The notes beneath the pieces were generated by a model. The model saw only the letters and a list, made by a program, of their open reading frames with translations. It did no database searches and was not told where the DNA came from. A stretch of DNA of 64,000 nucleotides from Candidatus Saccharimonadales bacterium (GTDB lineage: Bacteria > Patescibacteriota > Saccharimonadia > UBA4664 > SCTI01). Positions 1-64,000 of this stretch are shown here, one piece after another. Each line of letters begins with the position of its first letter. Positions within the stretch are counted from its first letter, which is position 1. Where the stretch lies: NCBI GenBank assembly GCA_035479795.1, contig DATIII010000002.1, forward strand, positions 84,034 to 148,033. The letters run 5' to 3'. A program made the translations under genes and the position numbers.

Positions 1-2209
1 GCTCCAGAATCCGCATACTTTCCTGGCCAAATTGTTGCTCACGGCTGTCATAAAGCTGGCCAGCATACTCGGCCAATACACCCTGCGCATCGCGGGGATC
101 GGCCTTTTTAAGCCGGTTCGTTACCCCTTCATCCAGTGGCATCATGGCTGTCGTTTGTTCAATAATCTTGTCGGTTTCTACCATCCCGGTGCGCGCGTCG
201 GTATGGACAGTTACCAGATTAGAAAACTCATCGGCCAACATGCTCTCGATCTCTGGCCGTAGGTCAGTATTTTCCAGGGCTTTGCGGCGGCGCGAATAGA
301 CCACCTCGCGATGTTTGTTCATAACATCGTCGTACTCGACCAGCTGTTTGCGAATATCAAAGTTGTGACCCTCCACCTTCTTTTGAGCGCTCTCCAGGCT
401 GCGGCTGACAATGGCGTTTTCCAGCGGCACATTATCGTCCAAGCCCAAGGTGTCCATCAGGTTTGCTACGCGTTCGCCACCAAAGATCCGCATCAGATCA
501 TCCTCAAGAGAGACATAAAAGCGACTGGACCCAGGATCGCCCTGGCGGCCACTGCGCCCCCGCAGCTGGTTATCGATCCGCCGCGACTCATGACGCTCAG
601 TGCCAATAACATGCAGGCCACCCAGGTCGGCCACGCCTTCGCCCAAGACGATGTCGGTACCACGGCCGGCGATGTTGGTAGCCAGGGTGACGGCCTTCGG
701 CTGGCCGGCAGCCGCAACAATGGCAGCCTCGGATTCATTATTTTTGGCGTTGAGGATTTCATGCTTAACACCAGCTTTTCGGAGTAATCCAGATAGCACT
801 TCATTTTTGGCAATCGAAACGGTGCCCAGCAGAACTGGTTGGCCGTGTTCTTGGCGCTCCTTAACCTCGGCCACTATGGCGGCAAACTTTCCGGCTTCGG
901 TTTTATAGATCTTATCCGAATAATCCTTACGAATCATTTCCCGGTGGGTCGGTACTGTTGTTACATCCAGTTTGTAGATCTTGGCAAACTCCTCAGCCTC
1001 GGTGGCAGCCGTACCGGTCATGCCCGCCAGCTTTTTATAAAGCCGGAAGTAGTTCTGGAAGGTGATGGTAGCCAGCGTCAATGACTCCTGGCGAATCTCG
1101 ACCCCCTCTTTGGCCTCGATGGCCTGATGCAACCCCTCAGAATAACGACGGCCGTGCATCAGCCGCCCCGTAAATTCATCAACGATGATGATTTCGCCCT
1201 CGCGCGACACGTAATCGCGATCGCGCTGGAAAAGCGCCTGGGCCTTCAGCGACTGCTCGATATGATGGACTTCCTCGATCATGCCGGCTTCGTAAACATT
1301 ATCAACGCCCAGGATCTTTTCTAATTTAGAAATACCGGCATCGGTAATGGCCACCGCCTTGAGCTTTTCATCAATAGTGTAGTCAACCGCTGGATCAAGC
1401 TGGGTGGCAATCCGCGCAAATTGGCCGTACTTGTCGGTACTACCTTCGGCTGGAGCCGAAATAATCAGTGGCGTTCGAGCTTCGTCGATCAAGATTGAGT
1501 CGACTTCATCAACGATGGCAAAGTTGAGCTGGCGCTGTACCATATTGTGAACGTCGTTCACCATGTTGTCGCGCAGGTAGTCAAAGCCAAATTCATTATT
1601 AGTGCCGTAGGTAATATCGGCGGCATAGGCCTCACGCCGTTCAACCGGCCGTAGGTGCTTCAGCCGATCGTCAGCCGCCGATTCGTCAACATAATCGGGA
1701 TCGTACAGATAGGCAGCCACGTCAAAGGTGGCCTGAGGCACGATCACTCCCACCGACAGACCAAGGCTATGAAATACCTGCCCCATCCAGCCAGCATCAC
1801 GGCGAGCTAGATAATCATTGACCGTCACTAAGTGAACGCCCTTGCCGCTCAAGGCGTTTAGATAGGTCGGCGCGGTCGACATCAGGGTCTTACCTTCACC
1901 GGTTTTCATTTCCGCGATTTTACCTTCATGTAGCGCAATTCCGGCCATCAGCTGGACATCATAATGACGCTGGCCAATTACTCGCTTAGCCGCCTCCCGC
2001 ACCGTGGCAAAAGCTTCCGGCAGCAAATCATCCAGCTTCCCGCCTTCAGCCAGCCGCTGCTTCAACTTGCCTGTCTGGCCCCGCAGCTGCGACTCGGTCA
2101 GCTTTTTTATCCCTGGCTCCAGGTCGTTGGCCTGCTCGGCCAAGGCCCGCAGACGCTTAATTTCCCGAGCATTCGGGTCGCCCAAAATCTTGGTTAAAAC
2201 GCTTCGCAT
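1..2209 (-). CDS. secA: Preprotein translocase ATPase SecA (partial; C-terminal end lies beyond window start)
   Basis: Minus-strand translation gives [15 protein letters not shown] at the N-terminus and [17 protein letters not shown] (reverse complement of ~1441-1500). The ATG is at complement 2207-2209. The reading frame stays open to position 1. Confidence 0.93.
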
Positions 2210-2322
2210 AATCTCCGATATTGTAGCATAGCGCCGACAACTATTGACTGAGCTTGACAATCATTGATTAATAATTGAAAATAAGCATAACAATAATTAA
2301 AAACAAAAAAGGTCAATCAAAT

Positions 2323-2553
2323 ATGAAACACCTTAGGTCCAGCCGTGGCGCAGTCGATATGATTGTGATTGCGGTCGTACTGATCGGCGCCCTGCTCGTC
2401 GGTGGCTACTTTATTTACCAGCAGCAACAGGCCGGCTCCGGCGGTACCAGCTACCAGCCTGCCACCACACAAGATAATCAAGCCAGCGACGTCCAAGACC
2501 CAGCCGCAGCGGTTACAAATGACTCGGAGGCTAGCAATGAAGATGCTAACTAA
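2323..2553 (+). CDS. Small single-pass membrane protein with acidic disordered tail (hypothetical)
   Basis: Start chosen at MKHLRSS. The upstream extension begins at a TTG, is AT-rich and has no RBS. One hydrophobic helix (IVIAVVLIGALLVGGYFIY). Confidence 0.5.
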   Translation: MKHLRSSRGAVDMIVIAVVLIGALLVGGYFIYQQQQAGSGGTSYQPATTQDNQASDVQDPAAAVTNDSEASNEDAN

Positions 2554-3268
2554 GGCCGTCGTAGTGTCGGCTTCACTGTCCATTGCGGCTATGCCGATGG
2601 CGTCACTCGCCGTCGATCAAGCGACAGTACCTAAAGCCTACGAAAAGTGTTTGAAGATTGAAAAAACCATAAATAACTTTGGACCCGCTCTACAGAGCGT
2701 TATGGACAGTCACTTCAATATGCCAACCGGCGATGCTCTGAAGAAATACCCAACCATAACTGCATCTGATACAAAGTATTCCTACACCAGTTCGACCTGG
2801 GCCGATAAGACGCATTACAACTACGCCATTTCCCGTGACCGCTGGAGCACAACCCTGGATTACCTGAAGAGTGCCACTTACTCAAGCGGCGCTAAGAAGG
2901 GCCAGCACATTCTCGACACCAGCAAGCTAGAGTCACTTTTGGGCGATTTCGATACACGAAAGGCAAATATTGAAACGCTAGTAAATGCCAAAATTGCCCA
3001 GTTGGCCGATAAGGCAGCCTACCCCGACTTAGTTCCAAATGACTGCCTGACGAAAGATGGGAGAGCCAGAATTAATGCCCGTGGCAAAGATCTAAATGGA
3101 ACTGTTAAGAGCCTAAGGGAGGCCATTGCCCATATGTATCAGAAGCCGATTCACAATGAAATCCAAGCGCTGATTAAGCAGCTTCTGAATGCCAAGAAAG
3201 ATAAGACTAATCCGGTCGACACATCTAAATCACGGGGACACACGGTTATCGCAAGCCCTGTCGGATAA
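2537..3268 (+). CDS. Secreted hypothetical protein (N-terminal signal peptide)
   Basis: GGAGG lies 7 nt upstream of the ATG at 2537. N-terminus MKMLTKAVVVSASLSIAAMPMASLA looks like a signal peptide. Overlaps the preceding small ORF by 17 nt. Confidence 0.6.
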   Translation: MKMLTKAVVVSASLSIAAMPMASLAVDQATVPKAYEKCLKIEKTINNFGPALQSVMDSHFNMPTGDALKKYPTITASDTKYSYTSSTWADKTHYNYAISRDRWSTTLDYLKSATYSSGAKKGQHILDTSKLESLLGDFDTRKANIETLVNAKIAQLADKAAYPDLVPNDCLTKDGRARINARGKDLNGTVKSLREAIAHMYQKPIHNEIQALIKQLLNAKKDKTNPVDTSKSRGHTVIASPVG

Positions 3269-3288
3269 CCTTAAATAACTATAAAAAT

Positions 3289-3308
3289 CGCCCCTCCGAG
3301 GGCGTTTT
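3289..3308. terminator. Bidirectional intrinsic terminator between convergent genes
   Basis: CGCCCCTCCGAGGGCG hairpin, with an A-run upstream and a T-run downstream on the plus strand. Confidence 0.6.
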
Positions 3309-3331
3309 TTATAGCCACTTTCCATTTGTAA

Positions 3332-3709
3332 TTATTCTTCGGTGATTATTGGCTCGCGGCCGAGCATTTTGGCAAATAGTTTGCGGCGGCGGTTTTTAGC
3401 CGGCTCATGCTTACTCTTGTAGCGCAGAATCTGAGCTTTTAGCTTTTGCTCGCAGATGTCGATGGCGGCGTACATATTAACCGTTTCTTCACGGGCGTGC
3501 ATCCGCTCGCCTTTCACATCAATTTCAATCTCACTAATACACTGGCTGTCGGCCGTGTGGGATTCATCGAGCTCAAGGATGACGCTGCCGCTGACTTCGC
3601 CGGTGCCGCGAGGCAGGAATTTATCCAGATTACCTATCTTTTTCTCAATGTACTCCATGATTTTTGCGTCTAACTCAAAGTGCCGCCCTGTGGTTTGAAG
3701 CTTTATCAT
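3332..3709 (-). CDS. hpf: Ribosome hibernation promoting factor / RaiA family
   Basis: 125 aa. Conserved MYAAID core and overall HPF/YfiA pattern. Confidence 0.85.
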   Translation of the reverse strand: MIKLQTTGRHFELDAKIMEYIEKKIGNLDKFLPRGTGEVSGSVILELDESHTADSQCISEIEIDVKGERMHAREETVNMYAAIDICEQKLKAQILRYKSKHEPAKNRRRKLFAKMLGREPIITEE

Positions 3710-3722
3710 AAAGAGCCCTCCT

Positions 3723-3750
3723 AAATGCTAAATTCTAAATTCTGAATCCT
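3723..3750 (+). repeat. Array of four tandem heptamers (AAATGCT AAATTCT AAATTCT GAATCCT; RAATNCT family)
   Basis: Read directly in the 46-nt serS-hpf spacer. The same 4x7 array recurs at 15595-15622, and in inverted orientation at 33929-33956. Confidence 0.6.
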
Positions 3751-3755
3751 ACGTG

Positions 3756-4970
3756 TCATAGCCACTCCCCTCCATAATATTCTTGCAGCGCCTTAGGTAG
3801 ACGAACCTTCCCGTCCTTCGTTTGATGATTTTCAATGATAGCAATCAGAGTTCGGCTGATAGCCGCGGCCGTCGCGTTTAGTGTGTGCACGGCTATTGTA
3901 CCGTCTTCCGTACGGGTGCGAATTCCCAAACGACGAGCCTGGTAGTCAGTACAGTTTGAGGCGCTAGTTAACTCTCGGTAGCTACCATCCACCGGGCTCC
4001 AATACTCAACATCGTATTTTTGGTAATGGGGAGCGCCCATGTCACCAGCAGCGGTGCGGGTGACTCTATAGGGGATCTCTAAATGCTGGCAAATATCTTC
4101 TTCGAGTTTAACTAATTTCTGCAGCCAATCGTCGCTGTCCTGCGGCGCACAGAAAACATAGAGTTCGAGCTTATTAAACTGGTGGACCCGGTAGAGTCCC
4201 TTTGAGTGCTTGCCATACGCCCCGGCCTCACGACGATACGACGGGCTCCAGCCGACATACAACTTTGGCAGGCCTTCGAGAATCTCGTCAGCATGATAGC
4301 CCGTTAGTGGGATCTCGGCGGTGGCGATCAGGTGCAAATCTTCCCCCTGTAGACTATAAACCTGCTCCTCTGGCCCCCTAGGGTTAAACCCAGTTCCTGT
4401 AGCAATGCGTTCGCTCACCATATGCGGGACATCCATCGGCACAAATCCGGCCTTCTCCGCCAGCTCGATGCCTAGACGCTTGATTGCCATCTCGAGTTTC
4501 ACAGCATTGCCCTTCAGATAGTAGAACTTACTCCCGGCTACCTTGGCACCACGCTCAAAGTCGATCAAATCGTGCTCTTCCATGAAAGCGACATGATCTT
4601 TAGCATCACCTTTTTCGGCCTCACCCCAGACGCGCTCCTCCTGGTTAGATTCTTCACCGCCTTCGGGTGTATCCGAAGCCATAAGATTGGGAACCTGACT
4701 GATCAACTCATTAAAATCGCTCTCCAATTTACTGAGTTTCTTTTCCGCCACCTCTAATTCGCCCTTTACCACCTGGAGTTTCTTCAACTCAGCTGCTGAT
4801 GGCTTGCCTTTGACGTTAAGCTGGGCGCGCAAGTCGTCCACCTCGCCCACCAGCTTAGTGCGCTGCTTATCAATCTCTAGGAGTTTGTCGATATCAACCT
4901 TGGTGCCACGCAGCTTAGCTGACTGCTTATACTTATCGGGATTGGCGCGTAGGTCTTTAATATCAATCAT
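3756..4970 (-). CDS. serS: Seryl-tRNA synthetase
   Basis: 404 aa. MIDIKDLRANPD N-terminal coiled-coil arm followed by a class II catalytic core. Confidence 0.95.
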   Translation of the reverse strand: MIDIKDLRANPDKYKQSAKLRGTKVDIDKLLEIDKQRTKLVGEVDDLRAQLNVKGKPSAAELKKLQVVKGELEVAEKKLSKLESDFNELISQVPNLMASDTPEGGEESNQEERVWGEAEKGDAKDHVAFMEEHDLIDFERGAKVAGSKFYYLKGNAVKLEMAIKRLGIELAEKAGFVPMDVPHMVSERIATGTGFNPRGPEEQVYSLQGEDLHLIATAEIPLTGYHADEILEGLPKLYVGWSPSYRREAGAYGKHSKGLYRVHQFNKLELYVFCAPQDSDDWLQKLVKLEEDICQHLEIPYRVTRTAAGDMGAPHYQKYDVEYWSPVDGSYRELTSASNCTDYQARRLGIRTRTEDGTIAVHTLNATAAAISRTLIAIIENHQTKDGKVRLPKALQEYYGGEWL

Positions 4971-5027
4971 AAAATTATTATAGGCCGAGCTGAGCGGAAA
5001 TTAAATGCTTTACCCAAGCCAAAACGC

Positions 5028-6563
5028 TTACTTTTCTAACCGCAGACGGCCGACTAACCAGTCCCGGTCTAGACTGGCCAAAAACCACCCGGCTTTGGGC
5101 CCGTAATCTTTACCCAAAATAACGCGATATAAAGACTGGAAGGCAGATTTATTATCCACCTTAGCCGCATCTTTAGCTGCATATATCAGCTCATGCATCC
5201 GCTGGCCATCTACCTGGCCCTCTTTGCCAATCGAGCCGGCCAGAAGATCCATAAACTTTTTTTGTTCCGCCGCCAAATCAACATCGGGAAGTTTCTTTTG
5301 AACCTCAAATTTTACTTCTTCAGGAGCATATTTCGCCAACCAATTTTCAACAAACTTGAGCTCTTTCTCCAGCACCGCTTTTTCATCGTCATCTTCGGGC
5401 TCCCAGTCTGTGCGCTGTAAGAGCTCCAAAACCTCATCAAAATCGCCCTGAGCAGCTTGATAAACCTGAACCAGGTGCTTGAAAGGCACAGAGGTAATCA
5501 TCTTTTCTTGACTACCGGCCACTGCAAATTCATAGGCATCGCGAAACTCATGATTTGCATCACTCTGGGCGGCAGCAAATTCATCCACAAGATTATAAAG
5601 CCCTAAGCCGGGGTCAAAGAATATTTTCTTTTCGGGGCGGCTGCGAACGATAAAGTAGCGCAGAAGCTCAGCCGGCATAATTTTGAGCGCATCATCGGGT
5701 GTAACTACATTTCCTTTAGAAGAGCTCATTTTTACATTCTCACCAGGACGGTGCATATGACCATAGCGCACCTCGCCATAAGGCGGCTCCACACCGAATA
5801 TCTGACGAGCAAACGCCATACCCGTGTCGTATGAGCCGCCAGCAGCACCATGTTCCTGGGCGCCAAACGGCTCAACGTTTACATCCAACTCTTTCCAGCG
5901 CGCCGGCCAATCAAGTCGCCAGTCCAACTTCACCATCCCATCGTCATAACTAACGCCGTTGATGGTTTTTCCCTGTTTATCCCAGGTCCTGACGTCGGCT
6001 TTAACGAAACGATCAGCTTTATCCAGATACTGCACTGGGGTCCAATCGGCAGCCACATCGCGCCCAAACTTCATTACAATTTCTCGCACCTGATCAATTT
6101 TTTCCAAAACCGTCTCGATGTGCGGAACCATGCGCCCGGTGCTATACAGCTGCTCGTAGCTTTTCAGGATTTCAAAGCCCTCTCCGCCTATCCCCATCGG
6201 CTTCAGGCTTTTTTCAAACTCAGCGTAGAAGTGATCGGCATAGGTTTTGTGGCAGTCACCAAAAGGATCCGGGATTAGGCAAACTGGATGACCGGAATAG
6301 TCTTTATCAACCTTTGGCAGGAAGTCATACCACTTACGTAATGGGTCAAAGTTGTCGACGACGTGAATGTGGGTGGCTTTGCGCCCCCGCTGTCGCACTG
6401 CCCAGGCCAGGGCATCGGCGGTCATGATCTCGCGATAGTGTCCTATATGGTAGGAGGCTGAGGGCGAAATACCGCTCGAGACAATTATTTCGCCGTCCGG
6501 ATACTTTTTAATAATCTCATCGGCCGCTAGGTCCAGCCAATAATTGCTTTTGGGTTCAGTCAT
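5028..6563 (-). CDS. lysK: Class I (archaeal-type) lysyl-tRNA synthetase
   Basis: 511 aa. HIGH motif (SYHIGHYRE) and KMSKS variant (KMSSSKG). The length and motifs are typical of class I LysRS rather than class II LysS. Confidence 0.88.
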   Translation of the reverse strand: MTEPKSNYWLDLAADEIIKKYPDGEIIVSSGISPSASYHIGHYREIMTADALAWAVRQRGRKATHIHVVDNFDPLRKWYDFLPKVDKDYSGHPVCLIPDPFGDCHKTYADHFYAEFEKSLKPMGIGGEGFEILKSYEQLYSTGRMVPHIETVLEKIDQVREIVMKFGRDVAADWTPVQYLDKADRFVKADVRTWDKQGKTINGVSYDDGMVKLDWRLDWPARWKELDVNVEPFGAQEHGAAGGSYDTGMAFARQIFGVEPPYGEVRYGHMHRPGENVKMSSSKGNVVTPDDALKIMPAELLRYFIVRSRPEKKIFFDPGLGLYNLVDEFAAAQSDANHEFRDAYEFAVAGSQEKMITSVPFKHLVQVYQAAQGDFDEVLELLQRTDWEPEDDDEKAVLEKELKFVENWLAKYAPEEVKFEVQKKLPDVDLAAEQKKFMDLLAGSIGKEGQVDGQRMHELIYAAKDAAKVDNKSAFQSLYRVILGKDYGPKAGWFLASLDRDWLVGRLRLEK

Positions 6564-6580
6564 ATCAGATATTTTACATC

Positions 6581-6601
6581 AAAAAAGCCCCAGACCGGGG
6601 C
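6581..6601 (-). terminator. Intrinsic terminator downstream of greA
   Basis: Minus-strand RNA forms GCCCC GGUCU GGGGC followed by UUUUUU. Confidence 0.55.
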
Positions 6602-6620
6602 AATTTTGGGTTCGTATAGG

Positions 6621-7091
6621 TTACTCTATGTGTTTAATCTTATAGACCATCTCACCCGAAGGCACATCGATCGAGACTTCCTCGCCCTTGGTCTTGCCCA
6701 TCAAAGCCCGGCCAATCGGAGATTCGTTAGAAATCTTACCCTCTTCTGGATTAGCTTCCTGACTGCCGACAATGGTGTAAATCTGCTTGCCGTCTTCTAC
6801 TTCCAGATGAACCGTAGAGCCAATATCAATCTTGTCCTTCTTCTTGGGACTCTCAATTACAGCTGCATTACGCAGAATGTGCTCGATTTCTGAAATCCGA
6901 CCCTCAATAAACGACTGGTGATCTTTGGCTGCGTCCCAAGACGCGTTTTCGCTTAGGTCGCCATATTCTTTGGCTTCCTTGAGCTCACCGGCAATCTTAG
7001 GCCGTTCATTTTTAACTAAATTTTCGAGCTCGGCCTTGAGCTTCTCGACACCGTCTTTGGTTAAATAAAATTCCTTTGATGTGGTATTCAT
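6621..7091 (-). CDS. greA: Transcription elongation factor GreA
   Basis: Start set at MNTTSKEF, with AAAGGA 7 nt upstream. The longer ORF starts at a GTG with no RBS. The GreA N-terminal coiled coil and C-terminal FKBP-like region are recognisable. Confidence 0.9.
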   Translation of the reverse strand: MNTTSKEFYLTKDGVEKLKAELENLVKNERPKIAGELKEAKEYGDLSENASWDAAKDHQSFIEGRISEIEHILRNAAVIESPKKKDKIDIGSTVHLEVEDGKQIYTIVGSQEANPEEGKISNESPIGRALMGKTKGEEVSIDVPSGEMVYKIKHIE

Positions 7092-7126
7092 TGTGAATCC
7101 TTTCTGCGTCTGCACCAGAATGGCTG

Positions 7127-7153
7127 AAAAAAATTCTCGAGGGGATCCTCGAG
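7127..7153 (-). terminator. Intrinsic terminator/attenuator inside the greA 5' leader
   Basis: Minus-strand RNA forms CUCGAGG AUCC CCUCGAG, a 7-bp stem, followed by AAUUUUUUU. It lies 36 nt upstream of the greA ATG. Confidence 0.6.
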
Positions 7154-7290
7154 TCAGACGACTTGCCTTTTGATTACTAAACCGCTTATGTATTTAGTTT
7201 GTAGATCCATTCTTACGCATGGTCAGTTAGGCGTCAATAGTTACTATTGTCAGATAAAAATAAATATTTGCTTTTGGCTTAATTAAGGCG

Positions 7291-9324
7291 CTATTGGACG
7301 CATCCGCCAGGCCGGCTAAAACACCAAGCCAAGGTTTCGCGAACGGCGGGGGCTGCAAACTGAGCGCCTTCGCCGGAGTTCTCAATTAGTACCACAATCT
7401 CAATCTGGGGATTATCATAAGGCGCGAAGGCCGTAAACCAAGCATGAGGCTTGCGGTTGCCAGTGGGATCGGTTTCAGCCGTACCGGTTTTAGCCGCCAC
7501 CGCTACGGGAACTTGCTTCTCGATGAAGCAGCAGGCGGTCCCGTAGGAAGCTGAGACCACCTGGCGCATACCCGAACGAATGATATCGAGATTATATGGT
7601 GAAATAAATCCTTGACCCAGTACCTCTGGCTTAACCGTCTGGGTGGTTCGACCTAGCGAGTCGTGAACTTCCCTGAGTAGATGTGGTTTAACTACCTTGC
7701 CACCGTTGGCAACCGCAGATTCAGCCACCGCCATTTGCAATGGCGAAGCCAGCAGATCGCCCTGACCAATCGAAATATTATAAGTGTCTCCCAGCGTCCA
7801 CGATTCGCCGCTGAGCTTTTTCTTCCATTCCGGGGTTGGCACCCGACCAGCAGTTTGTTCGGCGATATCAATTCCCGGCTTGCGACCCAGGCCAAACTTT
7901 TGATAGTAGCTAGCCAGCCGGTTAACCCCCAGGCCAGCGATATTGCCATAGCCGCCACCCACGGTAAAGAAGTAGACATCCGAGCTGACAGCAATGGCTT
8001 TAAAGATATTAACAACGCCTAGGCCGCCGGGTTCGTAGGAACGATAAGTGTATTTAACATTGGGATCATATTTGTTAGTAACGACAATCGAGCCGGTATC
8101 GTTGACGGTAGTGTCCTGGCTGACGACATGCTCCTGCAGGGCGGCCGAACCTATCAGCGGCTTGATAATGGATCCTGTCGGGAAGGCACCGGCCATGACT
8201 TTGTTAAATAACGGCTGGCCAGGATCGCTTACCAACTTCGTGTAATCCTTCTGGCTAATGCCGCCGGCAAACAGATTATTGTCATAGCTTGGCGCATTGA
8301 CGGCAGCCAGCACCTCACCAGTATTGGGATTAATCGCAATTCCTGACGCCCGCTTACTTCCCGCCGCTTGCATCTGGCGAGTAATAGCATCCCGCAGAGT
8401 TTTTTGAAGATCGCTGTCAATCGACAAAACAATATCGCTGCCGGCTGAAGCCGGGGTGGAGGCCAGTACCTTAACCGGCCGTCCCGAGGCGTCAACCTCG
8501 GTCTGCTCGGTACCATTTTGGCCGCGTAGCACCTGCTCGTAATAAGCTTCAATGCCCAATTTCCCGACATAGTCCGTTGGCAGATAGGTGCGATCATTTT
8601 GTAAATCCTGTTGACTGGCCCGACCGGTGTAACCCAGAATGGCCGACAACCCAATATCCTCGCCATACTGGCGAATCGGGTTTACATCTAAACTGAACCC
8701 CGGGACCGTGGTGGTGGCTTGATCAAAGCCAAGAGCCGTCTCGCGCTCGAGGTTAGGGGCAACCAATTGAGGTTGCACCCGACTAAGACATTCACGCTGG
8801 GATTGGGTTTGGGTCAGTTTGCGAGCCAGCTGCGCCGTTACGCAGTCGGTTTCAGATTTTGCGGCAATCTCGGCGGCTGGCTTACCAATCAGGTTGCCAA
8901 CCTTGACATAAAGTTGCTGCCTGGTCGCCTCGTCCTTGGGCAGTAAACTTGGGATAACGGTAATGTCAAAGCTGGCCAGGTTCTGGGCTAAAACCTTTTT
9001 ATGGCGATCGTAGATTAGACCACGTGGTGCCCGAGTAATCTTCTGGCGGAGGCGATTGCCTTCGGCCAACCCCAGATTGCGCTGCCCCTGCACGACTTGC
9101 AGTTGAACTAGCTGAGCCACCAGCAGACCGGCCACAACTAGAATGGCTGCGACCAAGATATAGAGGGAGCGCCGGCTGGTGGGAGTCTCAATAGTGCCGG
9201 CCTCGGCGTCAGCCGGCAGGATGGCATCTGCCCAGCTCTCATGACCGCCCTGATCACGCTTAATGGTTGGCCGGCCCTTGCGCGGCCGATCTTCGCCCCC
9301 GTAGCCAAATAACGGACCCGCCAC
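7291..9324 (-). CDS. mrdA: Penicillin-binding protein 2 (peptidoglycan D,D-transpeptidase)
   Basis: 677 aa. Carries the transpeptidase S-x-x-K motif (GSIIKP) and the KTG motif (KTGTA), and sits downstream of mreBCD. GTG start, coupled to the mreD stop. Confidence 0.88.
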   Translation of the reverse strand: MAGPLFGYGGEDRPRKGRPTIKRDQGGHESWADAILPADAEAGTIETPTSRRSLYILVAAILVVAGLLVAQLVQLQVVQGQRNLGLAEGNRLRQKITRAPRGLIYDRHKKVLAQNLASFDITVIPSLLPKDEATRQQLYVKVGNLIGKPAAEIAAKSETDCVTAQLARKLTQTQSQRECLSRVQPQLVAPNLERETALGFDQATTTVPGFSLDVNPIRQYGEDIGLSAILGYTGRASQQDLQNDRTYLPTDYVGKLGIEAYYEQVLRGQNGTEQTEVDASGRPVKVLASTPASAGSDIVLSIDSDLQKTLRDAITRQMQAAGSKRASGIAINPNTGEVLAAVNAPSYDNNLFAGGISQKDYTKLVSDPGQPLFNKVMAGAFPTGSIIKPLIGSAALQEHVVSQDTTVNDTGSIVVTNKYDPNVKYTYRSYEPGGLGVVNIFKAIAVSSDVYFFTVGGGYGNIAGLGVNRLASYYQKFGLGRKPGIDIAEQTAGRVPTPEWKKKLSGESWTLGDTYNISIGQGDLLASPLQMAVAESAVANGGKVVKPHLLREVHDSLGRTTQTVKPEVLGQGFISPYNLDIIRSGMRQVVSASYGTACCFIEKQVPVAVAAKTGTAETDPTGNRKPHAWFTAFAPYDNPQIEIVVLIENSGEGAQFAAPAVRETLAWCFSRPGGCVQ

Positions 9325-9325
9325 T

Positions 9326-9820
9326 CTAGGCCCAGGCCGCCTTCGTGGGCTTTGACTGCTGCCCTGACATCGAAGTGCGCCCCAACATTAGGATGAGCGC
9401 CAAGCTATCGTTGACAATCACCTCACTCAGGATCATCGAATAAGCGTTCCCAGCAATTGTCCCGTTAACGGTGCTGATAATCACGAGGTCAAACAGAATG
9501 GTACCAAGGGTTACCGCTAGCAGCATAGTTATCAGCGAGTCCACTCGAAGGCCAAGCTGGCGACTGGCAATGATACCTAATGCCGCCACGCTGTAAAAGG
9601 CCATGCGCAGCCCAAAATCAACGGTACTGGCGTTGTCCAGGAGAAACCCGCCGAAAACCGCAGCCCCCAAGGTGGTGGTGGCCGACCCGTAAAGGCCAAA
9701 GAAAAGCACTGCCAGAAGCATCAAATTAGGCATGACTCCAAGGGGTCTCCAGTGTCCAAACAAACCAACCTGCACCCAGACCAGACCCAAAATAATTAAA
9801 ACTTTACCAACTGCCTTCAT
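9326..9820 (-). CDS. mreD: Rod shape-determining protein MreD
   Basis: 164 aa polytopic membrane protein immediately downstream of mreC. Confidence 0.7.
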   Translation of the reverse strand: MKAVGKVLIILGLVWVQVGLFGHWRPLGVMPNLMLLAVLFFGLYGSATTTLGAAVFGGFLLDNASTVDFGLRMAFYSVAALGIIASRQLGLRVDSLITMLLAVTLGTILFDLVIISTVNGTIAGNAYSMILSEVIVNDSLALILMLGRTSMSGQQSKPTKAAWA

Positions 9821-10641
9821 GGCCGCACCACCACGTAAACAATCTCTAGTTTGGAAAACGGCACGTCGGTGGACACTTGGGCTGACTGGAAAACTCCATT
9901 CTCACGCTTATCCACCGTTTGCACCTTGCCAATAATAATCCCCTTGGGTATGCCGCTCCCTAGACCGCTGGTGATAACCGTATCACTAGGTTTGATCGTT
10001 TGATTTTGGGCAATTTTGTCAAATATTAAACCACTTCCTATCTGGCCATGAATAGTCCCTGTCGGCCGATCCGGTTGGTCTTGGTCAATAGCCGCCACCC
10101 GAAAGCTCGGGTCGATAACCAAGAAGACCTTGGCCGTCTGCGGACCAACCTCCTGCACCGTACCAACCAATGTCCCAGAGGTGACCACTGCCATGCCGAC
10201 CTGAATCCCATCATTACTGCCCTTGGCGATCGTAATAAACTGGCGGAAATTGTCTGGCTGATAGCCCACTACCTCGGCAGCCGCTAACTGCTGGGGATTA
10301 ATGGTGCCCGCCCCCAGCTGCCGGCGCAAAGCTTCGTTTTGGGCCTTCAGTTCGGTATCGCTAGAAATTTTCTGCTGCAAAGCCGCCACCTGAGCCTTTA
10401 GCTTCTGGTTCTCGGCCGTTAGCTTGCTAATGGGCGTAAACAGGCTAAAAAAATTATCAAACCCGCCCCCCGCGCGGATTGTCGCCGTAGTTATCGGTTT
10501 GCCAATGGCCCCTATGGCGTTTCTAACCGGCGCTAGCCAGCCTAGCGAATTAGCAATAATCAACAATAACCCCAAGCCGAGTAAACCAAACAGGCGACGG
10601 TTAACCCCAGGTCTGGTCAGCAACCCAGCGCGACGTTTCAT
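9817..10641 (-). CDS. mreC: Rod shape-determining protein MreC
   Basis: 274 aa. N-terminal transmembrane segment, a coiled coil, then a beta-rich periplasmic domain. Overlaps mreB and mreD by 4 nt. Confidence 0.85.
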   Translation of the reverse strand: MKRRAGLLTRPGVNRRLFGLLGLGLLLIIANSLGWLAPVRNAIGAIGKPITTATIRAGGGFDNFFSLFTPISKLTAENQKLKAQVAALQQKISSDTELKAQNEALRRQLGAGTINPQQLAAAEVVGYQPDNFRQFITIAKGSNDGIQVGMAVVTSGTLVGTVQEVGPQTAKVFLVIDPSFRVAAIDQDQPDRPTGTIHGQIGSGLIFDKIAQNQTIKPSDTVITSGLGSGIPKGIIIGKVQTVDKRENGVFQSAQVSTDVPFSKLEIVYVVVRP

Positions 10642-11690
10642 GCCTGGACCCTGCCGTACTGGGTTGGCACCAGCACATCTTTGAGCGCGTCCAGATCTTC
10701 GAGCACCAGCCCGGTGCCACGCGCCACGGCCGTCAGTGGATCGTCGGCCACGTGAACCGGCATTTTGGTTTCGCGATGGACCAGCCTATCCAAGCCCTTC
10801 AACAATGCCCCACCGCCAGCCAAAATAATTCCGCGGTCCATGATGTCAGCCACTAGCTCAGGCGGTGTCTCTTCAATAGCTAGCTTAATGGCATCGACAA
10901 TTTCCTTAACACTGCGGCTGAGCGCCCGACGGATTTCTTCATGAGTTACCATTATTTGCTTAGGCAGACCAGTTACCAAATCGCGCCCGCGCATGGCCAC
11001 CGTTGCCTCGCCTTTTATGGGATAGGCCGAGCCGGCCATAATCTTAATATTCTCAGCCGTGCGTTCGCCAATCGACAGGTTATATTCTTCGCGAGCGAAC
11101 TTAATAATGTCTTCGCTCAATTCGTCGCCGGCAATTCGCAGGCTCTTTGAAGCCACAATCCCGCCAAGCGAAATAACCGCTACTTCGGTCGTGCCTCCGC
11201 CAATGTCGACCACCATTGACCCCTCCGCGTCTTGAATCGGCAGGCGGGCCCCAATGGCCGCTGCCATCGGCTCTTCTATCAGGAATGTCCGCCGGGCGCC
11301 AGCGTTCGTAGCGGCATCTTCCACCGCCCGCTTCTCCACCTCGGTCACGCCAGAGGGAATACCAATCACAACTCGAGGTCGCGGAATTAATGTAAACCGC
11401 TGCCGATGAACTTTGTCGATGAAGTATTTCAGCATTTGCTCGGTGACTTCAAAATCGCTAACCACCCCATCCACCAGCGGCCGAGTAGCCACAATGCTAG
11501 CCGGTGTCTTACCTACCATCCGCTTGGCCTCGTCACCTATCGCCAAGACTTGGTTGGTCTTGGAATTAATTGCCACCACGCTGGGCTCATTGATAACAAT
11601 TCCTTGACCGCGCACATACACCAAGGTGTTGGCCGTACCCAGGTCGATACCAATATCGTGCGAAAACCGCCCCAAAATCTGGTTAAACAT
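10638..11690 (-). CDS. mreB: Rod shape-determining protein MreB (actin homolog)
   Basis: 350 aa. DIGIDLGTANTLVYV phosphate-1 motif. Confidence 0.95.
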   Translation of the reverse strand: MFNQILGRFSHDIGIDLGTANTLVYVRGQGIVINEPSVVAINSKTNQVLAIGDEAKRMVGKTPASIVATRPLVDGVVSDFEVTEQMLKYFIDKVHRQRFTLIPRPRVVIGIPSGVTEVEKRAVEDAATNAGARRTFLIEEPMAAAIGARLPIQDAEGSMVVDIGGGTTEVAVISLGGIVASKSLRIAGDELSEDIIKFAREEYNLSIGERTAENIKIMAGSAYPIKGEATVAMRGRDLVTGLPKQIMVTHEEIRRALSRSVKEIVDAIKLAIEETPPELVADIMDRGIILAGGGALLKGLDRLVHRETKMPVHVADDPLTAVARGTGLVLEDLDALKDVLVPTQYGRVQA

Positions 11691-11792
11691 TACCGTTAGT
11701 TTAACAGGAGTGGAAAGGCCTTACAAAGGTAAAGAATGTGTTCACAAATCGCCCGGTGAGCGCCAGGTTAGCGTATAACTCTTGTGCTCAAG

Positions 11793-13049
11793 TTAGGAAC
11801 TTTTAAGGGGATGTGCGGCCTTATCCAAGCTAAGAAGCTTGATCTCGTCTAGGTGACGGAACTTAAGCTCGGCCGAGTTTTTTTCTAACGTTTTCGGACT
11901 GACAGTTAAGCGCACCGGGCAACCTATCAAATCCGCATCAGCAAACTTACCGCCAGCCGATTCATCACGATCATCATAAAGCACGCTAAAGCCATTTGTT
12001 TGCAGCTGGTCGTAAAGCTTGTCAGCGGCGGCCACAACCTTGGCATCTTCGCCGATGCGTACGAGCGAAACCTGAGCTGGGGCGACTGACTCTGGCCAGG
12101 CCAGACCCTTATCGTCTGCAAAAAATTCGGCCAACACACCAACAAGTCGACTAACACCGATCCCATACGAACCCATGATCATTGGGTGCTGCTTGCCATG
12201 TTCGTCGGTAAAGACCGCGCCTAGAGGCTCAGAAAACTTGGTGGCTAGCGGGAAAATATTACCCACCTCGGCGGCTTTTACTTTGCGCAAGTCGGCCTTC
12301 TTAACACCAAGCTCTTTCAAGACAGCTTCGTCATTAATAATTTCTTCGTTAATGGCCACCTTTTGCTTATCGTCGATGTAAATAATGTCCTCGCCCACCT
12401 CTAAAACTGTCTGGAACTCGTGCGAATACTTCGAGAACATGCCACCTGAAGCATAAGTGTAGTAGGTGTTGTGGCCAAGGCCGAGTCGAATGTAGACATT
12501 CTCGTAGGCCTCCCGAGACTTTTGGTAAAACTTATCGTGCTGCTGCTGATCGACAGAGAAGGAATATAGGTCCTTCATGTAAAATTCGCGGCAACGCATG
12601 ATGCCACTCTTAGCGCGCAGCTCGTTGCGCATCTTCCACTGGAATTGATAAGTATAAATTGGGAGGTCTTTGTACGAATTGGCATAACGGCTGACGATGC
12701 GCGTCATCGGCTCTTCATGAGTTGGCGCTAGGCCAATTTCGACCTCGTTCTGCAAGGCTGTTTTAAACCACACATCAACTTCATCGTGGCTCCAGCGCCC
12801 GGTTTTTTCCCAAATATCCTTAGGTTGGAGCGTTGTCATCTGAAGCTCTTGGCCACCGATCTTATCCATCTCTTCACGAACTATTTGCTCGATATTCTTG
12901 AGCACCTTCAAACCGAGTGGTAGAAAGGTATAAACTCCCGCCATTTCTTTATGAATAAACCCAGCACGCAGTAGCAATTGGGCACCCTTGGAGGTCTCAT
13001 CCTTGGGTGTTTCCTTAGTGGTTTTAGTAAAAAGTTGGGACAGTCTCAT
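11793..13049 (-). CDS. proS: Prolyl-tRNA synthetase (short form lacking the insertion/editing domain)
   Basis: 418 aa. MRLSQLF...AQLLLRAGFI start, class II motifs and a C-terminal anticodon-binding domain. Confidence 0.92.
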   Translation of the reverse strand: MRLSQLFTKTTKETPKDETSKGAQLLLRAGFIHKEMAGVYTFLPLGLKVLKNIEQIVREEMDKIGGQELQMTTLQPKDIWEKTGRWSHDEVDVWFKTALQNEVEIGLAPTHEEPMTRIVSRYANSYKDLPIYTYQFQWKMRNELRAKSGIMRCREFYMKDLYSFSVDQQQHDKFYQKSREAYENVYIRLGLGHNTYYTYASGGMFSKYSHEFQTVLEVGEDIIYIDDKQKVAINEEIINDEAVLKELGVKKADLRKVKAAEVGNIFPLATKFSEPLGAVFTDEHGKQHPMIMGSYGIGVSRLVGVLAEFFADDKGLAWPESVAPAQVSLVRIGEDAKVVAAADKLYDQLQTNGFSVLYDDRDESAGGKFADADLIGCPVRLTVSPKTLEKNSAELKFRHLDEIKLLSLDKAAHPLKSS

Positions 13050-13768
13050 TTATTTATAGCCGTGTAGGCGATGTAGTTATTTAGCATATGGAGTGCGATT
13101 CCGGGGATTATTGACCCAAGGCGCACGTACAAGAAACATAATAGCAAGCCGAGTATGAAGGTGTATACGTCGACATTGGCTTGCAAATGGGCAAAACCAA
13201 ACAGCAGGCTGGAAATAATGGCGCCGCCGGCCAGGCCGAACCGCTTAGCGAAGGCCGGGAACATAAATCCCCGGAACACCGGCTCCTCCACCAGCGGCGG
13301 GATAATTACCAGCGCCAGCAGGCTGATTGGCTGGAGGCCAGAGGGGACATTTATAAACTCATTTGATTGAGGCTGGTTGGCATTAAATCCGGGACTAAGA
13401 AATGTCAGAACCGTATAAACAACCCCAATTAGCACTGAGAAAAAGATCATTATTAAAAGTACGTTCCACAGGGCGCGCCAAAAACTAAACGGCCTCAGAC
13501 CGAGCGAGCGAAGAGTGACTCGGTATTTGCGCAAATAATATCCAATTATGAAGTAGGATGCCGCCAGATCAAGCAGGACGATAGCAAAACTGGCGACCGG
13601 GTCACCTGCGTCATAGGCCTGCAGCCAAACCTGAGCCGTCGGAAAAGCCGGCTCGAGGACCTTCAGCCAAACCACTACGGCCAGGGGTAGTAAAACCCAC
13701 GGAACCAGGAAAACGGCCAGGGCCTGGCGGATATTCCAAGGCACCGAGAGAATACGTTGGAAATACAT
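13046..13768 (-). CDS. CPBP family intramembrane metalloprotease (CAAX protease/Abi-like)
   Basis: Polytopic membrane protein with EEPVFRG and FGFAH motifs. Confidence 0.75.
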   Translation of the reverse strand: MYFQRILSVPWNIRQALAVFLVPWVLLPLAVVVWLKVLEPAFPTAQVWLQAYDAGDPVASFAIVLLDLAASYFIIGYYLRKYRVTLRSLGLRPFSFWRALWNVLLIMIFFSVLIGVVYTVLTFLSPGFNANQPQSNEFINVPSGLQPISLLALVIIPPLVEEPVFRGFMFPAFAKRFGLAGGAIISSLLFGFAHLQANVDVYTFILGLLLCFLYVRLGSIIPGIALHMLNNYIAYTAINK

Positions 13769-14844
13769 TAGTTTAGCCTGGCAATATCAAAGGCCGTAAC
13801 GACGACCATGAGCAGAATCAGCGCCACAAATCCAGCGGCATGGATCGCGGTTTCTACCCGTTCGCTTAAAGTCTTGCCACTGATGGCTTGGGCCAAGGCC
13901 ATAACCCAGCGGCCGCCATCGAGTGCCGGCAGTGGTAGAGCATTAATAACCGCCAAAGACAGTGAAATTGAGGCGACAAAGGTAAGCACATAGGCCAGGC
14001 CGAGGTTCACAATGTTGCTTAAGATAACCACAATACCGACTGGCCCCGCCACTTGATCGCTCACCTGCCCGTGAATAAACAGCCCGGCTATCAAACCGCC
14101 AAATGCCAGCAAAGTCCCGATAATTAGCTGCCAGAGCAAGCCGGCCGACACAATTAATGAGTCGACGAATCCGTATTTTAGTTTATAAGTTTGTAATGGC
14201 GTCACACCCAAGAACCCTTGCTTACTGTCTGCCGGGCGTAGCAGAGTGTGGATGGTCCGGCGCTGACCATGGCGATCGACATCAATCGTCACCGACCGCC
14301 CTGCATGGCTTTTGGTAAAGTTCAATAAATCACTTTCCGAGGACAGCTTCTGCCCGTCGGCTTCGAGCAAAATGTCACCTCTCTTTATATCGTTTCTATC
14401 CGCCGGGCTATCAGGTTCGACAGCCACTACCATAACTTGCTTCGGCTGGGCGTAACTGGCCTGGCCGAAAGCGAACTGTTTATCAATCAACGGCGGCAGA
14501 CCGGTAAGACACAGATAAACCAAGATTAAGTAGGCAACAAGGGCGTTCATCGTCACTCCGGCCAGCAAGATCTTGGTCTTGGCCCAAAAACTGGCAGCCC
14601 CAAAGCTGCCTTCTGTCCCATCGGTTAGATTTTCGCCTTTCAGCCGGACGAAGCCACCCAGCGGAATCCAGTTAATGGAATATTTTGTCCGGCCGACTTG
14701 ACGCCCGTACAGTAGCGGCGGGAAGCCAAAGCCAAACTCTTCAACTTCCACTCCATTACGTCGCGCCGCCACAAAGTGCCCTAGTTCGTGGACAAAAACC
14801 AGCAGGCCGAATATCAAAATAACCAGCAGGATAATAGAAATCAT
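13768..14844 (-). CDS. rseP: RIP metalloprotease RseP (site-2 protease, M50)
   Basis: HELGH zinc motif in the first transmembrane helix, a PDZ domain, then an LDGG region. Confidence 0.88.
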   Translation of the reverse strand: MISIILLVILIFGLLVFVHELGHFVAARRNGVEVEEFGFGFPPLLYGRQVGRTKYSINWIPLGGFVRLKGENLTDGTEGSFGAASFWAKTKILLAGVTMNALVAYLILVYLCLTGLPPLIDKQFAFGQASYAQPKQVMVVAVEPDSPADRNDIKRGDILLEADGQKLSSESDLLNFTKSHAGRSVTIDVDRHGQRRTIHTLLRPADSKQGFLGVTPLQTYKLKYGFVDSLIVSAGLLWQLIIGTLLAFGGLIAGLFIHGQVSDQVAGPVGIVVILSNIVNLGLAYVLTFVASISLSLAVINALPLPALDGGRWVMALAQAISGKTLSERVETAIHAAGFVALILLMVVVTAFDIARLN

Positions 14845-14862
14845 TAGAACTATTATAGCGGA

Positions 14863-15546
14863 TTACTGGCCGAAGCGGCGCCCGCGATTGGCGTACTCGG
14901 CTAAGGCTTTATCCAACTCGGCCTCATCAAACTCCGGCCAGAGTGTATCGGTAAAGTACAGTTCACTGTAGGCGCCTTCCCAAGGCAAGAAGTTACTCAA
15001 GCGTTGTTCGCCCGAAGTGCGAATAATCAGGTCCGGATCGGGAGTGCCGGCCGAGACTAAATAATTGGCGAAGGCTTCCTCATCCACGGCCTTGACTCCG
15101 CTTTCTAGCGTACGATTTACCGCCGCCACAATGTCGGCCCTACCGCCGTAATTAAAGCAGATATTAAAGGTGGCATTTGCGTTGTGGTGAGTCAATTTCT
15201 CGGCCTCATTAAGAGCTGCTGCCAAGCCACCTGGCAGATCGTCGCGGCGGCCCCAGAAATTCAAGCGCACACCCCTTTTGTGATAATGTTTGACCTCGTT
15301 TTTCAAGCCCCACTCGAGCAGCTTCAAGAGCGCGCCAACTTCGTCCCTGGTGCGCTGCCAGTTCTCGGTAGAAAATGCATAGACGGTCAAAGTGGTGATG
15401 CCCCGCTCAACAGCGGCATCGGCCATCTTCTTTAACGTTTCGTAGCCAGCTTTGTGAGCCTCGACCACACCCAAACCTTTAGATTTAGCCCAACGGCGGT
15501 TACCGTCGGGAATAATTGCGACATGATTTGGCACTGCGCTGCTCAT
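14863..15546 (-). CDS. uppS: Undecaprenyl diphosphate synthase
   Basis: 227 aa. HVAIIPDGNRRWA and SGEQRLSNFLPW motifs. Confidence 0.92.
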   Translation of the reverse strand: MSSAVPNHVAIIPDGNRRWAKSKGLGVVEAHKAGYETLKKMADAAVERGITTLTVYAFSTENWQRTRDEVGALLKLLEWGLKNEVKHYHKRGVRLNFWGRRDDLPGGLAAALNEAEKLTHHNANATFNICFNYGGRADIVAAVNRTLESGVKAVDEEAFANYLVSAGTPDPDLIIRTSGEQRLSNFLPWEGAYSELYFTDTLWPEFDEAELDKALAEYANRGRRFGQ

Positions 15547-15594
15547 AATGACTCTAGATTGCCACGTCGCCGCGCTCCTCGCAATGACAAATCT

Positions 15595-15622
15595 AAATCC
15601 TGAATCCTAGATCCTAAATCCT
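15595..15622 (+). repeat. Array of four tandem heptamers (AAATCCT GAATCCT AGATCCT AAATCCT)
   Basis: Read directly in the frr-uppS spacer. Same family and length as the arrays at 3723-3750 and 33929-33956. Confidence 0.6.
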
Positions 15623-15624
15623 GT

Positions 15625-16182
15625 TTAGACCGTCATGATTTCGGCCTCTTTGGCCTTGGCAACTTCGTCGATCTGCTTTTTATAAGTATCAATCTTCTTG
15701 TTCAGCTCGGTTTCGGCAAACTTTACATCGTCCTGAGTAGCTTCCTTGGCCTTCTCCAGCTTCTTCACTTCGTTCAAGATATCGTGGCGGATGTTGCGCA
15801 GCGAGATGTTAGCGTTTTCCACCTTGGCTCCGAGATCTTTAACAATCTCGCGCCGACGCTCTTCAGTCATCGGAGGCACATTCAGGCGCACCACATTACC
15901 GTCACTGGACGGATTGAGGCCTAGCGACTGGGTTTCACGGATAAGCTTTTCAATCGGAGCTACATTGTTTTTGTCCCACGGGCTGATCATGATCGTCCGG
16001 GCATCGGGAGTGGTAATGGTGGCCACAGCCTTGAGTGGCTGCTGGGCGCCCCAAACTTCCAGGCTCAAATTCTCAACCAGTGAGGTCGAGGCCCGGCCGG
16101 TGCGCAGACTACGCAAGTCTTCGCGCAGGTGCTCGACCGCCTTGTCCATCCGCCCGTTCGCACTGTCGACCAGTGGGCGCAT
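15625..16182 (-). CDS. frr: Ribosome recycling factor
   Basis: Start placed at the internal MRPLVDSANGRMDKAVEHL, which gives 185 aa. The longer ORF would overlap the tsf coding region. Confidence 0.9.
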   Translation of the reverse strand: MRPLVDSANGRMDKAVEHLREDLRSLRTGRASTSLVENLSLEVWGAQQPLKAVATITTPDARTIMISPWDKNNVAPIEKLIRETQSLGLNPSSDGNVVRLNVPPMTEERRREIVKDLGAKVENANISLRNIRHDILNEVKKLEKAKEATQDDVKFAETELNKKIDTYKKQIDEVAKAKEAEIMTV

Positions 16183-16183
16183 G

Positions 16184-16789
16184 TTAAGAGCTAGCTCCCA
16201 GCTCGAGACGGGAAAATTGCCTAATAACCACGTTCTCACCCACCTTGGCGCTGACTTCAGTAGTTAAAGCTTCAATGGTTTTGTCCGGGTCCTTCACAAA
16301 CGGCTGCCGACTCAAGCAAACGGTCTCATAATACTTATCAATCTTGCCATTCACAATCTTGAGCTTGATGTCATCGGGCTTTTCGCCGGCTGGCGAATTG
16401 ACAAGCTCGCCATAAAACATTTCCTTTTCCTTCGAAACCACATCCTCAGGAACACTCTCTGGATTTAAATATTCAGGATCGGTCGCCGCAATGTGCATGG
16501 CAATGTCTTTAGCAAAGTTTTTGAAGTCTTCCGTCCGCGCCACAAAGTCGGTTTCGCAGTTAACCTCTACCAACACACCAATCTTTTCACCGTGGACGTA
16601 GGAGGCCACGACGCCGTTACGAGCCTCGCGGTCGGCACGTTTGGCCGCCTGGGCGGCACCCTTTTTACGCAGTACTTCCATGGCCTGCTCCATGTTGCCA
16701 TCAGTTTCCACTAAGGCCTTTTTGGCATCCATCATGCCAGCGCCGGTGCGCTCACGCAGAGTTTTAACGTCTTCGATTGTAAAGCTCAT
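16184..16789 (-). CDS. tsf: Elongation factor Ts (short form)
   Basis: 201 aa. N-terminal UBA-like LRERTGAGMMDAKKAL. Confidence 0.9.
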   Translation of the reverse strand: MSFTIEDVKTLRERTGAGMMDAKKALVETDGNMEQAMEVLRKKGAAQAAKRADREARNGVVASYVHGEKIGVLVEVNCETDFVARTEDFKNFAKDIAMHIAATDPEYLNPESVPEDVVSKEKEMFYGELVNSPAGEKPDDIKLKIVNGKIDKYYETVCLSRQPFVKDPDKTIEALTTEVSAKVGENVVIRQFSRLELGASS

Positions 16790-17538
16790 TACTTTCCCTC
16801 TTTTTCGTTTTCTTGGTCTTCAGAAATTTTCTCTTCATGCGCCTTTTTAGCATACTCGGCAGCGCCACCTGTAGCGGCTTCGGCAATGGCATGGGTAATT
16901 ACGCGGATCGACTTAATAGCGTCGTCGTTAGCTGGGATCGGATAGGTAATCATATCCGGGTCCGCATTGGTATCGGCCACCCCAATAACCGGGATGCCCA
17001 GTGTCCGGGCCTCGTTAATGGCAATGTCGTCACGAACGGCGTCCACTACAAACACAGCGGCCGGGGCCTCGTCCATATTCTTAATGCCACCGAAGATCCG
17101 ATTCAGGTCTTTGGCTTCGTTAGAAAGATCCAGCACTTCCTTTTTGTTGTACTTAGAAGCAAAGTCGCCGCTTTCTAATCCGGACTCAAGATCCTTGAGC
17201 CGGCGGACACGGGTTTGGATAGTGCGGAAGTTGGTCAGCATGCCGCCTAGCCAACGCTCGGTAACGTAAGGCATACCAGCCTTTTCGGCCTCGTCTTTAA
17301 TAATCGACTGGGCCTGGCGCTTGGTGCCGACAAACAAGATCTTTCCGCCATCAGCCGTAACGGCGTGGGCGAACTTAACCGCATCTTGCAGGTAATTGAT
17401 CGTCTTGGTCAGGTCAATAATGTGGACGCCACCACGAATACCAAAAATGAACTGGTTCATTTTAGGGTTCCAACGCCGGGTTTGGTGGCCAAAGTGCGAG
17501 CCGGCCTCCAATAGCTCTTTTACAGATGTATCTGCCAT
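16789..17538 (-). CDS. rpsB: 30S ribosomal protein S2
   Basis: 249 aa. LLEAGSHFGHQTRRWNPKM. AAGGAGA RBS upstream of the ATG. Confidence 0.95.
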   Translation of the reverse strand: MADTSVKELLEAGSHFGHQTRRWNPKMNQFIFGIRGGVHIIDLTKTINYLQDAVKFAHAVTADGGKILFVGTKRQAQSIIKDEAEKAGMPYVTERWLGGMLTNFRTIQTRVRRLKDLESGLESGDFASKYNKKEVLDLSNEAKDLNRIFGGIKNMDEAPAAVFVVDAVRDDIAINEARTLGIPVIGVADTNADPDMITYPIPANDDAIKSIRVITHAIAEAATGGAAEYAKKAHEEKISEDQENEKEGK

Positions 17539-17641
17539 ATGTCTCCTTTTACTTCATCTCGACTGCCCAGTTGGGAGGATTTATTGCCAAGACTGATTCG
17601 TTCATTGATTTGACCTTGGTACTTTAACAGATTAGAACAGG

Positions 17642-17670
17642 TTGCACAAGTACCGCTTCAGGAGTATTAT
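17642..17670 (+). promoter_or_regulatory. Sigma70-like promoter (TTGCAC-17nt-TATTAT) for island-1 gene A
   Basis: The hexamers and spacing were read directly. A ~30-nt leader carrying GGAGGAG ends at the ATG at 17702. Confidence 0.5.
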
Positions 17671-17701
17671 CACGGGGCTTACAAGTGCACCTGGAGGAGA
17701 A

Positions 17702-18046
17702 ATGAAACAGTTGGAAGTTTGCCGCGTCTACGTTGACGCGCATGTAGCTGGCTGCCAGGTCGTCGTCAACCCCGGAGAAGAGAACCTGAAGGTCCTTGAG
17801 CCGAGCAGACTCTTCCCCATTGGGCTCAACCGCTACTTGGCATGGGAAACCGCTGATCACGACGACGACACCGGAGAAGCGTGGGTCTACGTATTTCACC
17901 ACCGCTACGACCATGATGGCGACGAGTGGCTGGTCCATGAAAACTCTCTCCGCGTCGTCGATGAGGATGCCAAGTTCCAGCTCTTCTACGACTGGGACCC
18001 TGGCTGCGCGATCAGCGAGAATCCAAACTGGAAGCGCCTTAGCTGA
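17702..18046 (+). CDS. Hypothetical small acidic protein, paralog A (GC-rich module 1)
   Basis: GGAGGAG RBS. 115 aa. Shares the CRV and LPxxxLPxGxNxYxAW segments with the next ORF. The plus strand is preferred over the antisense ORFs because of the RBS and the more protein-like composition. Confidence 0.55.
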   Translation: MKQLEVCRVYVDAHVAGCQVVVNPGEENLKVLEPSRLFPIGLNRYLAWETADHDDDTGEAWVYVFHHRYDHDGDEWLVHENSLRVVDEDAKFQLFYDWDPGCAISENPNWKRLS

Positions 18047-18073
18047 CATTCATACAACCAAGAAAGGACCGTC

Positions 18074-18433
18074 TTGCGCTATTTCTGGCTTTGCAGGGTA
18101 AGCGTGCTCTTCGACCCGCCCAAGGGCATTGGCCCGCACGTGATGTTTGCAACCGGACAGCCGTCCGACTACGACGACGGTCCGGCCCTCCCCGAGCGCT
18201 CCATCCTGCCGGTCGGAGGAGACAACTACGTGGCCTGGGACTTCAACGACCTGGGCGCCGGCCTGGTACTGTTCAATCTGGTACTTGCGGCCGGTCAAGA
18301 CCCGCGAGTACATGCCGGGCCGATCGTAACCCAAGACGGTGAGTTCGAACTGGTGCTCGGCCAGCACACCCCTGTCGGCGGCCGGCAAAACTCCAACCTG
18401 CGCCGGCCCGAGTGGCGGGTTGTTGATGAATGA
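18074..18433 (+). CDS. Hypothetical small protein, paralog B (GC-rich module 1; TTG start)
   Basis: AAAGGA lies 7 nt upstream of the TTG. 119 aa, alignable with paralog A (LCRVSV.../...[12 protein letters not shown]). Confidence 0.5.
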
Positions 18434-18440
18434 CCACGCC

Positions 18441-18472
18441 CCCGCGGCCCCCCGCTGCGGGGGCCGCGGGGT
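18441..18472 (+). terminator. Very stable GC-only hairpin (13-bp perfect stem) directly after paralog B stop; U-tail-less terminator/insulator
   Basis: CCCCGCGGCCCCC cgctgc GGGGGCCGCGGGG, read directly. Confidence 0.55.
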
Positions 18473-18489
18473 TCAGCCGATCACATGGC

Positions 18490-18518
18490 TTGATAGATCT
18501 GTAATTATCTGCTATATT
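18490..18518 (+). promoter_or_regulatory. Sigma70-like promoter (TTGATA-17nt-TATATT) for rpmE, giving a near-leaderless transcript
   Basis: The -10 hexamer ends 9 nt before the rpmE ATG. Confidence 0.5.
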
Positions 18519-18527
18519 GGTTCGGTT

Positions 18528-18902
18528 ATGAAAACCGGAATTCACCCCGAATTGAAGACCACCAAAGTCCACTGCAACGGCTGCGGCACTGATTTTGAAA
18601 CGGCCGCCACTGTGGATTCTATTACCGTGGAAATTTGCTCTAACTGTCATCCGTTCTACACGGGTAAGCAGAAGCTGGTTGATACCGCTGGTCGGGTTGA
18701 GAAGTTCCGAGCTCGGGCCGAGGCCGCTTCTAAGGCTAAGTCAGCCAAAAAGGCCAAGCCAGCCAAAAATGAAGATGCCGAAGTCGTAGAAGACAACAAG
18801 CCAGCCAATGATCCGGAAATGAAAGAAATTGCCCAGGAGTTCAAGGCTGAAACAGTAGACATGCCAGCAGCTGATTCTGACGCCGAAACTACTGAATCTT
18901 AA
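18528..18902 (+). CDS. rpmE: 50S ribosomal protein L31 (Zn-binding type) with ~55-aa Lys/Ala/Glu-rich C-terminal extension
   Basis: MKTGIHPEL with CNGCG and CSNCH cysteine pairs. The ORF runs to 124 aa. Confidence 0.9.
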
Positions 18903-18956
18903 CTAATTCACAAGGAAACGCTCTGATACAATTGTCATGAGCGTTTTTTGTTACTT

Positions 18957-20003
18957 ATGGACCAAACCGAGCAAAAAATTCGAGGCGAATACGGCGAACT
19001 GCAGGCCAAGCTGGCCGATAGTTCGATTTTTGGCACACCCGAGTACGCTAAAACCGCCAAGCGCCAGGCCGAGTTGCAGCCACTGGTTGATTTATATGAC
19101 CAGCGAGCACAATTAGAGAACGATTTAGAGGCTTTGATGGACCCAGACCTGGCCGATCTAGCTGCCGTTGAGACACCGGTGCTGGAGTCTAAATTAATTG
19201 AAACACAAGAAAAGCTGCGTCTGGCCTTGGTGCCGAAAGATCCCAATGATTCAAAGGATATAATTGTGGAAATTCGGGCTGGTGCTGGTGGTGATGAATC
19301 CAGCCTGTTTGCCGGCGAGCTCTACCGTATGTATATGCGGCACGGCGAAACCAAGGGCTGGAAGGTGGAAATTGACTCTGAAAGCCCTAGCGATGTCGGC
19401 GGCTATAAAGAAATCATTTTTGAGGTTCATGGCTCTAATGTCTACGAAGACATGAAGTATGAATCTGGCGTGCATCGCGTCCAGCGGGTGCCAGCTACCG
19501 AGAGCCAAGGCCGAGTCCACACCTCCACCGTCACGGTCGCTGTACTCCCGGAAGCCGAAGAGACCGAGCTGGAGATTGCCGATGGCGATCTGCGGATTGA
19601 TGTTTTCCGTAGTGGCGGCCACGGTGGCCAGAGCGTTAACACCACCGATTCAGCAGTGCGCATTACTCACCTACCGACTGGACTCGTTGTCACCTGCCAG
19701 GATGAGAAAAGCCAACTTAAAAACAAACTCAAGGCCATGGGTGTATTGCGGGCGCGGCTACTGGCGATCAAAGCGGAGCAGGAGCAGAAAGAAAACCGCG
19801 AGGCCCGGCTGGCCCAAATTGGCTCGGGTGATCGCAGCGAAAAAATTCGCACCTACAATTTCCCCCAAGACCGCATTACCGACCACCGTATCGGCCGTAG
19901 CCAGCATGGCTTGCCCCAGTACATGGCCGGTGACATTGGCGACATGATTGAAGCGCTAAAGGCCGAGGATCTTAAGCGCAAACTCGAGACGGCAGCGGCG
20001 TGA
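18957..20003 (+). CDS. prfA: Peptide chain release factor 1
   Basis: PAT tripeptide (RF1-type) and a GGQ motif. The start is ambiguous: ATG at 18957, or an upstream TTG at 18948. Confidence 0.92.
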
Positions 20004-20803
20004 CGATAGCCGAGGCCAAGCGACACGGCGAGCAAGTATTAGGCCGGGCCGGAATTGAGAGTAAGCGCATTGATACTTCGCTGCTGCTGGAAAAAGTTAG
20101 CGGCAAAAAGCGCACTTGGCTGTTCGCCCACCTTGAGGATAATCTGGACGACGACCAAGCTAAAAAATTTATCGATCTAATAAATGAACGGTCTAAGCGG
20201 CGACCACTGGTCCACCTAACAAATGCCCGTGAATTTTATGGTCTGGATTTTTATATTAATGAGTTTGTACTGACACCAAGGGTTGAAACCGAACAGATGG
20301 TTGGATGGGCTATTAAATATGCCCCTAAAAATTCCCATCTAATCGATATAGGAACGGGATCAGGCGCCCTTGCCATTGCGATTAAGAAACACCGGCCGGA
20401 TCTAAATGTCACCGCCACCGATGTAACCGATGAGGCGTTAGCAGTCGCTAAGAAAAATGCGAAGATTCATAAAGTCGACATTAGCTTCATCAAAAGCGAT
20501 CTTTGGACCAATGTCGAAGGCAAATTTGGAACCATTGTTACCAATCTTCCATATCTAAAAGACGATGCCGACCTAATGCCAGAAGTTAAGCACGAACCAG
20601 ATATTGCGCTATTTGGCGGGGCCGACGGATTAGACATTTACCGCCGGTTCTTAGAAAAACTTCCGGATCACCTGGCCGAAAATGGCTATCTATTCACTGA
20701 ATGTGATCCCTGGCAGCAGGCAGATCTGATCGCCGAAGCCGCCAAGGCTGGCCTAAAGCCAATCGAGCAGAGTTACTTTATTTTGGGCTTTCGAAGCGTT
20801 TAA
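20000..20803 (+). CDS. prmC: Release factor glutamine N5-methyltransferase PrmC/HemK
   Basis: SAM-binding DIGTGSGA and an NLPY catalytic motif. Overlaps prfA by 4 nt. Confidence 0.85.
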
Positions 20804-21927
20804 GACCTAGGCGCTTCTTCCAGCGCGACATCGACTGATTTAGACTGTCCGTCCCGCAGGTACTCAATCTTCACTTTGTCCCCTACCTTATGCTGGGAAA
20901 TTAGCAGGCTCAAACTGTGGGTGGCGTCCAGAGTTTGGCCACCAATCTTAGTGATAATGTCGCCTTCTTTAAGACCAGACTTGGCCGCCGGGCTACCCGG
21001 CACGACTGCCAGATTCTGGTTGTCGCCCGTAATATAACCACCTTGGGTAACCGGCAAGTTATTAGAGGCGGCAAATTCTTTGGTAATCGGAATGTAACGC
21101 ACGCCCAAATATGGCTTGGTGATCTTACCGGCTTTTTGCACCTGGGCCAGCTCAATTTTTGCCTGATTAATTGGTATAGCAAAGCCAATGTTTTGGGCGT
21201 CACCAGCCACGGCCGTATTGATACCAATTACCTTGCCCTCAAGGTTCACCAACGGCCCCCCAGAGTTACCGGGATTAATCGCCGCATCGGTCTGGAAAAG
21301 ATTCTGTAACTGTTCCTCACTGCCCCCCGTTTGGTCCCCAGCCGTGACTGGCCGGCCAAGGCCGGAAATGATGCCTTCGGTGACAGTATTCTGAAACTGA
21401 CCCAAGGCATTACCGATTGCCACCACCTTATTGCCCACCGCCACACTCGATGAATCGCCCAGCTCAGCTGCCTTGAGGCCGTGAGCATCAACTTTGATGA
21501 ATGCCAGATCGTTCTGCGCGTCGGTGGCAATCACCTTGGCGTTTTTATACCGTTTACCATCCGAAGTATAGACATCGAGCTCACTGGCGCCGTCGATCAC
21601 GTGATTATTGGTTAAAATCAAGCCGTCGCTGCCCACTATTATGCCGGTTCCAGCACCCTTGGTAGTTTGCGACTGGCCAAAGAAAGAAAACCCAGTCGAC
21701 TGCGAGGTGATGGAAACCACACTGGGTGAAACCTTTTTGGCTACATCGACTGCTGCTGAGTTTTCCTGCAGCACGATGGCTTGCTTACTGACCGGAATTA
21801 AAGCCGGTAAATAACGCACTACCACATAACTACCGGCTGCCCCACCGAGTAAACCGACCACCAAGGTTAAAGTCACAATCCGTCTAACGAGATTATATGG
21901 CAATTGATTGTGTTCTTCGTGTTCCAT
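20800..21927 (-). CDS. htrA: HtrA/DegP-family serine protease with PDZ domain
   Basis: GNSGGPLVN catalytic-Ser motif in a trypsin-like domain, followed by a PDZ domain. Start set at MEHEEHN, with AAGGAGA upstream. Confidence 0.88.
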   Translation of the reverse strand: MEHEEHNQLPYNLVRRIVTLTLVVGLLGGAAGSYVVVRYLPALIPVSKQAIVLQENSAAVDVAKKVSPSVVSITSQSTGFSFFGQSQTTKGAGTGIIVGSDGLILTNNHVIDGASELDVYTSDGKRYKNAKVIATDAQNDLAFIKVDAHGLKAAELGDSSSVAVGNKVVAIGNALGQFQNTVTEGIISGLGRPVTAGDQTGGSEEQLQNLFQTDAAINPGNSGGPLVNLEGKVIGINTAVAGDAQNIGFAIPINQAKIELAQVQKAGKITKPYLGVRYIPITKEFAASNNLPVTQGGYITGDNQNLAVVPGSPAAKSGLKEGDIITKIGGQTLDATHSLSLLISQHKVGDKVKIEYLRDGQSKSVDVALEEAPRS

Positions 21928-21935
21928 AATTCTCC

Positions 21936-22697
21936 TTATAAACTCCCATTCCAATGGGTACCGGCCACCACGATAGCTAATAACACCCCGGCAATGGCCA
22001 CATATTCGATCAACCGGCGTCGACTCAAGGCCCGGGTGGCATGAGCATGATGTACGCTACCAAAAACGTACCCTAATCCCAAAACTATGATAACCGCCTG
22101 CGGCACAATAATGTAGCCGTCACTAATAATGTAATTAACCTGCCAAATGGCTAAAATCCAGGTAATTTGAGAGACAATTAAAGCCCAGGTAGCGGCCAGT
22201 AGCCCGGCTGCTCGTTCGCCAGTGCCCTTGAGGTACCATAGAGCAGTAATGTAAGATGCCAGCCAAGCCACCGAGACTACAGCCACGTCTGGCAGATGCC
22301 AAAAAGCCGCCCACAAATAAACCGCAGTTAGACTTAGGGCCTGGAGTACCACCGCGCCGAGCACATGCACGGTTTCGGCCCGCCGCAGACGGTCCAACCA
22401 GCCCAGCGTCAGAGCGTAAATAACGGCCAGACCGATTTGAGTTAGCGGTGGCAAGATGGGGGTGCCAAGGGGTGGGCGGTTGAGCCCTATTAGTAGTGAT
22501 ACACTAACCCCTAAGACAATGGCTGGCGCTAAAGCCAAGGCCGTTTCCCGTCCGCGGCCTCCCCGCCACCATAGAAAAATAGCGGGTAAACAAATCAGGC
22601 CTATCGCAACCCAAACAAAGTTGTAGTGACTTAGAAACAGCACGGTTGCGGCTAGTGCTGCTCGCGCCAATCCAGTTAAAAACGCTCTCGGGTTCAT
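21936..22697 (-). CDS. Polytopic integral membrane protein (hypothetical)
   Basis: 253 aa with 7-8 hydrophobic helices and no recognisable motif. Confidence 0.55.
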   Translation of the reverse strand: MNPRAFLTGLARAALAATVLFLSHYNFVWVAIGLICLPAIFLWWRGGRGRETALALAPAIVLGVSVSLLIGLNRPPLGTPILPPLTQIGLAVIYALTLGWLDRLRRAETVHVLGAVVLQALSLTAVYLWAAFWHLPDVAVVSVAWLASYITALWYLKGTGERAAGLLAATWALIVSQITWILAIWQVNYIISDGYIIVPQAVIIVLGLGYVFGSVHHAHATRALSRRRLIEYVAIAGVLLAIVVAGTHWNGSL

Positions 22698-24202
22698 GGC
22701 GTGGTGGGAATCGGCAACTTATAGTTTGCCCCAATTATCACCACAATGTCGGGAATCTGAGTTTCACCGGCGCTTAATGTCGTTGGCTTGACTGCCTTCC
22801 CGGCTTTAATGCCAAACCGCTTCTCCAGATACTGCAAGGTATAAGGCTTTTTGCCACCGCTGTAATCAATAATGGTGCTCGCCTGGTGATCGTTGGTTGG
22901 CGCCGACAGCGTGGCCACCACATTGTAGCTGTAGGCTTGTAACTGCTTGGTGACGGCCGCTGCCATGCCTACTTTGGTGGTGCCATTTTGAATCTCAATG
23001 GCCGCTGCCTCCTGCTTTAGATACCCGTCTACAAAGATAGTATGAGCCAAAGCTTGGATTTCGCTGTAGTTAAAGGCCCCAGCTCGTGGAATCTCAATCG
23101 AACCCGCTCCAGGGAACTGGCTACTGCCGTCAACCAGCAAACCAGCAGGTGTCATGTCCAGCACTTTTTGTTGGGTTTTGGACGTATCGAGATCTTTGAC
23201 AATCACCGCCAGCTTTTCCAGCTCCTTGAGCTGTAAATCGGTTTTAGCATGGCTGCCCACACTATCGATCAAACCACCGATTTTAACCGGGTTCGTCAGA
23301 GTCGAGGCTTCCAGCGCTTTTTGCCGCAGTGCCACTAGCAACTGCTGCTGCCTGGCTGCCCGGCCAAAGTCATTACCGCATAGCCCATGTCGACACCTGG
23401 CAAACTTTAGCGCTAACTTGCCATCCATGTGGTACTGGCCAACCGGCAAGGAAAACGGACAAAAGCCCCGGTCATTATCGCAAGGATAGGCTGAGTCGTA
23501 GAGTTTCTCCTTATTGTTAATATCAACTCCCCCGACAGCATCGACAGCCTGCTTAAACCCGGAGAAGTCAGCTTGAACATAATAATGAATCGGTAGATCG
23601 AGAATTTTCGAAACCACCTGCTTGGCCAAATCCGGCCCACCATAGGCATTGGCGGCGTTGATTTTGCTGTAGCCATAGCCGGGGATCCGCACATACATGT
23701 CCCGTGGGATAGAAAGCATGGCTATGGTTTTTGCCTTGGGGTCAATACTAGCCACCATTATCGTATCGCTAAGGTTGCCGCCATCATGACCAGATCCGCC
23801 CGTTCCAAGCAGCAGGATATTAATGCGCCCATCACCTTCGCCCTTAAGTTTGGTTGGGTCGACCGGGCCACTCAGGGCCGGAGCCGCGCGCTCAGATGAT
23901 TTTTGAATAACCCGCTTAGTGGCCAACACCGCCTTAACCCCCACGAAGGCGAAGACACAAACCACCGACAGCGAAGTAGCAGCAAGAAGACGTTTTTTAG
24001 TAAAGGCGGCTCGGAATTTTGACTTCGGCCTGGACGTCTGGGCGGGTAACACCACCCCACCTCCGGCCTCTTGATCGACCACCGGAGGAATTGCCGGATT
24101 AACCGGTATATCGGCTGGCCCTCCCGACTTAAAAGACTCCGGCCGCCTGACTTGGCGGACCGGACCATCCAGTCGTTTGACCTGGCGTTTAGCTTCACCC
24201 AT
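22694..24202 (-). CDS. LytR-CpsA-Psr (LCP) family cell-envelope phosphotransferase
   Basis: LLLGTGGSGHDGGNLSDTIMVASIDP...SIPRD core. Start chosen at MGEAKRQ. The extended ORF codes an implausible Cys/His-rich leader. Confidence 0.85.
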   Translation of the reverse strand: MGEAKRQVKRLDGPVRQVRRPESFKSGGPADIPVNPAIPPVVDQEAGGGVVLPAQTSRPKSKFRAAFTKKRLLAATSLSVVCVFAFVGVKAVLATKRVIQKSSERAAPALSGPVDPTKLKGEGDGRINILLLGTGGSGHDGGNLSDTIMVASIDPKAKTIAMLSIPRDMYVRIPGYGYSKINAANAYGGPDLAKQVVSKILDLPIHYYVQADFSGFKQAVDAVGGVDINNKEKLYDSAYPCDNDRGFCPFSLPVGQYHMDGKLALKFARCRHGLCGNDFGRAARQQQLLVALRQKALEASTLTNPVKIGGLIDSVGSHAKTDLQLKELEKLAVIVKDLDTSKTQQKVLDMTPAGLLVDGSSQFPGAGSIEIPRAGAFNYSEIQALAHTIFVDGYLKQEAAAIEIQNGTTKVGMAAAVTKQLQAYSYNVVATLSAPTNDHQASTIIDYSGGKKPYTLQYLEKRFGIKAGKAVKPTTLSAGETQIPDIVVIIGANYKLPIPTTP

Positions 24203-24241
24203 TGACCTTAAGTATAACCATTTTCCAGGTGGGCGTAAAGG

Positions 24242-24270
24242 TTGCGGCGCTCCCTTTCGGCCTCTATACT
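24242..24270 (+). promoter_or_regulatory. Sigma70-like promoter (TTGCGG-17nt-TATACT) for lepB, giving a leaderless mRNA
   Basis: The -10 hexamer ends 4 nt before the ATG at 24275. Confidence 0.45.
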
Positions 24271-24274
24271 TGAT

Positions 24275-24943
24275 ATGATGAATCCTGAAAAACCAGATAT
24301 GGCAACAGTGGACCCTGCCCCAAATCCACCTGTGACACCCGCAACCACACCCGCCGAAGCTAACACTCTGCCGGCTGGCCGCCAAAGTGCCCTCCGTATT
24401 TTTTCGGGTTGGCTGTTTAGCTGGTTTATCCTGCCAATCGCTCTGGTACTCTTCCTGCACCTATTCGTATTCCAGGCCTTCCATGTGGTTGGCAGTAGTA
24501 TGGTCAACACCCTACATGACCAAGACTACTTAATTATTTCTAAGGTTGATCATACCGTGGCCAACTTGCAGGGTAAGGATTATATTCCGGCACGGCAATC
24601 GATCATCGTCTTCCACTACCCAAAGCAACCGGACCTAATATTTGTAAAGCGGGTTATCGGGCTCCCCGGCGAGCGGGTGGTTGTCCGCGACGGCCAAGTC
24701 CGGGTCTACAACCCCAGTCACCCTGAGGGCTTTGACCCCAACACTGGCTATGAACCAGACGGCACGCAAACCTTAATTGATACCGATGTCACCGTACCGA
24801 ATCACACCTTGTTTGTATTGGGAGACAACCGTACACCTGGCGGCTCCAGCGATTCACGTGATTGGGGCTTTTTGCCCGCCGACAACATCATTGGTAATGC
24901 CGTCCTGCGGCTCTTTCCCTTCGATCAAATTCGCGGGCTCTAA
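24275..24943 (+). CDS. lepB: Signal peptidase I
   Basis: VVGSSM (catalytic Ser), KRVIGLPGE (Lys box) and VLGDNR motifs. Confidence 0.88.
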   Translation: MMNPEKPDMATVDPAPNPPVTPATTPAEANTLPAGRQSALRIFSGWLFSWFILPIALVLFLHLFVFQAFHVVGSSMVNTLHDQDYLIISKVDHTVANLQGKDYIPARQSIIVFHYPKQPDLIFVKRVIGLPGERVVVRDGQVRVYNPSHPEGFDPNTGYEPDGTQTLIDTDVTVPNHTLFVLGDNRTPGGSSDSRDWGFLPADNIIGNAVLRLFPFDQIRGL

Positions 24944-24946
24944 CTC

Positions 24947-25816
24947 CTAATTTGGATTAATTGTTTCGATAATCCGCTGGAGCTCAGTGTCGCTATCGTA
25001 GGCAATGACCAACTTGCCGCCCTTGGCTCCCGGCTGCATGGTCACCTTGGTGCCGAGATAGCTTTCCAGAGCTTTGGTGAGATCATTACTGCCGGCAATT
25101 CGCTTTAAACCATGCTCCTTCGAACCAGCTGGAGCCTTAAAGGCACGCGTAAATTCTTCGGCCTGGCGCACCGTCCATTGATTCTTGATAATTAGGTCTA
25201 AAAGCTCGGTCCGTTTGGCTTCATCGTTGACGCTCAAAATGGCTCGGGCATGACCTTCGGAAATCTGGCCACCAGCCACAGCTTGGCGGGCCGGCTCGGA
25301 TAGGCTCAGCAGGCGCATGACATTAGAAACCGTCGACCGAGCCTGCCCCGCTCGCTGAGCGACTTGATCAACGGTCAGGTTAAACTCGTCTACCAACTTG
25401 CGATAGGCCATAGCCGTCTCGATGGGATTAAGGTCCGACCTTTGGACGTTTTCAATCAAGGCTAACTCTAATTTTTGCTGCTCATCAAAGCTGCGAATAA
25501 TCACCGGGACGGTTTTCAGCCCGGCCAATTTGGAAGCTCGCAGACGACGCTCCCCGGCAATTAACTCATATTTGTCACCTTGCTTACTGACAACCAGTGG
25601 TTGCAGCACACCATGAGTCTTGATCGAGGCTGCCAGGTCTCCCAACTCAGCTTCATTAAAGGTTTGCCGGGGTTGGTGCGGGTTGGGCATCACCGTAGAG
25701 GGATCTATCTGGTGAACGGCGTCGCCAGTCGAGGCCAAAACCGCGGCTTGAACATCACCGACATCAGTGGGAATCAGGGCATCAAAACCTCGGCCAAGTC
25801 CGCGATTCTTAGCCAT
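24947..25816 (-). CDS. parB: Chromosome partitioning protein ParB/Spo0J
   Basis: MAKNRGLGRGFDALIP start and a GERR box. Confidence 0.9.
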   Translation of the reverse strand: MAKNRGLGRGFDALIPTDVGDVQAAVLASTGDAVHQIDPSTVMPNPHQPRQTFNEAELGDLAASIKTHGVLQPLVVSKQGDKYELIAGERRLRASKLAGLKTVPVIIRSFDEQQKLELALIENVQRSDLNPIETAMAYRKLVDEFNLTVDQVAQRAGQARSTVSNVMRLLSLSEPARQAVAGGQISEGHARAILSVNDEAKRTELLDLIIKNQWTVRQAEEFTRAFKAPAGSKEHGLKRIAGSNDLTKALESYLGTKVTMQPGAKGGKLVIAYDSDTELQRIIETINPN

Positions 25817-26589
25817 CAGACCGTCACCTTTGCGCTAACTCGCTTATCAACTTCCTTCGCCAGCGCGTTATAACTCCGTGCGCCCTTGCTCCAACGGTCG
25901 TAGTGGGTAATTGGTTGGCCAAAGCTAGGCGCTTCCGCTAGGCGGACATTGCGCGGAATAATGGTGTCAAACACTTTATCGGGAAAATGCCGCTTAACTT
26001 CGTCGTGAACCTGAGCGCTTAAGGTCGTGCGACCATTATGCATCGTCAATACCACACCCAAGAGATCAAGCCCTGGGTTCAAACCCTGCCTAACCCGCTG
26101 GACTGTTTGGAGCAACTGACCGAGACCCTCCAGGGCGTAAAATTCGGCCTGAACGGGAATAATCAAACTATTGGCCGCCACCAACCCGTTTAGCGTCAGG
26201 AGGCCAAGCGAAGGTGGGCAGTCAATCAAAATGTAATCATATGGCAAGTCGGCCAGCGACTCCTTCAGCCGAAACTCCCGCTTGTCGTCGCCAACCAGCT
26301 CGACCTCGGCGGCTGCCAGCACGGGCGCGGCCGGCAGCACCACCACATTGCTATATTTGGTTCGCAGGGCCGACTGGTGAGCGTGGCTGCGGTCCATTAA
26401 GACATTGTAGAGCGATGTCTGAAGAGCGGTTTTATCAATGCCAAAACCGCTGGTGGTATTACCCTGGGGGTCCAAGTCGACAACCAGCACCTTTTTACGA
26501 CTCTTTGCCAAAAAGGCAGCCAGGTTTATGGCAGTGGTGGTTTTACCAACTCCCCCTTTTTGATTTGCAATTGCAATTACGTGCGCCAT
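25816..26589 (-). CDS. parA: Chromosome partitioning ATPase ParA/Soj
   Basis: KGGVGKTT deviant Walker A motif. Confidence 0.92.
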   Translation of the reverse strand: MAHVIAIANQKGGVGKTTTAINLAAFLAKSRKKVLVVDLDPQGNTTSGFGIDKTALQTSLYNVLMDRSHAHQSALRTKYSNVVVLPAAPVLAAAEVELVGDDKREFRLKESLADLPYDYILIDCPPSLGLLTLNGLVAANSLIIPVQAEFYALEGLGQLLQTVQRVRQGLNPGLDLLGVVLTMHNGRTTLSAQVHDEVKRHFPDKVFDTIIPRNVRLAEAPSFGQPITHYDRWSKGARSYNALAKEVDKRVSAKVTV

Positions 26590-26591
26590 TA

Positions 26592-26627
26592 AACCTCTTT
26601 CTTGGTTATTTTAGCATCAAAAGAGGT
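26592..26627 (-). promoter_or_regulatory. Hairpin (9-bp stem) whose 3' arm contains the parA Shine-Dalgarno; also downstream of sortase
   Basis: AACCTCTTT ...18 nt... AAAGAGGTT, read directly. The minus-strand mRNA reads AAAGAGGTTTAATG into parA. Confidence 0.45.
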
Positions 26628-26638
26628 TATGGTTCCAG

Positions 26639-27412
26639 TTAGAGTGCCACTGGCTCGGCGATCACCACGACTCGCTTGGTTTGAGCCTTGTCACTGCATG
26701 TGTAGATGGTGATATGGGGCTTAGTGGAATCGGATTTCAGAATGGAAGTCTCGGTACTAACCACCGTCTTTACCTGTGAAATCGTGTAAATTAGACGTTT
26801 GCCGCGCCAATCCACCACCACGGTGTCGCCATTTGAAAGTTTGTCGAGATTGTAAAGTGTGGAAGTATTGGGTGGTAAGAAGCGCCAGCGATGGCCAGCC
26901 AGTACAAAGTTACCATCAGCCATATTGCCAGTTTGGTGCCACACCCCCTCTTCTTTATCGAGAATCTTCAGGCTCGGGCCCTCTAAAATCGCCGTACTTA
27001 CGCCAATTTTGGGAATAATTAGTCGGTTGCCCGCGATATTGGCCTTGGGGTTATTGGCGCCAACCGGCTGAGACTGTAGGACATCGCCAGCCCGCGCCTG
27101 GTAGTCAGTTTTATGTAGCTGGTAGTCCAACTCGGGCAGCCAAGGGTAGACAAACAGTATGGCCGATACGGCGAACATTAGGGCAAAACCGATTGACAGT
27201 AAGGAGCGCCACCGCGACAACCGACTGCGACCATTAATCACCTTAAAATAAGTGCTACCGCCAGAAGTCGCCGCATTGATCGGGCTGCGTCTGCAGATAC
27301 CCCGGCGCGTGTCGCAGCGGTAAATGTAGCGTTCATCAGCCCAATGTTTATCAGGATTAAACTTAGAGGGCTTGGTGATTTGCCGGCCCAGTTCGGGCTT
27401 AGCGGAGCGCAC
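26639..27412 (-). CDS. Sortase family transpeptidase
   Basis: VLAGHR (His), ITIYTCS (TLxTC catalytic Cys) and an N-terminal membrane anchor. Confidence 0.85.
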   Translation of the reverse strand: MRSAKPELGRQITKPSKFNPDKHWADERYIYRCDTRRGICRRSPINAATSGGSTYFKVINGRSRLSRWRSLLSIGFALMFAVSAILFVYPWLPELDYQLHKTDYQARAGDVLQSQPVGANNPKANIAGNRLIIPKIGVSTAILEGPSLKILDKEEGVWHQTGNMADGNFVLAGHRWRFLPPNTSTLYNLDKLSNGDTVVVDWRGKRLIYTISQVKTVVSTETSILKSDSTKPHITIYTCSDKAQTKRVVVIAEPVAL

Positions 27413-28719
27413 CCTGACGCCTCGTCAGGATAAAACCGATGGTTGCCACCAGCATCATGCAGAGAGCAAGGACTGAGTGCGGCCAGTCTCCAGTCGGCGC
27501 TAGCTTTTTCGCCGTGGAATCGGTGGATGTTGACGGGGTCGGTGTCGAACTCACAGCAGCGGCGGGGTTCATCGTCAAGGTTAACGCGAGGGTTGGACTG
27601 GCATTACCGGCGGCGTCAGTAGCAACGATCGAAAGATTATGTTGGCCATTAGGAATGTCTTGATCCGGAGTGGCGGACCATGCACCGGTGGCGTCAACCG
27701 TAGCCGTAAGCTTGATATTCTCCGGCGAAACCATAATTGCTACCTTTGAACCCGCTTCGGCCTTACCGCTGAAGACCGGCCGATTAGCACCGCTAATGCT
27801 GGCTGTACTTCCTGAAACTTTATTATCTCCCACCTTTCCAACCGTTGGGGCGGAAGGAGCCAAGCTATCCACACTAAAGGCGGCGGCTTTATCGTCGCCA
27901 ACCGTTAGCCAATCGCCAGCTTTATCACCCTTGGTGACGCGAATCTGCCAGTGATAGCTCCCATCGACAATACCGGCCTGGGTGACTGACACATCCAAAT
28001 CGTGGCCGCCGGCCTTCACTGCGGCTCCCTTGGTAGTGGCCTCCCCGGTAAATGCTTGGCCCATCGGCCGGACTTCGATTTCCGGTACGACTGCGCCGGT
28101 GTTGGCTGATGTCGCCAGAGTGGCATGGAATGATAGGTCATGATCTTTGGCAGCGCCCCCTAGACTAATCTCGCCACTCGAAGCTACCAAGCGGGGATCT
28201 TTCAGAGTGCCAACTTCAATTTCCTTGGGGATAGGGCTCTCGGGCGACTGGGCTGATTGATCGCTATTGCGCTGAGTGAAATACCACCAAGCGCCACCAC
28301 CGAGCAAAAGTACAATTATGGCGGCCAGGATAATCCAGCGACCATTGCCTCCTCTTTTTGGTGGCACAATGGGAACCTCAGGAGCGGGCTTTGGCTCGGG
28401 AGTGACAGAAGAGCCGTTTTTCTCGGGATCATGGTCCTTGTCATCCTTCACACTGCCCGAATCCGCTAAGACCGTCGGTCCGGCGGCGGGAGCTGGACCG
28501 GCCCCAGCGGGCTCGGCCGGCTGGGGCGCTGGTGCAGCCGCAGCCGTGGTCTTGGCGACGGATACATAATCGGAAGCCAGCCGGGGCGAAGCCGCCGGTC
28601 CGGCGGTTATTGAACCGGCACCGTAAGAGCCTCCAACCTTTTGGTTAGAGCCTGAATTATGTAATAAGTCCATCCTGGGATTATTGGTCGGGTTGCTCCC
28701 CGCCGATATTGGATCCATC
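27399..28719 (-). CDS. Cell-surface protein with C-terminal LAPTG sorting signal (candidate sortase substrate)
   Basis: C-terminus is KKLAPTG, then a hydrophobic segment, then RRQGALR. Start set at MDPIS, with GGGTGAGG upstream. An internal transmembrane helix sits near residue 130. Confidence 0.75.
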
Positions 28720-28786
28720 CTCACCCTTTTAAGCTGATTACATGATACCTGTAAGCACAAGCGTAATGCAAGTTCAGACATCAAAA

Positions 28787-28808
28787 AACTCCGCTGCTGA
28801 GCGGAGTT
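28787..28808 (-). terminator. Intrinsic terminator of rplU (overlaps stop codon)
   Basis: AACTCCGCTCAGCAGCGGAGTT hairpin, followed by UUUUUUG on the minus-strand RNA. Confidence 0.7.
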
Positions 28809-29127
28809 ACTTTTTGGCAGTGGCGGAGCCGATGCCGGTGATTTTTATATTACTGAATTTCTGACGATGGCCGGTTTTGCGACTGATGCGCTTCTTGGCT
28901 TTGTACTTCAAAATTTTTAGCTTGTCGCCCTTAACTTCCTCGACTACCTCAGCTTTAACCACAACCCCGGAGACAATCGGCGCGCCAACCTGAACTTTAT
29001 CGCCCTCAATTACCATCAACGGCTCAAACTCCAGCTTTTTGGCATCAGAATCGACCAGATCGATATTAAGAGTCTGGCCTTCCTTGACGATATATTGCTT
29101 GCCCCCGGCTTTGATTACTGCTTGCAT
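28807..29127 (-). CDS. rplU: 50S ribosomal protein L21
   Basis: MQAVIKAGGKQYIVKEG. Confidence 0.93.
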   Translation of the reverse strand: MQAVIKAGGKQYIVKEGQTLNIDLVDSDAKKLEFEPLMVIEGDKVQVGAPIVSGVVVKAEVVEEVKGDKLKILKYKAKKRISRKTGHRQKFSNIKITGIGSATAKK

Positions 29128-29172
29128 GACCCAAGTATCCTACCCTAATCTGTTGGGTTTGTAAAGGAGTGA

Positions 29173-30282
29173 TTAGGAGCCAAACTGAATTTTGCGACGC
29201 CGCACGGCAATTGATTCCAGCAACCCCACCGCTAGCAGCGAGATTAGCAGGCTGGTACCACCGTAAGAGATAAATGGCAGCGGAATACCGGTAACCGGTA
29301 GGAGCCCAACATTCATACCGATATTAATGAATATATGAAACAGCAGCATTGTAACTATGCCGGCAGCTACTAGCATCCCAAACCGATCTTCGGCGCGGGC
29401 GGCTATCACCACACCACGCAGCAACAACCCTACAAATAAGACAATCACTAACATCGCACCGACAAACCCTAGCTTCTCGGCCAACACGGCAAAAATAAAA
29501 TCAGTGTGTTGAGACGGCAGAAAGTTTAATTGGCTTTGAGAGCCCGCAGCCAGCCCTCGGCCAAATAGCTGTCCGCTGCCAACTGCAATGGTCGATTGCA
29601 CCACATTGTAGCCGGTGTGCAATGGGTCCGCCGTAGGGTTCAAGAACACCGCCAGGCGGGCCCGTTGGTAGGGCTTCAGATGAGGTATGATCACCGGAAT
29701 GGAGGCTACGGCCAACCCAAACAGCGCGGCCAAGTACGAAAACCGCATTTTGGCGACCAAGGCCATGGCGGCCCAGATTATTAATAGCACCATGGCAGTC
29801 CCCAGATCGGGCTGAGCCAAAACCAAGCCGACCGGAATGAGCGTGTAGATTAATGAAACAATCAAGTGGCGGGGGTTATCCAGAAAGTCATAATTGTCAC
29901 TGAAATATTTCCCCAGCACCAAGATAAGCACCAGCTTTGCAAACTCCGAGGGTTGGAATTGAAAGAAGCCAAAGTTGATCCAGCGCGTAGCGCCTAGGGC
30001 GGTTTTACCCAGCACCAGCACCGCCACCAAGCTAATGATCATGCCTAAATAAAGCAGCCAAGTTACCTTCGACCAGCCACGATAATCCATGCGGGCTATC
30101 AGCACCATGGCCACTACGCTGATGCCGGCAAAAATCAACTGATGAGCCGCATCCACCGGCGTTATTTGATCAACCGCCTTAAACGATGTCGAATATATGA
30201 CAATCAACCCAATGACGGTTAACAGTCCGGCTAGGCCAAATAATATCCAGTCAAAATTCCGCCAAAACCTCGAGGCAAACAT
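29173..30282 (-). CDS. SEDS-family peptidoglycan glycosyltransferase (FtsW/RodA)
   Basis: 369 aa with about 10 transmembrane helices and the SEDS pattern, including GYNVVQSTIAVGSGQLFGRGL. Confidence 0.85.
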   Translation of the reverse strand: MFASRFWRNFDWILFGLAGLLTVIGLIVIYSTSFKAVDQITPVDAAHQLIFAGISVVAMVLIARMDYRGWSKVTWLLYLGMIISLVAVLVLGKTALGATRWINFGFFQFQPSEFAKLVLILVLGKYFSDNYDFLDNPRHLIVSLIYTLIPVGLVLAQPDLGTAMVLLIIWAAMALVAKMRFSYLAALFGLAVASIPVIIPHLKPYQRARLAVFLNPTADPLHTGYNVVQSTIAVGSGQLFGRGLAAGSQSQLNFLPSQHTDFIFAVLAEKLGFVGAMLVIVLFVGLLLRGVVIAARAEDRFGMLVAAGIVTMLLFHIFINIGMNVGLLPVTGIPLPFISYGGTSLLISLLAVGLLESIAVRRRKIQFGS

Positions 30283-30294
30283 GCAGCTATTGTA

Positions 30295-33186
30295 TCAGCT
30301 GGATTTGGCTAAGCTTACTCTTAACTCGGTCCCACCAATCTTGACGTCGGTAGAATAACCTTCAACCGCTTCGGTCAAGGCGACCGTCAAAGTTTCCGCC
30401 CGAATCAGCTTGGAATGAGCCTCAATGGCCTCAGCCACTTCCCCGCTGGCTTTAATACCCAGCTCGATCCGATCGTCCACATCCAGCCCGGCGTCCTTAC
30501 GCGTCTGCTGAACTGTGCGAATTACCTCGCGAGCAATACCTTCGAGCTTCAGCTCCGGGCCAATCTCTGTATCTAGGCGCAATTCTTGACCTTTTACCAC
30601 CTCTTTGACATTCACTTCTTCAGAGATAATTTCCTTCATTTCAAGACGAAAATCGGCCGGGACTTCTAGCTTTGCCAGCGGCTGGCGGACCTTTATGCCT
30701 GCAGCAGCGCGTAAAGATAAGCTATCGGTCACAAAGACGCGTGCGGCTTGCATTTCGCCAATGAGTAACGCTTGCGTTTTAGAAACTTCTGCTTTGGGCC
30801 AGTCGCTCAAATGGACTGACGCCGGCACATCCATGCCTTCCGAAAGTTCGCGCCACATTTTGTCAGCGATAAACGGGCTCCACGGAGCCAGCAGTTGGCT
30901 GATGCGCAAGAGGCAGTAATGCAGCGTGGCATAGGCCGACTGCTTGTCACCATCATCTTCACTCTTCCAGAACCGTCGACGGCTCCGGCGGACATACCAA
31001 TTAGAAAGGTCGTCTATTAAATCGCGCAGCGGGCGAACCGCTCGGGCAATCTGATATTCATCGGCTTGTTTGGTCGCCTCAACGATCGCCTGGTTAACCC
31101 GCGCCAGCATCCATTGATCCAGAACGTTAGCCGACTGCGGCGCTGCCAGTTCCTTGCCTGGCTGCCAGCCGTCAATCTCGGCATACATCGAAAAGAAACT
31201 GTACACATTCCACAGCCGCAAGAAGACATTGCGCTGAACCTCCTGGACGGCTTCGCCCGAAAAACGGACATCCTCACCACTGATCACCGGGCTGGACATA
31301 AAGAAGAAGCGCAACGAGTCAGCACCATACTTATCGAAAACCTCGGCCGGATCGGGGTAGTTATTTAAACGTTTGCTTAGCTTTTTGCCATCAGCCGCCA
31401 GTACCAACCCATTGACTACCACATTCTTAAAGGCGGGCTGGTCAAACAGGGCTGTGCCCAGCACGTGCAGGGTGTAGAACCAGCCGCGGGTCTGATCCAA
31501 GCCCTCGGCGATAAACTCCGCCGGAAAGGCGTTTTTAAAATCTTCTTTGTGCTGAAAAGGATAGTGATCCTGGGCGTAGGGCATGGATCCGGATTCAAAC
31601 CAGCAGTCAAAAACCTCTTCCACGCGAGCATATGTTTTGCCATCTCGCTTGATCTTGATGGCATCAATACCCGGCCGGTGCAGGTCAAATTCTGCCTTAT
31701 GGCCACTTAGTTCGCGCAGTTCATCAAGAGAGCCAACCACTATATAGTCGTCTTTATCGTCAACGTTGACCCAAATGGGCAAAGGCGCGCCCCAGAAGCG
31801 ATTGCGACTAAAGTTCCAATCGCGAGCATCGGCCAGCCAATTGCCAAAACGACCTTGCTTAATATGGGCGGGCACCCAATTGACTTGATTGTTAGTTTCA
31901 ACCAGCTTATCGCGTAACTGCGAAACCTTAATGTACCAAGTTTCGATGGCGAAATACATAAGCGGCGTCTCGCAGCGCCAGCAGAAGGGGTAAGTATGCT
32001 CGGCAGTTTCAGCGGCAAACAGCCTGCCGGCCCTTCCGAGATCTTCAATAATATGGGCGTCAGCGTCCTTAAAGAACATTCCGGCAAACTCACCCATCTC
32101 TCCTGTCATATTACCGAATCCATCGACACTTTCGATGAGCGGCAAATCCTCTTTTAGACCTAATGCTAAATCTGTCTCCCCATATCTGGGAGCCACGTGC
32201 AAAATACCTGTGCCATCTTCTAAAGAAACTGATTCGTCGGCGTAAACCTTCCAGGCATTCTGAGCTTTATCAGGATCAATTGCGGCTAGTTCATAAAGTG
32301 GGTGATAACGCTTACCTGCCAAATCCTGGCCTTTGTGCTGGGCCACCAGCTTGTATTCGGCCTGGCGCAGTTCAAGTTCGCTCAGCCGAGACTTGGCTAG
32401 AACTAATCGCTCACCTTTTTGCCAACTATCACCATTATCCTGGAGTTCAACGGTCACATAGTCTGCTTTGGCATCAACTGCCAAAGCCGCATTCGCAGGT
32501 AGAGTCCATGGTGTTGTGGTCCAGGCCAGCAGCGATGTTTTGTCATCGTCTGCCAGACGAAACTTCACATAAACGCTAGGGTCCGGCACATCGTCTTTGT
32601 AGTTTAAATTGACTTCGAAGTTAGACAGCGGCGTGGCACAGCGCGGGCAATAAGGGTTGGAGCGAAAGCCGCGGTACACCAAATCTTTACGCTGCAGCTC
32701 GCTGAGGACCCACCACACACTTTCAATGTAGTCATCGTCCAATGTGGCATAGCTGTTTTCCATATCAGCCCAGCGGCCAATCCGCCGCATGACGTCTTCC
32801 CATTCATTCTTATATTTAAAGACGCTGGCGCGGGCAGCCTCATTAAACTTCTCGATCCCGAGATCGAGAATCTCGCGCTTAGAATTAATGCCCAACTGCT
32901 TTTCAACAGCGTTTTCAACCGGCAGTCCGTGTGTATCCCAGCCGTTTCGGCGCGGTACATGATAACCCCGCATCGTCTTGTAGCGAGTCACGGCGTCCTT
33001 TTCAGTTAGCGCCACCACGTGTCCATAATGCGGCAGGCCATTGGCAAAAGGTGGGCCGTCATAAAAACTGAAACGCTTGGATCCCTCACGCTTCTGTACC
33101 GACTGCTCAAAAATCTTTTCTTCGTCCCAAACCTTCAGCATTTCGGCTTCGAATCGTGGAAAATCTGCTTGTTCGGCTTTTTTCAT
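30295..33186 (-). CDS. ileS: Isoleucyl-tRNA synthetase
   Basis: HYGH (HIGH), KLSKR (KMSKS) and WNFSRNRFWGAPLP motifs. Start set at MKKAEQ, with GGAG upstream. Confidence 0.93.
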   Translation of the reverse strand: MKKAEQADFPRFEAEMLKVWDEEKIFEQSVQKREGSKRFSFYDGPPFANGLPHYGHVVALTEKDAVTRYKTMRGYHVPRRNGWDTHGLPVENAVEKQLGINSKREILDLGIEKFNEAARASVFKYKNEWEDVMRRIGRWADMENSYATLDDDYIESVWWVLSELQRKDLVYRGFRSNPYCPRCATPLSNFEVNLNYKDDVPDPSVYVKFRLADDDKTSLLAWTTTPWTLPANAALAVDAKADYVTVELQDNGDSWQKGERLVLAKSRLSELELRQAEYKLVAQHKGQDLAGKRYHPLYELAAIDPDKAQNAWKVYADESVSLEDGTGILHVAPRYGETDLALGLKEDLPLIESVDGFGNMTGEMGEFAGMFFKDADAHIIEDLGRAGRLFAAETAEHTYPFCWRCETPLMYFAIETWYIKVSQLRDKLVETNNQVNWVPAHIKQGRFGNWLADARDWNFSRNRFWGAPLPIWVNVDDKDDYIVVGSLDELRELSGHKAEFDLHRPGIDAIKIKRDGKTYARVEEVFDCWFESGSMPYAQDHYPFQHKEDFKNAFPAEFIAEGLDQTRGWFYTLHVLGTALFDQPAFKNVVVNGLVLAADGKKLSKRLNNYPDPAEVFDKYGADSLRFFFMSSPVISGEDVRFSGEAVQEVQRNVFLRLWNVYSFFSMYAEIDGWQPGKELAAPQSANVLDQWMLARVNQAIVEATKQADEYQIARAVRPLRDLIDDLSNWYVRRSRRRFWKSEDDGDKQSAYATLHYCLLRISQLLAPWSPFIADKMWRELSEGMDVPASVHLSDWPKAEVSKTQALLIGEMQAARVFVTDSLSLRAAAGIKVRQPLAKLEVPADFRLEMKEIISEEVNVKEVVKGQELRLDTEIGPELKLEGIAREVIRTVQQTRKDAGLDVDDRIELGIKASGEVAEAIEAHSKLIRAETLTVALTEAVEGYSTDVKIGGTELRVSLAKSS

Positions 33187-33400
33187 GTTTACTCCTAAAA
33201 AATAATCCACCTATTGCAGGGGCTCCGCTATCAGCGGAACGGTGCCACCCTGCTTCAAGTGGACTTCATTTGCCTCGTCTTACGCGGAGGTTACGGCCAG
33301 TTCTAATTTCCGCCGAGGCGGGTTTCTTCCGGCGACCTGCCTACTAGCAGATAGGCTTGCGGGTGATAACCGCTCGAGGTCATTGATATTGTTAATTTAA
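33187..33400 (-). promoter_or_regulatory. Putative T-box leader (tRNA-Ile sensing) upstream of ileS
   Basis: The minus-strand leader contains GCAGGGTGGCACCG, which matches the T-box core AGGGUGGNACCGCG. Two AUCA candidate specifier sequences lie upstream. Several helices and a U-run precede the ileS RBS. Confidence 0.4.
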
Positions 33401-33403
33401 ATT

Positions 33404-33667
33404 CTAACCTGGTACAACCCTGTGCGCAAGCATGGCTAGAAGCTGTAATAGCAAAAAAGCTGCCAGCGGCGTGAAATCAAAAATCCCAGTATTGGGTAAT
33501 AATCGCCGAATTGGCGCCATTATTGGCTCCGTCAGTTCCATAATTAACACCCCAAAGCCACCAGTCGGCATCGGATTCACCCAACTCATCAATACCCGGA
33601 TCAGGATCAAAAGGTTAAATACGAGGACGAAGAGGTCGATGAAGTTGACAACTATCTGGGCCAGCAT
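33404..33667 (-). CDS. yggT: YggT/Ycf19 family membrane protein
   Basis: 87 aa, two transmembrane helices, YggT pattern. Its position upstream of ileS matches the ylmG-ileS synteny. Confidence 0.8.
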   Translation of the reverse strand: MLAQIVVNFIDLFVLVFNLLILIRVLMSWVNPMPTGGFGVLIMELTEPIMAPIRRLLPNTGIFDFTPLAAFLLLQLLAMLAHRVVPG

Positions 33668-33922
33668 CTATGAGTTAGCCAAATAAGAGATGTCAGCAAC
33701 TAGTGGTAGTTGGTCCCATTTGGCCGCAACTTGGCCATCCTGACGCGCCAACACCACGGCCGGGCGGGCCAGAACATCATATAGTTCGGCTAACCGGATG
33801 CCTTCATTCGAATCAGCATCGAGCAGTTTGACATCTACCTTGGCCTTTTCGAGTTCACTTTTAAACCTAGCTATGTCCCGTTCCTCGGGTCCACCGGCGG
33901 TATAAAAAACGTAGGCAGTCAT
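33668..33922 (-). CDS. Hypothetical 84-aa protein
   Basis: An ORF between the nrdJ terminator and yggT. I do not recognise a motif. Confidence 0.45.
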   Translation of the reverse strand: MTAYVFYTAGGPEERDIARFKSELEKAKVDVKLLDADSNEGIRLAELYDVLARPAVVLARQDGQVAAKWDQLPLVADISYLANS

Positions 33923-33928
33923 AAATAC

Positions 33929-33956
33929 AGGATACAGGATTCAGAATTGAGGATCC
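33929..33956 (-). repeat. Array of four tandem heptamers (plus strand AGGATAC AGGATTC AGAATTG AGGATCC; reverse complement NNATYCT)
   Basis: Read directly. Inverted relative to the arrays at 3723-3750 and 15595-15622. Confidence 0.6.
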
Positions 33957-33966
33957 AGAACGTAAG

Positions 33967-34000
33967 AAGGGCTGGGTACGCTTTCGCGCACCCAGCCCTT
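33967..34000 (-). terminator. Terminator hairpin downstream of nrdJ (11-bp perfect stem)
   Basis: AAGGGCTGGGT ...12 nt... ACCCAGCCCTT, read directly. Confidence 0.65.
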
Positions 34001-34011
34001 GGTTTGCGGTA

Positions 34012-36858
34012 TTAGCCGCAGCCGGTGTTGTTACCACAGCTGTTGCAGGTGTAGCACGAGCCCGTCCGCTGCATCATGCCGCCGCACTGGCTGCAGGCCG
34101 GACCCAGCTCCAGGCCGGGCAGGCTGTGGTTGCCATTGCTGGGGGCGGCCGTGATGGACGAACCCATCTCGGCGGTCTCGTTGGCCTTGACCTCGGACGG
34201 CACCTCGGAGGGCGCCACCTCGGTCACCTTCATCTCGCCGGCCGCACCATCGACGAGGGTGGTCTCGGCCAGCTCGGGGATCTGAATACCCAGAGCCTCC
34301 ATGTGCTCGGGCTCGTGCCGCATGTAACGCGACGCCAGCCAGCGCATGATGTAGTCAGGCATGGACTTGGCGAACGGGATCTCCGGGTTGCGGGTAATCC
34401 CCTCTGGCTCGAACTTCATGTGCGAGAACTTGTACACCAGCGTCTCGAGCGGCACCCCGTACTGGAGCGCGATCGAAATCGCCGTGGCAAAGGAGTTCAT
34501 CATCCCCCGCAAGGTCGATCCCTCCTTGCCAATGTCGGTGAGGAAGATCTCCCCAACGGTGCCGTCCTCGTACAAGCCGGCGGTGATGTACCACTCGAAC
34601 CCGGCCACCTCGGCCTTGTGCGTCAGCGACTGCCGCTCCTTGGGCATGCGGTTGCGACGCGGGCCGGCCTCAGCGATGGCCTTGGCCACGATGGCCTCGA
34701 CATCGCTGGGGGTGTAGGCGGCCTTGGCCGCCTGCTTCTTGCCCCCGACGGTGACGTAGGCCTGGGCGGCCTTGGAGCCGTCGACGTAGAGTGCCAGGGC
34801 CTTGACCCCGTGCTTCCACGCCTGGATGTAGGCGTCCATCACGTCCTCGGCGGTGGCCTTCGCAGGGAGGTTGACCGTCTTGGAAATGGCGCCAGAGATG
34901 AAGGGCTGAACCGACCCCATCATCTTGATGTGCCCCATGTGGCTGATCGCCCGCGCCCCAACCGCAACGTCGAACACCGGGAGATGGTCGTCGGACAGGT
35001 GCGGCGCATCGGACAGGTCACCCTTGGCATCGAGGTGCTCGAGGATCTCGTCGATGTGATTCGACTTGTACCCCAAGCTCTCCAGAGCCGGCCGAACCGA
35101 CTGATTGACCATCTTGATCCGGCCGCCGCCCACTAGGTCCTTGAGCTTCACCAAGGAGAAGTCGGGCTCGACGCCGGTGGTGTCGCAATCCATCAGGAAC
35201 GAGATCGTCCCCGTCGGCGCTAGCACCGTGGCCTGGGCGTTGCGGTAGCCATTGATCTCGCCCTCGGCGACCGCTGCTTCCCAGTCCTCCTGGGCTGCAG
35301 CCAGCAGCATGGAGTCCGAGCAGTGCTCGATCTCGCGGCTGGCGTCGCGATGCATGCGCATCACGTTGTTGTGTGGCTCGCGGTTCTCCTCGTAGCGGTC
35401 GTAGGGGCCGACAGCCTCAGCGAACCGCGCCGAGTTGAGGTAGGCCCGTCCGGTCATCAGCGCCGTGATAGCGGCAGCCAGCCCGCGACCCTCGTCGGAG
35501 TCATAGGGCAGGCCGCTCTGCATCAGGTAGGCGCCAAGATCGGCGTAGCCGAGACCAAGCTGCCGGAAAGCCCGTGCGTTGTCCCCGATCTTCTCGGTGG
35601 GATAGCTGGACGGGCCAACGATGATCTCCTGCGCCAGGTAGACGATGTCGACGACGTGGCGCATGGTTGCGACGTCGAACGTGCCATCCGGAAGCCGAAA
35701 CTTGGTCAGACGCAGCGAGGCCAGGTTGCAAGCCGAATCGTCGACATGCATGTACTCGCTGCACGGGTTCGAGGCGTTGATGCGCCCCGAGTTCGGGCAG
35801 GTGTGCCACTGGTTGATGATGGTGTCGAACTGAATGCCGGGGTCAGCGCAGCGCCAGGCTGCGTCGGCCACCGCCACCATCAGCTCGCGAGCCGTCATCG
35901 GCTGACCCGTCTCCGGATCGACCACGTCATGCTGTGAGCCGTCGATCCGCCACCGGACTTGCCAGGGCGCCGTCTCCCCACCCTCCACCAGCGACATGAA
36001 GTCGTCGGTGACGCGGATGGAGTTGTTGGCATTCTGGAAGGGCACCCGCCAGCGATCCTTGCCGTCGACGGACACGTCGTAGCCGAGCGCGTCCAGCTCC
36101 TTGGCAAAGTCCTCAGCATCCGCCTTGCAGCGGGCAAAATGGAGGATGTCCGGATGGTCGACCTCTAGGACAACCATCTTGGCGGCCCGGCGGGTCTTGC
36201 CACCGGACTTGATGACCCCGGCCCAGGCGTCAGCGCCGAGCATGAAGGACACTGGGCCCGAAGCGGTGCCGCCCTTACTGAGCGGCTCCATCGACCCACG
36301 GATCTTCGACAGGTTGATGCCGGAACCCGACCCACCTCGGAAGATCTTCCCCTCCTGGGTGTTCCAGAAGAGGATGTCGTCCATCTCGTCCTCTGTTGAG
36401 AGGATGAAGCAAGCCGAGCACTGCGGCTGCTCCTCGAATCCGACGTTGAACCAGACAGGGCTGTTGAAGGCCGCATACTGGTGGAGCAGGATGTGGGTCA
36501 ACTCGTCGCGAAAGGCGTTGCCGTCTTCCTCGGTCGCGAAGTAACCCAGCTCCTGACCCCAAGCGGCGATCGTGCCGGCAACGCGGCCGATCATCTGCTT
36601 GACGCTGTTCTCGCGCGCCGGCTTATCCAGCTGGCCGCGGAAGTACTTCTGCGACACAATGTTGGTCGCGGTCAAGCTCCAGGTCTTGGGGAACTCGACA
36701 TTCTTCTGCTTGAAGCTGGGGTTGTCAGGATCGCCGATCAGCGCCGTCCGCTTCTCCCACTCGACAGAGTCGAAGGGGTCGGCACCAGGCGTCGTGAAAA
36801 CGCGGCGGACCACCAGACCAGAGTCCTGATCCAGGCGCTGCTGCATGGTTCCAGCCAT
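34012..36858 (-). CDS. nrdJ: Class II (adenosylcobalamin-dependent) ribonucleotide reductase
   Basis: 948 aa with a class II RNR core and a C-terminal Cys-rich tail (CSQCGG...CYTCNSCG). Clearly GC-richer than its neighbours, with long antisense ORFs. Confidence 0.92.
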   Translation of the reverse strand: MAGTMQQRLDQDSGLVVRRVFTTPGADPFDSVEWEKRTALIGDPDNPSFKQKNVEFPKTWSLTATNIVSQKYFRGQLDKPARENSVKQMIGRVAGTIAAWGQELGYFATEEDGNAFRDELTHILLHQYAAFNSPVWFNVGFEEQPQCSACFILSTEDEMDDILFWNTQEGKIFRGGSGSGINLSKIRGSMEPLSKGGTASGPVSFMLGADAWAGVIKSGGKTRRAAKMVVLEVDHPDILHFARCKADAEDFAKELDALGYDVSVDGKDRWRVPFQNANNSIRVTDDFMSLVEGGETAPWQVRWRIDGSQHDVVDPETGQPMTARELMVAVADAAWRCADPGIQFDTIINQWHTCPNSGRINASNPCSEYMHVDDSACNLASLRLTKFRLPDGTFDVATMRHVVDIVYLAQEIIVGPSSYPTEKIGDNARAFRQLGLGYADLGAYLMQSGLPYDSDEGRGLAAAITALMTGRAYLNSARFAEAVGPYDRYEENREPHNNVMRMHRDASREIEHCSDSMLLAAAQEDWEAAVAEGEINGYRNAQATVLAPTGTISFLMDCDTTGVEPDFSLVKLKDLVGGGRIKMVNQSVRPALESLGYKSNHIDEILEHLDAKGDLSDAPHLSDDHLPVFDVAVGARAISHMGHIKMMGSVQPFISGAISKTVNLPAKATAEDVMDAYIQAWKHGVKALALYVDGSKAAQAYVTVGGKKQAAKAAYTPSDVEAIVAKAIAEAGPRRNRMPKERQSLTHKAEVAGFEWYITAGLYEDGTVGEIFLTDIGKEGSTLRGMMNSFATAISIALQYGVPLETLVYKFSHMKFEPEGITRNPEIPFAKSMPDYIMRWLASRYMRHEPEHMEALGIQIPELAETTLVDGAAGEMKVTEVAPSEVPSEVKANETAEMGSSITAAPSNGNHSLPGLELGPACSQCGGMMQRTGSCYTCNSCGNNTGCG

Positions 36859-37070
36859 GTTGATTCTCCTTCCTGCCGCTTTTCGGGCAGATCGTTTGAA
36901 ATGCCCTCGGCAGTCAGACTTGTTGACTTACGTTTGAGAGGACAGGCGAGGTCCTTAAGCACCCTCACCTAAGGTGCCTCGAGTGTCATCTCATGTAAGT
37001 GTTTTTCAACGTTCGTTTGGGTTTAGTACCCATCTGGCCGCTCGAACCACCTCGAGAAGCCGGACGGGGA

Positions 37071-37553
37071 TTAAACCTGCCCGAGACTGCGGGATTTTAG
37101 CTTGGCTACCTCCGCTTCAAAGCTTTCAATGTCGGCAAATGAGCGATACACACTGGCAAACCGTACGTAAGCCACATCGTCCAAGCCCATCAACTTGGTC
37201 ATTACAATCTCGCCGACTTTGGCCGCTGGAATCTCCGCCTCGCCGATGGCCCGGACCTCTCGCTCGATTTCATCAATGACTTCCTCGATCCGGCCAATCG
37301 AAATCGGGCGCTTTTCAGTAGCCCGGTACAGGCCACCCGCCACCTTTTGACGATTAAACGGCTCACGGCGGCCGTCCTTTTTAACTATGGCCACACTCGG
37401 CCGTTCCAGCCGCTCATAGGTTGTAAAGCGCAGACCACACTTAAGACACTGCCGACGCCGGCGAATTGATGCCCCCTCTTCTAAGTCACGTGACTCGATG
37501 ACCTTAGAGTCTAAATATTCACACTCGTGACACTTCACGTGCTTCCCCCACAT
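37071..37553 (-). CDS. nrdR: Transcriptional repressor NrdR (Zn-ribbon + ATP-cone)
   Basis: VKCHECEYLDSKVIESR Zn ribbon and SIRRRRQC. The start could be the ATG at 37553 or a GTG 15 nt downstream. Confidence 0.9.
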   Translation of the reverse strand: MWGKHVKCHECEYLDSKVIESRDLEEGASIRRRRQCLKCGLRFTTYERLERPSVAIVKKDGRREPFNRQKVAGGLYRATEKRPISIGRIEEVIDEIEREVRAIGEAEIPAAKVGEIVMTKLMGLDDVAYVRFASVYRSFADIESFEAEVAKLKSRSLGQV

Positions 37554-37569
37554 TTAGCGTAACCTTTAT

Positions 37570-37629
37570 ACACTATAACGCTAGGCTTACGGATGCCGTC
37601 AAGGCGCTTTTGCACACAATATCTGTAGG
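37570..37629 (-). promoter_or_regulatory. nrdR promoter region with two NrdR-box-like half-site-conserved elements (ACACTATAA..., ACACAATAT...)
   Basis: Plus-strand 37570-37585 and 37614-37629 read against the NrdR-box consensus acaCwAtATaTwGtgt. The left halves are good and the right halves are degenerate. The elements overlap a CTTGAC...TTATAG promoter-like sequence on the minus strand. Confidence 0.35.
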
Positions 37630-37633
37630 CAAC

Positions 37634-37656
37634 AAAAAAGCGGCCTTAAGGTCGCT
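37634..37656 (-). terminator. Intrinsic terminator downstream of ftsZ
   Basis: Minus-strand RNA forms AGCGACC UUAA GGCCGCU followed by UUUUUUG. Confidence 0.55.
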
Positions 37657-37720
37657 TAATGCTTATGGGCATAAGTAAGATCTCTCAACTAGCGCTCGAG
37701 ATAAGGAACGCTTCGCTTCC

Positions 37721-39028
37721 TTACTTTTTGCGGCGTAGGAAGGCAGGTATGTCCAAATCATCCTGCTCCAACCCCAGAGCAGAGTCCATGACCGGCATGA
37801 CCTTTGGCTTCTCGTCCGGCTTTGGTTGGTTTTTTGGCTCAGCATCAGGCTCAATCGAGCTGACGCTTGGGCGCACGGGCTCATCGAAAACCGATAAGTC
37901 ACCACCTGTATCGATCGGCTCGTCAATAAATGGCCCACTCGCAAATCGATTAGCCACCGGGAGACTTTCTGGCTTTTCCAAAACTTCATCCTCAAAGCTA
38001 CTGAAGCCCGGTTCCGCCACCACCGCCTCACGACGAACAGCACTGTGGCTAAAGATCGGTCGTTGTGCTCGGCGTTCGCCGTCAAAACCGGTGGCCACCA
38101 CCGTAATCTTGATATCATCATCCATCGTCTCATCGAGCACGGCACCAAATATGATGTTAGCGCTGGGATCAACCGCTTCAGTAATAACTTTGGCTGCCTC
38201 ATCAATCTCGTGCATGCTCATATTGCGGCCACCAGTGATATTGAACAGTACCCCCTTGGCACCATCGATTGAGACCTCTAGTAGAGGTGAGTCAATCGCC
38301 TGTTTGGCGGCTTCAACAGCTCGATTCTCACCCTTGGCCCGACCGATGCCCATCAGAGCTGAACCAGCGTCTTGCATGATCGACTTAACATCGGCGAAAT
38401 CTAGGTTAATCAAACCGTGAACGGTAATTAGATCGGAAACACCTTGAACACCCTGCTGCAGTACATCATCTACGACCTTAAAGGCGTCAAGCAGACTGGT
38501 TTTGCGATCAATCATTTCTAGAAGCTTGTCATTCGGCACGGTAATTAAAGTGTCAACGTTCCCCTTTAGCTCCTCAATCCCGCGGTCAGCGCTGGACATC
38601 CGGCGTTCGCCTTCAAAACTAAACGGCTTGGTTACAATGCCGATGACTAGCGAGCCGGCCTCCCGAGCTGCCGCTGCAATCAGTGGAGCTGCTCCCGTAC
38701 CGGTTCCGCCACCCAAACCAGCGGTTATAAAGACCATGTCGGCCCCCCGCAGCATCTTGGTAAGATCTTGTTCACTTTCCTCGGCCGCCCGCCGGCCAAT
38801 CTCTGGATCGGCTCCAGCACCCAAGCCCCTGGTTAGGGTCTGTCCGATGTGGACTTTTTGAGTGGCATGGGAATGATGCAGCGACTGAGCATCTGTATTG
38901 ACCGCTACAAACTCAATGCCATGCACCTTAGATTTGACCATTCTTTCGACGGCTGCAGTGCCGCCGCCGCCCACACCTACCACTTTAATACGGGCAAATG
39001 TTTGTATTTCCGGTAAAACTTCAGCCAT
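37721..39028 (-). CDS. ftsZ: Cell division GTPase FtsZ
   Basis: GGGTGTG tubulin signature and a long Pro/Glu-rich C-terminal linker. AAGGAG RBS. Confidence 0.95.
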   Translation of the reverse strand: MAEVLPEIQTFARIKVVGVGGGGTAAVERMVKSKVHGIEFVAVNTDAQSLHHSHATQKVHIGQTLTRGLGAGADPEIGRRAAEESEQDLTKMLRGADMVFITAGLGGGTGTGAAPLIAAAAREAGSLVIGIVTKPFSFEGERRMSSADRGIEELKGNVDTLITVPNDKLLEMIDRKTSLLDAFKVVDDVLQQGVQGVSDLITVHGLINLDFADVKSIMQDAGSALMGIGRAKGENRAVEAAKQAIDSPLLEVSIDGAKGVLFNITGGRNMSMHEIDEAAKVITEAVDPSANIIFGAVLDETMDDDIKITVVATGFDGERRAQRPIFSHSAVRREAVVAEPGFSSFEDEVLEKPESLPVANRFASGPFIDEPIDTGGDLSVFDEPVRPSVSSIEPDAEPKNQPKPDEKPKVMPVMDSALGLEQDDLDIPAFLRRKK

Positions 39029-39232
39029 CTTGATAATTACTCCTTACCATATCTGGAACGTCGAAAACGACGTCACTGCCCCAGTTTAGCTATAGCATTT
39101 TTATATTGCAAATTATTTATTCACAGGCTTTTACACAGACATTTCGAACACATTTTTTATACTTAAACCTGGCGGATCGGGTGTTTTATGCTTACGCTAG
39201 GCAGTTGCAAGATGTGTATTCAGAAAAGTTAC

Positions 39233-39261
39233 ACACAAAAAAGGCCTAATTCTTAGGCCTC
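39233..39261 (-). terminator. Intrinsic terminator of ftsA
   Basis: AGGCCUAAGAAUUAGGCCU followed by UUUUUUG on the minus-strand RNA. Confidence 0.7.
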
Positions 39262-39282
39262 CGAACAAAATGTTTGTTTGAT

Positions 39283-40575
39283 TTAGGGCAGAAACTTTTT
39301 AATGGACTTTCTAAGTCGGTCAACGGTCTGTCCAATTCTAACGTTGGCCTTGTCAGCGGTGTGTAGCGGGGCCACTGTCATATTCTCTAGCATCAGCCCG
39401 ACTGGGGCCGCATAGGCGGGATCACTAACCTTCTCGCTTAGGCCACTCAAGCCCTCTGGCCTCCCGATTAGCACTGGTAGCTTCAATAAATCCTTAGCTA
39501 CATCCTCGATGCCAGGTAAATTAGCGCCGCCACCGGTTAAGACCACCCCTCCCGGGAGCATCCCGTCCTTGCCAATCTTCTTAAACTCACTTCGCACCAT
39601 ATGCAAAATTTCTTCCAGTCGGGCCCTGGCAATACCATAGAGATCCTTCTTAGCCACCACCGACTCATTACCCAATTCCTCGATTTTGAGCTTTTCGTTG
39701 GGATTAACCTTAGCCGTCGTGGCTTTAACGTATTTGAGCTTAATCTTTTCCGCCACTTCGATATCCGTCCGCAGACCAATGGCGATATCGTTAGTAATAT
39801 GCATAGCGCCAACCGGTAGAATACTCGAGTACAGGACCTCCCCCTCCTCGTACACGGCTACCCCAGTAGTGCCACCGCCGATATCGACAACCGCCACGCC
39901 GAGCTCCTTCTGCTTCTTGGTTAATACCGCACTAGCGGCCGCCAACGGGACCAACACTTGGCTTTCAACATCAATACCAGCCTGATAAATGCTGCGGTGG
40001 AGGTTTTTGATAGCCGGAGTAGAGCCAGTCACAATATGAGCTTCCACCTCGAGCTTAATGCCGTTCATGCCCACGGGGTCCTTGATGTTATCCTGACCAT
40101 CTACCGTAAATGAGCGTGGGAAGACCTGGATAATCTCACGATTAGGCGGCAGCTGGACGGTTGAAGCATGCTCCTCGGCGCGCCGGATATCATCAATGGA
40201 TATTTCCTGATCCGCCCGGCCAACCACAATCTCACCTTTGGAATTAATACTTTCCACGTGAGCTCCATCAATGCTGATTGTGGCTCGATCGATTGGTACC
40301 CCCGAGATGCGCTCGGCCTCATCGACGGCCGCCGTTATAGCCGAAACTGTTTCTTCAATGTCGACCACCACACCTTTACGCATACCACTAGTGGGCGCCA
40401 CGCCGACACCGATTACGCTTGGCTGAGCCGCATCTTCTTCCTGCAAACCAACAATGCAGCACACTTTAGTACTGCCAATATCGAGACCTATATAAACATT
40501 TTCTGCTCTGTTGGTTGCCAAAAGATTTCTCTGATTCGTCACCTTATTATAGTGCTTGTGCTCTTCTAAAGGCAA
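39283..40575 (-). CDS. ftsA: Cell division protein FtsA
   Basis: Actin-fold motifs GLDIGSTKV and VVDIGGGTTGVAV. Confidence 0.9.
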   Translation of the reverse strand: MPLEEHKHYNKVTNQRNLLATNRAENVYIGLDIGSTKVCCIVGLQEEDAAQPSVIGVGVAPTSGMRKGVVVDIEETVSAITAAVDEAERISGVPIDRATISIDGAHVESINSKGEIVVGRADQEISIDDIRRAEEHASTVQLPPNREIIQVFPRSFTVDGQDNIKDPVGMNGIKLEVEAHIVTGSTPAIKNLHRSIYQAGIDVESQVLVPLAAASAVLTKKQKELGVAVVDIGGGTTGVAVYEEGEVLYSSILPVGAMHITNDIAIGLRTDIEVAEKIKLKYVKATTAKVNPNEKLKIEELGNESVVAKKDLYGIARARLEEILHMVRSEFKKIGKDGMLPGGVVLTGGGANLPGIEDVAKDLLKLPVLIGRPEGLSGLSEKVSDPAYAAPVGLMLENMTVAPLHTADKANVRIGQTVDRLRKSIKKFLP

Positions 40576-40577
40576 CC

Positions 40578-41327
40578 TTAGGCGGTTAGGATCTCGGCCG
40601 GACCATCAGTGATTAATACAGTATGTTCGAACTGGGCAGCCAAGCTGCCATCAACAGTGGCATAGGTCCAGCCATCATCAGCCAAGCGCACACGGGGTGA
40701 CCCTAGGGTAGCCATTGGCTCAATGGCTAAGGTCATGCCAGCTTTTAATACCGGTCCAGTGCCAGCGCGACCCAGGTTTGGGATCACTGGATCCTCATGT
40801 AGGCTATGGCCGACACCGTGGCCAATAAGTTCTTCGATTACTCCGAGCCGGCCTTGCCGCAGCACCTTCTCAATGGCTGCCGATATATCACCTACCCGAT
40901 TGCCAGCCGTAGCCTGGGCAATTCCCGCCGACAGGGCCTGGTTGGTTGTGCTTAGTAGCCGCTCTGCGTCGGCGTCCACTGCGCCCACCGGAACAGTCAC
41001 AGTGCCGTCGGTAATCATGCCTTTAAAGGTCACCCCAAAATCCAGACCTACAATGTCACCTTCGGCCAAGACACGGGTCCTGGATGGCAGGCCATGGACC
41101 ACCTCATCATTTATGGAAATACAGATTGTGAATGGGAACCCCTGGTAGCCTTTAAAGGCCGCCTCAGCACCGGCCGCCGCCACTGCCTGGGCCGCCACCG
41201 TATCCAGTTCGGCAGTGGTTACCCCGGGTTTGACAGCCGCTGCAACCTCACGCAAAACCTTAGCTAAAATCTGCCCCCCCTGGCGCATGGCCGCGATCTC
41301 GGTGGCATTTTTAATGGAGACACTCAT
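40578..41327 (-). CDS. map: Methionine aminopeptidase type I
   Basis: 249 aa with the pita-bread fold metal ligand pattern. Confidence 0.92.
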   Translation of the reverse strand: MSVSIKNATEIAAMRQGGQILAKVLREVAAAVKPGVTTAELDTVAAQAVAAAGAEAAFKGYQGFPFTICISINDEVVHGLPSRTRVLAEGDIVGLDFGVTFKGMITDGTVTVPVGAVDADAERLLSTTNQALSAGIAQATAGNRVGDISAAIEKVLRQGRLGVIEELIGHGVGHSLHEDPVIPNLGRAGTGPVLKAGMTLAIEPMATLGSPRVRLADDGWTYATVDGSLAAQFEHTVLITDGPAEILTA

Positions 41328-41851
41328 AGCGTCGCCTCAAGCAGTTCAAAAACTTCATCTGGCGTTCCCGACCCATCAATTTGCATGAAAACCGGCTGAT
41401 AGTGTTTTAAGACTTGGGCAGTTTCGGTGTCATACCATCTCCGTTTGCGGGCCACGGCCTCAGCCGAATCATCAGCTCGACCACGATGGTCCAGTCGCTG
41501 CTGAGCCACTGCCGGCGGCACAAACACCTCTATAACCCGATCAATCTTGCGCCCGCCTTCGGCCAGCAAGGCGTCCAATCTTTGGGCCTCATTCAGTAAC
41601 CGTGGGAAGCCGTCCAGGACCAAGCCCTCATCAGCTTTGATCGTCCTTAGTTTGGTCGTTACTAGCTCCCAGATAATATCGGTTGGTGCCAAAGCCCCTT
41701 GCTTAACCGCCTCGATCAGCTCCGGCCGGCCGCTACCACGCAGCAGCTCGCCGCTAGAGACTCTCGTCCAACCCTTGGCCGCCGCCAGACGCTTAGCTTG
41801 GTCTGATTTACCGGCTCCGGTCGGCCCCAGTACGACAATTACTGGCGCCAT
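41324..41851 (-). CDS. adk: Adenylate kinase (short form)
   Basis: VLGPTGAGKSDQAK P-loop. 175 aa. Confidence 0.88.
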   Translation of the reverse strand: MAPVIVVLGPTGAGKSDQAKRLAAAKGWTRVSSGELLRGSGRPELIEAVKQGALAPTDIIWELVTTKLRTIKADEGLVLDGFPRLLNEAQRLDALLAEGGRKIDRVIEVFVPPAVAQQRLDHRGRADDSAEAVARKRRWYDTETAQVLKHYQPVFMQIDGSGTPDEVFELLEATL

Positions 41852-42210
41852 ACTACACCAAGTACATATGGATAAAAGACGGCCACGCCAATACCCACCG
41901 CACCAATGGCGGCCACCAACACAGCAGCAGCCGCAATATCTTTAATAACTCGAACTTGAGCATTCTCGTCGGGGTGCAACAGATCCAAAGTTTTCTCAAT
42001 AGCGGTGTTAACCACCTCGGCTACAAACACAATGATGATGGCAAAGAATATAGCCGCCAGCTCGGTGTTTGAAATACCCAAGATGACGCTGGCGGATAGC
42101 ACAATAATGGTGGCAAGTAAGTGAAAACGAGCATTACGCTCGGATTTCACAACATGAACTAGACCCTGGAAGGCAGTGTAGAGGCTACGGATAAACTTGA
42201 TTATTCCCAC
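41839..42210 (-). CDS. dgkA: Diacylglycerol/undecaprenol kinase family protein
   Basis: 123 aa, three transmembrane helices, EVVNTAIE motif. Confidence 0.8.
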   Translation of the reverse strand: MGIIKFIRSLYTAFQGLVHVVKSERNARFHLLATIIVLSASVILGISNTELAAIFFAIIIVFVAEVVNTAIEKTLDLLHPDENAQVRVIKDIAAAAVLVAAIGAVGIGVAVFYPYVLGVVWRQ

Positions 42211-42647
42211 TTAAAACTCCGATATTTAAACCCAGCTTGCTTTACGATCCGTCGCTGTAGCTGCTCCATCTCTTTTTGCCCAGGCTCATCTCCGTGGTCA
42301 TAGCCGAGAACATGCAGAATACCATGAGTGGCAAGCAGCGCTACTTCATCTTCCAGTTTTGCCTTCAGCCGAATGGCTTGCCGCCGGGCCGTCTCCAGAC
42401 TGATGGCGATATCCCCCAGCTCACCATCCGTTTCGCCATCTTCCTGGTAATTGAAACTGAGAACGTCAGTGGCATAAGCATTACCGGTATACTGCTTATT
42501 TAAGGCGGTAATTTGGGCGTCGTCAACCAACTTTAAACTGACATTGCCCTCTGGAACCTCAACCATACCCTGTAGGGCTGCCGCGCACCCTAAGACCGCT
42601 GATCGTATTTCATTATCCCAATGGTCAATAAAGGTAACTGTGAACAT
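42201..42647 (-). CDS. ybeY: rRNA maturation endoribonuclease YbeY
   Basis: HGILHVLGYDH zinc motif. Confidence 0.9.
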   Translation of the reverse strand: MFTVTFIDHWDNEIRSAVLGCAAALQGMVEVPEGNVSLKLVDDAQITALNKQYTGNAYATDVLSFNYQEDGETDGELGDIAISLETARRQAIRLKAKLEDEVALLATHGILHVLGYDHGDEPGQKEMEQLQRRIVKQAGFKYRSFKWE

Positions 42648-43090
42648 TAAGTCAGCTTGGCTCGAACCAAGCGAGAAACCGTACTGCCGTCGGCCGCGCC
42701 GCCAGCCTCTTTCATTACCGCACCAATCACCACACCTATCTGGGCCAAGCCGCTAGCACCGGTTTCGGCCACGACTTTGTCGACAAGGCTAGCTAGCTCT
42801 TCCTCACTCATTTGCTCGGGCAAATAAGATTCAATAATTGCCAACTCCTGCTGTTCGGCGTCGGCCAAATCACGCCGACCCCCCTTAGTGTATTGGTCGA
42901 TCGAATCCTTACGCTGTTTGGCCTCCCGTTGCAGAACCTTAATGGCCTCGTCGTCACTGAGATCGTGAGCCAGCTTCTTATTCTCGGCCTGCAAACTGTT
43001 TTTGATCAGACGCAATACAGACACCTGATCCGCCACACCATCTTTCATGGCAGTGGCTAGATCGGATTCAATTTGCGAGACGATGGGCAT
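42647..43090 (-). CDS. GatB/YqeY domain protein
   Basis: 147 aa with a YqeY-like helical domain. Confidence 0.8.
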   Translation of the reverse strand: MPIVSQIESDLATAMKDGVADQVSVLRLIKNSLQAENKKLAHDLSDDEAIKVLQREAKQRKDSIDQYTKGGRRDLADAEQQELAIIESYLPEQMSEEELASLVDKVVAETGASGLAQIGVVIGAVMKEAGGAADGSTVSRLVRAKLT

Positions 43091-43098
43091 TCAATTTC

Positions 43099-43317
43099 CT
43101 ATCGATATAAAGCAGCCTTGGCTTTGGCGGCTTTTCTAGCGGTTTTTCGAATAGCAATTTCGCGCTGTTCGCGCTTGGTCAGCGGCTTCTCAAAGGCGCG
43201 TTTGCGCCGAGCCACGCCCAAAACACCTGACTGCTGCACCTTCTTGTTAAAGCGGCGAATCAAGTTTTCGAGCGATTCTCTGTCGTCTTTGCGAGTAACC
43301 TGGAGCAGGTTAATCAC
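43099..43317 (-). CDS. rpsU: 30S ribosomal protein S21
   Basis: 72 aa, basic, RFNKKVQQSGVL...EKP. A GTG start directly abuts the AAGGAG sequence. Confidence 0.88.
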   Translation of the reverse strand: MINLLQVTRKDDRESLENLIRRFNKKVQQSGVLGVARRKRAFEKPLTKREQREIAIRKTARKAAKAKAALYR

Positions 43318-43404
43318 CTCCTTACCTAAAAATTGATCCGCTGCCGGAGCGGACCGGTTAGAACTTGGTTAGTATATCTGATTCACACCTGGGGCGCAAT
43401 AATT

Positions 43405-43710
43405 CTAACCTTTAAAGCGAGAGTCACTCATAACGTGAAAGTGAAGGTGGTCCATCTCGATACCCTGAATCAGAACCTTATTGGCTTCAACCAGACCCAG
43501 CGTTTTAATTACCTCCCGTACGGCCATGACCAACTGGCCGGCCAGATTCGGATCGTCCAGCGCATCCAGGTTCTTTATGTGCTGCTTGGGTATAACAAGT
43601 ACATGCAGCCTGGCCTTGGGATGAATATCCTTGAAGGCCACGGCCACGTCGTTTTCCCAAATCAGTTTATCTTTATCAGCCGCAAGTTTACAAAAAAGGC
43701 AATCTTCCAT
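43405..43710 (-). CDS. HIT (histidine triad) family protein
   Basis: HLHFHV histidine triad. 101 aa. Confidence 0.88.
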   Translation of the reverse strand: MEDCLFCKLAADKDKLIWENDVAVAFKDIHPKARLHVLVIPKQHIKNLDALDDPNLAGQLVMAVREVIKTLGLVEANKVLIQGIEMDHLHFHVMSDSRFKG

Positions 43711-43735
43711 GCCTTAAATTATGCCAAACAAGTGC

Positions 43736-43789
43736 GAAGCCCGCCATTCCTCTGTTTTCAAGAGGACTCGGTGAACCGAGTGGCGGGCT
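43736..43789 (-). other. Nested RNA structure: 10-bp outer stem enclosing two hairpins, between GC module 2 and HIT gene
   Basis: AAGCCCGCCA [CCTCTgttttcaAGAGG][ACTCGGtgaaCCGAGT] TGGCGGGCTT, read directly. Confidence 0.4.
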
Positions 43790-43830
43790 TTTGCAGCCTT
43801 CCGGCAATGGTGTCGGAAAGTTGTGGTGGG

Positions 43831-44118
43831 TCATGCAGCGAAGGGGGCGGACCGAAGCAGTTCGCAGGCTTCGTCGGCATGACCAGGAGCGGCGATGGCT
43901 CGCAGAACGGCGCTTTCGTCGGTAGAGATGGCGCCACGGATGTGACGCAGGCCGTGGTTACAAACCTGGTTCACCAGCTCCAGCTGGACCTTGTCGACCG
44001 TTTCCAGACGAGCCGTGTCGAGCGGGTTGACGATGCGCAGATCACGGACGATCGGGCGCTGATTGGTGCTTCCAGACATTGACCTTTTCCTTCCATGAAT
44101 CGGTCGTTTGTGGGACAC
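43831..44118 (-). CDS. Hypothetical 95-aa protein (GC-rich module 2; own promoter region and RBS GGAAGGAAAAGG)
   Basis: ORF with a strong RBS. High GC. I do not recognise a family. Confidence 0.45.
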   Translation of the reverse strand: MSHKRPIHGRKRSMSGSTNQRPIVRDLRIVNPLDTARLETVDKVQLELVNQVCNHGLRHIRGAISTDESAVLRAIAAPGHADEACELLRSAPFAA

Positions 44119-44184
44119 CTAAATTATCTTATAGCATAAGCGTTTTGTCGAGTTGTTTTCTCGAATAAATTATGTCGATGTAAC

Positions 44185-44219
44185 AAAAAGGCCCCAGCCG
44201 CCGAATGGCGGCCAGAGCC
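44185..44219 (-). terminator. Terminator after module-2 gene pair (13-bp stem with G-U pairs + U5)
   Basis: Minus-strand RNA forms GGCUCUGGCCGCC AUUC GGCGGCUGGGGCC followed by UUUUUG. Confidence 0.55.
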
Positions 44220-44240
44220 GATTTGGTGTGAGATTTTCAG

Positions 44241-44594
44241 CTAGGTGATGATCGCCCGCTGCCGGTTCGGCGCCCGCCGGATGACCGGCGGCTGGCGATC
44301 GGGCTGTGACATCTTCGGCGGTGTCACCGGCGCCTGCTCGCGGATGAACCGCCAGACGCACCTTATGGCAACGTAGAACACCGGATCCTTCGCCCTCCGG
44401 CAGCCCCGGTCGCCGTAGTTCAGCACCCGAATCTTCAGCCGATCGAAGTCACGATCTGCCACCAGCTGGCTGGCATCATGCGAGTCCTCGCCGAAGTGCT
44501 TGGCCAGGAAGATCATGCCCACACGGGCCAGATGCTCCTGACGGCGCAGTCGAGTGGTCAACTCGAGGCTGTAAGCCGGCTTGGACGCCTTCAC
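44241..44594 (-). CDS. Hypothetical 117-aa protein (module 2, GTG start overlapping upstream stop as GTGA)
   Basis: Translationally coupled to the upstream 78-aa ORF. Contains an RLRRQEH segment. Family unknown. Confidence 0.5.
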   Translation of the reverse strand: MKASKPAYSLELTTRLRRQEHLARVGMIFLAKHFGEDSHDASQLVADRDFDRLKIRVLNYGDRGCRRAKDPVFYVAIRCVWRFIREQAPVTPPKMSQPDRQPPVIRRAPNRQRAIIT

Positions 44595-44827
44595 GCCGCC
44601 ACCAGCTTCTTGGCTCGCCGGGCCTCCGCCTCCTGACGGTGGCGCCGGTCCCTGGCATCGCTGGCCTTCCGGCGAAACATGCGCTTGAGCGCCATCTTGT
44701 TGGGCAGGCAGCGGCTGTTCTGGATGTGGCGCAGGGCATTGTCCAGGTTCGCCGTATCTGCGAGCTGACTCTCAGTCAGGCCCAAGGCGGTGAGGATGCC
44801 ATCGAACTGCTCGTTAATTTTTGCCAT
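44591..44827 (-). CDS. Hypothetical 78-aa protein with basic C-terminal tail (module 2, first gene)
   Basis: GAGGAGAG RBS. Helical and acidic N-terminal half, Arg/Lys-rich C-terminus. Confidence 0.5.
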   Translation of the reverse strand: MAKINEQFDGILTALGLTESQLADTANLDNALRHIQNSRCLPNKMALKRMFRRKASDARDRRHRQEAEARRAKKLVAA

Positions 44828-44886
44828 CTCTCCTCAGAAATGGTCGCTGGATAGGGACTGGTCTCACACCATGTAAGACTTAAGGA

Positions 44887-44914
44887 TTATGGCCATAAAT
44901 GACAATTATGTCAA
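44887..44914 (-). promoter_or_regulatory. Sigma70-like promoter (TTGACA-16nt-CATAAT) driving module-2 operon
   Basis: Read on the minus strand. A ~55-nt leader runs to the RBS. Confidence 0.45.
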
Positions 44915-44920
44915 TATGAA

Positions 44921-44948
44921 TTATAAAAGTGCCTTAGCATAGGCACTT
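44921..44948 (-). terminator. Terminator hairpin after SPFH-membrane protein operon
   Basis: AAGUGCCU AUGCUA AGGCACUU followed by UUAUAAUUC on the minus-strand RNA. Confidence 0.5.
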
Positions 44949-45214
44949 TAACTGCTCGGCGTGGTGGCTTTTAGGCTATGAGTGAGATAAACAAAGAAAT
45001 TATAGATATCCATGACAAAGTGCCGTAATACCGGGATGATAAAGGGCAGCAGTACGATGACAATGATCAGAGCCAACCAGCTATGCCGTACCAATGCAAT
45101 CAAAGCGCCAATCAGTCCGATAAGCACAAATAAAGTGACTAGCCACTGCAGCGGCGCTGGGAAGAATCCCAGAAACTGGTTATAAGCACTGACTAGAAAG
45201 TCGTAGAGATTCAC
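44948..45214 (-). CDS. Small membrane protein (hypothetical; downstream partner of SPFH gene)
   Basis: 88 aa with 2-3 transmembrane helices. Confidence 0.5.
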
Positions 45215-45981
45215 TTAGCCGGCTTCTCCGATTCAACAAAGGCTTGGACACTTTTAAAGGTATCCATGAATTGATTCGGAAAGATTATGGTTGAGTTCTT
45301 TTCGACCGCGATTTCTGAGAGCACCTGCAAATTTCGCAGCTGCAAAGCAATTGGATGAGCTGCGATGATGTCGGCCGCCTGCCCAAGCTTGGCTGCACTT
45401 TGGAACTCACCATCGGCCGCAATCACCTTGGCTCGCTTTTCGCGTTCAGCCTCGGCTTGCTTGGCCATGGCCCGCTGCATGCTCTCGGGCAGCTGGATAT
45501 CCTTCAGCTCCACGACGTTAATAACTACACCCCAAACCTCGGTCTGGGAATCTAAAATCTTTTTAATACTCACATTAATTTTTTCAGTACTACTTAGCAC
45601 ATCGTCTAAATCTGATTGACCGATAACATTACGCACTGTTGTCTGAGCGATCTGATTAATAGCGATGGCCACATCTTGGATCTCTACCAGGGACTTAGTC
45701 GGATCGCTGACACGGTAGTAGGCCACGGCTGCCACGTCGATGGAAACATTATCTTTGGTAATGATATTCTGCGACTGGATGGGCATGGTTTGAATCCGCA
45801 TATTCACCTTTTTGAGCACGTCGATGATCGGGATGATCAAGCGCAGACCAGGCTGCTTAACCCCGCTCCGCACCCGCCCTAGACGAAACACCACTCCCCG
45901 CTCGTATTGCTGAACAATTCGTACGCCGGTGAGCAATATAATGATGACAATAAAAACCAGGAATTCCATCGCAGACCTCAC
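45211..45981 (-). CDS. SPFH/band-7 (stomatin/prohibitin-like) family protein
   Basis: N-terminal transmembrane segment, an SPFH domain, and a C-terminal coiled coil ([14 protein letters not shown]). Confidence 0.85.
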
Positions 45982-46027
45982 GGTTAACTGCTAGCTATTA
46001 TGCGCTTTCGCCAAGCCTAAGGCAAAA

Positions 46028-47299
46028 TTAGGAACTAAATCGCTGCTGCAATTCGGCGGCAATCGTCCCCAGGGGCAACATTTCCTGTGCTCCCGAGCGC
46101 ATATCGCGCAAGATAACGGTTTCCTCCTTGACCTCTTTTTGGCCAATGATAATGGCATAAGGCACGTCTAACTTGTTAGCGCGCTCGAGCTGTCCGCCAA
46201 TGCCATCTTTATCTACCGCCCCAACTACGCCCACACCAGCATCAAGCAAGCGCTCAATCAAGGCAAAAGCGCTCAGCCGAGCCGGCTCACCGAGGCTGGC
46301 CACATAAACCTGTACGGGTTGCGGTTCTGGGATTTCAATCCCCTCTCCTTTAAGCTCAATCAGCACCCGCTCAACCCCGATGCCAAAGCCGGCTGCCGGA
46401 GTAGGCCGCCCGCCCAGGAGCTGCACTAGCTCATCGTAGCGACCACCGCCACCCAAACTAGACTGAGCACCTTCGCGCTCGCCGTAAAATTCGAACACGG
46501 TCCTGGTATAGTAATCCAGGCCGCGAACCAGCTGCGGATTAAGCTCGTAGGCAATCTCCAAATTATCGAGATATTCCAATACGCCCGTAAAGTGTTGGTG
46601 ACAGGCCTCGCAAAGGTGGTTTAGCGTCTGTGGGGCTCCCGCCACTAGCTTGCGGCAACCCTTGTCTTTGCAGTCGAGGATGCGCAACGGGTTTTTCTTG
46701 AGCCGCTTCTGACAGTCTTCACACAGGTCTTTCTTATGCTCGGTAAAGTACTCCACCAGGGCCTTCTGATATTTGGGCCGGCAAACCTTATCACCAATAC
46801 TATTAATTTGCAGACTGACCCGGCGTAAACCAAGCGTTCGGTAATAACGCAGGGCTAGGGTGATGATCTGAGCGTCAATACTGGGAGCGGCCTCACCAAT
46901 AACTTCCACGTCCACCTGGGTAAACTGGCGCTGCCGGCCGGCCTGAGGGCGGTCATAGCGAAACATTGGCCCCGAAGTTTGTAGCCGCACTGGCTGGGGT
47001 AGGCTAGCCATGCCGTGCTGGATGTAAGCTCGGACTATCCCGGCCGTCGGCTCCGGACGCAGGGCCAAATCATTATCAGAACGGTCTTTGAGCACATACA
47101 TCTCTTTGTCGACGATGTCAGTATCATCCCCGACACCCCGGACAAACACGGCCTTATCTTCTAGCGTCGGCGTATCTATAACATCGTAACCAGCCGCATC
47201 TGCTAGTTGGCGAAAGGTGGTTATGGCATACCGATATCCGACCTGATCTTCTGGCAGGACATCCGGCATCCCTCTGACATTCTGGAATTGCTTAGCCAC
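46028..47299 (-). CDS. hisS: Histidyl-tRNA synthetase
   Basis: 423 aa with class II motifs, FRYDRPQAGRQRQF, and a C-terminal anticodon-binding domain. Confidence 0.92.
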   Translation of the reverse strand: MAKQFQNVRGMPDVLPEDQVGYRYAITTFRQLADAAGYDVIDTPTLEDKAVFVRGVGDDTDIVDKEMYVLKDRSDNDLALRPEPTAGIVRAYIQHGMASLPQPVRLQTSGPMFRYDRPQAGRQRQFTQVDVEVIGEAAPSIDAQIITLALRYYRTLGLRRVSLQINSIGDKVCRPKYQKALVEYFTEHKKDLCEDCQKRLKKNPLRILDCKDKGCRKLVAGAPQTLNHLCEACHQHFTGVLEYLDNLEIAYELNPQLVRGLDYYTRTVFEFYGEREGAQSSLGGGGRYDELVQLLGGRPTPAAGFGIGVERVLIELKGEGIEIPEPQPVQVYVASLGEPARLSAFALIERLLDAGVGVVGAVDKDGIGGQLERANKLDVPYAIIIGQKEVKEETVILRDMRSGAQEMLPLGTIAAELQQRFSS

Positions 47300-47400
47300 T
47301 AATCACCCACTTCATAAAACTTGTTCCAAGCTACCACGGCGACGCTTAGCGCGCAACCAATCGCTCATTTGATTTTTGAACACAAAACTTATACAAAAAT

Positions 47401-49575
47401 TCACTTTCGCGTCCGTGGAAGGCCTGCTCGTTCAACCGAAACGATATCCCGACTAGCAGATAGTTTCGACGTTAGTTCGCTCAGATAAAAAGCATCACTA
47501 ATCTGTAAAATCACCTCGATCAAAGCCAATTTGGGGTCATCCGGATCATCAAATGTAGAAATTTTTACAATGTTTGTACCGTGAGCGGCTATCACGCCAG
47601 TCAGGTCATGAACTATGCCTAACCGGTTAAAAACCTGGATTTTTAAGCCCACCTCTAAGCTCCCTGGGCGAGCAGTTTGCTCCCAACCACAGTCTACCAA
47701 CCGATCCAATTCATCGGGCAGATTTGCACAATCCGCTTGATGGACGGTGATGCCACTGCCGCGGGTAATATAGCCAACTAGGGCCGCTGGGGGCTGCGGA
47801 TTGCAGCATGCAGCGGCCACACATGGCAGCTCTGGAGCTCCCAGGACGTACATCCGGCCAGTTGGCACCACCGCTAGAGGCTTTTTAAGCGGTTGCCCTA
47901 CGGACACAGGCAGGAGACGCCGAAGAGCGGTGCTCAGCTGCACACTCCCGTCACCGATAGCCGCGAACAGAGCGGACGCGTCCTTTAAATTAAAACTCTC
48001 GACGGTTTTCTTAATAACCGCTGAGTCGATATCCTCTAGCTTTTTATAGCCCCAAGCCGGTAGCTGCGCTTCAATTAGCTCACGGCCAGTAACTTGGTTA
48101 GTCTCACGACTGGCAGCCCGAAACCAAGCCTTAATTTTTGCTCGCGCTGAGGCGGTTTTGGCAATCCCCACCCAGTGCCGGCTGGGCTGCGCCACTTTAC
48201 GCGTTAAAACCTCAACTACATCGCGATTGCCTAGCGGTCGATCTAGCGGGGTAATCCGTCCATTTACTTTGGCACCCATCGTGCGCAAACCCACGTCGGT
48301 GTGAATAGCAAAGGCGAAGTCCAGCGGCGTGGCGCCCTCGGGCAAGTCGTATAAGTCACCCTTGGGAGAGAATACAAAGATACGATCGCGAAAGAAGTCG
48401 ACTTTGAGATTTTCCATCAACTCCGGAGCTTCTTCAGCCTGGGCGGTAACACCAGCCAATTCACTAATCCACAACAGCTTAGAGTCCTTTAACGCAGCCT
48501 CCCTAGCGCGATAACCTTTGCTGCCTTTGTGTAAGTTGTAAATGGCGTGAGCGGCCAACCCTCTTTCTGCCTCTTCATGCATCTGCGGAGTGCGGATTTG
48601 GATTTCAATAATCCGGCCATCAACGGCAAAGACGGTGGTATGAAGGCTGTGATAGCCATTAGGCTTGGGTACGGCAATGTAATCTTTAATGCGATAGATT
48701 AGCGGCTTGTAGTGCTGATGCAGTAAGCCTAATACTTGGTAACAATCCGCCACCTCCGGGACAATGATGCGCAAGGCCATCAGGTCATAAATCTTGGTAA
48801 TGTCGCCATCTGCCTTGGCCAATTTACGATAAATGCTCAATAAATGTTTGCGGCGACCATGGACGGAAACCACCTCAATGTCGGCCTGCTCGAGGACGTG
48901 CTGGACAATCGTAGTCAGTCTCTGCAGATAAGTCTCGGACTCTTTAATATGGTCAGCCACCAGTCGCTTCACCAGATTGTAGCCCTGGGGATTGGCGTAC
49001 GCAAAGGCCAGATCCTCAATCTCCGCCTTCAGCACCCCCATTCCCAACCGGTCAGCCAAAGGCGCAAAAATGTCGAGGCTCTCCTGAGCAATTCGTTGGC
49101 GATCGGCCAGTGCTAGATACTCCAGGGTTAGTAAATTGTGCCGTCGGTCGGCCAGTTTAATCATAATTACTCGTAGATCGCTCGACATGGCGATTAACAA
49201 CTTACGGACATTCTCGGTACTGGCAGCCTGGCGAGCATCAATCGTATCGGTTGGCGCATAGTCAATCTGGCCGATCTTGGTGACGCCTTCAACCAAACTG
49301 GCCACCGGCTCACCGAATTCTTGCATCAGTTGCTGGTAGGTCACAGTCGTATCCTCAATCGTGTCGTGCAGCAAAGCTCCCATCACCGCCTCTTCATCCA
49401 CACCCATCTCAATCAAGTACTCAGCCACTGCTATGGGATGCGTTATATAGGGCTGCCCGCTGCGTCTAACCTGACCCTTGTGGGCGGTGTGCGCATAGGC
49501 CAGCGCCGCCATAATTCGCTGCTGCGCATACCGGCTGTAGCCCTTAAGCTTCGACTTGGGTATGGTGGCTTTCAC
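47401..49575 (-). CDS. Bifunctional (p)ppGpp synthetase/hydrolase Rel/SpoT homolog
   Basis: HD domain (ITHPIAVAEYL...HDTIEDT), a synthetase domain, and TGS/ACT domains. 724 aa. Confidence 0.9.
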   Translation of the reverse strand: MKATIPKSKLKGYSRYAQQRIMAALAYAHTAHKGQVRRSGQPYITHPIAVAEYLIEMGVDEEAVMGALLHDTIEDTTVTYQQLMQEFGEPVASLVEGVTKIGQIDYAPTDTIDARQAASTENVRKLLIAMSSDLRVIMIKLADRRHNLLTLEYLALADRQRIAQESLDIFAPLADRLGMGVLKAEIEDLAFAYANPQGYNLVKRLVADHIKESETYLQRLTTIVQHVLEQADIEVVSVHGRRKHLLSIYRKLAKADGDITKIYDLMALRIIVPEVADCYQVLGLLHQHYKPLIYRIKDYIAVPKPNGYHSLHTTVFAVDGRIIEIQIRTPQMHEEAERGLAAHAIYNLHKGSKGYRAREAALKDSKLLWISELAGVTAQAEEAPELMENLKVDFFRDRIFVFSPKGDLYDLPEGATPLDFAFAIHTDVGLRTMGAKVNGRITPLDRPLGNRDVVEVLTRKVAQPSRHWVGIAKTASARAKIKAWFRAASRETNQVTGRELIEAQLPAWGYKKLEDIDSAVIKKTVESFNLKDASALFAAIGDGSVQLSTALRRLLPVSVGQPLKKPLAVVPTGRMYVLGAPELPCVAAACCNPQPPAALVGYITRGSGITVHQADCANLPDELDRLVDCGWEQTARPGSLEVGLKIQVFNRLGIVHDLTGVIAAHGTNIVKISTFDDPDDPKLALIEVILQISDAFYLSELTSKLSASRDIVSVERAGLPRTRK

Positions 49576-49582
49576 AGCGCAC

Positions 49583-51256
49583 CTACTGAATCTGAAGGAT
49601 AACTAATTGCAGCGAGCTACGGCCATTAAACTGGTTCTGCTCGAGAAAGAAAACAGCGTCCACAATCTGTCCAGACTTAAGGTTGGGATACTTTTCAGTC
49701 AGATTAAAACCAATCCCTTCGTAAGGGATACCACTTTCCCCGGCGAGCTTCATTTTGAGATGATTCTTACGCTGACCCACCGTGTCAACGCTAATCACCT
49801 TCAGTTTGTCAGCCCCAAAGGTTGGCTGAGGGTTCCCCGAGCCAAAGGGTTCGAGCATTTCAATCGCCGAAAACAATTGCCAATCCAACTCGGCCAGATC
49901 TTCAAGCGGCAACTCGGCCTCGCGACTGGAGCGAGCCGCCAGGCCGCTCGCCACTGAACCATGATGCTGGGTCAAAGCTTGGCGCAGCGCCTCGAGACTC
50001 GCGGTCGGCAAAGTAAAACCGGCAGCGTGATGATGGCCGCCCAATTTATGGAATAAACCCTCGGCCGAGCGCAGGCCTTCAATTAAGTTGTAGCCGCCGG
50101 CACTGCGCCCTGAGCCTTTAGCGCTCTCGCCCATTACCTGCAGAATTAGCGTCGGCTTGTGGTACTTTTCGGCCAGCTTCGAAGCCACGATCCCCACCAC
50201 GCCATGCGACCACCCCGGATCAGCCAGTACCAATACCGGATCATCGGACTGAGCCGCCGCCTGAGCATCGGCCTCATCGGTAATCCGTTGCTGCTCCATC
50301 TGGCGCTGTGCATTCAGCTCCTCCAGCTTGAATGCCATTTGCTGGGCGGCAATTGGATCCTTAGTAGTTACTAAATCCAGACTGAGATTGGCATGCTCTA
50401 ATCGACCAGCCGCATTCAAGCGGGGCCCAAACATAAAGCCAAGATGGTAGGCTTTAACCTTGTCTAAGTCAATGCCGGCACTTTGGGCCAGCGCCACCAA
50501 ACCGACTCGGCGAGTCTTGGCTAGCACCAATAGTCCAAACCGAGCCAGCACGCGATTCTCTCCCACCAGTGGCATAACATCACAGATAGTCCCCATGGCA
50601 ACCAGGTCGAGCAGCCATTTCTCATGGCCCTCAGGCGGCTTACCGGTTAGCTTTTGCAGCCCACGAGCCACGGTAAAGGCCACTCCCACCCCTGCCAACT
50701 CCTTAAATGGATACTTATCACCCGACTGCTTGGGGTTAATCACCGCCACCGCCTGCGGAAGAACCTCGGGCACGTCGTGGTGGTCGGTGACAATCAGGTC
50801 TAAGCCGTTTTTACGGGCCCAAGCGGCTTCAGCTACTGAAGTGATGCCACAATCTACGGTCACTACCAAATCAATTCCGTCGGCCTTAAGCTGCTTCAAC
50901 GCTTCCAGGTGCAAGCCATAGCCCTCTTCGTAACGATCCGGCACATAAGTGATCGGTTGGAGACCCTGCATCTCCAACACCTCTTTCATCAAGGCCGTCG
51001 CGACGATTCCATCGACATCATAGTCGCCATAAACTGCCACGTTTTGCTTCTTGGCTGCCGCTTCAGCAATCCGCTGCGCTGCCGCTTCAACTCCAGTCAT
51101 CAGGTAAGGATCGGCTAAATCGCGCAAGTAGTCCGGCTCTAAAAATCGCCTAGTCTCGGCTTCGTCTGTCAGCCCCCGCTTACGCAACAAGTCCCGCACC
51201 AAGGTGGGGATTTGCAGCTCATCCGGCGCTGACTCGGTTGTCTGCTGCGCCTCCAT
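49583..51256 (-). CDS. recJ: Single-stranded-DNA-specific exonuclease RecJ
   Basis: DHH family motifs (YGDYDVDG, DHH) and a DHHA1 GGHHHAAG motif. Confidence 0.9.
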   Translation of the reverse strand: MEAQQTTESAPDELQIPTLVRDLLRKRGLTDEAETRRFLEPDYLRDLADPYLMTGVEAAAQRIAEAAAKKQNVAVYGDYDVDGIVATALMKEVLEMQGLQPITYVPDRYEEGYGLHLEALKQLKADGIDLVVTVDCGITSVAEAAWARKNGLDLIVTDHHDVPEVLPQAVAVINPKQSGDKYPFKELAGVGVAFTVARGLQKLTGKPPEGHEKWLLDLVAMGTICDVMPLVGENRVLARFGLLVLAKTRRVGLVALAQSAGIDLDKVKAYHLGFMFGPRLNAAGRLEHANLSLDLVTTKDPIAAQQMAFKLEELNAQRQMEQQRITDEADAQAAAQSDDPVLVLADPGWSHGVVGIVASKLAEKYHKPTLILQVMGESAKGSGRSAGGYNLIEGLRSAEGLFHKLGGHHHAAGFTLPTASLEALRQALTQHHGSVASGLAARSSREAELPLEDLAELDWQLFSAIEMLEPFGSGNPQPTFGADKLKVISVDTVGQRKNHLKMKLAGESGIPYEGIGFNLTEKYPNLKSGQIVDAVFFLEQNQFNGRSSLQLVILQIQ

Positions 51257-51516
51257 AGTTCTAAAAGTATAACAGGATTACTCAGACAACCCTAGACGAT
51301 ATTAAACCGCTTATGTTTGTATAAACTTTTGGTTCAAACTATTTTTTGGGAGATCTTTACAACCCCAATCCGGGCGCGCCAACCTCTTCTCTTATCGGTA
51401 TCTCTGAAGTACGCATCCTAGCCTTACCCCTGGCATAGGCGCTCTACGTTAATTAAATAAGATTCTTGAGGGCAGTGTTGTGGCAGCCTATTTCTATAAC
51501 TGCCTTCACGCACTAG

Positions 51517-51550
51517 CTTACCTATGACCAGTAGGTAAGGCTTCTTGTTT
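51517..51550 (+). terminator. Plus-strand intrinsic-terminator-like hairpin inside 527-nt noncoding gap (possible 3' end of an unannotated sRNA)
   Basis: CTTACCTA tgaccag TAGGTAAG followed by GCTTCTTGTTTTC. There is no plus-strand CDS upstream of it. Confidence 0.4.
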
Positions 51551-51784
51551 TCAATTGTGAGCTTCGTAAACCCAAAAACATGGAACCTTATGGACCAAAA
51601 TGGGTAAGCTAGCGCGTGATGGTAATGATTACAGGTTTAGAAAGAGATACTCTGTGAAGCCAATGAGCTCAATTTAAAGCAGGTAGAGCGCCCATTTTTG
51701 GGCATAAGGTGAAAGAAGGCGCACAGCAGGTATATTCGGGCTTAAATAGCGATGTGGGCGCGACGAGGTGGTTCGGAGGAAGGA

Positions 51785-52063
51785 CTAGAGTGATTTCTTT
51801 TTGGCTTGGGATTTCAGCACGATACTTTGGAGTTCGCGATACATACTGAACTTTTGGTTGGCGGTGTAGACATTGGTATTAGATTGCTTGCTGGCCTTCA
51901 CAAAACCGATCTGCTCCATCCTCTTGAGCTCGCGCTGCACATTACCGGGATCTTCTTTAATCATGGCCGCCAAGCCGCGAACATGGTTTTTGTAATCCGG
52001 GTATTTGGTAAAAACCGTAATAATTTTACGTCTAGTTTTGGATGGAATAAGAACTTCTAGCAT
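51785..52063 (-). CDS. Small winged-helix DNA-binding protein (putative transcriptional regulator)
   Basis: 92 aa. Predicted HTH around GLAAMIKEDPGNVQRELKRMEQIGFV. Confidence 0.55.
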   Translation of the reverse strand: MLEVLIPSKTRRKIITVFTKYPDYKNHVRGLAAMIKEDPGNVQRELKRMEQIGFVKASKQSNTNVYTANQKFSMYRELQSIVLKSQAKKKSL

Positions 52064-52143
52064 TGTGCTAAATACAACTCCACATCTGTTAAAGCTGCTT
52101 TAATGATAGCAGAATAGCTCACCGCAATGCAAACCGCTATTGT

Positions 52144-53034
52144 TTATTTACTACGCTTGGACCGGAAGGTTTGCCAGGTTACAAGCAGCGGCGCGGCGTT
52201 AAGAATCGACGAATAAGTACCTGAGGCAATACCAATTAGCAGAGCCAGTACGAACAGGCGGATCGTTTCCCCACCAAAAAGGTAGAGTGCCAGTAGCGTC
52301 AACAGTACTGTCATTGAAGTATTCAAAGAACGAGCCAAGGTCTCATTGATACTTTGATTGACGATCTGGCCAAAGCTACCCCGCTCCCGGCGCAGATTCT
52401 CACGGATTCGGTCGAATACTACGATGGTATCGTGAACTGAGAAGCCGATAACCGTTAACACCGCTGTGACGAACAGACTGTCGATTTCTACCTGGAAAAG
52501 CCAGCCCAGAATAGAAAACACACCAATCAAGAGCAGGGCATCGTGCAGCAGCGCCACAATGGCGGCAATGCCGAAGCCCCACGAACTGACTGGCGGTGGA
52601 ATATTTCGGAAGGCAAAGGCGATGTAGAGCACGATTGCGGCGGCGGCCAACGCCACGGCAATGATAGCGTTACGCGTAATGTCACCTGATATGGATGGTC
52701 CGACCGTTTCAAAACGGACTTCGTGGTGTCCAGCATTGGCCAGAATAGTACTCAGAACCTGATGGTCCTGCTGCTGCTTTTTGGCATCACCATCATCCCG
52801 ATACCTTACCAAGGTATTACCACTCGAGCTGATAACCGAAACGTCCTTCAACTTTAACTGGGCAGCAGAGTCTTGCACCTGGGCGGTCGTGACCTGGCCT
52901 GTGACCTCTAGTAACTGCCCACCCTTAAAATCAATCCCCAGCCGCAGGCCATGGGTAAACAGCGAAAATAAACCCGGCACAATAATTAGCAATGAAATAG
53001 CGTACCAAATCCGACGCCGGCCGATAATGTTCAT
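52144..53034 (-). CDS. secF: Protein translocase subunit SecF
   Basis: 296 aa with six transmembrane helices, immediately downstream of secD. Confidence 0.9.
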   Translation of the reverse strand: MNIIGRRRIWYAISLLIIVPGLFSLFTHGLRLGIDFKGGQLLEVTGQVTTAQVQDSAAQLKLKDVSVISSSGNTLVRYRDDGDAKKQQQDHQVLSTILANAGHHEVRFETVGPSISGDITRNAIIAVALAAAAIVLYIAFAFRNIPPPVSSWGFGIAAIVALLHDALLLIGVFSILGWLFQVEIDSLFVTAVLTVIGFSVHDTIVVFDRIRENLRRERGSFGQIVNQSINETLARSLNTSMTVLLTLLALYLFGGETIRLFVLALLIGIASGTYSSILNAAPLLVTWQTFRSKRSK

Positions 53035-54353
53035 TAGTTCTCCAGTCCTTTCGGCAGCCCATACCAGCCGGGCTTGCGACCCCAGCCCCGGCGAATCACC
53101 ATCCGCAGGAAGGTTCGGCTAATGACCACGGCGGTAAACAAACTAACCAAAACGCCCAAGCCGAGAGTAACGGCAAAGCCTTTAACAATCGGCGCCCCAA
53201 AAATGTAGAGAATAATACAGGTGATTAAAGTCGACACGTTGGAGTCCCGGATGCTGGTCCAGGCGCGATCAAAGGCGGTCTCCATGGCCGTCATAAAGCT
53301 CTTCCCGGCCCGCAATTCCTCCTTCAAACGTTCGAATATCAGAATATTGGCATCGACAGCCATCCCGATGCTTAAGATAAACCCGGCCGTGCCCGCCAGA
53401 GTCAGTACGATAGTTGAAGGTGTTAGTGCGCTTAATTTATAGAGTGTCAGTGTTAACAGCGCATAGATAATCAGTGCCAACACCGCAATCAAACCGGCCA
53501 GCCGGTAATAGGCCACCATAAACAGAGCAACTATCAACAGACCAATCACTCCCGCCACCACACTGCGGGCTATCGACTCCTGGCCCAGCGTTGCCCCAAC
53601 GCTCCGTTCTTCCACCAGCTGCACTGGAATTGGCAGAGCACCGGCATTAATCTGATCGGCCACCTTACGGGCCTCGGCCACAGTTTTAAAGTTGCCTTGG
53701 AGCTGGGCGTGACCATCCGTAATGGGAGTCGACACCGTAGCCGGCCCAAAGATAATGGCTTGATCGAGCAGGGTCACCAGCCGGCCCCCCTCTTTATTAA
53801 TACGCGTCGTCAGGTCGCCAAATTTTCCGACAGCATCGCCCTTCATCGTCAGCGTTACTATGGGCTGATTGCGCTGGGTGTCAAAGTCCACATCGGCCCG
53901 TTCCACATCTTTACCACTCAAGCCGGTATCCTGAATTTGGGCCGACGGATCACTTGATGGAATCTCCAGAAATGCTAGATTAGCTGTCTTACCGATCCGG
54001 TCGATGGCATCATTAATATCTTTTACGCCTGGGAGCTCGACAATTACCCGATCGCTGCCCTCTCGTTGCACCGCAATCTCGGAGGTGCCAGTCGGGTTAG
54101 CTCGTTTTTGGATTACTGCAATCAGCGAAGTCATGGCTTGGTTGCGATCGCTGGCCGAAAGCTTCTTTAGCTCCGCCGCATTGGCCTGGAAGACCAAATG
54201 AGCGCCGCCCTGGAGATCCAGCCCCTGCTTAACACTCAGCTTGGTGTTTTTAATACCGACACTCTTTAGGATTTGGTCCTCGCGTGGGTACGCCAGTGCC
54301 GCCGTAACCACAGCCAGCAGCAAAATCAGCCAAAATTTAACTCGCAAACTCAT
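53034..54353 (-). CDS. secD: Protein translocase subunit SecD
   Basis: 439 aa with a large periplasmic loop and an RND-like transmembrane bundle. Confidence 0.9.
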   Translation of the reverse strand: MSLRVKFWLILLLAVVTAALAYPREDQILKSVGIKNTKLSVKQGLDLQGGAHLVFQANAAELKKLSASDRNQAMTSLIAVIQKRANPTGTSEIAVQREGSDRVIVELPGVKDINDAIDRIGKTANLAFLEIPSSDPSAQIQDTGLSGKDVERADVDFDTQRNQPIVTLTMKGDAVGKFGDLTTRINKEGGRLVTLLDQAIIFGPATVSTPITDGHAQLQGNFKTVAEARKVADQINAGALPIPVQLVEERSVGATLGQESIARSVVAGVIGLLIVALFMVAYYRLAGLIAVLALIIYALLTLTLYKLSALTPSTIVLTLAGTAGFILSIGMAVDANILIFERLKEELRAGKSFMTAMETAFDRAWTSIRDSNVSTLITCIILYIFGAPIVKGFAVTLGLGVLVSLFTAVVISRTFLRMVIRRGWGRKPGWYGLPKGLEN

Positions 54354-54467
54354 CGCGTTAGAAACCCGATGAGTGCCGGTGATTGCATTTAACTATTAAC
54401 TCACTCATAAACTGCTCCTCAGTTTAGCAGGCAGGAGTCGACAGGTGCAAACTGTTACAATCTAGAC

Positions 54468-56408
54468 ATGAGTGTGGCGACCGAACATTACGTCGAGGTG
54501 GCTCCGTTGACCTTTACCGGGCCCGAAGTGAAGGCATTCACCTACCACCACGGCAGCGCCATCGAACCCGGCAGCGTGGTGAAGGTGCCTCTGGGACGTG
54601 GATCGAGCTTGGGAGTGGTAACAGCTCGCGTCAGCGCCCCCAGCTTTGCCACCAAGCCGGTCACCGAAGTACTGGATCTGCGCCCATTGCCTCAGCACAC
54701 CATCGACCTAGCTTCCTGGTTGGGCAATTACTACTTTGCCAGCGCCAAGGCGGTTTGGCAGACCATTCTGCCGGCCGGCATTACCAAAAAGCGCCGCCAA
54801 CTAAAGGCCATAGCTTCCTTTAAGCTGCCAAAACAAGATCACGTCCTCAATTCTGATCAGCAGACGGCCTATGACCGGATAATGAATGGATCAAAGACCA
54901 ACTTCTTGGTCCAAGGTGTCACCGGCAGTGGTAAAACCAGACTCTACCTTGAGCTAGCCGCTGCCCAGCTATCCGACGGCAAATCAGTGATTGTTCTCAT
55001 CCCGGAAATCGCCCTGTCGCCCCAAGTTATTGCCCTGTTTGAGGCCAGCTTTCCCGACCGCGTAATTCCCTTTCACTCCGGGCTAACCGAGGCCCAGAAG
55101 CATGCGGCCTGGCAGCGGGCCCTGGAAGCCGACGAGCCAATGGTCGTGATCGGACCGCGCTCCAGCTTGTTTTTACCACTGCCCAAAATCGGCTTAATTG
55201 TCATCGACGAGTGCCACGAAACCAGCTACAAGCAGGAACAAAACCCGAGGTACCAAGCCATCCCAACGGCGGCCAAATTAGCAGCCATAACCGGTGCTAA
55301 GTTGGTGCTAGGCAGCGCCACACCGGGTTTAAACGAAGTCTACCTGGCGGGGATGAGCAAGCTGGAGTTAATCAAATTAGAGAAACGCATTAGTGGCCAC
55401 GCCCAAGTCAGTACCATCATCGATCTGCGCGACAAAGCCCAGCTGCGATCTAGTAAATTTATCGCCGAACCCTTACTAAAAGCCCTAGGCGAGACCTTGG
55501 CGGCGCGGCGCCAGTCGCTACTGTTTATTAATCGCCGCGGCAGTGCCTCCAGCCAGATCTGTAACGCCTGCGGTCACGTGGCAACCTGCCCCAACTGCAG
55601 CCTGCCCCTGACCTTCCATGCCGACCAAATGAAGTTGGTTTGCCACCTCTGCAACCATCGCCAAACTCCGGGAGCCGTCTGCACTGAATGCGGCAGCTCC
55701 GACATGCGCTACGTGGGCGGTGGAACCAAACGGATTGAGGCCGAAATTGCCAAATTACTGCCCAATGCCCGCCTCGCCCGGCTAGACAAAGATAGCGCCG
55801 ATGCCAAGCGGTTACCAGAGCTGTACGAAGCCCTACACGGGGGCAAGATCGATATCCTAATTGGCACTCAGATGATCGCCAAGGGCCTAGACCTACCGCT
55901 GCTCGATACCGTCGGTGTGATTAACGCCGATACCGCCCTGCATATGCCCGATTTTACTTCGGCCGAGCGCACCTATCAGCTACTGTCCCAAGTGGCCGGG
56001 CGAGCCGGGCGTGGTGACCAACCCGGCCAAGTGTTTATTCAAACCCTTACCCCCGACCACCCGGCGATTCGCAAGGCGGCGGCTGAGGATTTCTGGGGGT
56101 TTGCTGAAGCAGAACTATCAGCTCGTAAGCTTCTCGGCTACCCGCCGTTCCGTTATCTGCTGAAGCTCACCAATACCGCTAAAACCGCTGAGGCTGCCAG
56201 CAGACAGGCGGCCGAGACTTATGCTAAGCTTAAGCAGTACCAAGCGATCCGACTGCTGGGACCGGCGCCGGCCTTTCACGAAAAACTCGGCGGCCAGTAC
56301 CACTGGCAAATCGTCGTTAAAAGCTCGTCGCGCCAGCCTCTATTAGAGGTTGCTCGCAAGTTGCCGGCTAGCTGGAAGACCGATTTGGATCCAATCAATT
56401 TGCTATAA
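54468..56408 (+). CDS. priA: Primosomal protein N' (replication restart helicase PriA)
   Basis: GVTGSGKT Walker A, DECHE Walker B, and a Cys-rich zinc-binding insertion (CNACGH...CPNC...CHLC...CTECGS). Confidence 0.92.
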   Translation: MSVATEHYVEVAPLTFTGPEVKAFTYHHGSAIEPGSVVKVPLGRGSSLGVVTARVSAPSFATKPVTEVLDLRPLPQHTIDLASWLGNYYFASAKAVWQTILPAGITKKRRQLKAIASFKLPKQDHVLNSDQQTAYDRIMNGSKTNFLVQGVTGSGKTRLYLELAAAQLSDGKSVIVLIPEIALSPQVIALFEASFPDRVIPFHSGLTEAQKHAAWQRALEADEPMVVIGPRSSLFLPLPKIGLIVIDECHETSYKQEQNPRYQAIPTAAKLAAITGAKLVLGSATPGLNEVYLAGMSKLELIKLEKRISGHAQVSTIIDLRDKAQLRSSKFIAEPLLKALGETLAARRQSLLFINRRGSASSQICNACGHVATCPNCSLPLTFHADQMKLVCHLCNHRQTPGAVCTECGSSDMRYVGGGTKRIEAEIAKLLPNARLARLDKDSADAKRLPELYEALHGGKIDILIGTQMIAKGLDLPLLDTVGVINADTALHMPDFTSAERTYQLLSQVAGRAGRGDQPGQVFIQTLTPDHPAIRKAAAEDFWGFAEAELSARKLLGYPPFRYLLKLTNTAKTAEAASRQAAETYAKLKQYQAIRLLGPAPAFHEKLGGQYHWQIVVKSSSRQPLLEVARKLPASWKTDLDPINLL

Positions 56409-56414
56409 GTTGAG

Positions 56415-56996
56415 GTGATAACCATAGCTCAAAAGAGTCCCCGAGATCTAATAATTGCCCTCCCCGACCCTAGGCTCCATAAAAAGAGTCTGCGGGTTGG
56501 CCACATTGATGCCTCCATCGAAAAGCTAGCTCGCACCATGATTGCGGCCACGCTGGACTGGGAAGAAACCCGTGAACACGAATTTGGTGCAGCCCTGGCC
56601 GCCATCCAAGTTGGCCAGCCCTATCGCCTCGTCGTGGTGCGCAATGACTTCGAAGACAAAGCCGAAAAGAGCTTTGGCGTGTTTATTAATCCGGAGATTG
56701 TGAAAACTGAAGGCACACCCACCGAAGCCATGGAGGGCTGCTTGAGTGTTCCAGATTTGTATGGCAGCGTGGCCCGCTACCCTAAGATTAAGGTAAAGGC
56801 GTTAAATCTCATGGGCAAGCCCGTTCGCATCACCGCCACCGGCTTTTTAGCCAGAGTACTGCAACATGAAATCGATCATACTGAAGGCAAACTGTTTACC
56901 GACCGCATCAAGGATCCCTCCAAGCTTTTTCGGCTAGAATCCGATGGCCAATTCTCGGACTACCAGCCAAAAAAGGCCACCAAACCCCGCCCTTAG
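56415..56996 (+). CDS. def: Peptide deformylase
   Basis: GAALAAIQVG, EGCLS and HEIDH motifs. Confidence 0.92.
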   Translation: MITIAQKSPRDLIIALPDPRLHKKSLRVGHIDASIEKLARTMIAATLDWEETREHEFGAALAAIQVGQPYRLVVVRNDFEDKAEKSFGVFINPEIVKTEGTPTEAMEGCLSVPDLYGSVARYPKIKVKALNLMGKPVRITATGFLARVLQHEIDHTEGKLFTDRIKDPSKLFRLESDGQFSDYQPKKATKPRP

Positions 56997-57011
56997 GCTA
57001 CAATTGTCGAT

Positions 57012-57836
57012 ATGAAGCAAAAGGTTGTCTTTTTTGGTAATGAAAAGCTGGCGACGGGCATACCGGAGCCGCGGCCGTTGATCCGTGAGGCGGTGAAACA
57101 GGCTGGTTTTGAAATCGAAGCGGTGGTTACCGGGCTAGAAGTCCCTGATCATGAAGCCGAGCTGGCCGTGCTGTCTGCTCATGGGCAGATCCTGCGCCAG
57201 GATGTTCTCCAGCAATTCCCACTAGGCATTGTAAATATCCATCCTTCGCTACTACCGGTTTACCGTGGGCCCACGCCAATTGAGCAAGCCATTTTAGACG
57301 GCTCTGTCAAAACCGGAGTTTCAATCATGAAGATTACTCACGAAATGGATGCCGGTCCAATTTATAAACAGAAGACTGTTCATCTTACGGGTAATGAGTC
57401 CAAGGCCAAGTTGGCAGAGACCCTGCAAAAACTCGGCGCGGAAATGCTGGCCGAAGCTTTGCCGGCGATTGCCAATGGCAGCTTAAAGCCACGTCAGCAA
57501 TCTCACGTCGACCGTGACGCCTCCTACACCAAGCTAATCAAGAAGTCCGATGGAATTATCGATTGGCATAAGCCGGCTGACGTCATAGAGCGCGAAATCC
57601 GAGCCTACCTCGGCTGGCCTGGCAGCCGAACGACATTGTTTAATAAAGATGTGATTATTACTGCGGCACACGTGGTACCGGCAAACTTTGGCGAGGAGCC
57701 GGGATATGTCGAGCCTGTCGAAAACACCATACTCATGATTGAGACCGCCAACGGCCGCATTTGCATCGACCGCTTGAAGCCCGCTGGGAAAAAAGAAATG
57801 ACCGCAGCAGAATTCCTGCGCGGCCTTAAAAACTAA
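57012..57836 (+). CDS. fmt: Methionyl-tRNA formyltransferase (short)
   Basis: The formyltransferase N-terminal domain shows HPSLLPVYRGPTPIEQAI. 274 aa. Confidence 0.85.
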   Translation: MKQKVVFFGNEKLATGIPEPRPLIREAVKQAGFEIEAVVTGLEVPDHEAELAVLSAHGQILRQDVLQQFPLGIVNIHPSLLPVYRGPTPIEQAILDGSVKTGVSIMKITHEMDAGPIYKQKTVHLTGNESKAKLAETLQKLGAEMLAEALPAIANGSLKPRQQSHVDRDASYTKLIKKSDGIIDWHKPADVIEREIRAYLGWPGSRTTLFNKDVIITAAHVVPANFGEEPGYVEPVENTILMIETANGRICIDRLKPAGKKEMTAAEFLRGLKN

Positions 57837-57919
57837 CCTTCTACACCTGTAATTATAGCACAACCAAGCCAAAATTTGTAGTCTTGTTCTCGGTCCCGCG
57901 CCGGCGTAGGCTGTAACTT

Positions 57920-59671
57920 ATGCAAAACGTCTTCAAGGTCCTGGGTTACGTCAAACACATTTGGCGACAGATCGCCTTGGTCGCAGCCATCAGTATTTTC
58001 ACCACTGCCCTGTCAGCTATCCAGCCATATGGCTACAAGTTGATCGTCGACGAGCTGGTTAAAACCGCCAGCAATCATCGAACCGATTCAAAGTTAATTT
58101 GGCTGGCCATCGGTGCCCTGCTAGTGCTCCGGGTGGTTTCTTCGATTGCCAATTATTTTTCCAGCCTACTTGGCAACCGCGTCTATTCTCAAGTATTCAT
58201 TAGCCTCCGCGATAGTGTTTTTCGGCGATTAACTACCCTTTCGCTCGATTATTTTGAAAAGAATCGGACTGGCGAGATCATGCAGCGCGCTAGTGGCAAT
58301 GTGGCCGAATTGGCGAACTGGGTTTACTCCACCGCCGACGGCTTTTTAAGCATGAATCTAACCATTATATTTGCCTTGGTTCTAATATTCGTTGTCGATT
58401 GGCGGGCCGGCATTGTCATGAGCATTGCCGTGGCCTTATTTATGGCCCAGCAGGTCCCCACCTTGCGACAAACCCGGCCGATGGGTAAAAAAAGCCGGGA
58501 AGAAATGGAGCGGGCCGGCGGTTATTTGCAGGAAACCATCACCCATATTCATACCGTGCGTAGCTTTGGCGGCGAACCGGGCGCCATTGCCAACCACCTT
58601 GAGGCCATTAAATCCTGGCGCCAGCTGCAATACGATCGGTTGGTTATATTACAGCGCAGCATTCTCTTCCGGCAGCTGACAAATAGTGTGGCCATCATCA
58701 TTACCTTTGGCATTATTACCCTAGGCGCCCTGAATGGCACTCACACGGCTGGCGACATTCTGCTGGTCTCACTCTACCTCCAGCAGATCACCCAAAACAT
58801 CTGGTCACTCGGCCGGTTTATCGTCCAGACCAATGAAATCGACATTACCGCCGAGCGGATCGTGGGCATGCTGGAGATCAAACCGACAGTCGTGGATGGC
58901 CCGGACGCGCGGGAATTGACCGAACTAAAAACGATTATGTTCAAGGACGTTAGCTTCCACTACCCAGGCAAGCGGCGTAAGGTACTGCAAAATATTAATT
59001 TCCAGATTGATCCCGGGCAGAGTCTGGCTCTGGTCGGGCCCAGCGGTACCGGCAAGACCACCATTACCAAGCTGCTGCTGCGATTCTATGAGCCGACGGA
59101 CGGTGAAATTTTAATCAACGATGAACCGATTAGAAACTTCACCCAGGATTCAATTCGCGAAAAGATGGGTGTGGTTATGCAGGACGTAGCCCTCTTTAAT
59201 GACACCGTGGAAGCCAATCTTAAATTAGCCCAGCCCGAGGCCACTCACGCCGACGTCATCCGGGCTGCCGAGCAGGCCCACGCCAATGTGTTTATCGAAA
59301 AGCTGCCAGAAAAATACAAAGCCCTCGTTGGTGAACGAGGGGTTAAGCTTTCCGGCGGTGAAAAACAACGGGTGGCGATTGCCCGGGCCATTTTAAAGAA
59401 TCCTCAACTGATTATTCTCGATGAGGCTACTAGCGCCTTGGATAGCGAGTCTGAGCATCACGTTCAAGCCGGCTTAAGCGAGTTAATGGAGGGTCGCTCT
59501 TCCGTCATCATCGCTCATCGACTCTCCACAGTTATGAAAGCCGATCAAATATTAGTGCTAAAAGATAATAAAATAGTCGAACGCGGTACTCACACCGATC
59601 TCGCCGACAAATCTGGCGGGCTGTATGCCAAGCTATTTAAGCTCCAGACCGAAGGGTTTGTTAAAGCTTAG
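57920..59671 (+). CDS. ABC transporter, fused permease/ATPase (type I exporter, MsbA-like)
   Basis: Six-helix transmembrane domain, then GPSGTGKTT, LSGGEKQRVAIARA and ILDEATSALD motifs. Confidence 0.88.
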   Translation: MQNVFKVLGYVKHIWRQIALVAAISIFTTALSAIQPYGYKLIVDELVKTASNHRTDSKLIWLAIGALLVLRVVSSIANYFSSLLGNRVYSQVFISLRDSVFRRLTTLSLDYFEKNRTGEIMQRASGNVAELANWVYSTADGFLSMNLTIIFALVLIFVVDWRAGIVMSIAVALFMAQQVPTLRQTRPMGKKSREEMERAGGYLQETITHIHTVRSFGGEPGAIANHLEAIKSWRQLQYDRLVILQRSILFRQLTNSVAIIITFGIITLGALNGTHTAGDILLVSLYLQQITQNIWSLGRFIVQTNEIDITAERIVGMLEIKPTVVDGPDARELTELKTIMFKDVSFHYPGKRRKVLQNINFQIDPGQSLALVGPSGTGKTTITKLLLRFYEPTDGEILINDEPIRNFTQDSIREKMGVVMQDVALFNDTVEANLKLAQPEATHADVIRAAEQAHANVFIEKLPEKYKALVGERGVKLSGGEKQRVAIARAILKNPQLIILDEATSALDSESEHHVQAGLSELMEGRSSVIIAHRLSTVMKADQILVLKDNKIVERGTHTDLADKSGGLYAKLFKLQTEGFVKA

Positions 59672-59702
59672 TCGCGTACTCAAAGAAACTTAAATTGGGA
59701 TA

Positions 59703-59735
59703 CTGCCCCAGGAACCTCCTTGGTTCCTGGGGCAG
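59703..59735. terminator. 14-bp perfect-stem hairpin between convergent ABC exporter and module-3 operon
   Basis: CTGCCCCAGGAACC tcctt GGTTCCTGGGGCAG, read directly. No U-run on the plus strand and a weak one on the minus strand. Confidence 0.6.
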
Positions 59736-59759
59736 CTGGATACAACTCCCGTTGGGTGG

Positions 59760-60380
59760 CTAGCCGCCGAGCTTCTGCAGCTTGGCCAGGAAGCCCGACT
59801 TGGGCTTCGGGGCCGGGTCGCCTGCCGGCCGGGACCGGATGGGTTCCGGCTCGGGCTCGACTGCCCTCCGGGGCCGAGCCGCAGGGGGCGGCTCCGTCGT
59901 CCGGATGTCGTCGAGGATCAGGCGCTGCCGCGGGCCGCGAAGGCGGTCTGCGATTTCAGCATCCTCCCGAGCGCGACGACTGCGTTCTGCCTCAAGCGAG
60001 GCGTGCTGGTCCTCCAACCTAATGAGCTCAGCTTCGAGCTCATTGAAGGTCCGTGTCGCAGCGATAGCCGCATTCTCGGCGGCCGCCACCTCTTCCCGCT
60101 TTGAGAGAATCCTCTCGCGCAGGCTTGGAGCCGGAGCGGGATCAGCCGCCGGGGCGGCCGGCGTGACGAACGCGAAATCCGCTCCGGGGAAAGCCGGAGC
60201 TGCAGCCACGGGAGCCGGCCCAGGTGTCGGTGCGGCAGCCGGAGCGGGCTCCGGCTGGGCGGCCACAGGGGCCGCAGCGGGTGCCGAAGCCCCCGAGTCG
60301 TTGTCGGGCACAGGGATGGAAACGGCAGCGTCTGCTGTCGCCTCGGCCTCGGCCACGATCGCTTCGATGTCGCTCGACAT
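59760..60380 (-). CDS. Hypothetical Ala/Pro-rich protein with central coiled coil (module 3, second gene)
   Basis: AGGAGGG RBS 4 nt upstream of the ATG. 206 aa. Low-complexity AP-rich N-terminal half, then a REEVAAAENA...LEAELIRLEDQHASLEAE coiled coil. Confidence 0.5.
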   Translation of the reverse strand: MSSDIEAIVAEAEATADAAVSIPVPDNDSGASAPAAAPVAAQPEPAPAAAPTPGPAPVAAAPAFPGADFAFVTPAAPAADPAPAPSLRERILSKREEVAAAENAAIAATRTFNELEAELIRLEDQHASLEAERSRRAREDAEIADRLRGPRQRLILDDIRTTEPPPAARPRRAVEPEPEPIRSRPAGDPAPKPKSGFLAKLQKLGG

Positions 60381-60388
60381 CAGCCCTC

Positions 60389-61318
60389 CTAGTCGTTGAC
60401 CAGCAGGCCGAGTTCAGCCCGCTTCTCGTTTTTCAGGATCTCCGCCCTGGCCTTGATTTCCCTGGCCTTGGCGGGGTACTTCGCGATCTGGCCGGCAATG
60501 GCCAGATCGAACTCCTTGACCCACTCCACGAACGCCTCCTTGCGGGCGACGTGCTTGGGATGGGTCTCGAGGTGCTGAGCCACGAGCCGCACCAGAAGGT
60601 ACGGCACATCCGCGATGCCCGACACCAGGTTCTCCCAGATGTCGGAACGAGAGTCGAAGAACGCATCTTCGCTCTCAAACCGCGGATCGCCGCAGATGAT
60701 GCACCTCGACGAGGCGCTCGCGGCAAACGACAACTGGCCCATGAGCCGGATGCGTGCGTTGAGGCAATCCCGGCAAAAACGCGGGAAAGGCGACGTGCGC
60801 ACATCCTTGCGCTGACCGCGCCTGCGAACATCCCGAGGATTGGCGATCACGTTGTGATCGCACACCCCGAGGTATTCGTAGTAGCCCTGCTGGCTCTCCT
60901 GGGCCATCGAGACCTTGGGATCGGGCGGGTTCCAGGTCGGCAGCGCCGCCTGATCCGTCTCCACCTGCTGATCGATGTCCATGAGAAGCGTCAGGTCCTG
61001 GCGAACGATCGCCTCCAGCTCGGGGTCGATCTCGGTCGAGCCGTTGACCTTCCCCTGCCGGCGAAGTGCCGGATAGGCAGTGGCGAAGTACACGGGCTTG
61101 ATGCCCCTGAGCCCTTGCGCCACGAAGCCACCCAGCAGCTTGTCGATTGTGACCTTCCGAGAAGCCTCGGACTCCAGCTTCGCGAACTCTTCGGGAGAGA
61201 TCTTGGAGCCCTCCTTCAAGCCCGAGCGCTCGAGAATGTCAGCCATCTGCTCGATGGTCAGCCCCACATCAGGGGCCACCTTGCGAGCCAGACGGTTTCC
61301 GGTTGCCGTGGTCGGCAT
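60389..61318 (-). CDS. Hypothetical 310-aa protein with Cys cluster (CDHN...CRDC...CIIC; putative zinc ribbon) (module 3, first gene)
   Basis: Start at MPTTATGN, with GGAGG 6 nt upstream. The Cys spacing was read directly. I do not recognise a family. Confidence 0.5.
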   Translation of the reverse strand: MPTTATGNRLARKVAPDVGLTIEQMADILERSGLKEGSKISPEEFAKLESEASRKVTIDKLLGGFVAQGLRGIKPVYFATAYPALRRQGKVNGSTEIDPELEAIVRQDLTLLMDIDQQVETDQAALPTWNPPDPKVSMAQESQQGYYEYLGVCDHNVIANPRDVRRRGQRKDVRTSPFPRFCRDCLNARIRLMGQLSFAASASSRCIICGDPRFESEDAFFDSRSDIWENLVSGIADVPYLLVRLVAQHLETHPKHVARKEAFVEWVKEFDLAIAGQIAKYPAKAREIKARAEILKNEKRAELGLLVND

Positions 61319-61540
61319 TGAACCTCCAGGTTGGAGAGAGATTCGCCAGTCGTAGGTCGGCGACACCTTCTAGGGATCGCCTTCCGGCGACGGGTTACTA
61401 CTCGTCTCTTAGAGGAGACGACCGGTTACAGCATGTTTCGGGTGTGTATCCAAGGCCTTTTAAGGGCCTTTGGGTACGAAACTTTATCTAGATTTCAAAC
61501 TCCAACAGATGAGAAATGGGTTCCTCAAGTGCAATGGAGT

Positions 61541-61569
61541 ATATTAGCATAATTACTTTAAAAAGTCAA
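61541..61569 (-). promoter_or_regulatory. Sigma70-like promoter (TTGACT-17nt-TAATAT) 10 nt downstream of rbfA stop, oriented toward module 3
   Basis: Read on the minus strand. It would give a ~215-nt structured leader before the ATG at 61318. Confidence 0.4.
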
Positions 61570-61579
61570 TGGATAGCGC

Positions 61580-61909
61580 TTACGGTTTGCCATCCGAAGA
61601 ATCACCTTTAATCAGCCGGCTAATATGGCTGGCGTGCTCACCGCCCAGATCATGCTGGAATGTAAGCTTAGGCGTAAACTTGGTTTCCAGCCCGCCAGCC
61701 ACCGCCGCCTGTATCTCGCCACGATAGTCTTCAATAGCCTTAAACAGTGACTCGTCACCCACAATTCCAATCCATACCGTCGCCTGGCGTATATCAGGTG
61801 TGACATCAACCCGCGTCACGGTATAGCGGCCAGATTCGGGCAGCCGGGCCATCTCACCGGCCACAATCTGTTTCACTAAACTTGAGACTTTGCGAATGCG
61901 CTCGCTCAC
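61580..61909 (-). CDS. rbfA: Ribosome-binding factor A
   Basis: 109 aa with a KH-like fold, downstream of infB. Confidence 0.88.
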   Translation of the reverse strand: MSERIRKVSSLVKQIVAGEMARLPESGRYTVTRVDVTPDIRQATVWIGIVGDESLFKAIEDYRGEIQAAVAGGLETKFTPKLTFQHDLGGEHASHISRLIKGDSSDGKP

Positions 61910-63672
61910 AGGCTTCGGGCCTTCTCCTCTGTCGTGTAGAATTCTAGCCGGTCATCAATCTGGATCTTCACATCAGTCGTCAGGTTCATGCCACATTGCT
62001 CGCCTTCCACGGCCTCCTTCACCACGTTCTGTTCTTTCTGCACATTATCGACTTTACCGGTGCCAATCACCTGCTTGTCGCGCAGAATGCGCACCTGAGC
62101 GTTGGCCGTCACCTTACCCGTGGTTACCTCGCCGCCGCAAATCACATGTGTCTTGGTGGTCTTGAACACGCCGAGCACCTTGAGCTTACCCATTTCGTGC
62201 TCAATAATCTCTGGCTTCATCATCTGGCTCAGAGCGTCTCGCAGATCGTCTAGCAGCTCGTAAATAACCTTATAAAGACGGATTTGCAGGTGCTCACGGT
62301 TAGCCAACTGCTTCACGACTGATCCCATGGACACATTAAAGCCCAGGATCATGGCATTACCGGCCTTGGCAAAGGTCACGTCAGACTCCGAGATATCACC
62401 GATGCCGCTCTGCACCACCTTAATGGCCACCTCCTCATTCTTCAGCCCAGCTAGACTGTCTAGCAGAGACTCCAGTGAACCTTGTACATCAGCCTTCACC
62501 ACCACGTTCAGTTCGCTGACGTTCCCAGCCGTAATGGCGCTGGTCAGCTCGGCCGCATCAATCTTCTTCACCTTCACCATGCTTTTAATCGACGCCTGAC
62601 GCTGGCTACCAACTGCCAGATCGCGAGCTTCCTTTTCAGTTTCCACAGCCTTGAAGACATCGCCAAAGGCTGGCACCGCCTTAAAGCCAGTCACCACCGC
62701 CGGCATACCCGGGTCGGCCCGGCGGATTCGTTTGCCATGCCAATCGTCTAAGCTACGCACCTTGGCGTAGGTACCACCAGCCCCAATATAATCACCCACC
62801 TTCAGCTGACCGTTTTGAACCAGCACCGTGGCCACCGGTCCGCGACCGGTTTCAAGATGGGATTCAATAATCATGCCATCAGCCAGACCATCCGGACGAG
62901 CTCGCAGATCCTCAAGATCAGCCACCAGCAGCACCATATCGAGTAGCTTTTCGAGATTCTGGCCTGATTTAGCTGAGACATCAACCATCACTGTCTTGCC
63001 ACCCCACTCTTCAGGGATTAACTGCATATCTGATAATTCCTGCCGTACGCGGTTAGTATCGGCGCCCTCTTTATCAACCTTGTTGATCGCCACCACCATC
63101 TGCACCCCGGCTTCTTGAGCGTGCTTGATGGCTTCCTTGGTCTGGGGCTTCACGCCGTCATCAGCGGCCACCACAATAATGGCCACGTCGGTCATGCGAG
63201 CACCGTGAGCGCGGATGGCCGAAAAGGCTTCATGCCCGGGGGTATCGAGGAAGGTAATCCAGCGCTCGCCGCGCTTAATCTGGTAGGCGCCAATGTGCTG
63301 AGTAATACCCCCTGATTCGCCGGCCGCTACTTCGGTTTTGCGAATGGCATCGAGCAGCGAAGTTTTACCATGATCGACATGGCCCATGACAGCTACCACT
63401 GGCGGCCGATTAGTGCCTTCACCCTCTGGCAGCTTTTCCTTAACTGGAGCCGCCACTTCCGCCACCGGCTCGGCGACTACTTCAAACCCCAAATCACTGC
63501 CAATTATCGAAGCCGTATCAAAATCGATCTGCTCATTAATGGTGGCCATGACGCCATTCTTCATCAGCTCGCCGATCACCTTGGTAACCGGCACACCCAG
63601 CTTTTCGGCGAACTCACCCACACCAATGATTGGTGCAATCTCAACTTTGGATTTTTCGGTGGTTTCTGCCAT
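61906..63672 (-). CDS. infB: Translation initiation factor IF-2 (short N-terminus)
   Basis: G-domain motifs GHVDHGKTS and DTPGH. Confidence 0.93.
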   Translation of the reverse strand: MAETTEKSKVEIAPIIGVGEFAEKLGVPVTKVIGELMKNGVMATINEQIDFDTASIIGSDLGFEVVAEPVAEVAAPVKEKLPEGEGTNRPPVVAVMGHVDHGKTSLLDAIRKTEVAAGESGGITQHIGAYQIKRGERWITFLDTPGHEAFSAIRAHGARMTDVAIIVVAADDGVKPQTKEAIKHAQEAGVQMVVAINKVDKEGADTNRVRQELSDMQLIPEEWGGKTVMVDVSAKSGQNLEKLLDMVLLVADLEDLRARPDGLADGMIIESHLETGRGPVATVLVQNGQLKVGDYIGAGGTYAKVRSLDDWHGKRIRRADPGMPAVVTGFKAVPAFGDVFKAVETEKEARDLAVGSQRQASIKSMVKVKKIDAAELTSAITAGNVSELNVVVKADVQGSLESLLDSLAGLKNEEVAIKVVQSGIGDISESDVTFAKAGNAMILGFNVSMGSVVKQLANREHLQIRLYKVIYELLDDLRDALSQMMKPEIIEHEMGKLKVLGVFKTTKTHVICGGEVTTGKVTANAQVRILRDKQVIGTGKVDNVQKEQNVVKEAVEGEQCGMNLTTDVKIQIDDRLEFYTTEEKARSL

Positions 63673-63674
63673 TT

Positions 63675-63869
63675 CTACCTCTTTTTACCGCTTAAAAGTT
63701 TGGCGGCACATTCATCACTATCAGTGTAAGCCCCGCGGCCCGGCAGCTTGCTCGATTCGTCGCGCTGCCAACCCTCATCCGTCCGGACCCAGCGCATAAG
63801 CTCGACCTTGGGTCGACGGGTCCGGCAAATTTTACACTGCCGCACCGGAATGTGAACGGCACCGAGCAC
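63675..63869 (-). CDS. ylxR: YlxR/DUF448 family protein (nusA-infB operon RNA-binding protein)
   Basis: 64 aa. CxxC...LPGRGAY motif. GTG start. Confidence 0.8.
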   Translation of the reverse strand: MLGAVHIPVRQCKICRTRRPKVELMRWVRTDEGWQRDESSKLPGRGAYTDSDECAAKLLSGKKR

Positions 63870-63874
63870 GTGGC

Positions 63875-64000
63875 TTACTCCTTATCTTCGCTATCAGCTT
63901 TCGCCTTGGTCTTAGACTTGGTCTTTAGGCTCAAGGAAAGCTTATGGGCATCGGGGTCGACTGCGATGATCCGAAACTTCTTCTTATCGCCCATCTTCAC
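63875..64000 (-). CDS. nusA: Transcription termination/antitermination factor NusA (partial; only C-terminal end in window)
   Basis: The open frame reaches the window end. It sits in the conserved position immediately upstream of ylxR-infB-rbfA. Confidence 0.7.
   Translation of the reverse strand: MKMGDKKKFRIIAVDPDAHKLSLSLKTKSKTKAKADSEDKE

Follow-up and report, generated by a model that had tools for sequence, protein, structure and literature searches.

Which genes are carried by the GC-rich DNA that separates two ribosomal protein genes in a Candidatus Saccharimonadales MAG from soil, on which strand do they lie, and where did this DNA come from? The DNA in question, referred to here as the module, occupies positions 17642-18472 of the window (the whole 64-kb stretch of DNA that was analysed) and lies between rpsB and rpmE. 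These two genes are divergent, and the gap between them is 989 bp. The neighbourhood of the module consists of housekeeping genes: rseP, uppS, frr, tsf and rpsB are located on the minus strand, and rpmE, prfA, prmC and an htrA-like gene are located on the plus strand. An Rfam scan of positions 17300-18700 gave no match. The coordinates of the features considered below are given in Table 1.

Table 1. Features of the module and of its flanks (window coordinates).
Feature	Position	Strand	Basis or annotation
rpsB (ribosomal protein S2), left neighbour	16789-17538	-	PF00318
Native left flank: 34-nt block upstream of rpsB, conserved with L001	17599-17632		L001 alignment
Candidate sigma-70-like promoter of the cassette, TTGCAC-17 nt-TATTAT	17642-17670	+	9/12 consensus match
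Shine-Dalgarno site GGAGGAG of ORF1	17693-17699	+	sequence
ORF1, 114 aa, pI 4.66, ATG start	17702-18046	+	NCBI hypothetical protein VLF21_01055
Shine-Dalgarno-like AAGGA, 5 nt ahead of the ORF2 TTG start	18064-18068	+	sequence
ORF2, 119 aa, pI 4.85, TTG start	18074-18433	+	NCBI VLF21_01060
Perfect 13-bp all-GC hairpin, 6-nt loop, putative 3'-end/terminator element	18440-18471	+	fold/hairpin scan
rpmE promoter-like site in the native right flank, matched to L001 by eye	18490-18527	+	scan and manual alignment
rpmE (ribosomal protein L31, Cys-containing type, long C-terminal tail), right neighbour	18528-18902	+	PF01197

Base composition of the module and its absence from a close relative

A preliminary description of this DNA had placed a compositionally atypical module, with a GC content above that of its flanks, between rpsB and rpmE. 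The composition tests and the comparison with a related genome agreed with this description. The GC content of positions 17702-18472 was 61.5%, compared with 53.1 +/- 4.0% for the window and with 44% and 40% for the immediate flanks of the module. ORF1 contained 57.1% GC, and ORF2 together with the hairpin contained 66.4%. When 771-bp sliding windows were taken through the 64-kb window, the only ones that were as GC-rich were those at the module itself or at two other GC-rich islands. The GC3 values of ORF1 and ORF2 were 0.728 and 0.756, respectively, against 0.592 +/- 0.060 for 48 long ORFs, and both were within the top 2-4% of the long ORFs. The tetranucleotide distance of the module to native DNA was 0.036, whereas that of native pieces was 0.0253 +/- 0.0026, so the module lay approximately 4 SD beyond them. 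The tetranucleotide profile of the module was nearer to that of the GC islands (0.0309) than to that of native DNA; only 0.8% of the native pieces behaved like the module. By GC content, GC3 and tetranucleotide usage, the DNA of the module was shown to be compositionally foreign. A second orphan island is present in the same window, and other GC-rich acquired genes, for example that of a class II ribonucleotide reductase (nrdJ, 34012-36858; 64% GC, GC3 0.87), are found in the same genome.

Loci with relatives of RpsB were taken from 185,579 species-representative genomes, and the divergent rpsB<>rpmE-prfA order was found to be conserved across Saccharimonadales. In the closest available relative, L001 (71% identity for RpsB, 77% for PrfA and 64% for L31), the start codons of rpsB and rpmE are 175 bp apart, and there is neither an insert nor a homologue of ORF1 or ORF2 between them. 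The left flank could be aligned with L001 up to window position 17632 (CGTTCATTGATTTGACCT..TAACAGA), and the promoter and start of rpmE could be aligned from about position 18490, with manual alignment included. Because both flanks were alignable with L001, the difference could be described as an insertion of about 810-860 bp (~830), the left limit of which is marked by the conserved block upstream of rpsB. Thus, the insert is absent from L001, and homologues of the two ORFs are not present at this position throughout the related genomes, in keeping with the preliminary description.

The gap between rpsB and rpmE was 183-208 bp in four other loci (L010, L017, L021 and L042). It contained LuxR-like ORFs in L007 and L019, a 154-aa ORF in L020, and 2.3-2.4 kb of DNA in L025, L047 and L075. 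The gap-filling ORFs of other Saccharimonadales showed no similarity to ORF1 or ORF2. Because unrelated genes fill this gap in other lineages, it may be concluded that it is a variable spot. In locus L002 (RpsB 64%), the site is hidden by Ns, which leaves L001 as the one informative close relative, and a search of JGI metagenomes for closer relatives found no RpsB above 58% identity. Judged from these alignments, the module is shown to be a lineage-specific insertion, the timing of which rests on a single close relative; a loss of the module in L001 is the less likely alternative.

The order rpsB-ORF1-ORF2-rpmE recurred, with 100% sequence identity, in one more NCBI assembly and in two Logan assemblies built from separate runs. 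Because of these identical arrangements, an assembly artefact is very unlikely. When terminal inverted repeats and target-site duplications were looked for at the ends of the insert, only chance-level matches inside the ORFs were found.

Coding strand, paralogy and homologues of ORF1 and ORF2

As had been described, the module is open on both strands. In addition to ORF1 and ORF2 on the plus strand, minus-strand ORFs of 112 aa and then 141 aa were found; they abut as TGA-ATG and are co-directional with rpsB. The base composition differed among codon positions (chi-square test, p=1.5e-12 for ORF1 and p=2.7e-7 for ORF2), and only the frame-0 pair, that is, the sense frame and its exact antisense, was stop-free, the other frames containing 2-7 stops. 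Therefore, the module is protein-coding in the frame-0 register, now or recently. The sense and antisense strands were barely separable by GC content at the codon positions and by codon-model likelihood, and the codon-usage likelihood, with either native or GC-island training, gave a log-likelihood ratio per codon near 0 and no strand discrimination.

Similarity between the two halves of the module was found only in the plus frame (z=4.1); the antisense gave values of -0.8 and 0.4, and the shifted frames and antisense together gave values of -0.8 to 1.4. In agreement with this, BLASTP of one minus-strand ORF against the other gave no match, and a protein database search with the concatenated minus-strand ORFs returned neither homologues nor a self-match. 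The plus-strand ORFs had been called by two independent annotations, both are preceded by Shine-Dalgarno (SD) sites, and the hairpin is placed after the ORF2 stop codon. The 141-aa minus-strand ORF would enter, and end in, the conserved native block at 17624-17632. The plus-strand ORFs are thus supported as better coding candidates than the minus-strand ORFs. Conservation of the minus-strand frames, which would favour the opposite choice, was not seen, as these ORFs had no homologues and no mutual similarity.

Both plus-strand products are small acidic proteins, as had been stated (Table 1). Of the lengths originally given, 115 and 119 aa, the second was correct and the first was corrected to 114 aa. 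The NCBI version of ORF2 (VLF21_01060) begins at Met24 and comprises 96 aa; the TTG start is supported because ORF2 aligns to ORF1 from residue 1 (M-x5-CRV). Neither a signal peptide nor a membrane segment was evident by eye in ORF1 or ORF2.

It was also found that ORF1 and ORF2 are related to each other over their full length (BLASTP, E=1e-4, 23% identity). Their Smith-Waterman score was 46, compared with 26.8 +/- 4.6 for shuffled sequences (z=4.1), and 9 of 2000 shuffles reached this score. The residues common to both are M-x5-CRV-x-V, then L-x6-P-[IV]-G-x3-Y-[LV]-A-W-[DE], and then F-[QE]-L. The ORFs are therefore collinear, divergent paralogues, as the preliminary description had maintained, and the paralogy is real but modest (p about 0.005). 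The CRV and P-G-Y-A-W blocks of the shared motif given in that description were recovered, but the real common pattern is looser than had been written. Because no similarity between ORF1 and ORF2 was found at the DNA level, it can be concluded that the duplication is old and that the relationship has been kept at the protein level.

When ORF1 and ORF2 were searched singly against 5.8 billion clustered proteins, only self-matches were obtained. A two-sequence profile searched with full HMMER against 1.84 billion representatives found no credible homologue, only self-matches and two repeat proteins. One of the latter (P0003, DUF285/BspA-like) matched through a 15-residue motif (VGGKTYLAWDT) that occurs eight times, with 4-7 bits for each copy, so that the repeats inflate the total; the individual repeats of the other (P0004, Big_13 / bacterial Ig-like repeats) scored from -2.7 to 9 bits, and hhalign gave it a probability of 8%. 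Both candidates were rejected. No Pfam family was found at E<=1 for ORF1 or ORF2, nothing significant was found for them in NCBIfam or among PDB sequences, and PADLOC reported 0 families for all four ORFs of the plus and minus strands. Because Pfam, NCBIfam and PADLOC were empty, the statement that the ORFs match no named family stands. Among the PHROGs, only phrog_16042, of unknown function, was matched (E=0.008, ORF2 residues 39-68); this match was uncorroborated by ORF1, and since a six-frame tblastn search against phages gave no match, it was left without corroboration. No match to the module was found in phage and plasmid DNA, viral contigs or metagenome contigs. ORF1 and ORF2 were thus shown to form a family without detectable members elsewhere.

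The structures predicted by AlphaFold2 from the two-sequence alignment consisted mostly of beta-strands, at low confidence (pLDDT 43 and 47), and a Foldseek search of the PDB with the ORF2 model, itself unreliable, found nothing below E=1. Because of these pLDDT values, the models and the Foldseek search were considered unusable; the products of ORF1 and ORF2 are probably beta-rich.

Promoter-like sites, SD sites and the GC hairpin

A sigma70-like promoter, TTGCAC-17-TATTAT, had been described ahead of ORF1. The sequence is indeed present, with TTGCAC at 17642-17647 and TATTAT at 17665-17670, whereas its status as a promoter is that of a consensus match. The scanner scored it at 9/12 in a different version, TGCACA-16-TATTAT, and the region contained 3 promoter-like sites, compared with 0.8 +/- 1.0 in shuffles. 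Because of this score and of the number of sites expected in shuffled sequence, the cassette promoter was regarded as a consensus match only. On the minus strand, the presumed rpsB promoter would consist of TTGTGC (17649-17644), a 17-nt spacer and the -10 element TAAAGT (17626-17621), and it corresponds to TTGATT-17-TACAGT in L001. The -35 element of the cassette overlaps the putative -35 element of rpsB, and both use the palindromic TTGCACAA.

The spacing between the SD core and the start codon of ORF1 is 4 nt, as in rpsB (GGAG + 4 nt + ATG). For rpmE, no SD site was found. Its promoter-like site, TTGATA-17-TATATT at 18490-18518, matches the consensus at 10/12 positions and has an upstream (extended) TG, and its -10 element ends 9 nt ahead of the ATG. 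This site lies right after the hairpin, as had been described.

The hairpin starts 6 nt 3' of the ORF2 stop codon, and with it the GC-rich DNA ends on the right. A 76-nt segment that includes the hairpin has a folding energy of -40.5 kcal/mol (z=-3.6). Only one perfect hairpin in the 64 kb is longer (14 bp, 59703-59735), and that one is likewise located at the edge of a GC-rich island. Further copies of the hairpin and shared repeats were sought among the GC islands, and none were found.

The preliminary description had called the hairpin a terminator without a U-tract. Its 13-bp all-GC stem was confirmed, but the label is uncertain. Measured against the canonical criteria for an intrinsic terminator, the GC-rich stem is present and the U-tract is absent, the tail being TTCAGCCGAT; a terminator scan did not report the hairpin. 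The native rpmE terminator (window ~18917-18950), unlike this hairpin, has a T-run. It was shown that mycobacterial RNA polymerase requires a U-tract for intrinsic termination (PMC3993855). Because a U-tract is needed even by that polymerase, the role of the hairpin as a terminator is unproven; it may be a weak terminator or only a stabiliser of the RNA 3'-end.

Origin of the module and comparison with known systems

The explanation that we favour, with moderate confidence, is that the module is a real, foreign, plus-strand protein-coding cassette that was acquired horizontally and has a moron-like build in a chromosomal setting. An islet of about 830 bp of GC-rich DNA would have landed in the divergent rpsB/rpmE promoter region, presumably transferred horizontally from a high-GC donor that has not been sampled, or from mobile elements of that donor. 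Transcription of the cassette would start at the candidate sigma-70-like promoter, back-to-back with the rpsB promoter, and the two SD-led genes, ORF1 and then ORF2, would form one self-contained plus-strand unit. Placed before the promoter of rpmE itself, the GC hairpin could serve to form the 3' end of the transcript or as an insulator. Several observations count against this explanation: the ORFs are orphans and so give no sign of conservation by selection, the three assemblies are 100% identical and leave no substitutions for a dN/dS estimate, the paralogy is modest, there is no confident fold, the codon model is weak, the promoter matches at 9/12 positions and the hairpin is U-tract-less. 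A recent, well-sampled high-GC donor, such as one of the Actinobacteria, is also disfavoured, since such a donor should have left homologues among 15 billion proteins, and there were none. Because the module looks foreign yet has no relatives, probably either the donor was an organism or mobile element that has not been sampled or the genes are evolving very rapidly. From the small size and charge of the proteins and from the absence of a catalytic motif, it can be guessed that they act by binding another macromolecule and not as enzymes.

The orphan status of the ORFs, the codon log-likelihood ratio near 0 and the low-confidence models would also fit neutral or decaying foreign DNA from a high-GC donor, in which an old codon periodicity has been kept and which is neither expressed nor selected. 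This is an unlikely reading, although one to be taken seriously, because the ORFs, of 114 and 119 codons, are uninterrupted, have SD sites and are collinear paralogues from residue 1, and the promoter-like and hairpin elements occur in the expected order. Useless DNA tends to be shed from reduced genomes like those of Saccharimonadales, and this was counted against neutrality as well. It is very improbable that the minus-strand ORFs (112 aa and 141 aa) are the real genes: although both are open, point toward rpsB and are nearly as gene-like as the plus frames in GC content by codon position, they have no mutual similarity, no homologues and no database gene call. In addition, their products are Val-rich, which is typical for the antisense of an acidic protein, their SD sites are poor or absent, and the 141-aa ORF ends within the native block. 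The MAG origin of the sequence and the abrupt jump in GC content could raise the suspicion of a chimeric assembly or of read-through from a contaminating high-GC organism. This is hardly credible, given that three more contigs, which come from different assemblies or runs, contain both junctions with 100% identity and that the insert lies inside a 162-kb contig.

The preliminary description had compared the module with an immunity-protein or anti-defence array. Such an array would act against a toxin or defence system, for example from the epibiont's high-GC bacterial host, and a pair of small acidic paralogues, divergent and in tandem on foreign DNA, is consistent with it, since the tandem small-paralogue architecture is common among immunity and anti-defence genes. 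The suggestion had been drawn from this architecture alone and found no support: the searches matched neither an immunity family of Pfam nor a PADLOC model nor a PHROG whose function is known, the neighbourhood contained no toxin, integrase or phage gene and no aca-like HTH gene, and there was no phage, plasmid or viral match. It was accordingly judged improbable. A more specific proposal, to be treated as a long shot, is that ORF1 and ORF2 represent a new family of acidic binding proteins that came from the epibiont's high-GC host or its mobile elements and neutralise a toxin or defence factor of the host. If this were true, their capture beside strong ribosomal-protein promoters would turn the module into a means of interacting with the host that is peculiar to this episymbiotic lineage.

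The best reading of the module is that of an ordinary orphan islet that was acquired horizontally. If its proteins are real and functional, it would add to the lineage-specific accessory modules of an epibiont whose genome is reduced. The module, the GC-rich nrdJ and the second orphan island, taken together, would indicate that this lineage takes up DNA from high-GC donors, and this may hint at the host. The module is of value mainly because it marks horizontal transfer and offers a candidate for expression studies.

Several known systems resemble this orphan islet in part. With the tail-less ('I-shaped') GC hairpins of high-GC bacteria, it shares a long all-GC stem that is perfectly paired and follows directly on a stop codon; the function of such hairpins as intrinsic terminators is disputed (PMC3993855). 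The module resembles polymorphic-toxin immunity arrays in its tandem divergent small cytoplasmic paralogues, but it differs from them in having only two copies, no toxin gene or cassette remnant and no known immunity family (Imm, SUKH). Likewise, it has tandem small acidic proteins on foreign DNA in common with Acr/Ard operons, whereas it has no recognisable mobile element, HTH regulator or sequence match.

As in horizontally acquired ORFan islets, the genes are short, orphan and restricted to one lineage, their composition is atypical, and the intergenic region that holds them is variable. Most classical ORFans are richer in AT than their host, whereas the module, like the other islands of this genome, is GC-rich. 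Phage morons, as reportedly described by Hendrix and colleagues, are autonomous promoter-gene-terminator cassettes located between two prophage genes. Unlike morons, the module is chromosomal, lies between ribosomal protein genes and not in a prophage, has no phage homologues and contains two genes instead of one. Like morons, however, it is a short insert of atypical composition between conserved neighbours that is absent in relatives, with a promoter-like site upstream (a 9/12 match) and a stem-loop, although one with no U-tract, downstream.

The rpsB-rpmE region and the rpmE start

In Saccharimonadales, insertions recur in the intergenic region between rpsB and rpmE. In the rpsB loci of six related genomes (L007, L019, L020, L025, L047 and L075), the genes found in this gap were unrelated from lineage to lineage (see the table).

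In the automatic gene calls, rpmE was 158 aa long (18426-18902), and its ATG at 18426 overlapped the stop codon of ORF2, the second small paralogue of the GC-rich insert. This extended call reads across the GC hairpin that follows ORF2. The canonical start (MKTGIHP, 18528) agreed with the orthologue in L001, the rpsB locus of the closest relative, and was preceded by a promoter-like site of its own. Therefore, judging from the sequence, the extension to 18426 is probably an annotation artefact.

It was also observed that rpmE appears nearly leaderless by sequence (window 18490-18530; L001 4826-4860). The distance from the end of the -10 element (TATATT in the window, TACACT in L001) to the ATG was 9 nt in both genomes, and no Shine-Dalgarno site for rpmE was found in either of these segments. 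An acidic/Lys-rich C-terminal tail of approximately 55 aa was common to the L31 proteins of the window and L001.

Upstream of rpsB, a 34-nt block (17599-17632) was almost identical in L001 (about 4915-4950), whose RpsB is 71% identical. This block is probably an rpsB promoter or leader element; it had no match in Rfam.

Features of the rpsB-rpmE gap in related genomes and GC-rich genes of the window
Feature	Location	Strand	Remark
177-aa ORF in gap, LuxR-like	L007 4289-4822		by eye
184-aa ORF in gap, LuxR-like	L019 3193-3747		by eye
Acidic 154-aa ORF in gap	L020 4393-4857
2.3-2.4 kb segments filling gap	L025, L047, L075
461-aa protein	27399-28784	-	carries Ig-like domains (Big_13, Big_6)
Class II (B12-dependent) ribonucleotide reductase, 948 aa	34012-36858	-
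nrdR	37071-37553	-	adjoins reductase gene; native composition
Second orphan GC-rich island, two ORFs	59703-61366	both -	62-67% GC

Other GC-rich genes in the window

The second island, bounded by a 14-bp perfect hairpin (59703-59735), is flanked by an ABC transporter gene on one side and by rbfA/infB on the other. One of its ORFs encodes an Ala/Pro-rich product of 206 aa and the other a product of 325 aa. Pfam gave no match for either, and no phage match was found for the 325-aa ORF. The gene for the Ig-like domain protein, whose N-terminal part is Ala/Pro-rich, is located within a local 61% GC patch.

The class II ribonucleotide reductase gene is clearly a GC-rich acquired gene. Its GC content was 64% and its GC3 was 0.87, the genome norm being far lower, and a GC hairpin at approximately 33970-34000 closes it; the neighbouring nrdR has native composition. 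The top phage match of the reductase shared only 43% identity with it.

Follow-up and report, generated by a model that had tools for sequence, protein, structure and literature searches.

Four GC-rich islands in a Saccharimonadales chromosome include a Solirubrobacterales-type nrdJ and a fast-evolving cassette so far confined to Saccharimonadia-like genomes

Results

Composition and limits of the islands

The window, by which we mean the whole 64,000-nucleotide stretch analysed from a Candidatus Saccharimonadales MAG, has a GC content of 53.1%, which becomes 52.0% when four GC-rich islands are removed. The refined limits of these islands are 17702-18473 (island 1, 61.4% GC), 33967-36858 (island 2, 64.1%), 43831-44827 (island 3, 60.6%) and 59702-61318 (island 4, 65.7%), and all four lie above the maximum of all backbone windows of the same size (z = 3.4, 7.7, 3.4 and 6.7, respectively). 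Their genes have a GC3 of 0.69-0.87, as against 0.47-0.66 in about 30 backbone genes. The four discrete high-GC modules of a preliminary description of this DNA are thus borne out, at 61-66% GC against a 52% backbone with z of 3.4-7.7, although in the sliding-window GC check that it suggested, run at 1 kb, islands 1 and 3 (0.8-1.0 kb) separate poorly from other backbone peaks, so that it is GC3 that sets these two apart. The same description had read open reading frames on both strands; GC3 periodicity, together with two sets of gene calls made independently, instead gives one coding strand per island, and the apparent frames on both strands are a high-GC artefact, because stop codons are rare in GC-rich DNA. 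The Ala/Pro/Arg-rich proteins it described are there in part: the 206-aa protein of island 4 (24% Ala, 15% Pro) and the Arg-rich (15%) proteins of island 3 fit, whereas NrdJ of island 2, the 309-aa protein of island 4 and the island 1 proteins are of ordinary composition. The enrichment is limited to coding sequence, the nrdJ leader and the island 3 promoter regions being AT-rich or backbone-like. Atypical composition is common to all four islands, and hallmarks of mobility are absent from their borders: the window has no tRNA, none of the island ORFs has an integrase or transposase domain, and the only repeat found at a border, a 12-nt pair on either side of the two-gene operon of island 3, is no more than chance would give.

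The preliminary description had also called for chimeric assembly to be excluded, and the same junctions are present in three single-run Logan assemblies and two deposited MAG versions. Specifically, islands 1, 3 and 4 recur with both flanks in SRR9179559, SRR9179560 and SRR9179562, and the 5′ junction of island 2 is reproduced in a single-run assembly, one Logan contig linking island 3, by way of ftsZ and nrdR, to the first 362 codons of nrdJ. Two NCBI contigs have an NrdJ record, the longer one measuring 162 kb, and other window genes are also found on a second NCBI contig of 156 kb. Because independent single-run assemblies reproduce the junctions (both for islands 1, 3 and 4, the 5′ one for island 2), the islands are not chimeras.

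Island 2: a replaced ribonucleotide reductase gene

The sole gene of island 2, nrdJ (34012..36858, minus strand), encodes a 948-aa class II adenosylcobalamin-dependent ribonucleoside-diphosphate reductase with Pfam domains PF02867, PF08471 and PF12637. By curated cutoffs the predicted product is a full-length class II ribonucleotide reductase (RNR), scoring 1280 bits against NF005122 (cutoff 859, residues 6-947) and 545 bits against TIGR02504 (cutoff 400) and spanning profile positions 1-523 of 523 in PF02867 (E = 1.9e-128); its activity is predicted to be cobalamin-dependent. The best 119 non-self matches are 67-69% identical and all named ones among them are Solirubrobacterales, while identity is 48-61% to NrdJ of other Saccharimonadia, 49% to Streptomyces and Nonomuraea, and 43% to the best phage match. 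In a neighbour-joining (NJ) tree, which is distance-based with few outgroups and whose Solirubrobacterales sequences were picked as best matches to the query, a clade of Solirubrobacterales, the window and locus L007 has 100/100 bootstraps, and a ‘native’ NrdJ clade (L016, L027, L077, L018) has 96/100. Since the window NrdJ branches beside the sampled Solirubrobacterales, as their sister, and not from within them, the direction of transfer rests on composition, not topology. The window gene has a GC3 of 0.87, as against 0.985 in Solirubrobacterales (Conexibacter, Baekduia) and 0.58 in the backbone, and its high-GC signature is partly ameliorated.

Solirubrobacterales NrdJ (e.g. Conexibacter sp. 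SYSU D00693 and a Baekduia MAG; NF005122/PRK06556) resembles the window protein in its full length (937-954 vs 948 aa), in its PF08471, PF02867 and TSCPD domains, and in a Cys-rich C-terminal tail, CxxCGGMMQRTGSCYTCxSCGxNTGCG. The window protein differs in branching outside the sampled crown, and its gene in being located on a patescibacterial chromosome of 52% GC, downstream of a native nrdR, whereas in the two Solirubrobacterales loci read the upstream gene has no recorded NrdR domain.

This regulator gene, nrdR (37071..37553, minus strand; TIGR00244, E = 1e-55; GC3 0.60), flanks the RNR slot and lies outside the island, and its product is 49-69% identical to other Saccharimonadia NrdR at the same position. 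The intergenic leader between nrdR and nrdJ (36859..37070, minus strand) has a backbone-like composition and marks the 5′ limit of the foreign segment; it has the -35-like box and RBS-proximal hairpin common to leaders of other Saccharimonadia RNR genes, and it matched no Rfam family. The order FtsZ-NrdR-[RNR]-orf84-YggT-IleRS-FtsW is conserved, and across Saccharimonadia the slot holds a ‘native’ NrdJ, a Streptomyces-like NrdJ or an unrelated RNR, or is empty. Because a Solirubrobacterales-like NrdJ fills a conserved nrdR-RNR slot of varying content, island 2 is a xenologous replacement by a Solirubrobacterales-type nrdJ, in which the gene, with its GC-rich 3′ hairpin, comes directly after the native nrdR and a native-looking leader. 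NrdJ would supply dNTPs under NrdR control using cobalamin, which the cell would have to get from outside. For this island an actinobacterial donor, as had been proposed, agrees with the grouping of NrdJ within Actinomycetota, but its nearest relatives are soil Thermoleophilia instead of the suggested Actinomyces, Schaalia and Propionibacterium.

Horizontal transfer and displacement of RNRs are on record (Lundin et al. 2010, PMC3019208), and the present case is similar in that an essential RNR is exchanged across phyla, with unrelated lineages in the same niche among close relatives. It is unlike those cases in that replacement recurs in one fixed slot with regulator and leader retained, and in that it concerns a reduced, epibiont-type genome with no phage intermediate evident, the best phage NrdJ being the one at 43%.

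Island 4: a cassette restricted to Saccharimonadia-like genomes

Island 4 holds two genes, which we refer to as X (60389..61318, minus strand, 309 aa) and Y (59760..60380, minus strand, 206 aa, Ala/Pro-rich and called as a gene). X, with a GC3 of 0.81-0.83 depending on the start codon chosen, belongs to a small Saccharimonadia-restricted family with 17 relatives among 1.84 billion representatives, a set that yielded no actinobacterial homologue. X has a conserved Cys/His cluster (CGH...CxxC...CxxC) together with the motif SRxDIWENL, and its AF2 model has a pLDDT of 87.6; the predicted fold matched nothing in PDB and BFVD, and X is a predicted Zn-ribbon/helical protein. The C-terminal half of Y is read as a putative coiled coil, and a very divergent Ala/Pro-rich gene comes next after X in every relative.

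Contexts were read for 6 of the 17 relatives, and all six are Saccharimonadia-like. In one of these, L092, the order infB-rbfA-X-Y places the cassette at the same position as in the window, with IF-2 75% and X 46% identical, and in L093/L094, L095, L096 and L097/L098 an X-Y-TM cassette, whose TM gene encodes a 500-aa membrane protein, lies downstream of SecA. The L092 cassette has a GC3 of 0.84-0.87 vs about 0.55 in its backbone, and the SecA-locus cassettes 0.69-0.82 vs 0.40-0.66 in flanking genes; in every genome read the cassette is about 0.1-0.3 above backbone. Between the window and L092 the four-fold sites of X are 0.44 identical where composition leads one to expect 0.38, and the synonymous sites are near saturation.

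Island 4 carries one copy of a rapidly evolving cassette that has so far turned up in Saccharimonadia-like genomes only. A single donor class for all modules, the simplest explanation in the preliminary description, fails here on these contexts, on the synteny with L092 and on the high GC in all six, and native high-GC genes, which that description had named as evidence against itself, are what is seen. We infer that the family has been GC-rich for a long time and that its high GC is not a trace of recent actinobacterial import; it could be kept by within-clade exchange, GC-biased gene conversion or selection. Alternatively, the cassette may have been imported repeatedly from a still-unsampled high-GC donor pool.

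Islands 1 and 3: small orphan genes in variable slots

The genes of islands 1 and 3 are orphans by family libraries, phage and plasmid tblastn, IMG/VR scans and cluster look-ups. In island 1, gene 1 (17702..18046, plus strand, 114 aa; in the NCBI and Logan gene calls) has a GC3 of 0.69 and an RBS, GGAGGAG, before its ATG, forms a singleton cluster and had no match in Pfam, PHROG, NCBIfam or PADLOC; it is a weak paralogue (23% identity, E = 3e-4) of gene 2 (18074..18433, plus strand, 119 aa, called as a gene; GC3 0.75), for which no family match was found either. AF2 run on the alignment of the two paralogues with gene 1 as target gave an unusable model (pLDDT 43). The rpsB-rpmE gap that holds the island is 990 bp in the window vs 210-450 bp in ten related CPR contigs, and the island is absent from this syntenic position there.

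The three genes of island 3 are all on the minus strand and called as genes. Gene 1 (44591..44827, 78 aa, GC3 0.82), a singleton cluster, has a stop codon that overlaps the start of the next (GTGA), the Arg-rich gene 2 (44241..44594, 117 aa, GC3 0.84), for which no family, phage, plasmid or IMG/VR relative was found. Gene 3 (43831..44079, 82 aa; 62.6% GC, GC3 0.70, or 60% GC and GC3 0.66 as a longer 95-aa ORF at 43831-44118) is less strongly raised in GC and has an AT-rich promoter-like region of its own. In relatives the slot is variable and often holds GC-rich, unrelated genes. In none of the Saccharimonadia loci compared did we see a relative of an island 1 or island 3 protein, and we take both islands to be lineage-specific: two small orphan genes inserted in the variable rpsB/rpmE intergenic slot (island 1) and three in the variable HIT/Band-7 slot (island 3).

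Defence or anti-defence cargo, which the preliminary description had considered, did not appear: PADLOC gave 0 families at E ≤ 0.1 for seven island proteins, and PHROG matches were at chance level (best E = 0.008), with no significant Pfam or NCBIfam defence family, and NrdJ is an enzyme of nucleotide metabolism. Nor was a phage, prophage or plasmid derivation indicated: at E ≤ 1, tblastn found no match in 50,697 phage or 72,556 plasmid records, and IMG/VR scans and a BFVD fold search gave none.

Strong hairpins at the island ends

Only four hairpin sites in the window have a dG ≤ -25 kcal/mol, and they lie directly 3′ of the last gene in the main operon of each island. The island 1 hairpin (18438-18473), a 13-14 bp stem of nearly all G-C pairs with a dG of about -35 kcal/mol, begins 5 nt past the gene 2 stop codon and has the tail TTCAGCCG; that of island 2 (33967-34000, minus strand) has a 15-bp stem, a GAAA loop and a dG of -31.5 kcal/mol and is followed by CTTACGTT; and that of island 4 (59702-59736), a 15-bp stem with a dG of -31.6 kcal/mol and the tail ATCCCAAT, sits between the convergent stops of Y and an ABC transporter gene. 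None of these three has a U-run, for island 4 on either strand, and they depart in this from canonical intrinsic terminators. The absence of U-tracts that had been ascribed to all four hairpins does not extend to island 3 (44190-44219, minus strand, dG -25.9 kcal/mol), whose tail TTTTTGTT is a U-run and gives it the form of a classic intrinsic terminator.

U-tract-less ‘I-shaped’ hairpin terminators have been described for high-GC Actinobacteria. The long G+C-rich, perfect or near-perfect stems that follow the stop codons at islands 1, 2 and 4 resemble these, as do the GC-rich 3′ hairpins, likewise without U-runs, of Solirubrobacterales nrdJ (Conexibacter, Baekduia); the island 3 hairpin, with its normal U-tail, is unlike them. 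Strong GC-rich hairpins that lack a U-run close the cassettes of L092, L093, L096 and L097 as well, and because hairpins of this kind follow Saccharimonadia-restricted X-Y(-TM) cassettes, they are not diagnostic of an actinobacterial source. The strong hairpins are probably terminators or 3′ mRNA stabilisers.

Discussion

We think it fairly probable that all four islands truly belong to one Saccharimonadales chromosome and have no common origin. One donor does not explain all of them, because only island 2 has been shown to be borrowed from soil Actinobacteria.

An alternative that we judge rather unlikely is that islands 1, 3 and 4 were exchanged within Patescibacteria from higher-GC Saccharimonadia, for instance when DNA taken up by natural transformation recombines at conserved flanks, with NrdJ a separate actinobacterial import. 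Saccharimonadia relatives do span 30-63% GC, with 41-63% among the loci compared here, conserved genes flank the variable slots, and one survey traces 83% of the transfers detected into Patescibacteria to other Patescibacteria (PMC12455944). X identities, moreover, do not cleanly track those of SecA or SerRS, being 40% between L093 and L095 and 26% between L095 and L096 with SecA at 78-81% throughout. However, the cassette is GC-richer than its own backbone in 7/7 genomes (the window and six others), so that such exchange would need a one-way flow from high-GC lineages; no high-identity donor-recipient pair was found, the best X identity being 46%, and proteins related to those of islands 1 and 3 occur in no Saccharimonadia locus compared.

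The preliminary model, in which all four islands came from one high-GC donor class, the actinobacterial host of the epibiont, bringing defence, anti-defence or host-interaction genes and their actinobacterial-style terminators, we hold to be quite improbable. It would account for the GC3 of 0.69-0.87 common to all four, for the window's four strongest hairpins lying at their ends, three of them without U-runs as downstream of Solirubrobacterales nrdJ, and for an NrdJ demonstrably closest to actinobacterial genes, and the orphan genes could be donor genes diverged past recognition. Against it, the X family occurs in Saccharimonadia-like contexts only, once at the same syntenic site, stays GC-rich in all of them despite near-saturated synonymous sites, and has no actinobacterial homologue among the 1.84 billion representatives; defence, phage and plasmid signals are lacking, and the GC enrichment stops at coding sequence. 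Host-to-Saccharibacteria transfer has been reported as little (PMC7427843) and Actinomycetota as rare donors to Patescibacteria (PMC12455944), both of which count against it. To mis-joining or mis-binning of actinobacterial fragments into a Saccharimonadales contig, which the atypical composition and best NrdJ matches in an abundant soil actinobacterial order might suggest, we give practically no credence, given the Saccharimonadia housekeeping genes on both sides of each island on one 162-kb contig, the junctions identical across assemblies and MAG versions, an NrdJ ≤ 69% identical to any actinobacterial sequence with intermediate GC3, and homologous GC-rich cassettes at the same places in relatives.

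Patescibacteria are known to have compositional genomic islands and individually transferred genes (PMC12455944), and mammalian Saccharibacteria acquired an arginine deiminase operon (PMC8764695). The present islands are likewise small accessory blocks of atypical composition in syntenic, streamlined genomes, but here no integrase, tRNA or flanking repeats were found, the islands are GC-richer than the backbone, and the position and composition of island 4 are conserved across diverged genomes, which recent transfer does not predict.

GC-rich islands, most of whose genes lack annotation, occur frequently in the Saccharimonadia loci compared, at 0.75 per 10 kb vs 0.32-0.33 in the other loci compared (about 2.3x), in a set of loci gathered for other purposes and not a designed sample. 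Of 10 island ORFs from relatives that we tested, eight matched no Pfam family at E ≤ 0.001, the remaining two being a sub-threshold HTH match and a methionine aminopeptidase. We tentatively suggest, as a reading more doubtful than the separate origins favoured above, that environmental Saccharimonadia keep a class of clade-restricted, fast-evolving ‘dark’ genes with GC3 some 10-30 points above the genome and U-less GC-rich hairpins after them. The X-Y(-TM) cassette is the clearest example of such a class, its elevation outlasting the near-saturation of synonymous sites. If this reading is true, the elevation would reflect a locus-specific force instead of unameliorated foreign DNA, the candidates being GC-biased gene conversion at transformation-fed recombination hot spots and selection on mRNA structure or translation. 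As a weaker corollary, the Solirubrobacterales-like nrdJ may indicate that this soil lineage has Thermoleophilia as its hosts or lives close to them.

Composition and integrity of the GC-rich islands

The window has an overall GC content of 53.1%, which separates into 52.0% for the backbone and 63.7% for four GC-rich islands taken together. The sliding GC plot proposed in the preliminary description, run here as a 1-kb profile, gave peaks at all four, strong at 34-37 kb and 59.5-61.5 kb (~65% GC) and weak near 18 kb and 44.5 kb. When refined island limits were compared with same-size windows of sequence outside the islands, each island exceeded all of these windows in GC, with z scores of 3.4 for island 1 (17702-18473), 7.7 for island 2 (33967-36858), 3.4 for island 3 (43831-44827) and 6.7 for island 4 (59702-61318). 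Codon-position analysis likewise set all four apart: about 30 backbone genes have a third-position GC content (GC3) of 0.47-0.66, against 0.69 and 0.75 for 17642-18046 (+) and 18074-18433 (+) in island 1, 0.87 for 34012-36858 (-) in island 2, 0.84 and 0.82 for 44241-44594 (-) and 44591-44827 (-) in island 3, and 0.74 and 0.81 for 59760-60380 (-) and 60389-61366 (-) in island 4. The earlier compositional observation of four GC-rich modules in a ~50% GC backbone is therefore sound. Its report of ORFs on both strands did not hold up, as GC3 periodicity and two independent gene-call sets agree that each island has its real genes on a single strand, long opposite-strand ORFs being a usual by-product of GC-rich DNA. 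The island proteins had also been called Ala/Pro/Arg-rich, yet truly Ala/Pro-rich composition is limited to a 206-aa protein of island 4 (protein Y). Two further mild GC peaks (58-59%), at 8951-9450 and 27900-28700, fall within genes typical of the backbone (GC3 just 0.55-0.57), one a 677-aa ORF and the other encoding a 461-aa protein with Big_6/Big_13 domains (GC2 0.55); we attribute them to amino-acid composition, not to foreign or atypical codon usage.

A scan of the window for stable hairpins (dG <= -25 kcal/mol) returned four sites only, 18438-18473, 33967-34000, 44190-44219 and 59702-59736, each directly 3′ of the gene that closes the main operon of an island. The island terminators had been described as lacking U-tails, which is correct for three of the four; the island 3 hairpin is followed by TTTTTGTT. 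No att-like direct repeats beyond chance were found at the island borders, and neither tRNA genes nor Rfam families were detected in the window. In island 3, a 12-nt direct repeat at 44168-44179 and 44904-44915 (AATTATGTCGAT / AATTATGTCAAT) flanks a two-gene operon with its terminator, and both copies are TTGACA/TCGACA-TAATT promoter-like boxes on the coding strand; by a rough estimate, ~2 such 12-nt repeat pairs would be expected by chance in that stretch.

Chimeric assembly, which the preliminary description had named as a way in which its account could fail, is ruled out by junctions common to independent Logan assemblies and two MAG versions. Among the Logan assemblies, island 4 lies between rbfA/infB and ABC transporter, fmt, def and priA genes (SRR9179559, SRR9179560, SRR9179562), island 1 between rpsB and rpmE-prfA, and island 3 between the Band-7 side and HIT/S21, and a single Logan contig links island 3 with ftsZ, nrdR and the first 362 codons of nrdJ. 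The window sequence is part of a 162-kb contig in GCA_964594805.1, and its proteins also occur under TPA MAG locus tags (VLF21_), one of them additionally on a second, 156-kb NCBI contig. The database entry identical to the window's NrdJ carries the annotation Candidatus Saccharimonadales bacterium. The best matches to the window's IleRS among GTDB species representatives are Saccharibacteria/Saccharimonadia MAGs with identities of just 69-74%, so that the lineage has no close sequenced relative.

Island 2 carries a Solirubrobacterales-like ribonucleotide reductase

The product of island 2 (948 aa) is a complete class II B12-dependent ribonucleotide reductase (RNR), NrdJ, its activity being predicted from sequence: it contains Pfam domains PF02867, PF08471 and PF12637 and scores 1280 bits against NCBIfam NF005122, whose cutoff is 859. 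Just upstream lies nrdR (TIGR00244), which has the composition of the backbone. The best 119 non-self matches show 67-69% identity, and all named ones belong to Solirubrobacteraceae, Baekduia or Conexibacter; identity falls to 49% with NrdJ of Streptomyces and Nonomuraea and to 43% with the best phage NrdJ. In a neighbor-joining tree rooted on a Geobacillus phage NrdJ (100 bootstrap replicates), Solirubrobacterales, the window and the related locus L007 formed one clade in 100/100 replicates, within which Solirubrobacterales were monophyletic to the exclusion of the window and L007 in 96/100. No replicate paired the window gene with that of L007 as sisters (0/100). A separate ‘native’ clade (L016, L027, L077 and L018) was recovered in 96/100, and L022 clustered with Streptomyces and Nonomuraea. 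The actinobacterial donor proposed earlier thus finds support for nrdJ, with an affinity that is Solirubrobacterales-like and not that of oral Actinomyces.

Topology alone gives no direction of transfer, as the window gene is placed as sister to, and not among, the sampled Solirubrobacterales; direction rests on composition. Conexibacter and Baekduia nrdJ have a GC3 of 0.985 in genomes of ~75% GC, compared with 0.87 in the window, which arithmetically has covered ~28% of the distance from the Solirubrobacterales value to that of the backbone. The shift in GC sets in at the nrdJ start codon and ends just beyond the hairpin, and the 212-nt leader is backbone-like. Both Conexibacter and Baekduia nrdJ also have GC-rich hairpins without U-tails directly 3′, but no NrdR domain is recorded for the gene upstream in either, unlike the arrangement in the window. 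In our reading, an actinobacterial nrdJ together with its 3′ hairpin took the place of the resident RNR gene in situ.

The RNR slot across Saccharimonadia

The order FtsZ-NrdR-[RNR]-orf84-YggT-IleRS-FtsW is kept across Saccharimonadia, and the content of the RNR slot, the place behind nrdR where the reductase gene sits, differs. L016, L027 and L077 hold an NrdJ at backbone GC with 47-49% identity to that of the window; L007 (~60% identity), L018, L022 and L025/L030 (only 24-26%) hold RNRs of varied lineage that are GC-richer than the backbone; six loci (L009, L058, L031, L032, L044 and L076) have nrdR without an adjoining RNR, and many others have neither. At least four distinct RNR lineages thus occupy the nrdR-orf84/IleRS slot, which, together with the orphan nrdR of several genomes, points to repeated RNR replacement or loss at one fixed locus. 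In L010, which has no nrdR/nrdJ at the usual slot, a 70-aa GC-rich ORF (14226-14438, +) ends in ...MCSTCGTKMRPAGSCYIC and resembles the Cys-rich C-terminal tail of NrdJ; judged by this likeness, it could represent either a remnant or a zinc ribbon that stands alone.

The leaders between nrdR and RNR (window 36859-37070 (-); L007 5923-6260; L018 6308-6560; L022 5110-5500; L025 6696-6880; L030 4932-5210) share a -35-like xTTGA(C/A)AA box whatever the RNR lineage, and contain a long hairpin with G(A/U)GGGUGC or GGAGGG at its apex. A further CUGCC-loop-GGCAGGAAGGAG hairpin overlaps the ribosome binding site in the window, L018 and L022. From these sequence features, the leader may be a conserved cis-regulatory element. 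No riboswitch or other known RNA matched Rfam near nrdJ at gathering thresholds or at E <= 10, and alignment and folding of the six RNR leaders (MAFFT/RNAalifold) gave no convincing consensus fold. The canonical NrdR box ACACWATATATWGTGT has no match in the window at <=3 mismatches. By eye, we spotted paired palindromes ACGCTAtAtaTAGCG upstream of nrdR (~37560-37610, -), and palindromes of this type also precede nrdR in L007, L016, L022, L025, L030 and L077. They resemble a putative variant of the NrdR box, in which case the nrdR(-RNR) operon may be autoregulated.

Island 4 is a conserved, clade-restricted cassette

Island 4 encodes a 309-aa protein (X; 60389-61318, -) whose gene lies directly 3′ of infB-rbfA, followed by protein Y. 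A word-indexed search with X returned only itself, whereas HMMER, run exhaustively over 1.84 billion representatives, gave 17 relatives with 20-46% identity (P0128-P0144 in our numbering). Genomic context was readable for six, and was Saccharimonadia-like in all six. One (P0128, locus L092) has infB-rbfA-X-Y in the same position as the window, with a cassette GC3 of 0.84-0.87 between flanks of ~0.55. At the other loci, the order is lysS-serS-hpf-secA ... X-Y-TM ... prfB-ftsE-ftsX, where TM is a 500-aa membrane protein, and GC3 is again raised in the cassette relative to its flanks: 0.69-0.80 vs 0.40-0.60 in L093/L094 (P0137, annotated Candidatus Saccharimonadales), 0.78-0.82 vs 0.45-0.56 in L095 (P0131), 0.75-0.80 vs 0.57-0.66 in L096 (P0138) and 0.69-0.77 vs 0.43-0.59 in L097/L098 (P0144, on an 872-kb contig), the flanking ranges of L095 and L096 excluding a small ORF between lysS and serS. 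This ORF encodes a small, unannotated Cys-containing protein conserved at L095 (698-1084), L096 (2329-2856) and L097 (94-519), with GC3 raised in the first (0.75), slightly raised in the second (0.66) and still within the backbone range, at its upper end, in the third (0.59), and may be a second positionally conserved gene with GC enrichment. The cassettes of L092, L093, L096 and L097 likewise end in strong, GC-rich hairpins that have no U-run.

The cassette genes evolve much faster than secA, with identities of 23-46% for X, ~26% for Y and 31-54% for TM vs 66-81% for SecA; between the window and L092, IF-2 is 75%, RbfA 47% and X 46% identical. Four-fold sites in X are near saturation in that pair, at 0.44 identical vs a composition expectation of 0.38. 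A recent import from Actinobacteria does not predict a syntenic, clade-restricted cassette whose high GC has outlasted this much divergence. No cassette protein matches Pfam. For X, AF2 gave a confident model (pLDDT 87.6, pTM 0.77) with no neighbor in PDB or BFVD; X contains an SRxDIWENL motif and a conserved Cys/His cluster, and its N-terminal ~60 residues weakly resemble the IF-2 N-domain (profile vs PDB E = 0.04; Foldseek top match 4b44, E = 2.3).

Islands 1 and 3 encode small orphan proteins

Island 1 lies in the divergent rpsB/rpmE intergenic region and encodes two small, weak paralogues (23% identity, E = 3e-4) followed by a near-perfect all-GC hairpin. This gap measures 990 bp in the window vs 210-450 bp in ten related CPR contigs, identifying the island as an insertion. 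A metagenome scan with RpsB mostly returned generic bacteria (best identity 58%) and gave 15 contigs with the rpsB/rpmE arrangement. The structure model of the island 1 protein was unusable (pLDDT 43). Island 3 consists of a two-gene operon (78 and 117 aa, stop/start overlap), a terminator and a third gene (82 aa), with AT-rich promoter-like regions between genes. In relatives, the corresponding HIT/Band-7 slot is variable and locally GC-rich, holds genes unrelated to island 3 and often encodes a ~220-aa TM/Ala-Pro-rich protein. This protein, found on the opposite strand of the Band-7/orf88-HIT interval in L006, L010, L014, L017, L019, L048 and L081, has an N-terminal TM helix (…NLKTTILAS…LLN..QF…), an Ala/Pro/Thr-rich tail and GC3 of 0.64-0.83. 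It is absent from the window, where three small genes unrelated to it take its place. By cluster look-up in a 15-billion-protein collection, the five proteins of islands 1 and 3 are singletons or near-singletons, and they have no significant family, phage, plasmid or IMG/VR match.

Discussion

Phage or plasmid origin of the islands is unsupported by PHROGs, tblastn against INPHARED and PLSDB, IMG/VR and a BFVD fold search. The defense or anti-defense content suggested in the preliminary description was not borne out either, as PADLOC found no family. Its broader proposal, a single actinobacterial donor passing genes from host to symbiont, fits nrdJ only when judged on the two islands whose proteins have recognized relatives; it is contradicted for island 4, where the conserved cassette amounts to native high-GC genes, which the preliminary description had itself listed as refuting evidence. 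Counting islands as at least 8 GC points over the local median for at least 500 bp, we obtained densities per 10 kb of 0.75 for the Saccharimonadia loci (585 kb) and 0.78 for the window, vs 0.32-0.33 for the remaining CPR and non-CPR loci (897 kb). At E <= 0.001, eight of ten island ORFs sampled in relatives lacked any Pfam match; for one more, a sub-threshold HTH match was all that turned up. These counts suggest that GC-rich islands of largely unannotated gene content characterize the class and are not peculiar to one contig, the loci being a convenience sample.

The nrdJ transfer is a case of a well-known kind, RNR genes being notorious for transfer across domains (PMC3019208). For cultivated TM7x, published work saw no strong signal of genes received from the Actinomyces host (PMC7427843; PMC8406219). 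Of the transfers detected in aquifer-dwelling Patescibacteria, 83% took place within Patescibacteria, and Actinomycetota seldom acted as donors (PMC12455944). Our literature search returned no earlier description of Saccharibacteria carrying an actinobacterial nrdJ. To our knowledge, the hosts of environmental Saccharibacteria are largely unknown, and a clear Thermoleophilia-like xenologue of an essential enzyme offers a lead to hosts or neighbors, if no proof of a host relationship. Refilled several times across the class with regulator gene and leader kept, the nrdR-RNR slot is a natural instance of how xenologues displace a gene in situ when the genome is minimal.

Why fast-evolving cassettes restricted to the clade stay enriched in GC is the sole unexplained point that merits genome-wide follow-up. 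Since at least one GC-rich island is a conserved clade-restricted family, GC content alone is of limited use for calling horizontal transfer in CPR genomes, and should something other than horizontal transfer maintain such islands, composition-based predictors would systematically over-call transfer in this group.

Follow-up and report, generated by a model that had tools for sequence, protein, structure and literature searches.

A Solirubrobacterales-type nrdJ in the native nrdR-nrdJ slot of the Saccharimonadia division cluster

The question raised by this locus is how a conspicuously GC-rich ribonucleotide reductase (RNR) gene came to lie within a cell-division cluster of ordinary composition. 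The window, that is, the whole 64,000-nt stretch of Saccharimonadales DNA analysed here, carries this gene together with ftsA, ftsZ and ileS (identified by Pfam and NCBIfam) and the following features:

37071..37553, minus strand: nrdR, the native repressor, with Zn_ribbon_NrdR and ATP-cone domains
36859..37070, minus strand: nrdR-nrdJ leader, 212 nt, of recipient-like GC (about 0.50-0.53) and strongly structured
34012..36858, minus strand: nrdJ, class II (B12-dependent) ribonucleotide reductase, 948 aa, a Solirubrobacterales-type xenolog (Pfam, NCBIfam)
33967..34000, minus strand: GC-rich hairpin AAGGGCTGGGT..ACCCAGCCCTT, 12 nt past the nrdJ stop codon, terminator-like without a T-run (read from the sequence; not called by the terminator scan)
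33668-33922, minus strand: conserved hypothetical gene, 84 aa, a native neighbour downstream of nrdJ
33404-33667, minus strand: yggT (Pfam YGGT), a native neighbour downstream of nrdJ

The nrdJ product has the Pfam domains PF08471 (RNR2_N), PF02867 (the barrel, 1.9e-128) and PF12637 (TSCPD), and scores 1281 bits against NCBIfam NF005122 (cut-off 859) and 545 bits against TIGR02504 (cut-off 400). It retains 171 of the 175 universally invariant residues (columns at least 97% identical across 96 other NrdJ), all 10 invariant Cys included, the departures being N383R, N440D, A649S and R692V. The predicted protein is apparently a functional B12-dependent reductase.

Most of the features that the initial annotation named lie where it placed them. 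The compositional anomaly that it described is borne out by the codon comparison: nrdJ has a GC of 0.642 and a GC3 of 0.867, against a mean GC3 of 0.579 (sd 0.028) for the other 15 locus genes of at least 150 codons, a distance of about 10 sd. In 1-kb windows, GC rises to 0.61-0.65 at 34001-37000 from about 0.52 on both sides, and a finer-scale profile places the edges of this plateau within about 50 nt of the ends of the nrdJ ORF. GC3 is even along the whole length of the gene, in the window as in the related alleles, and the long antisense ORFs previously remarked upon are present within it (336, 204, 163 and 147 codons). The anomaly is restricted to nrdJ: nrdR is compositionally normal (GC3 0.596), the 84-aa hypothetical gene has a GC3 of 0.49, and the ribosomal and division genes of the window show no comparable bias. 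Other GC3-rich orphan genes are also present in the window.

The closest relatives of the window NrdJ are the proteins of Solirubrobacterales, Conexibacter and Baekduia, which make up all of the top matches at 67-69% identity. When 50%-identity representatives were searched exhaustively, the Solirubrobacterales-type cluster alone stood at 67-72% and the rest at 57% or less. In distance (NJ) trees, where long-branch attraction is likely, one clade (bootstrap 1.0) unites the window NrdJ with its Saccharimonadia counterparts and with these actinobacterial proteins, apart from the native Saccharimonadia NrdJ and from a range of diverse representatives. As far as the stop codon, the C-terminal Zn-finger tail matches the Solirubrobacterales type. 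The native-type NrdJ, which occupy the same slot in some 90 Saccharimonadia loci, constitute a separate group that is 47-54% identical to the window NrdJ and 51-62% to those of Solirubrobacterales; the GC3 of their genes is near that of the neighbours (offsets -0.09 to +0.155, median about +0.04, similar to ileS). Judged by its sequence, nrdJ is a horizontally acquired xenolog of high-GC actinobacterial (Solirubrobacterales) type, as the initial annotation had proposed; across the class it neither branches with the lineage's own NrdJ nor shares a lineage-wide GC-rich composition.

The surroundings of the gene have another history. The order ftsA-ftsZ-nrdR-nrdJ-hypothetical-yggT-ileS is standard in Saccharimonadia, being found in about 95 loci, most of them with a native-type nrdJ; in some loci nrdR is present and nrdJ absent. 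The hypothetical gene and yggT likewise follow the RNR gene in the related loci L004, L006, L174 and L176. The order from ftsZ to ileS is ancestral for the class. To say that nrdR-nrdJ interrupts the division cluster is fair in comparison with Bacillus, but the order is conserved in the lineage and nothing has been inserted. NrdR itself (PF22811 Zn-ribbon and PF03477 ATP-cone; TIGR00244 at 188 bits, cut-off 125) finds its best matches among Saccharimonadales and Patescibacteria NrdR, at 99, 87 and 75%; its homologs begin aligning at residue 6, and translation probably begins at the GTG at 37538 (155 aa). In the closest actinobacterial genomes (Solirubrobacterales), no nrdR lies beside nrdJ. 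No direct repeats were found bracketing the nrdJ ORF, no mobility genes near it and no tRNAs across the 64 kb; the locus has the same gene content as its relatives and does not classify as a genomic island. The native nrdJ ORF is replaced in place over practically its whole length, from the start codon to the stop codon, while the recipient's own nrdR, promoter/operator, structured leader and downstream genes remain.

The control region of nrdR comprises:

37545..37560, minus strand: NrdR box ACGCTAAATGTGGGGG, matching 6/6 key positions (C4, A6, A8, T9, T11, G13), directly upstream of the nrdR start
37572..37602, minus strand: promoter-like block upstream of nrdR, with -35 TTGACG (37602-37597), a 19-nt spacer and TATAGT (37577-37572), read from the sequence

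The promoter-like block is kept in all seven subclade loci; the consensus promoter scan missed it because of its 19-nt spacer. For an NrdR-regulated operon, the criterion used is a pair of 16-bp boxes in the promoter region, 15-16 bp (or 26-27 bp) apart (PMC13584703). A lone 6/6 match is not significant, there being 17 per strand in the window; of the 15 native and subclade loci compared, however, 14 have a 6/6 box in the corresponding place, and L024 has a 5/6 plus 5/6 pair there. A degenerate partner box, TCCGTAAGCCTAGCGT (37593-37578; 3/6 key positions), overlaps the promoter-like block, a linker of 17 bp lying between it and the strong box, and the native lineages have a 5/6 partner and a 6/6 box at this same spacing. 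The 212-nt leader contains neither NrdR boxes nor a box pair; the boxes lie at the nrdR promoter instead. The two genes, if co-transcribed as seems probable, form an operon that is probably autoregulated from this promoter. The arrangement resembles nrdRJ of Streptomyces coelicolor in that an NrdR with Zn-ribbon and ATP-cone is encoded directly upstream of a class II nrdJ (PMC13584703, PMC9110341), and in the NrdR box at the nrdR promoter, which would imply autoregulation. It differs in that the gene order here does not come from the donor, NrdR is of Saccharimonadia type, the lineage-typical box spacing is 17 bp rather than 15-16 bp, the window has a single strong box, and nrdR and nrdJ are set apart by a structured leader of 212 nt. 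Since nrdR is native and the gene order ancestral, the likeness to Streptomyces, which the initial annotation had taken as a clue to the donor, is a convergence of gene order and says nothing about the donor.

These observations bear on three readings of the locus, all of which we consider very improbable. The initial annotation had a Streptomyces-type nrdR-nrdJ operon imported as a unit and inserted in the ftsZ...yggT-ileS cluster; nrdR does adjoin nrdJ as in S. coelicolor (PMC13584703) and nrdJ is GC-rich and actinobacterial, but the joint arrival of the two genes is contradicted by the neighbour-like GC3 of nrdR (0.596), by the affinity of NrdR with Saccharimonadia (75-99%), by the lineage-wide synteny ftsZ-nrdR(-nrdJ)-ileS (about 95 loci, mostly with native-type nrdJ, some with none) and by the lack of an upstream nrdR at the nearest actinobacterial nrdJ. 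It is harder still to credit that nrdJ is a native gene whose GC-rich codons reflect lineage-wide selection rather than transfer: the RNR gene in the slot is GC3-rich in 7/7 related lineages examined, yet the survey and the tree contradict this, some 90 other Saccharimonadia nrdJ being GC3-normal members of a separate group (47-54% to the window NrdJ) and the window NrdJ joining Solirubrobacterales with bootstrap 1.0. A sharp change of GC in a MAG contig could also betray an assembly or binning chimera, an actinobacterial fragment joined into a Saccharimonadia contig. This has a negligible chance of being correct: independent NCBI, JGI, ENA and Logan assemblies have identical junctions and synteny, the breakpoints match the ends of the nrdJ ORF, and no actinobacterial sequence exceeds 69% identity to the protein.

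Within the leader, two elements can be distinguished:

36922..37009, minus strand: central long hairpin, with outer stem ACUUAC (37000-36995) / GUAAGU (36931-36926), nested helices and apical loop GAGGGU
36866..36890, minus strand: RBS-adjacent hairpin CUGCC-N8-GGCAG, followed by the SD AAGGAG, directly upstream of the nrdJ ATG (read from the sequence)

The leader folds with an MFE of -84.2 kcal/mol (shuffled sequences -60.1 ± 4.6; z = -5.2) and can be aligned with the leaders of L002, L004, L006, L172, L174 and L176; it is thus common to L004, which has a different NrdJ family. By covariance model it is absent from the native-type loci and from three actinobacterial loci. In the central hairpin, 11 of the 18 consensus pairs show compensatory changes (RNAalifold), 81.7% of cells are paired versus 66.4 ± 2.7 when shuffled (0/500 as high), and the covariation score is 0.595 against 0.304 for shuffles and 0.11-0.26 for slid partners. 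The covariance model R1, run against 100 sources, has matches confined to the seven subclade leaders. The RBS-adjacent hairpin is kept in L001, L002 and L004, L006 having the version CUGCUU..AAGCAG. Of the leader features listed in the initial annotation, the following are present: the length of 212 nt, the arms ACTTAC (37000-36995) and GTAAGT (36931-36926), and the 5+1+5 palindrome CACCTTAGGTG at 36976-36966, which as CACCUUAGGUG (36976-36966) is part of the apical stem of the central hairpin. It had suggested an operator or RNA structure; the folding energy and the covariation support RNA structure, and the leader has no NrdR boxes. A promoter/terminator scan of the leader called no canonical element, and Rfam gave no match at E up to 1 in the window and none at gathering score in the seven related loci. 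Like some known cis-regulatory RNAs (Rfam 15), the cobalamin riboswitch among them, this is a long, conserved and structured 5' leader before the gene of a B12-dependent enzyme; unlike them, it matches no family, and its hairpin, with a GGGUG-containing apical loop, is limited to seven related loci. By alignment and covariation, the leader belongs to the recipient lineage as a conserved, structured element, and its hairpin is a candidate new cis-regulatory RNA for B12-dependent RNR.

A recent import private to this genome does not agree with the distribution of the gene. The same type of nrdJ occupies the same slot in six lineages (the window, L002, L006, L172, L174 and L176), a seventh (L004) having another NrdJ family there, and every pair compared is saturated at the fourfold sites of its flanking genes, even L006-L172 (FtsA 89% identical). 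Moreover, L006, L172, L174 and L176 share homologous insertions and derived residues that none of more than 100 Solirubrobacterales sequences has; a database search with the L006 NrdJ gave no match above 70% and no actinobacterial relative with the insertions, and 5.8 billion clustered proteins include none closer than 70% to any of the alleles. We infer that the import is old and largely inherited. Its later history is less simple. The NrdJ/FtsA divergence ratio is 1.1-3.5 among the xenologs versus 0.70 among 1081 native pairs (5-95% range 0.58-0.98), and xenolog NrdJ divergence is unrelated to host divergence. A single acquisition is not demonstrated, because the Saccharimonadia xenologs are not one clade in the NJ trees (bootstrap 0; long-branch attraction is likely) and the L176 NrdJ is nested within a Solirubrobacterales subclade (0.82-0.93, NJ). 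The window allele, in which no fresh conversion tracts are seen, could be a separate import, since it has none of the derived insertions of the L006/L172/L174/L176 group. The central part of the L176 NrdJ carries insertions common to L006 and L174, and its C-terminal third the signatures of the P0002/P0243 group, in windows of 95-98% identity (Fisher p = 0.011); this allele appears to be a mosaic, partly overwritten again by actinobacterial DNA.

In every lineage with the import, nrdJ GC3 exceeds host GC3 by 0.19-0.29. The regression of one on the other has a slope of 0.94 and an intercept of +0.28 (r 0.94), and in log-odds the offset is 0.9-1.6 across hosts whose GC3 runs from 0.40 to 0.68. 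Between L006 and L172 the excess identity at fourfold sites is 0.23 in nrdJ and 0.06 in the flanking genes, despite the greater protein divergence of the former. In the amelioration model of Lawrence and Ochman, a transferred gene starts at donor composition in a recipient with another mutational equilibrium, as here; the expected decay to recipient composition, argued from a simple relaxation model and six lineages, is not seen, the offset of +0.19 to +0.29 being kept despite saturated synonymous sites and following host GC3 with a slope of 0.94 (codon-usage responses after transfer are treated in PMC8461475). The GC-rich codon signature would thus be maintained and not a fading relic, which contradicts the usual reading of GC3 deviation as a clock of recent transfer and points to an ongoing, measurable GC-favouring process.

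Overall, we think it likely that a Solirubrobacterales-type nrdJ replaced the native gene in place, that the replacement is old and largely inherited, and that its GC3 offset is maintained. In the subclade ancestor(s), the native nrdJ ORF would have given way to the actinobacterial class II gene; the alleles would then have evolved unusually fast at the protein level, and at least one (L176) may later have been re-converted by actinobacterial DNA. As to the cause of the offset, uptake of homologous, GC-rich DNA of actinobacterial hosts may have led to repeated short-patch recombination at nrdJ, or GC-biased gene conversion may have acted at this recombination-prone locus, alone or alongside it; one or both are most likely, with the mechanism uncertain. 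The actinobacterial nrdJ DNA covered here amounts to three sequences.

Two other accounts must be weighed against this one. The offset could follow from one old import and a stationary force of the recipient favouring G/C at the synonymous sites of nrdJ, with no further actinobacterial input; candidates for such a force are GC-biased gene conversion at a recombination hotspot and selection acting directly on the synonymous sites or on the mRNA. The constant logit offset over hosts of GC3 0.40-0.68, the evenness of GC3 along the gene, the fourfold identity excess (0.23 versus 0.06, L006-L172) and the reticulate distribution of indels, suggesting recombination among alleles, are all in keeping with it. 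So is the raised protein divergence, which GC-biased gene conversion is known to cause. But native-type nrdJ, with the same slot and function, has nearly no offset (median +0.04), so that the force would have to depend on the foreign sequence rather than on the locus; the ribosomal and division genes of the window lack such a bias, and L176 shows at least one recurrence of actinobacterial input. We therefore regard this account as possible but rather unlikely. More doubtful is that each lineage (window/L002, L006, L172, L174, L176) made an independent and fairly recent import from unsampled high-GC actinobacteria, the GC3 excess being an unameliorated relic. It would suit the non-monophyly of the xenologs in NJ trees, the sliding windows, every one of which puts each allele nearer Solirubrobacterales than the other alleles, the decoupling of NrdJ from host divergence, the different donor signature of L176, the slot of L004, evidently refillable by another family, and the other GC3-rich orphan genes of the window. 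Yet nothing exceeds 70% to any allele among the 5.8 billion proteins, though Solirubrobacterales are densely sampled and mutually 75-81% identical; four lineages share derived insertions that Solirubrobacterales lack; a near-constant offset tracking host GC3 (slope 0.94) is not predicted for imports of differing age; and five hits on identical ORF boundaries would be needed, without flanking homology in the closest actinobacterial genomes.

A bolder version of the maintained in-place replacement can be offered as speculation, and we give it somewhat less credence than the stationary force: the slot may be kept permanently "actinobacterial" by host nrdJ fragments, taken up repeatedly, that patch-convert the resident xenolog. 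If so, this would explain the absence of amelioration, the alleles nearer to Solirubrobacterales than to sister alleles, and the protein divergence decoupled from that of the host genomes; the GC3 offset would be a running record of DNA flow from host to epibiont, and the hosts of this uncultured soil lineage would turn out to be Solirubrobacterales.

RNR genes are frequently transferred across phyla, as is well known from the RNR literature (e.g. Lundin and colleagues). The present case resembles other xenologous (in-situ) displacements, with an essential RNR replaced by a distant-phylum homolog and betrayed by phylogenetic incongruence and compositional deviation. It differs in the ORF-precise swap within a conserved regulator-leader-gene slot of the division cluster, in the presence of at least two foreign NrdJ families in that slot among sister lineages, and in a foreign composition that outlasts synonymous saturation. 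Gene flow from Actinobacteria to Saccharibacteria is also to be expected, and as a plain case of horizontal transfer the finding is modest. What goes beyond this is the ORF-precise replacement, which shows how an episymbiont of reduced genome can change an essential enzyme and leave its regulation untouched, the failure to ameliorate across six or more lineages of ancient divergence, and the lead to a host. Hosts of Saccharibacteria have been a subject of speculation based on horizontal transfer, their range being limited to Actinobacteria (PMC11659515). In the literature searched, neither this donor group (Solirubrobacterales, Thermoleophilia) nor nrdJ appears among such transfers. As in the known transfers from Actinobacteria, the recipient lacks nucleotide biosynthesis and the donor phylum is the one known to host cultured Saccharibacteria; the donor group, Solirubrobacterales, is a candidate host for this uncultured soil clade of Saccharimonadia.

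The RNR gene nrdJ (class II, B12-dependent) and its neighbors all lie on the minus strand of the window.

Features of the nrdJ locus
39283-40575, minus strand, ftsA
37721-39028, minus strand, ftsZ
37071-37553, minus strand, nrdR (the GTG at 37538 is probably the true start)
36859-37070, minus strand, nrdR-nrdJ spacer of 212 nt (the leader)
34012-36858, minus strand, nrdJ
33668-33922, minus strand, conserved hypothetical gene (84 aa)
after the 84-aa gene, minus strand, yggT, ileS, ftsW/rodA and rplU, in that order

In 1-kb windows the GC content rises from ~0.52 to 0.61-0.65 across 34-37 kb only, with the edges of this plateau at most ~50 nt from both ends of the nrdJ ORF. The GC3 of nrdJ is 0.867 and that of 15 further locus genes 0.579 ± 0.028, the deviation of nrdJ being far smaller at GC1 and GC2; nrdR (GC3 0.596) is quite ordinary for the locus. 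The initial annotation was thus right to call nrdJ a compositional outlier, and both the long antisense ORFs (336, 204, 163 and 147 codons) and the leader palindromes that it described are indeed present. The nrdJ gene is not flanked by repeats, tRNAs or mobility genes, and a mobile island was rejected as its carrier on these grounds.

Among 5.8 billion clustered proteins, the closest relatives of the window NrdJ (self-hit excluded) are 67-69% identical, and all the named ones come from Solirubrobacterales, Solirubrobacteraceae, Conexibacter or Baekduia. When 50%-identity representatives were searched exhaustively with HMMER, only a Solirubrobacterales-type cluster came up at 67-72%, the remainder being at 57% or below. 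The closest relatives of NrdR are Saccharimonadales and Patescibacteria proteins (99, 87, 75% and lower). The proposed import of a high-GC nrdR-nrdJ operon therefore stands for nrdJ but not for nrdR. In the nearest actinobacterial genomes (three loci, including Conexibacter sp. SYSU D00693), nrdJ has a GC3 of 0.91-0.99 and is found near tmk/holB or amid unrelated genes, with no nrdR upstream.

For synteny, we used the surroundings of NrdR homologs together with NrdR-anchored scans of species-representative genomes and metagenomes; the best match in the metagenome scan was 60% among the matches listed, the subclade relatives not being among them. Subclade members were gathered by exact-protein look-ups, and in the survey of native loci BLAST-supported ORFs were given priority over longest ORFs. 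The order map-ftsA-ftsZ-nrdR-nrdJ-hyp-yggT-ileS-ftsW-rplU recurs throughout Saccharimonadia. In ~90 loci the NrdJ downstream of nrdR is 47-54% identical to that of the window and falls under the same NCBIfam equivalog (NF005122); the GC3 of these native genes minus that of their neighbors is -0.09 to +0.155 (median ~+0.04), ileS behaving alike. Since the lineage-wide order has a native nrdJ in this slot, it argues for replacement, and the suggestion that an nrdR-nrdJ operon had been inserted into the division cluster is wrong. On these comparisons the gene order is ancestral, and it was a native nrdJ that was replaced.

In two loci (L011 and L033) the order is ftsZ-nrdR-ileS-ftsW and nrdR is not followed by an RNR gene, as is also the case in L047 and L062 by their ORF pattern, which indicates that nrdR is retained in the division cluster even if nrdJ is elsewhere or lost. 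The ~970-aa and ~375-aa ORFs after nrdR in the first two were considered as a class I RNR and rejected, their Pfam matches being ileS and ftsW. Every relative examined has the 84-aa protein (44-48% identity) encoded between its RNR gene and yggT; it has no Pfam match and occupies the site of SepF-like genes in Gram-positive division clusters.

With respect to the boundaries of the replacement, the window NrdJ is Solirubrobacterales-like from ~residue 12 onward, the Cys-rich C-terminal tail included, as far as the stop codon. The leader can be aligned with those of six related lineages, including L004, whose RNR belongs to a different NrdJ family (28% identity; best models NF006417/TIGR02504). 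A covariance model of the central leader hairpin matches only the seven subclade loci among 100 sources, with no match in the native-type loci or the three actinobacterial loci. The L004 contig (GCA_035536395.1, DATLOE010000017.1) is labeled Candidatus Dormibacteraeota, yet it has the Saccharimonadia gene order, an NrdR 75% identical to that of the window and this leader element, and so is probably mis-binned. Its different-family nrdJ is likewise GC3-rich (+0.20).

The leader was also said to carry symmetric elements suggestive of RNA structure, and this is borne out. It folds at -84.2 kcal/mol (shuffles -60.1 ± 4.6; z = -5.2), and the ACUUAC/GUAAGU arms pair as the outer stem of its long central hairpin (36922-37009), whose apical loop is GAGGGU. 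In seven leader sequences there are compensatory changes in 11 of 18 consensus pairs, the hairpin pairing is 81.7% (66.4 ± 2.7 in shuffles), and the covariation is 0.595 against 0.304 when shuffled (0/500 as high) and 0.11-0.26 in slid controls. A second hairpin, CUGCC..GGCAG, adjoins the SD. Neither the window leader nor those of the related loci have an Rfam match. Five native-type spacers (L012, L014, L019, L024, L040) have leaders with a different conserved motif, TTGACrGCTCTC..CGG..GTAGAGAGCTC..GAGAGA..AACTCTAACAAAC, whose arms appear to pair; it too lacks an Rfam match and is a candidate second RNR leader RNA.

The NrdR box is 16 bp long, with key positions C4, A6, A8, T9, T11 and G13 and a linker of 15-16 bp (PMC13584703). 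The strict consensus ACACWATATATWGTGT (up to 4 mismatches) gave no match near nrdR or nrdJ; it was superseded by the six-key-position definition (PMC13584703), with which a conserved box was found. This predicted 6/6 box, ACGCTAAATGTGGGGG, occupies 37560-37545, just before the nrdR start; of the 15 loci checked, 14 have a 6/6 box in an equivalent position. The partner box of the window is degenerate (3/6 key positions) and has the 17-bp spacing typical of the lineage; in native lineages the pair is 5/6 plus 6/6. The Saccharimonadia linker of 17 bp thus differs from the predominant 15-16 bp (PMC13584703). Upstream of nrdR, seven loci (L012, L014, L017, L027, L028, L040, L043) have two predicted boxes 17 bp apart, and in the subclade that carries the xenolog, the upstream one of the two has decayed to 3-4/6 key positions. 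The six-key-position scan found no box in the nrdJ leader itself, where the initial annotation had proposed to search for one.

The GC3 excess of the RNR gene was compared over seven loci, all with this gene in the same slot.

GC3 of nrdJ and of its host, by locus and NrdJ type
L001 (window), Solirubrobacterales-type: nrdJ 0.867, host 0.579
L002 (5' fragment), Solirubrobacterales-type: nrdJ 0.868, host 0.62
L006, Solirubrobacterales-type: nrdJ 0.887, host 0.62
L172, Solirubrobacterales-type: nrdJ 0.903, host 0.68
L174, Solirubrobacterales-type: nrdJ 0.653, host 0.40
L176, Solirubrobacterales-type: nrdJ 0.775, host 0.58
L004, different NrdJ family: nrdJ 0.71, host 0.51

The regression of nrdJ GC3 on host GC3 has a slope of 0.94, an intercept of +0.28 and an r of 0.94; the logit offsets are 0.9-1.6, and GC3 is even along each nrdJ (sd ~ binomial expectation). 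In every pair compared, the fourfold-degenerate sites of the native genes on either side are saturated or nearly so; this includes L006-L172, whose FtsA are 89% identical. In a simple two-state model of relaxation toward the GC3 of the host, a starting excess of no more than 0.38 would be expected to have fallen below ~0.1 by now. Moreover, the L174 nrdJ has tracked a host GC3 drop of 0.22 with its offset retained, and so is not a decaying relic. The import is common to the related lineages, a recent private event being unlikely, and we infer that some process maintains the GC-rich codon signature. Translational selection was rejected as the cause, since rplU, ftsZ, ileS and other window genes have no GC3 excess. 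A functional antisense gene constraining synonymous sites was also rejected: the antisense ORFs of the window are fragmented, and such ORFs are to be expected where GC3 is high. In L006 (10439-13969), L007 and L008, an unbroken 1177-codon antisense ORF, attributable to extreme GC3, covers the whole 1031-codon nrdJ, beats it in longest-ORF picking and can mislead gene callers.

Common ancestry of the imported alleles is favored by homologous insertions that some of them share: TExQP (L006, L174, L176), PxHPAxV (L006, L172, L174), IG..GILGHI (L174, L176) and a 35-aa insert (L006, L172), all absent in >100 Solirubrobacterales sequences. Eight derived substitutions are distributed similarly, and a database search with the L006 NrdJ gave no relative above 70% and no insertion-bearing actinobacterial sequence. 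Against a single clean history, the five alleles never form one clade in NJ trees, L176 and P0243 fall together within one Solirubrobacterales subclade (bootstrap 0.82-0.93), and the window allele has none of the shared derived characters. NrdJ divergence is also decoupled from that of the hosts: the NrdJ/FtsA divergence ratio is 1.1-3.5 for xenologs versus 0.70 for native genes (0.58-0.98; 1081 pairs), and the L006 and L172 NrdJ are 62% identical where ~85% is expected. Part of this conflict is explained by L176, which is a mosaic. Its central region has insertions in common with L006 and L174, and its C-terminal third has windows 95-98% identical to the Solirubrobacterales-side P0002/P0243 group and the signature states of that group at 9/12 sites versus 6/23 elsewhere (Fisher p = 0.011). 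Outgroups polarised 3 of 14 signature sites. The mosaic implies that actinobacterial DNA partly re-converted an allele at least once; a sliding-window search of the window allele found no fresh conversion tracts.

As for the source, a phage or viral origin was rejected (best matches 43% in phage records and 33% in IMG/VR), and an assembly chimera is excluded by the same junctions in independent NCBI, JGI, ENA and Logan assemblies. Full-text literature searches turned up no earlier description of an nrdJ replacement in Saccharibacteria. Host-derived DNA is a plausible source, because cultured Saccharibacteria reportedly have only actinobacterial hosts and lack nucleotide biosynthesis, and hosts have been guessed from horizontal transfer (PMC11659515).

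The window NrdJ has kept every one of the ten invariant cysteines and 171 of the 175 positions that are universally invariant, and to judge by its residues is very probably an active enzyme; its four unusual replacements, N383R, N440D, A649S and R692V, fit accelerated evolution.

A second GC-rich island (59700-61400, GC 0.62-0.75) holds two orphan genes, which may likewise have been imported from a high-GC source; a third orphan lies elsewhere in the window.

Orphan genes, all without a Pfam match
60389-61366, minus strand, 325 aa, GC3 0.81
59760-60380, minus strand, Ala/Pro-rich, 206 aa, GC3 0.74
44241-44594, minus strand, 117 aa, GC3 0.84

The 117-aa orphan sits within a run of small hypothetical genes flanked by the Band_7 and HIT genes, and the relatives have different small ORFs in the matching region.
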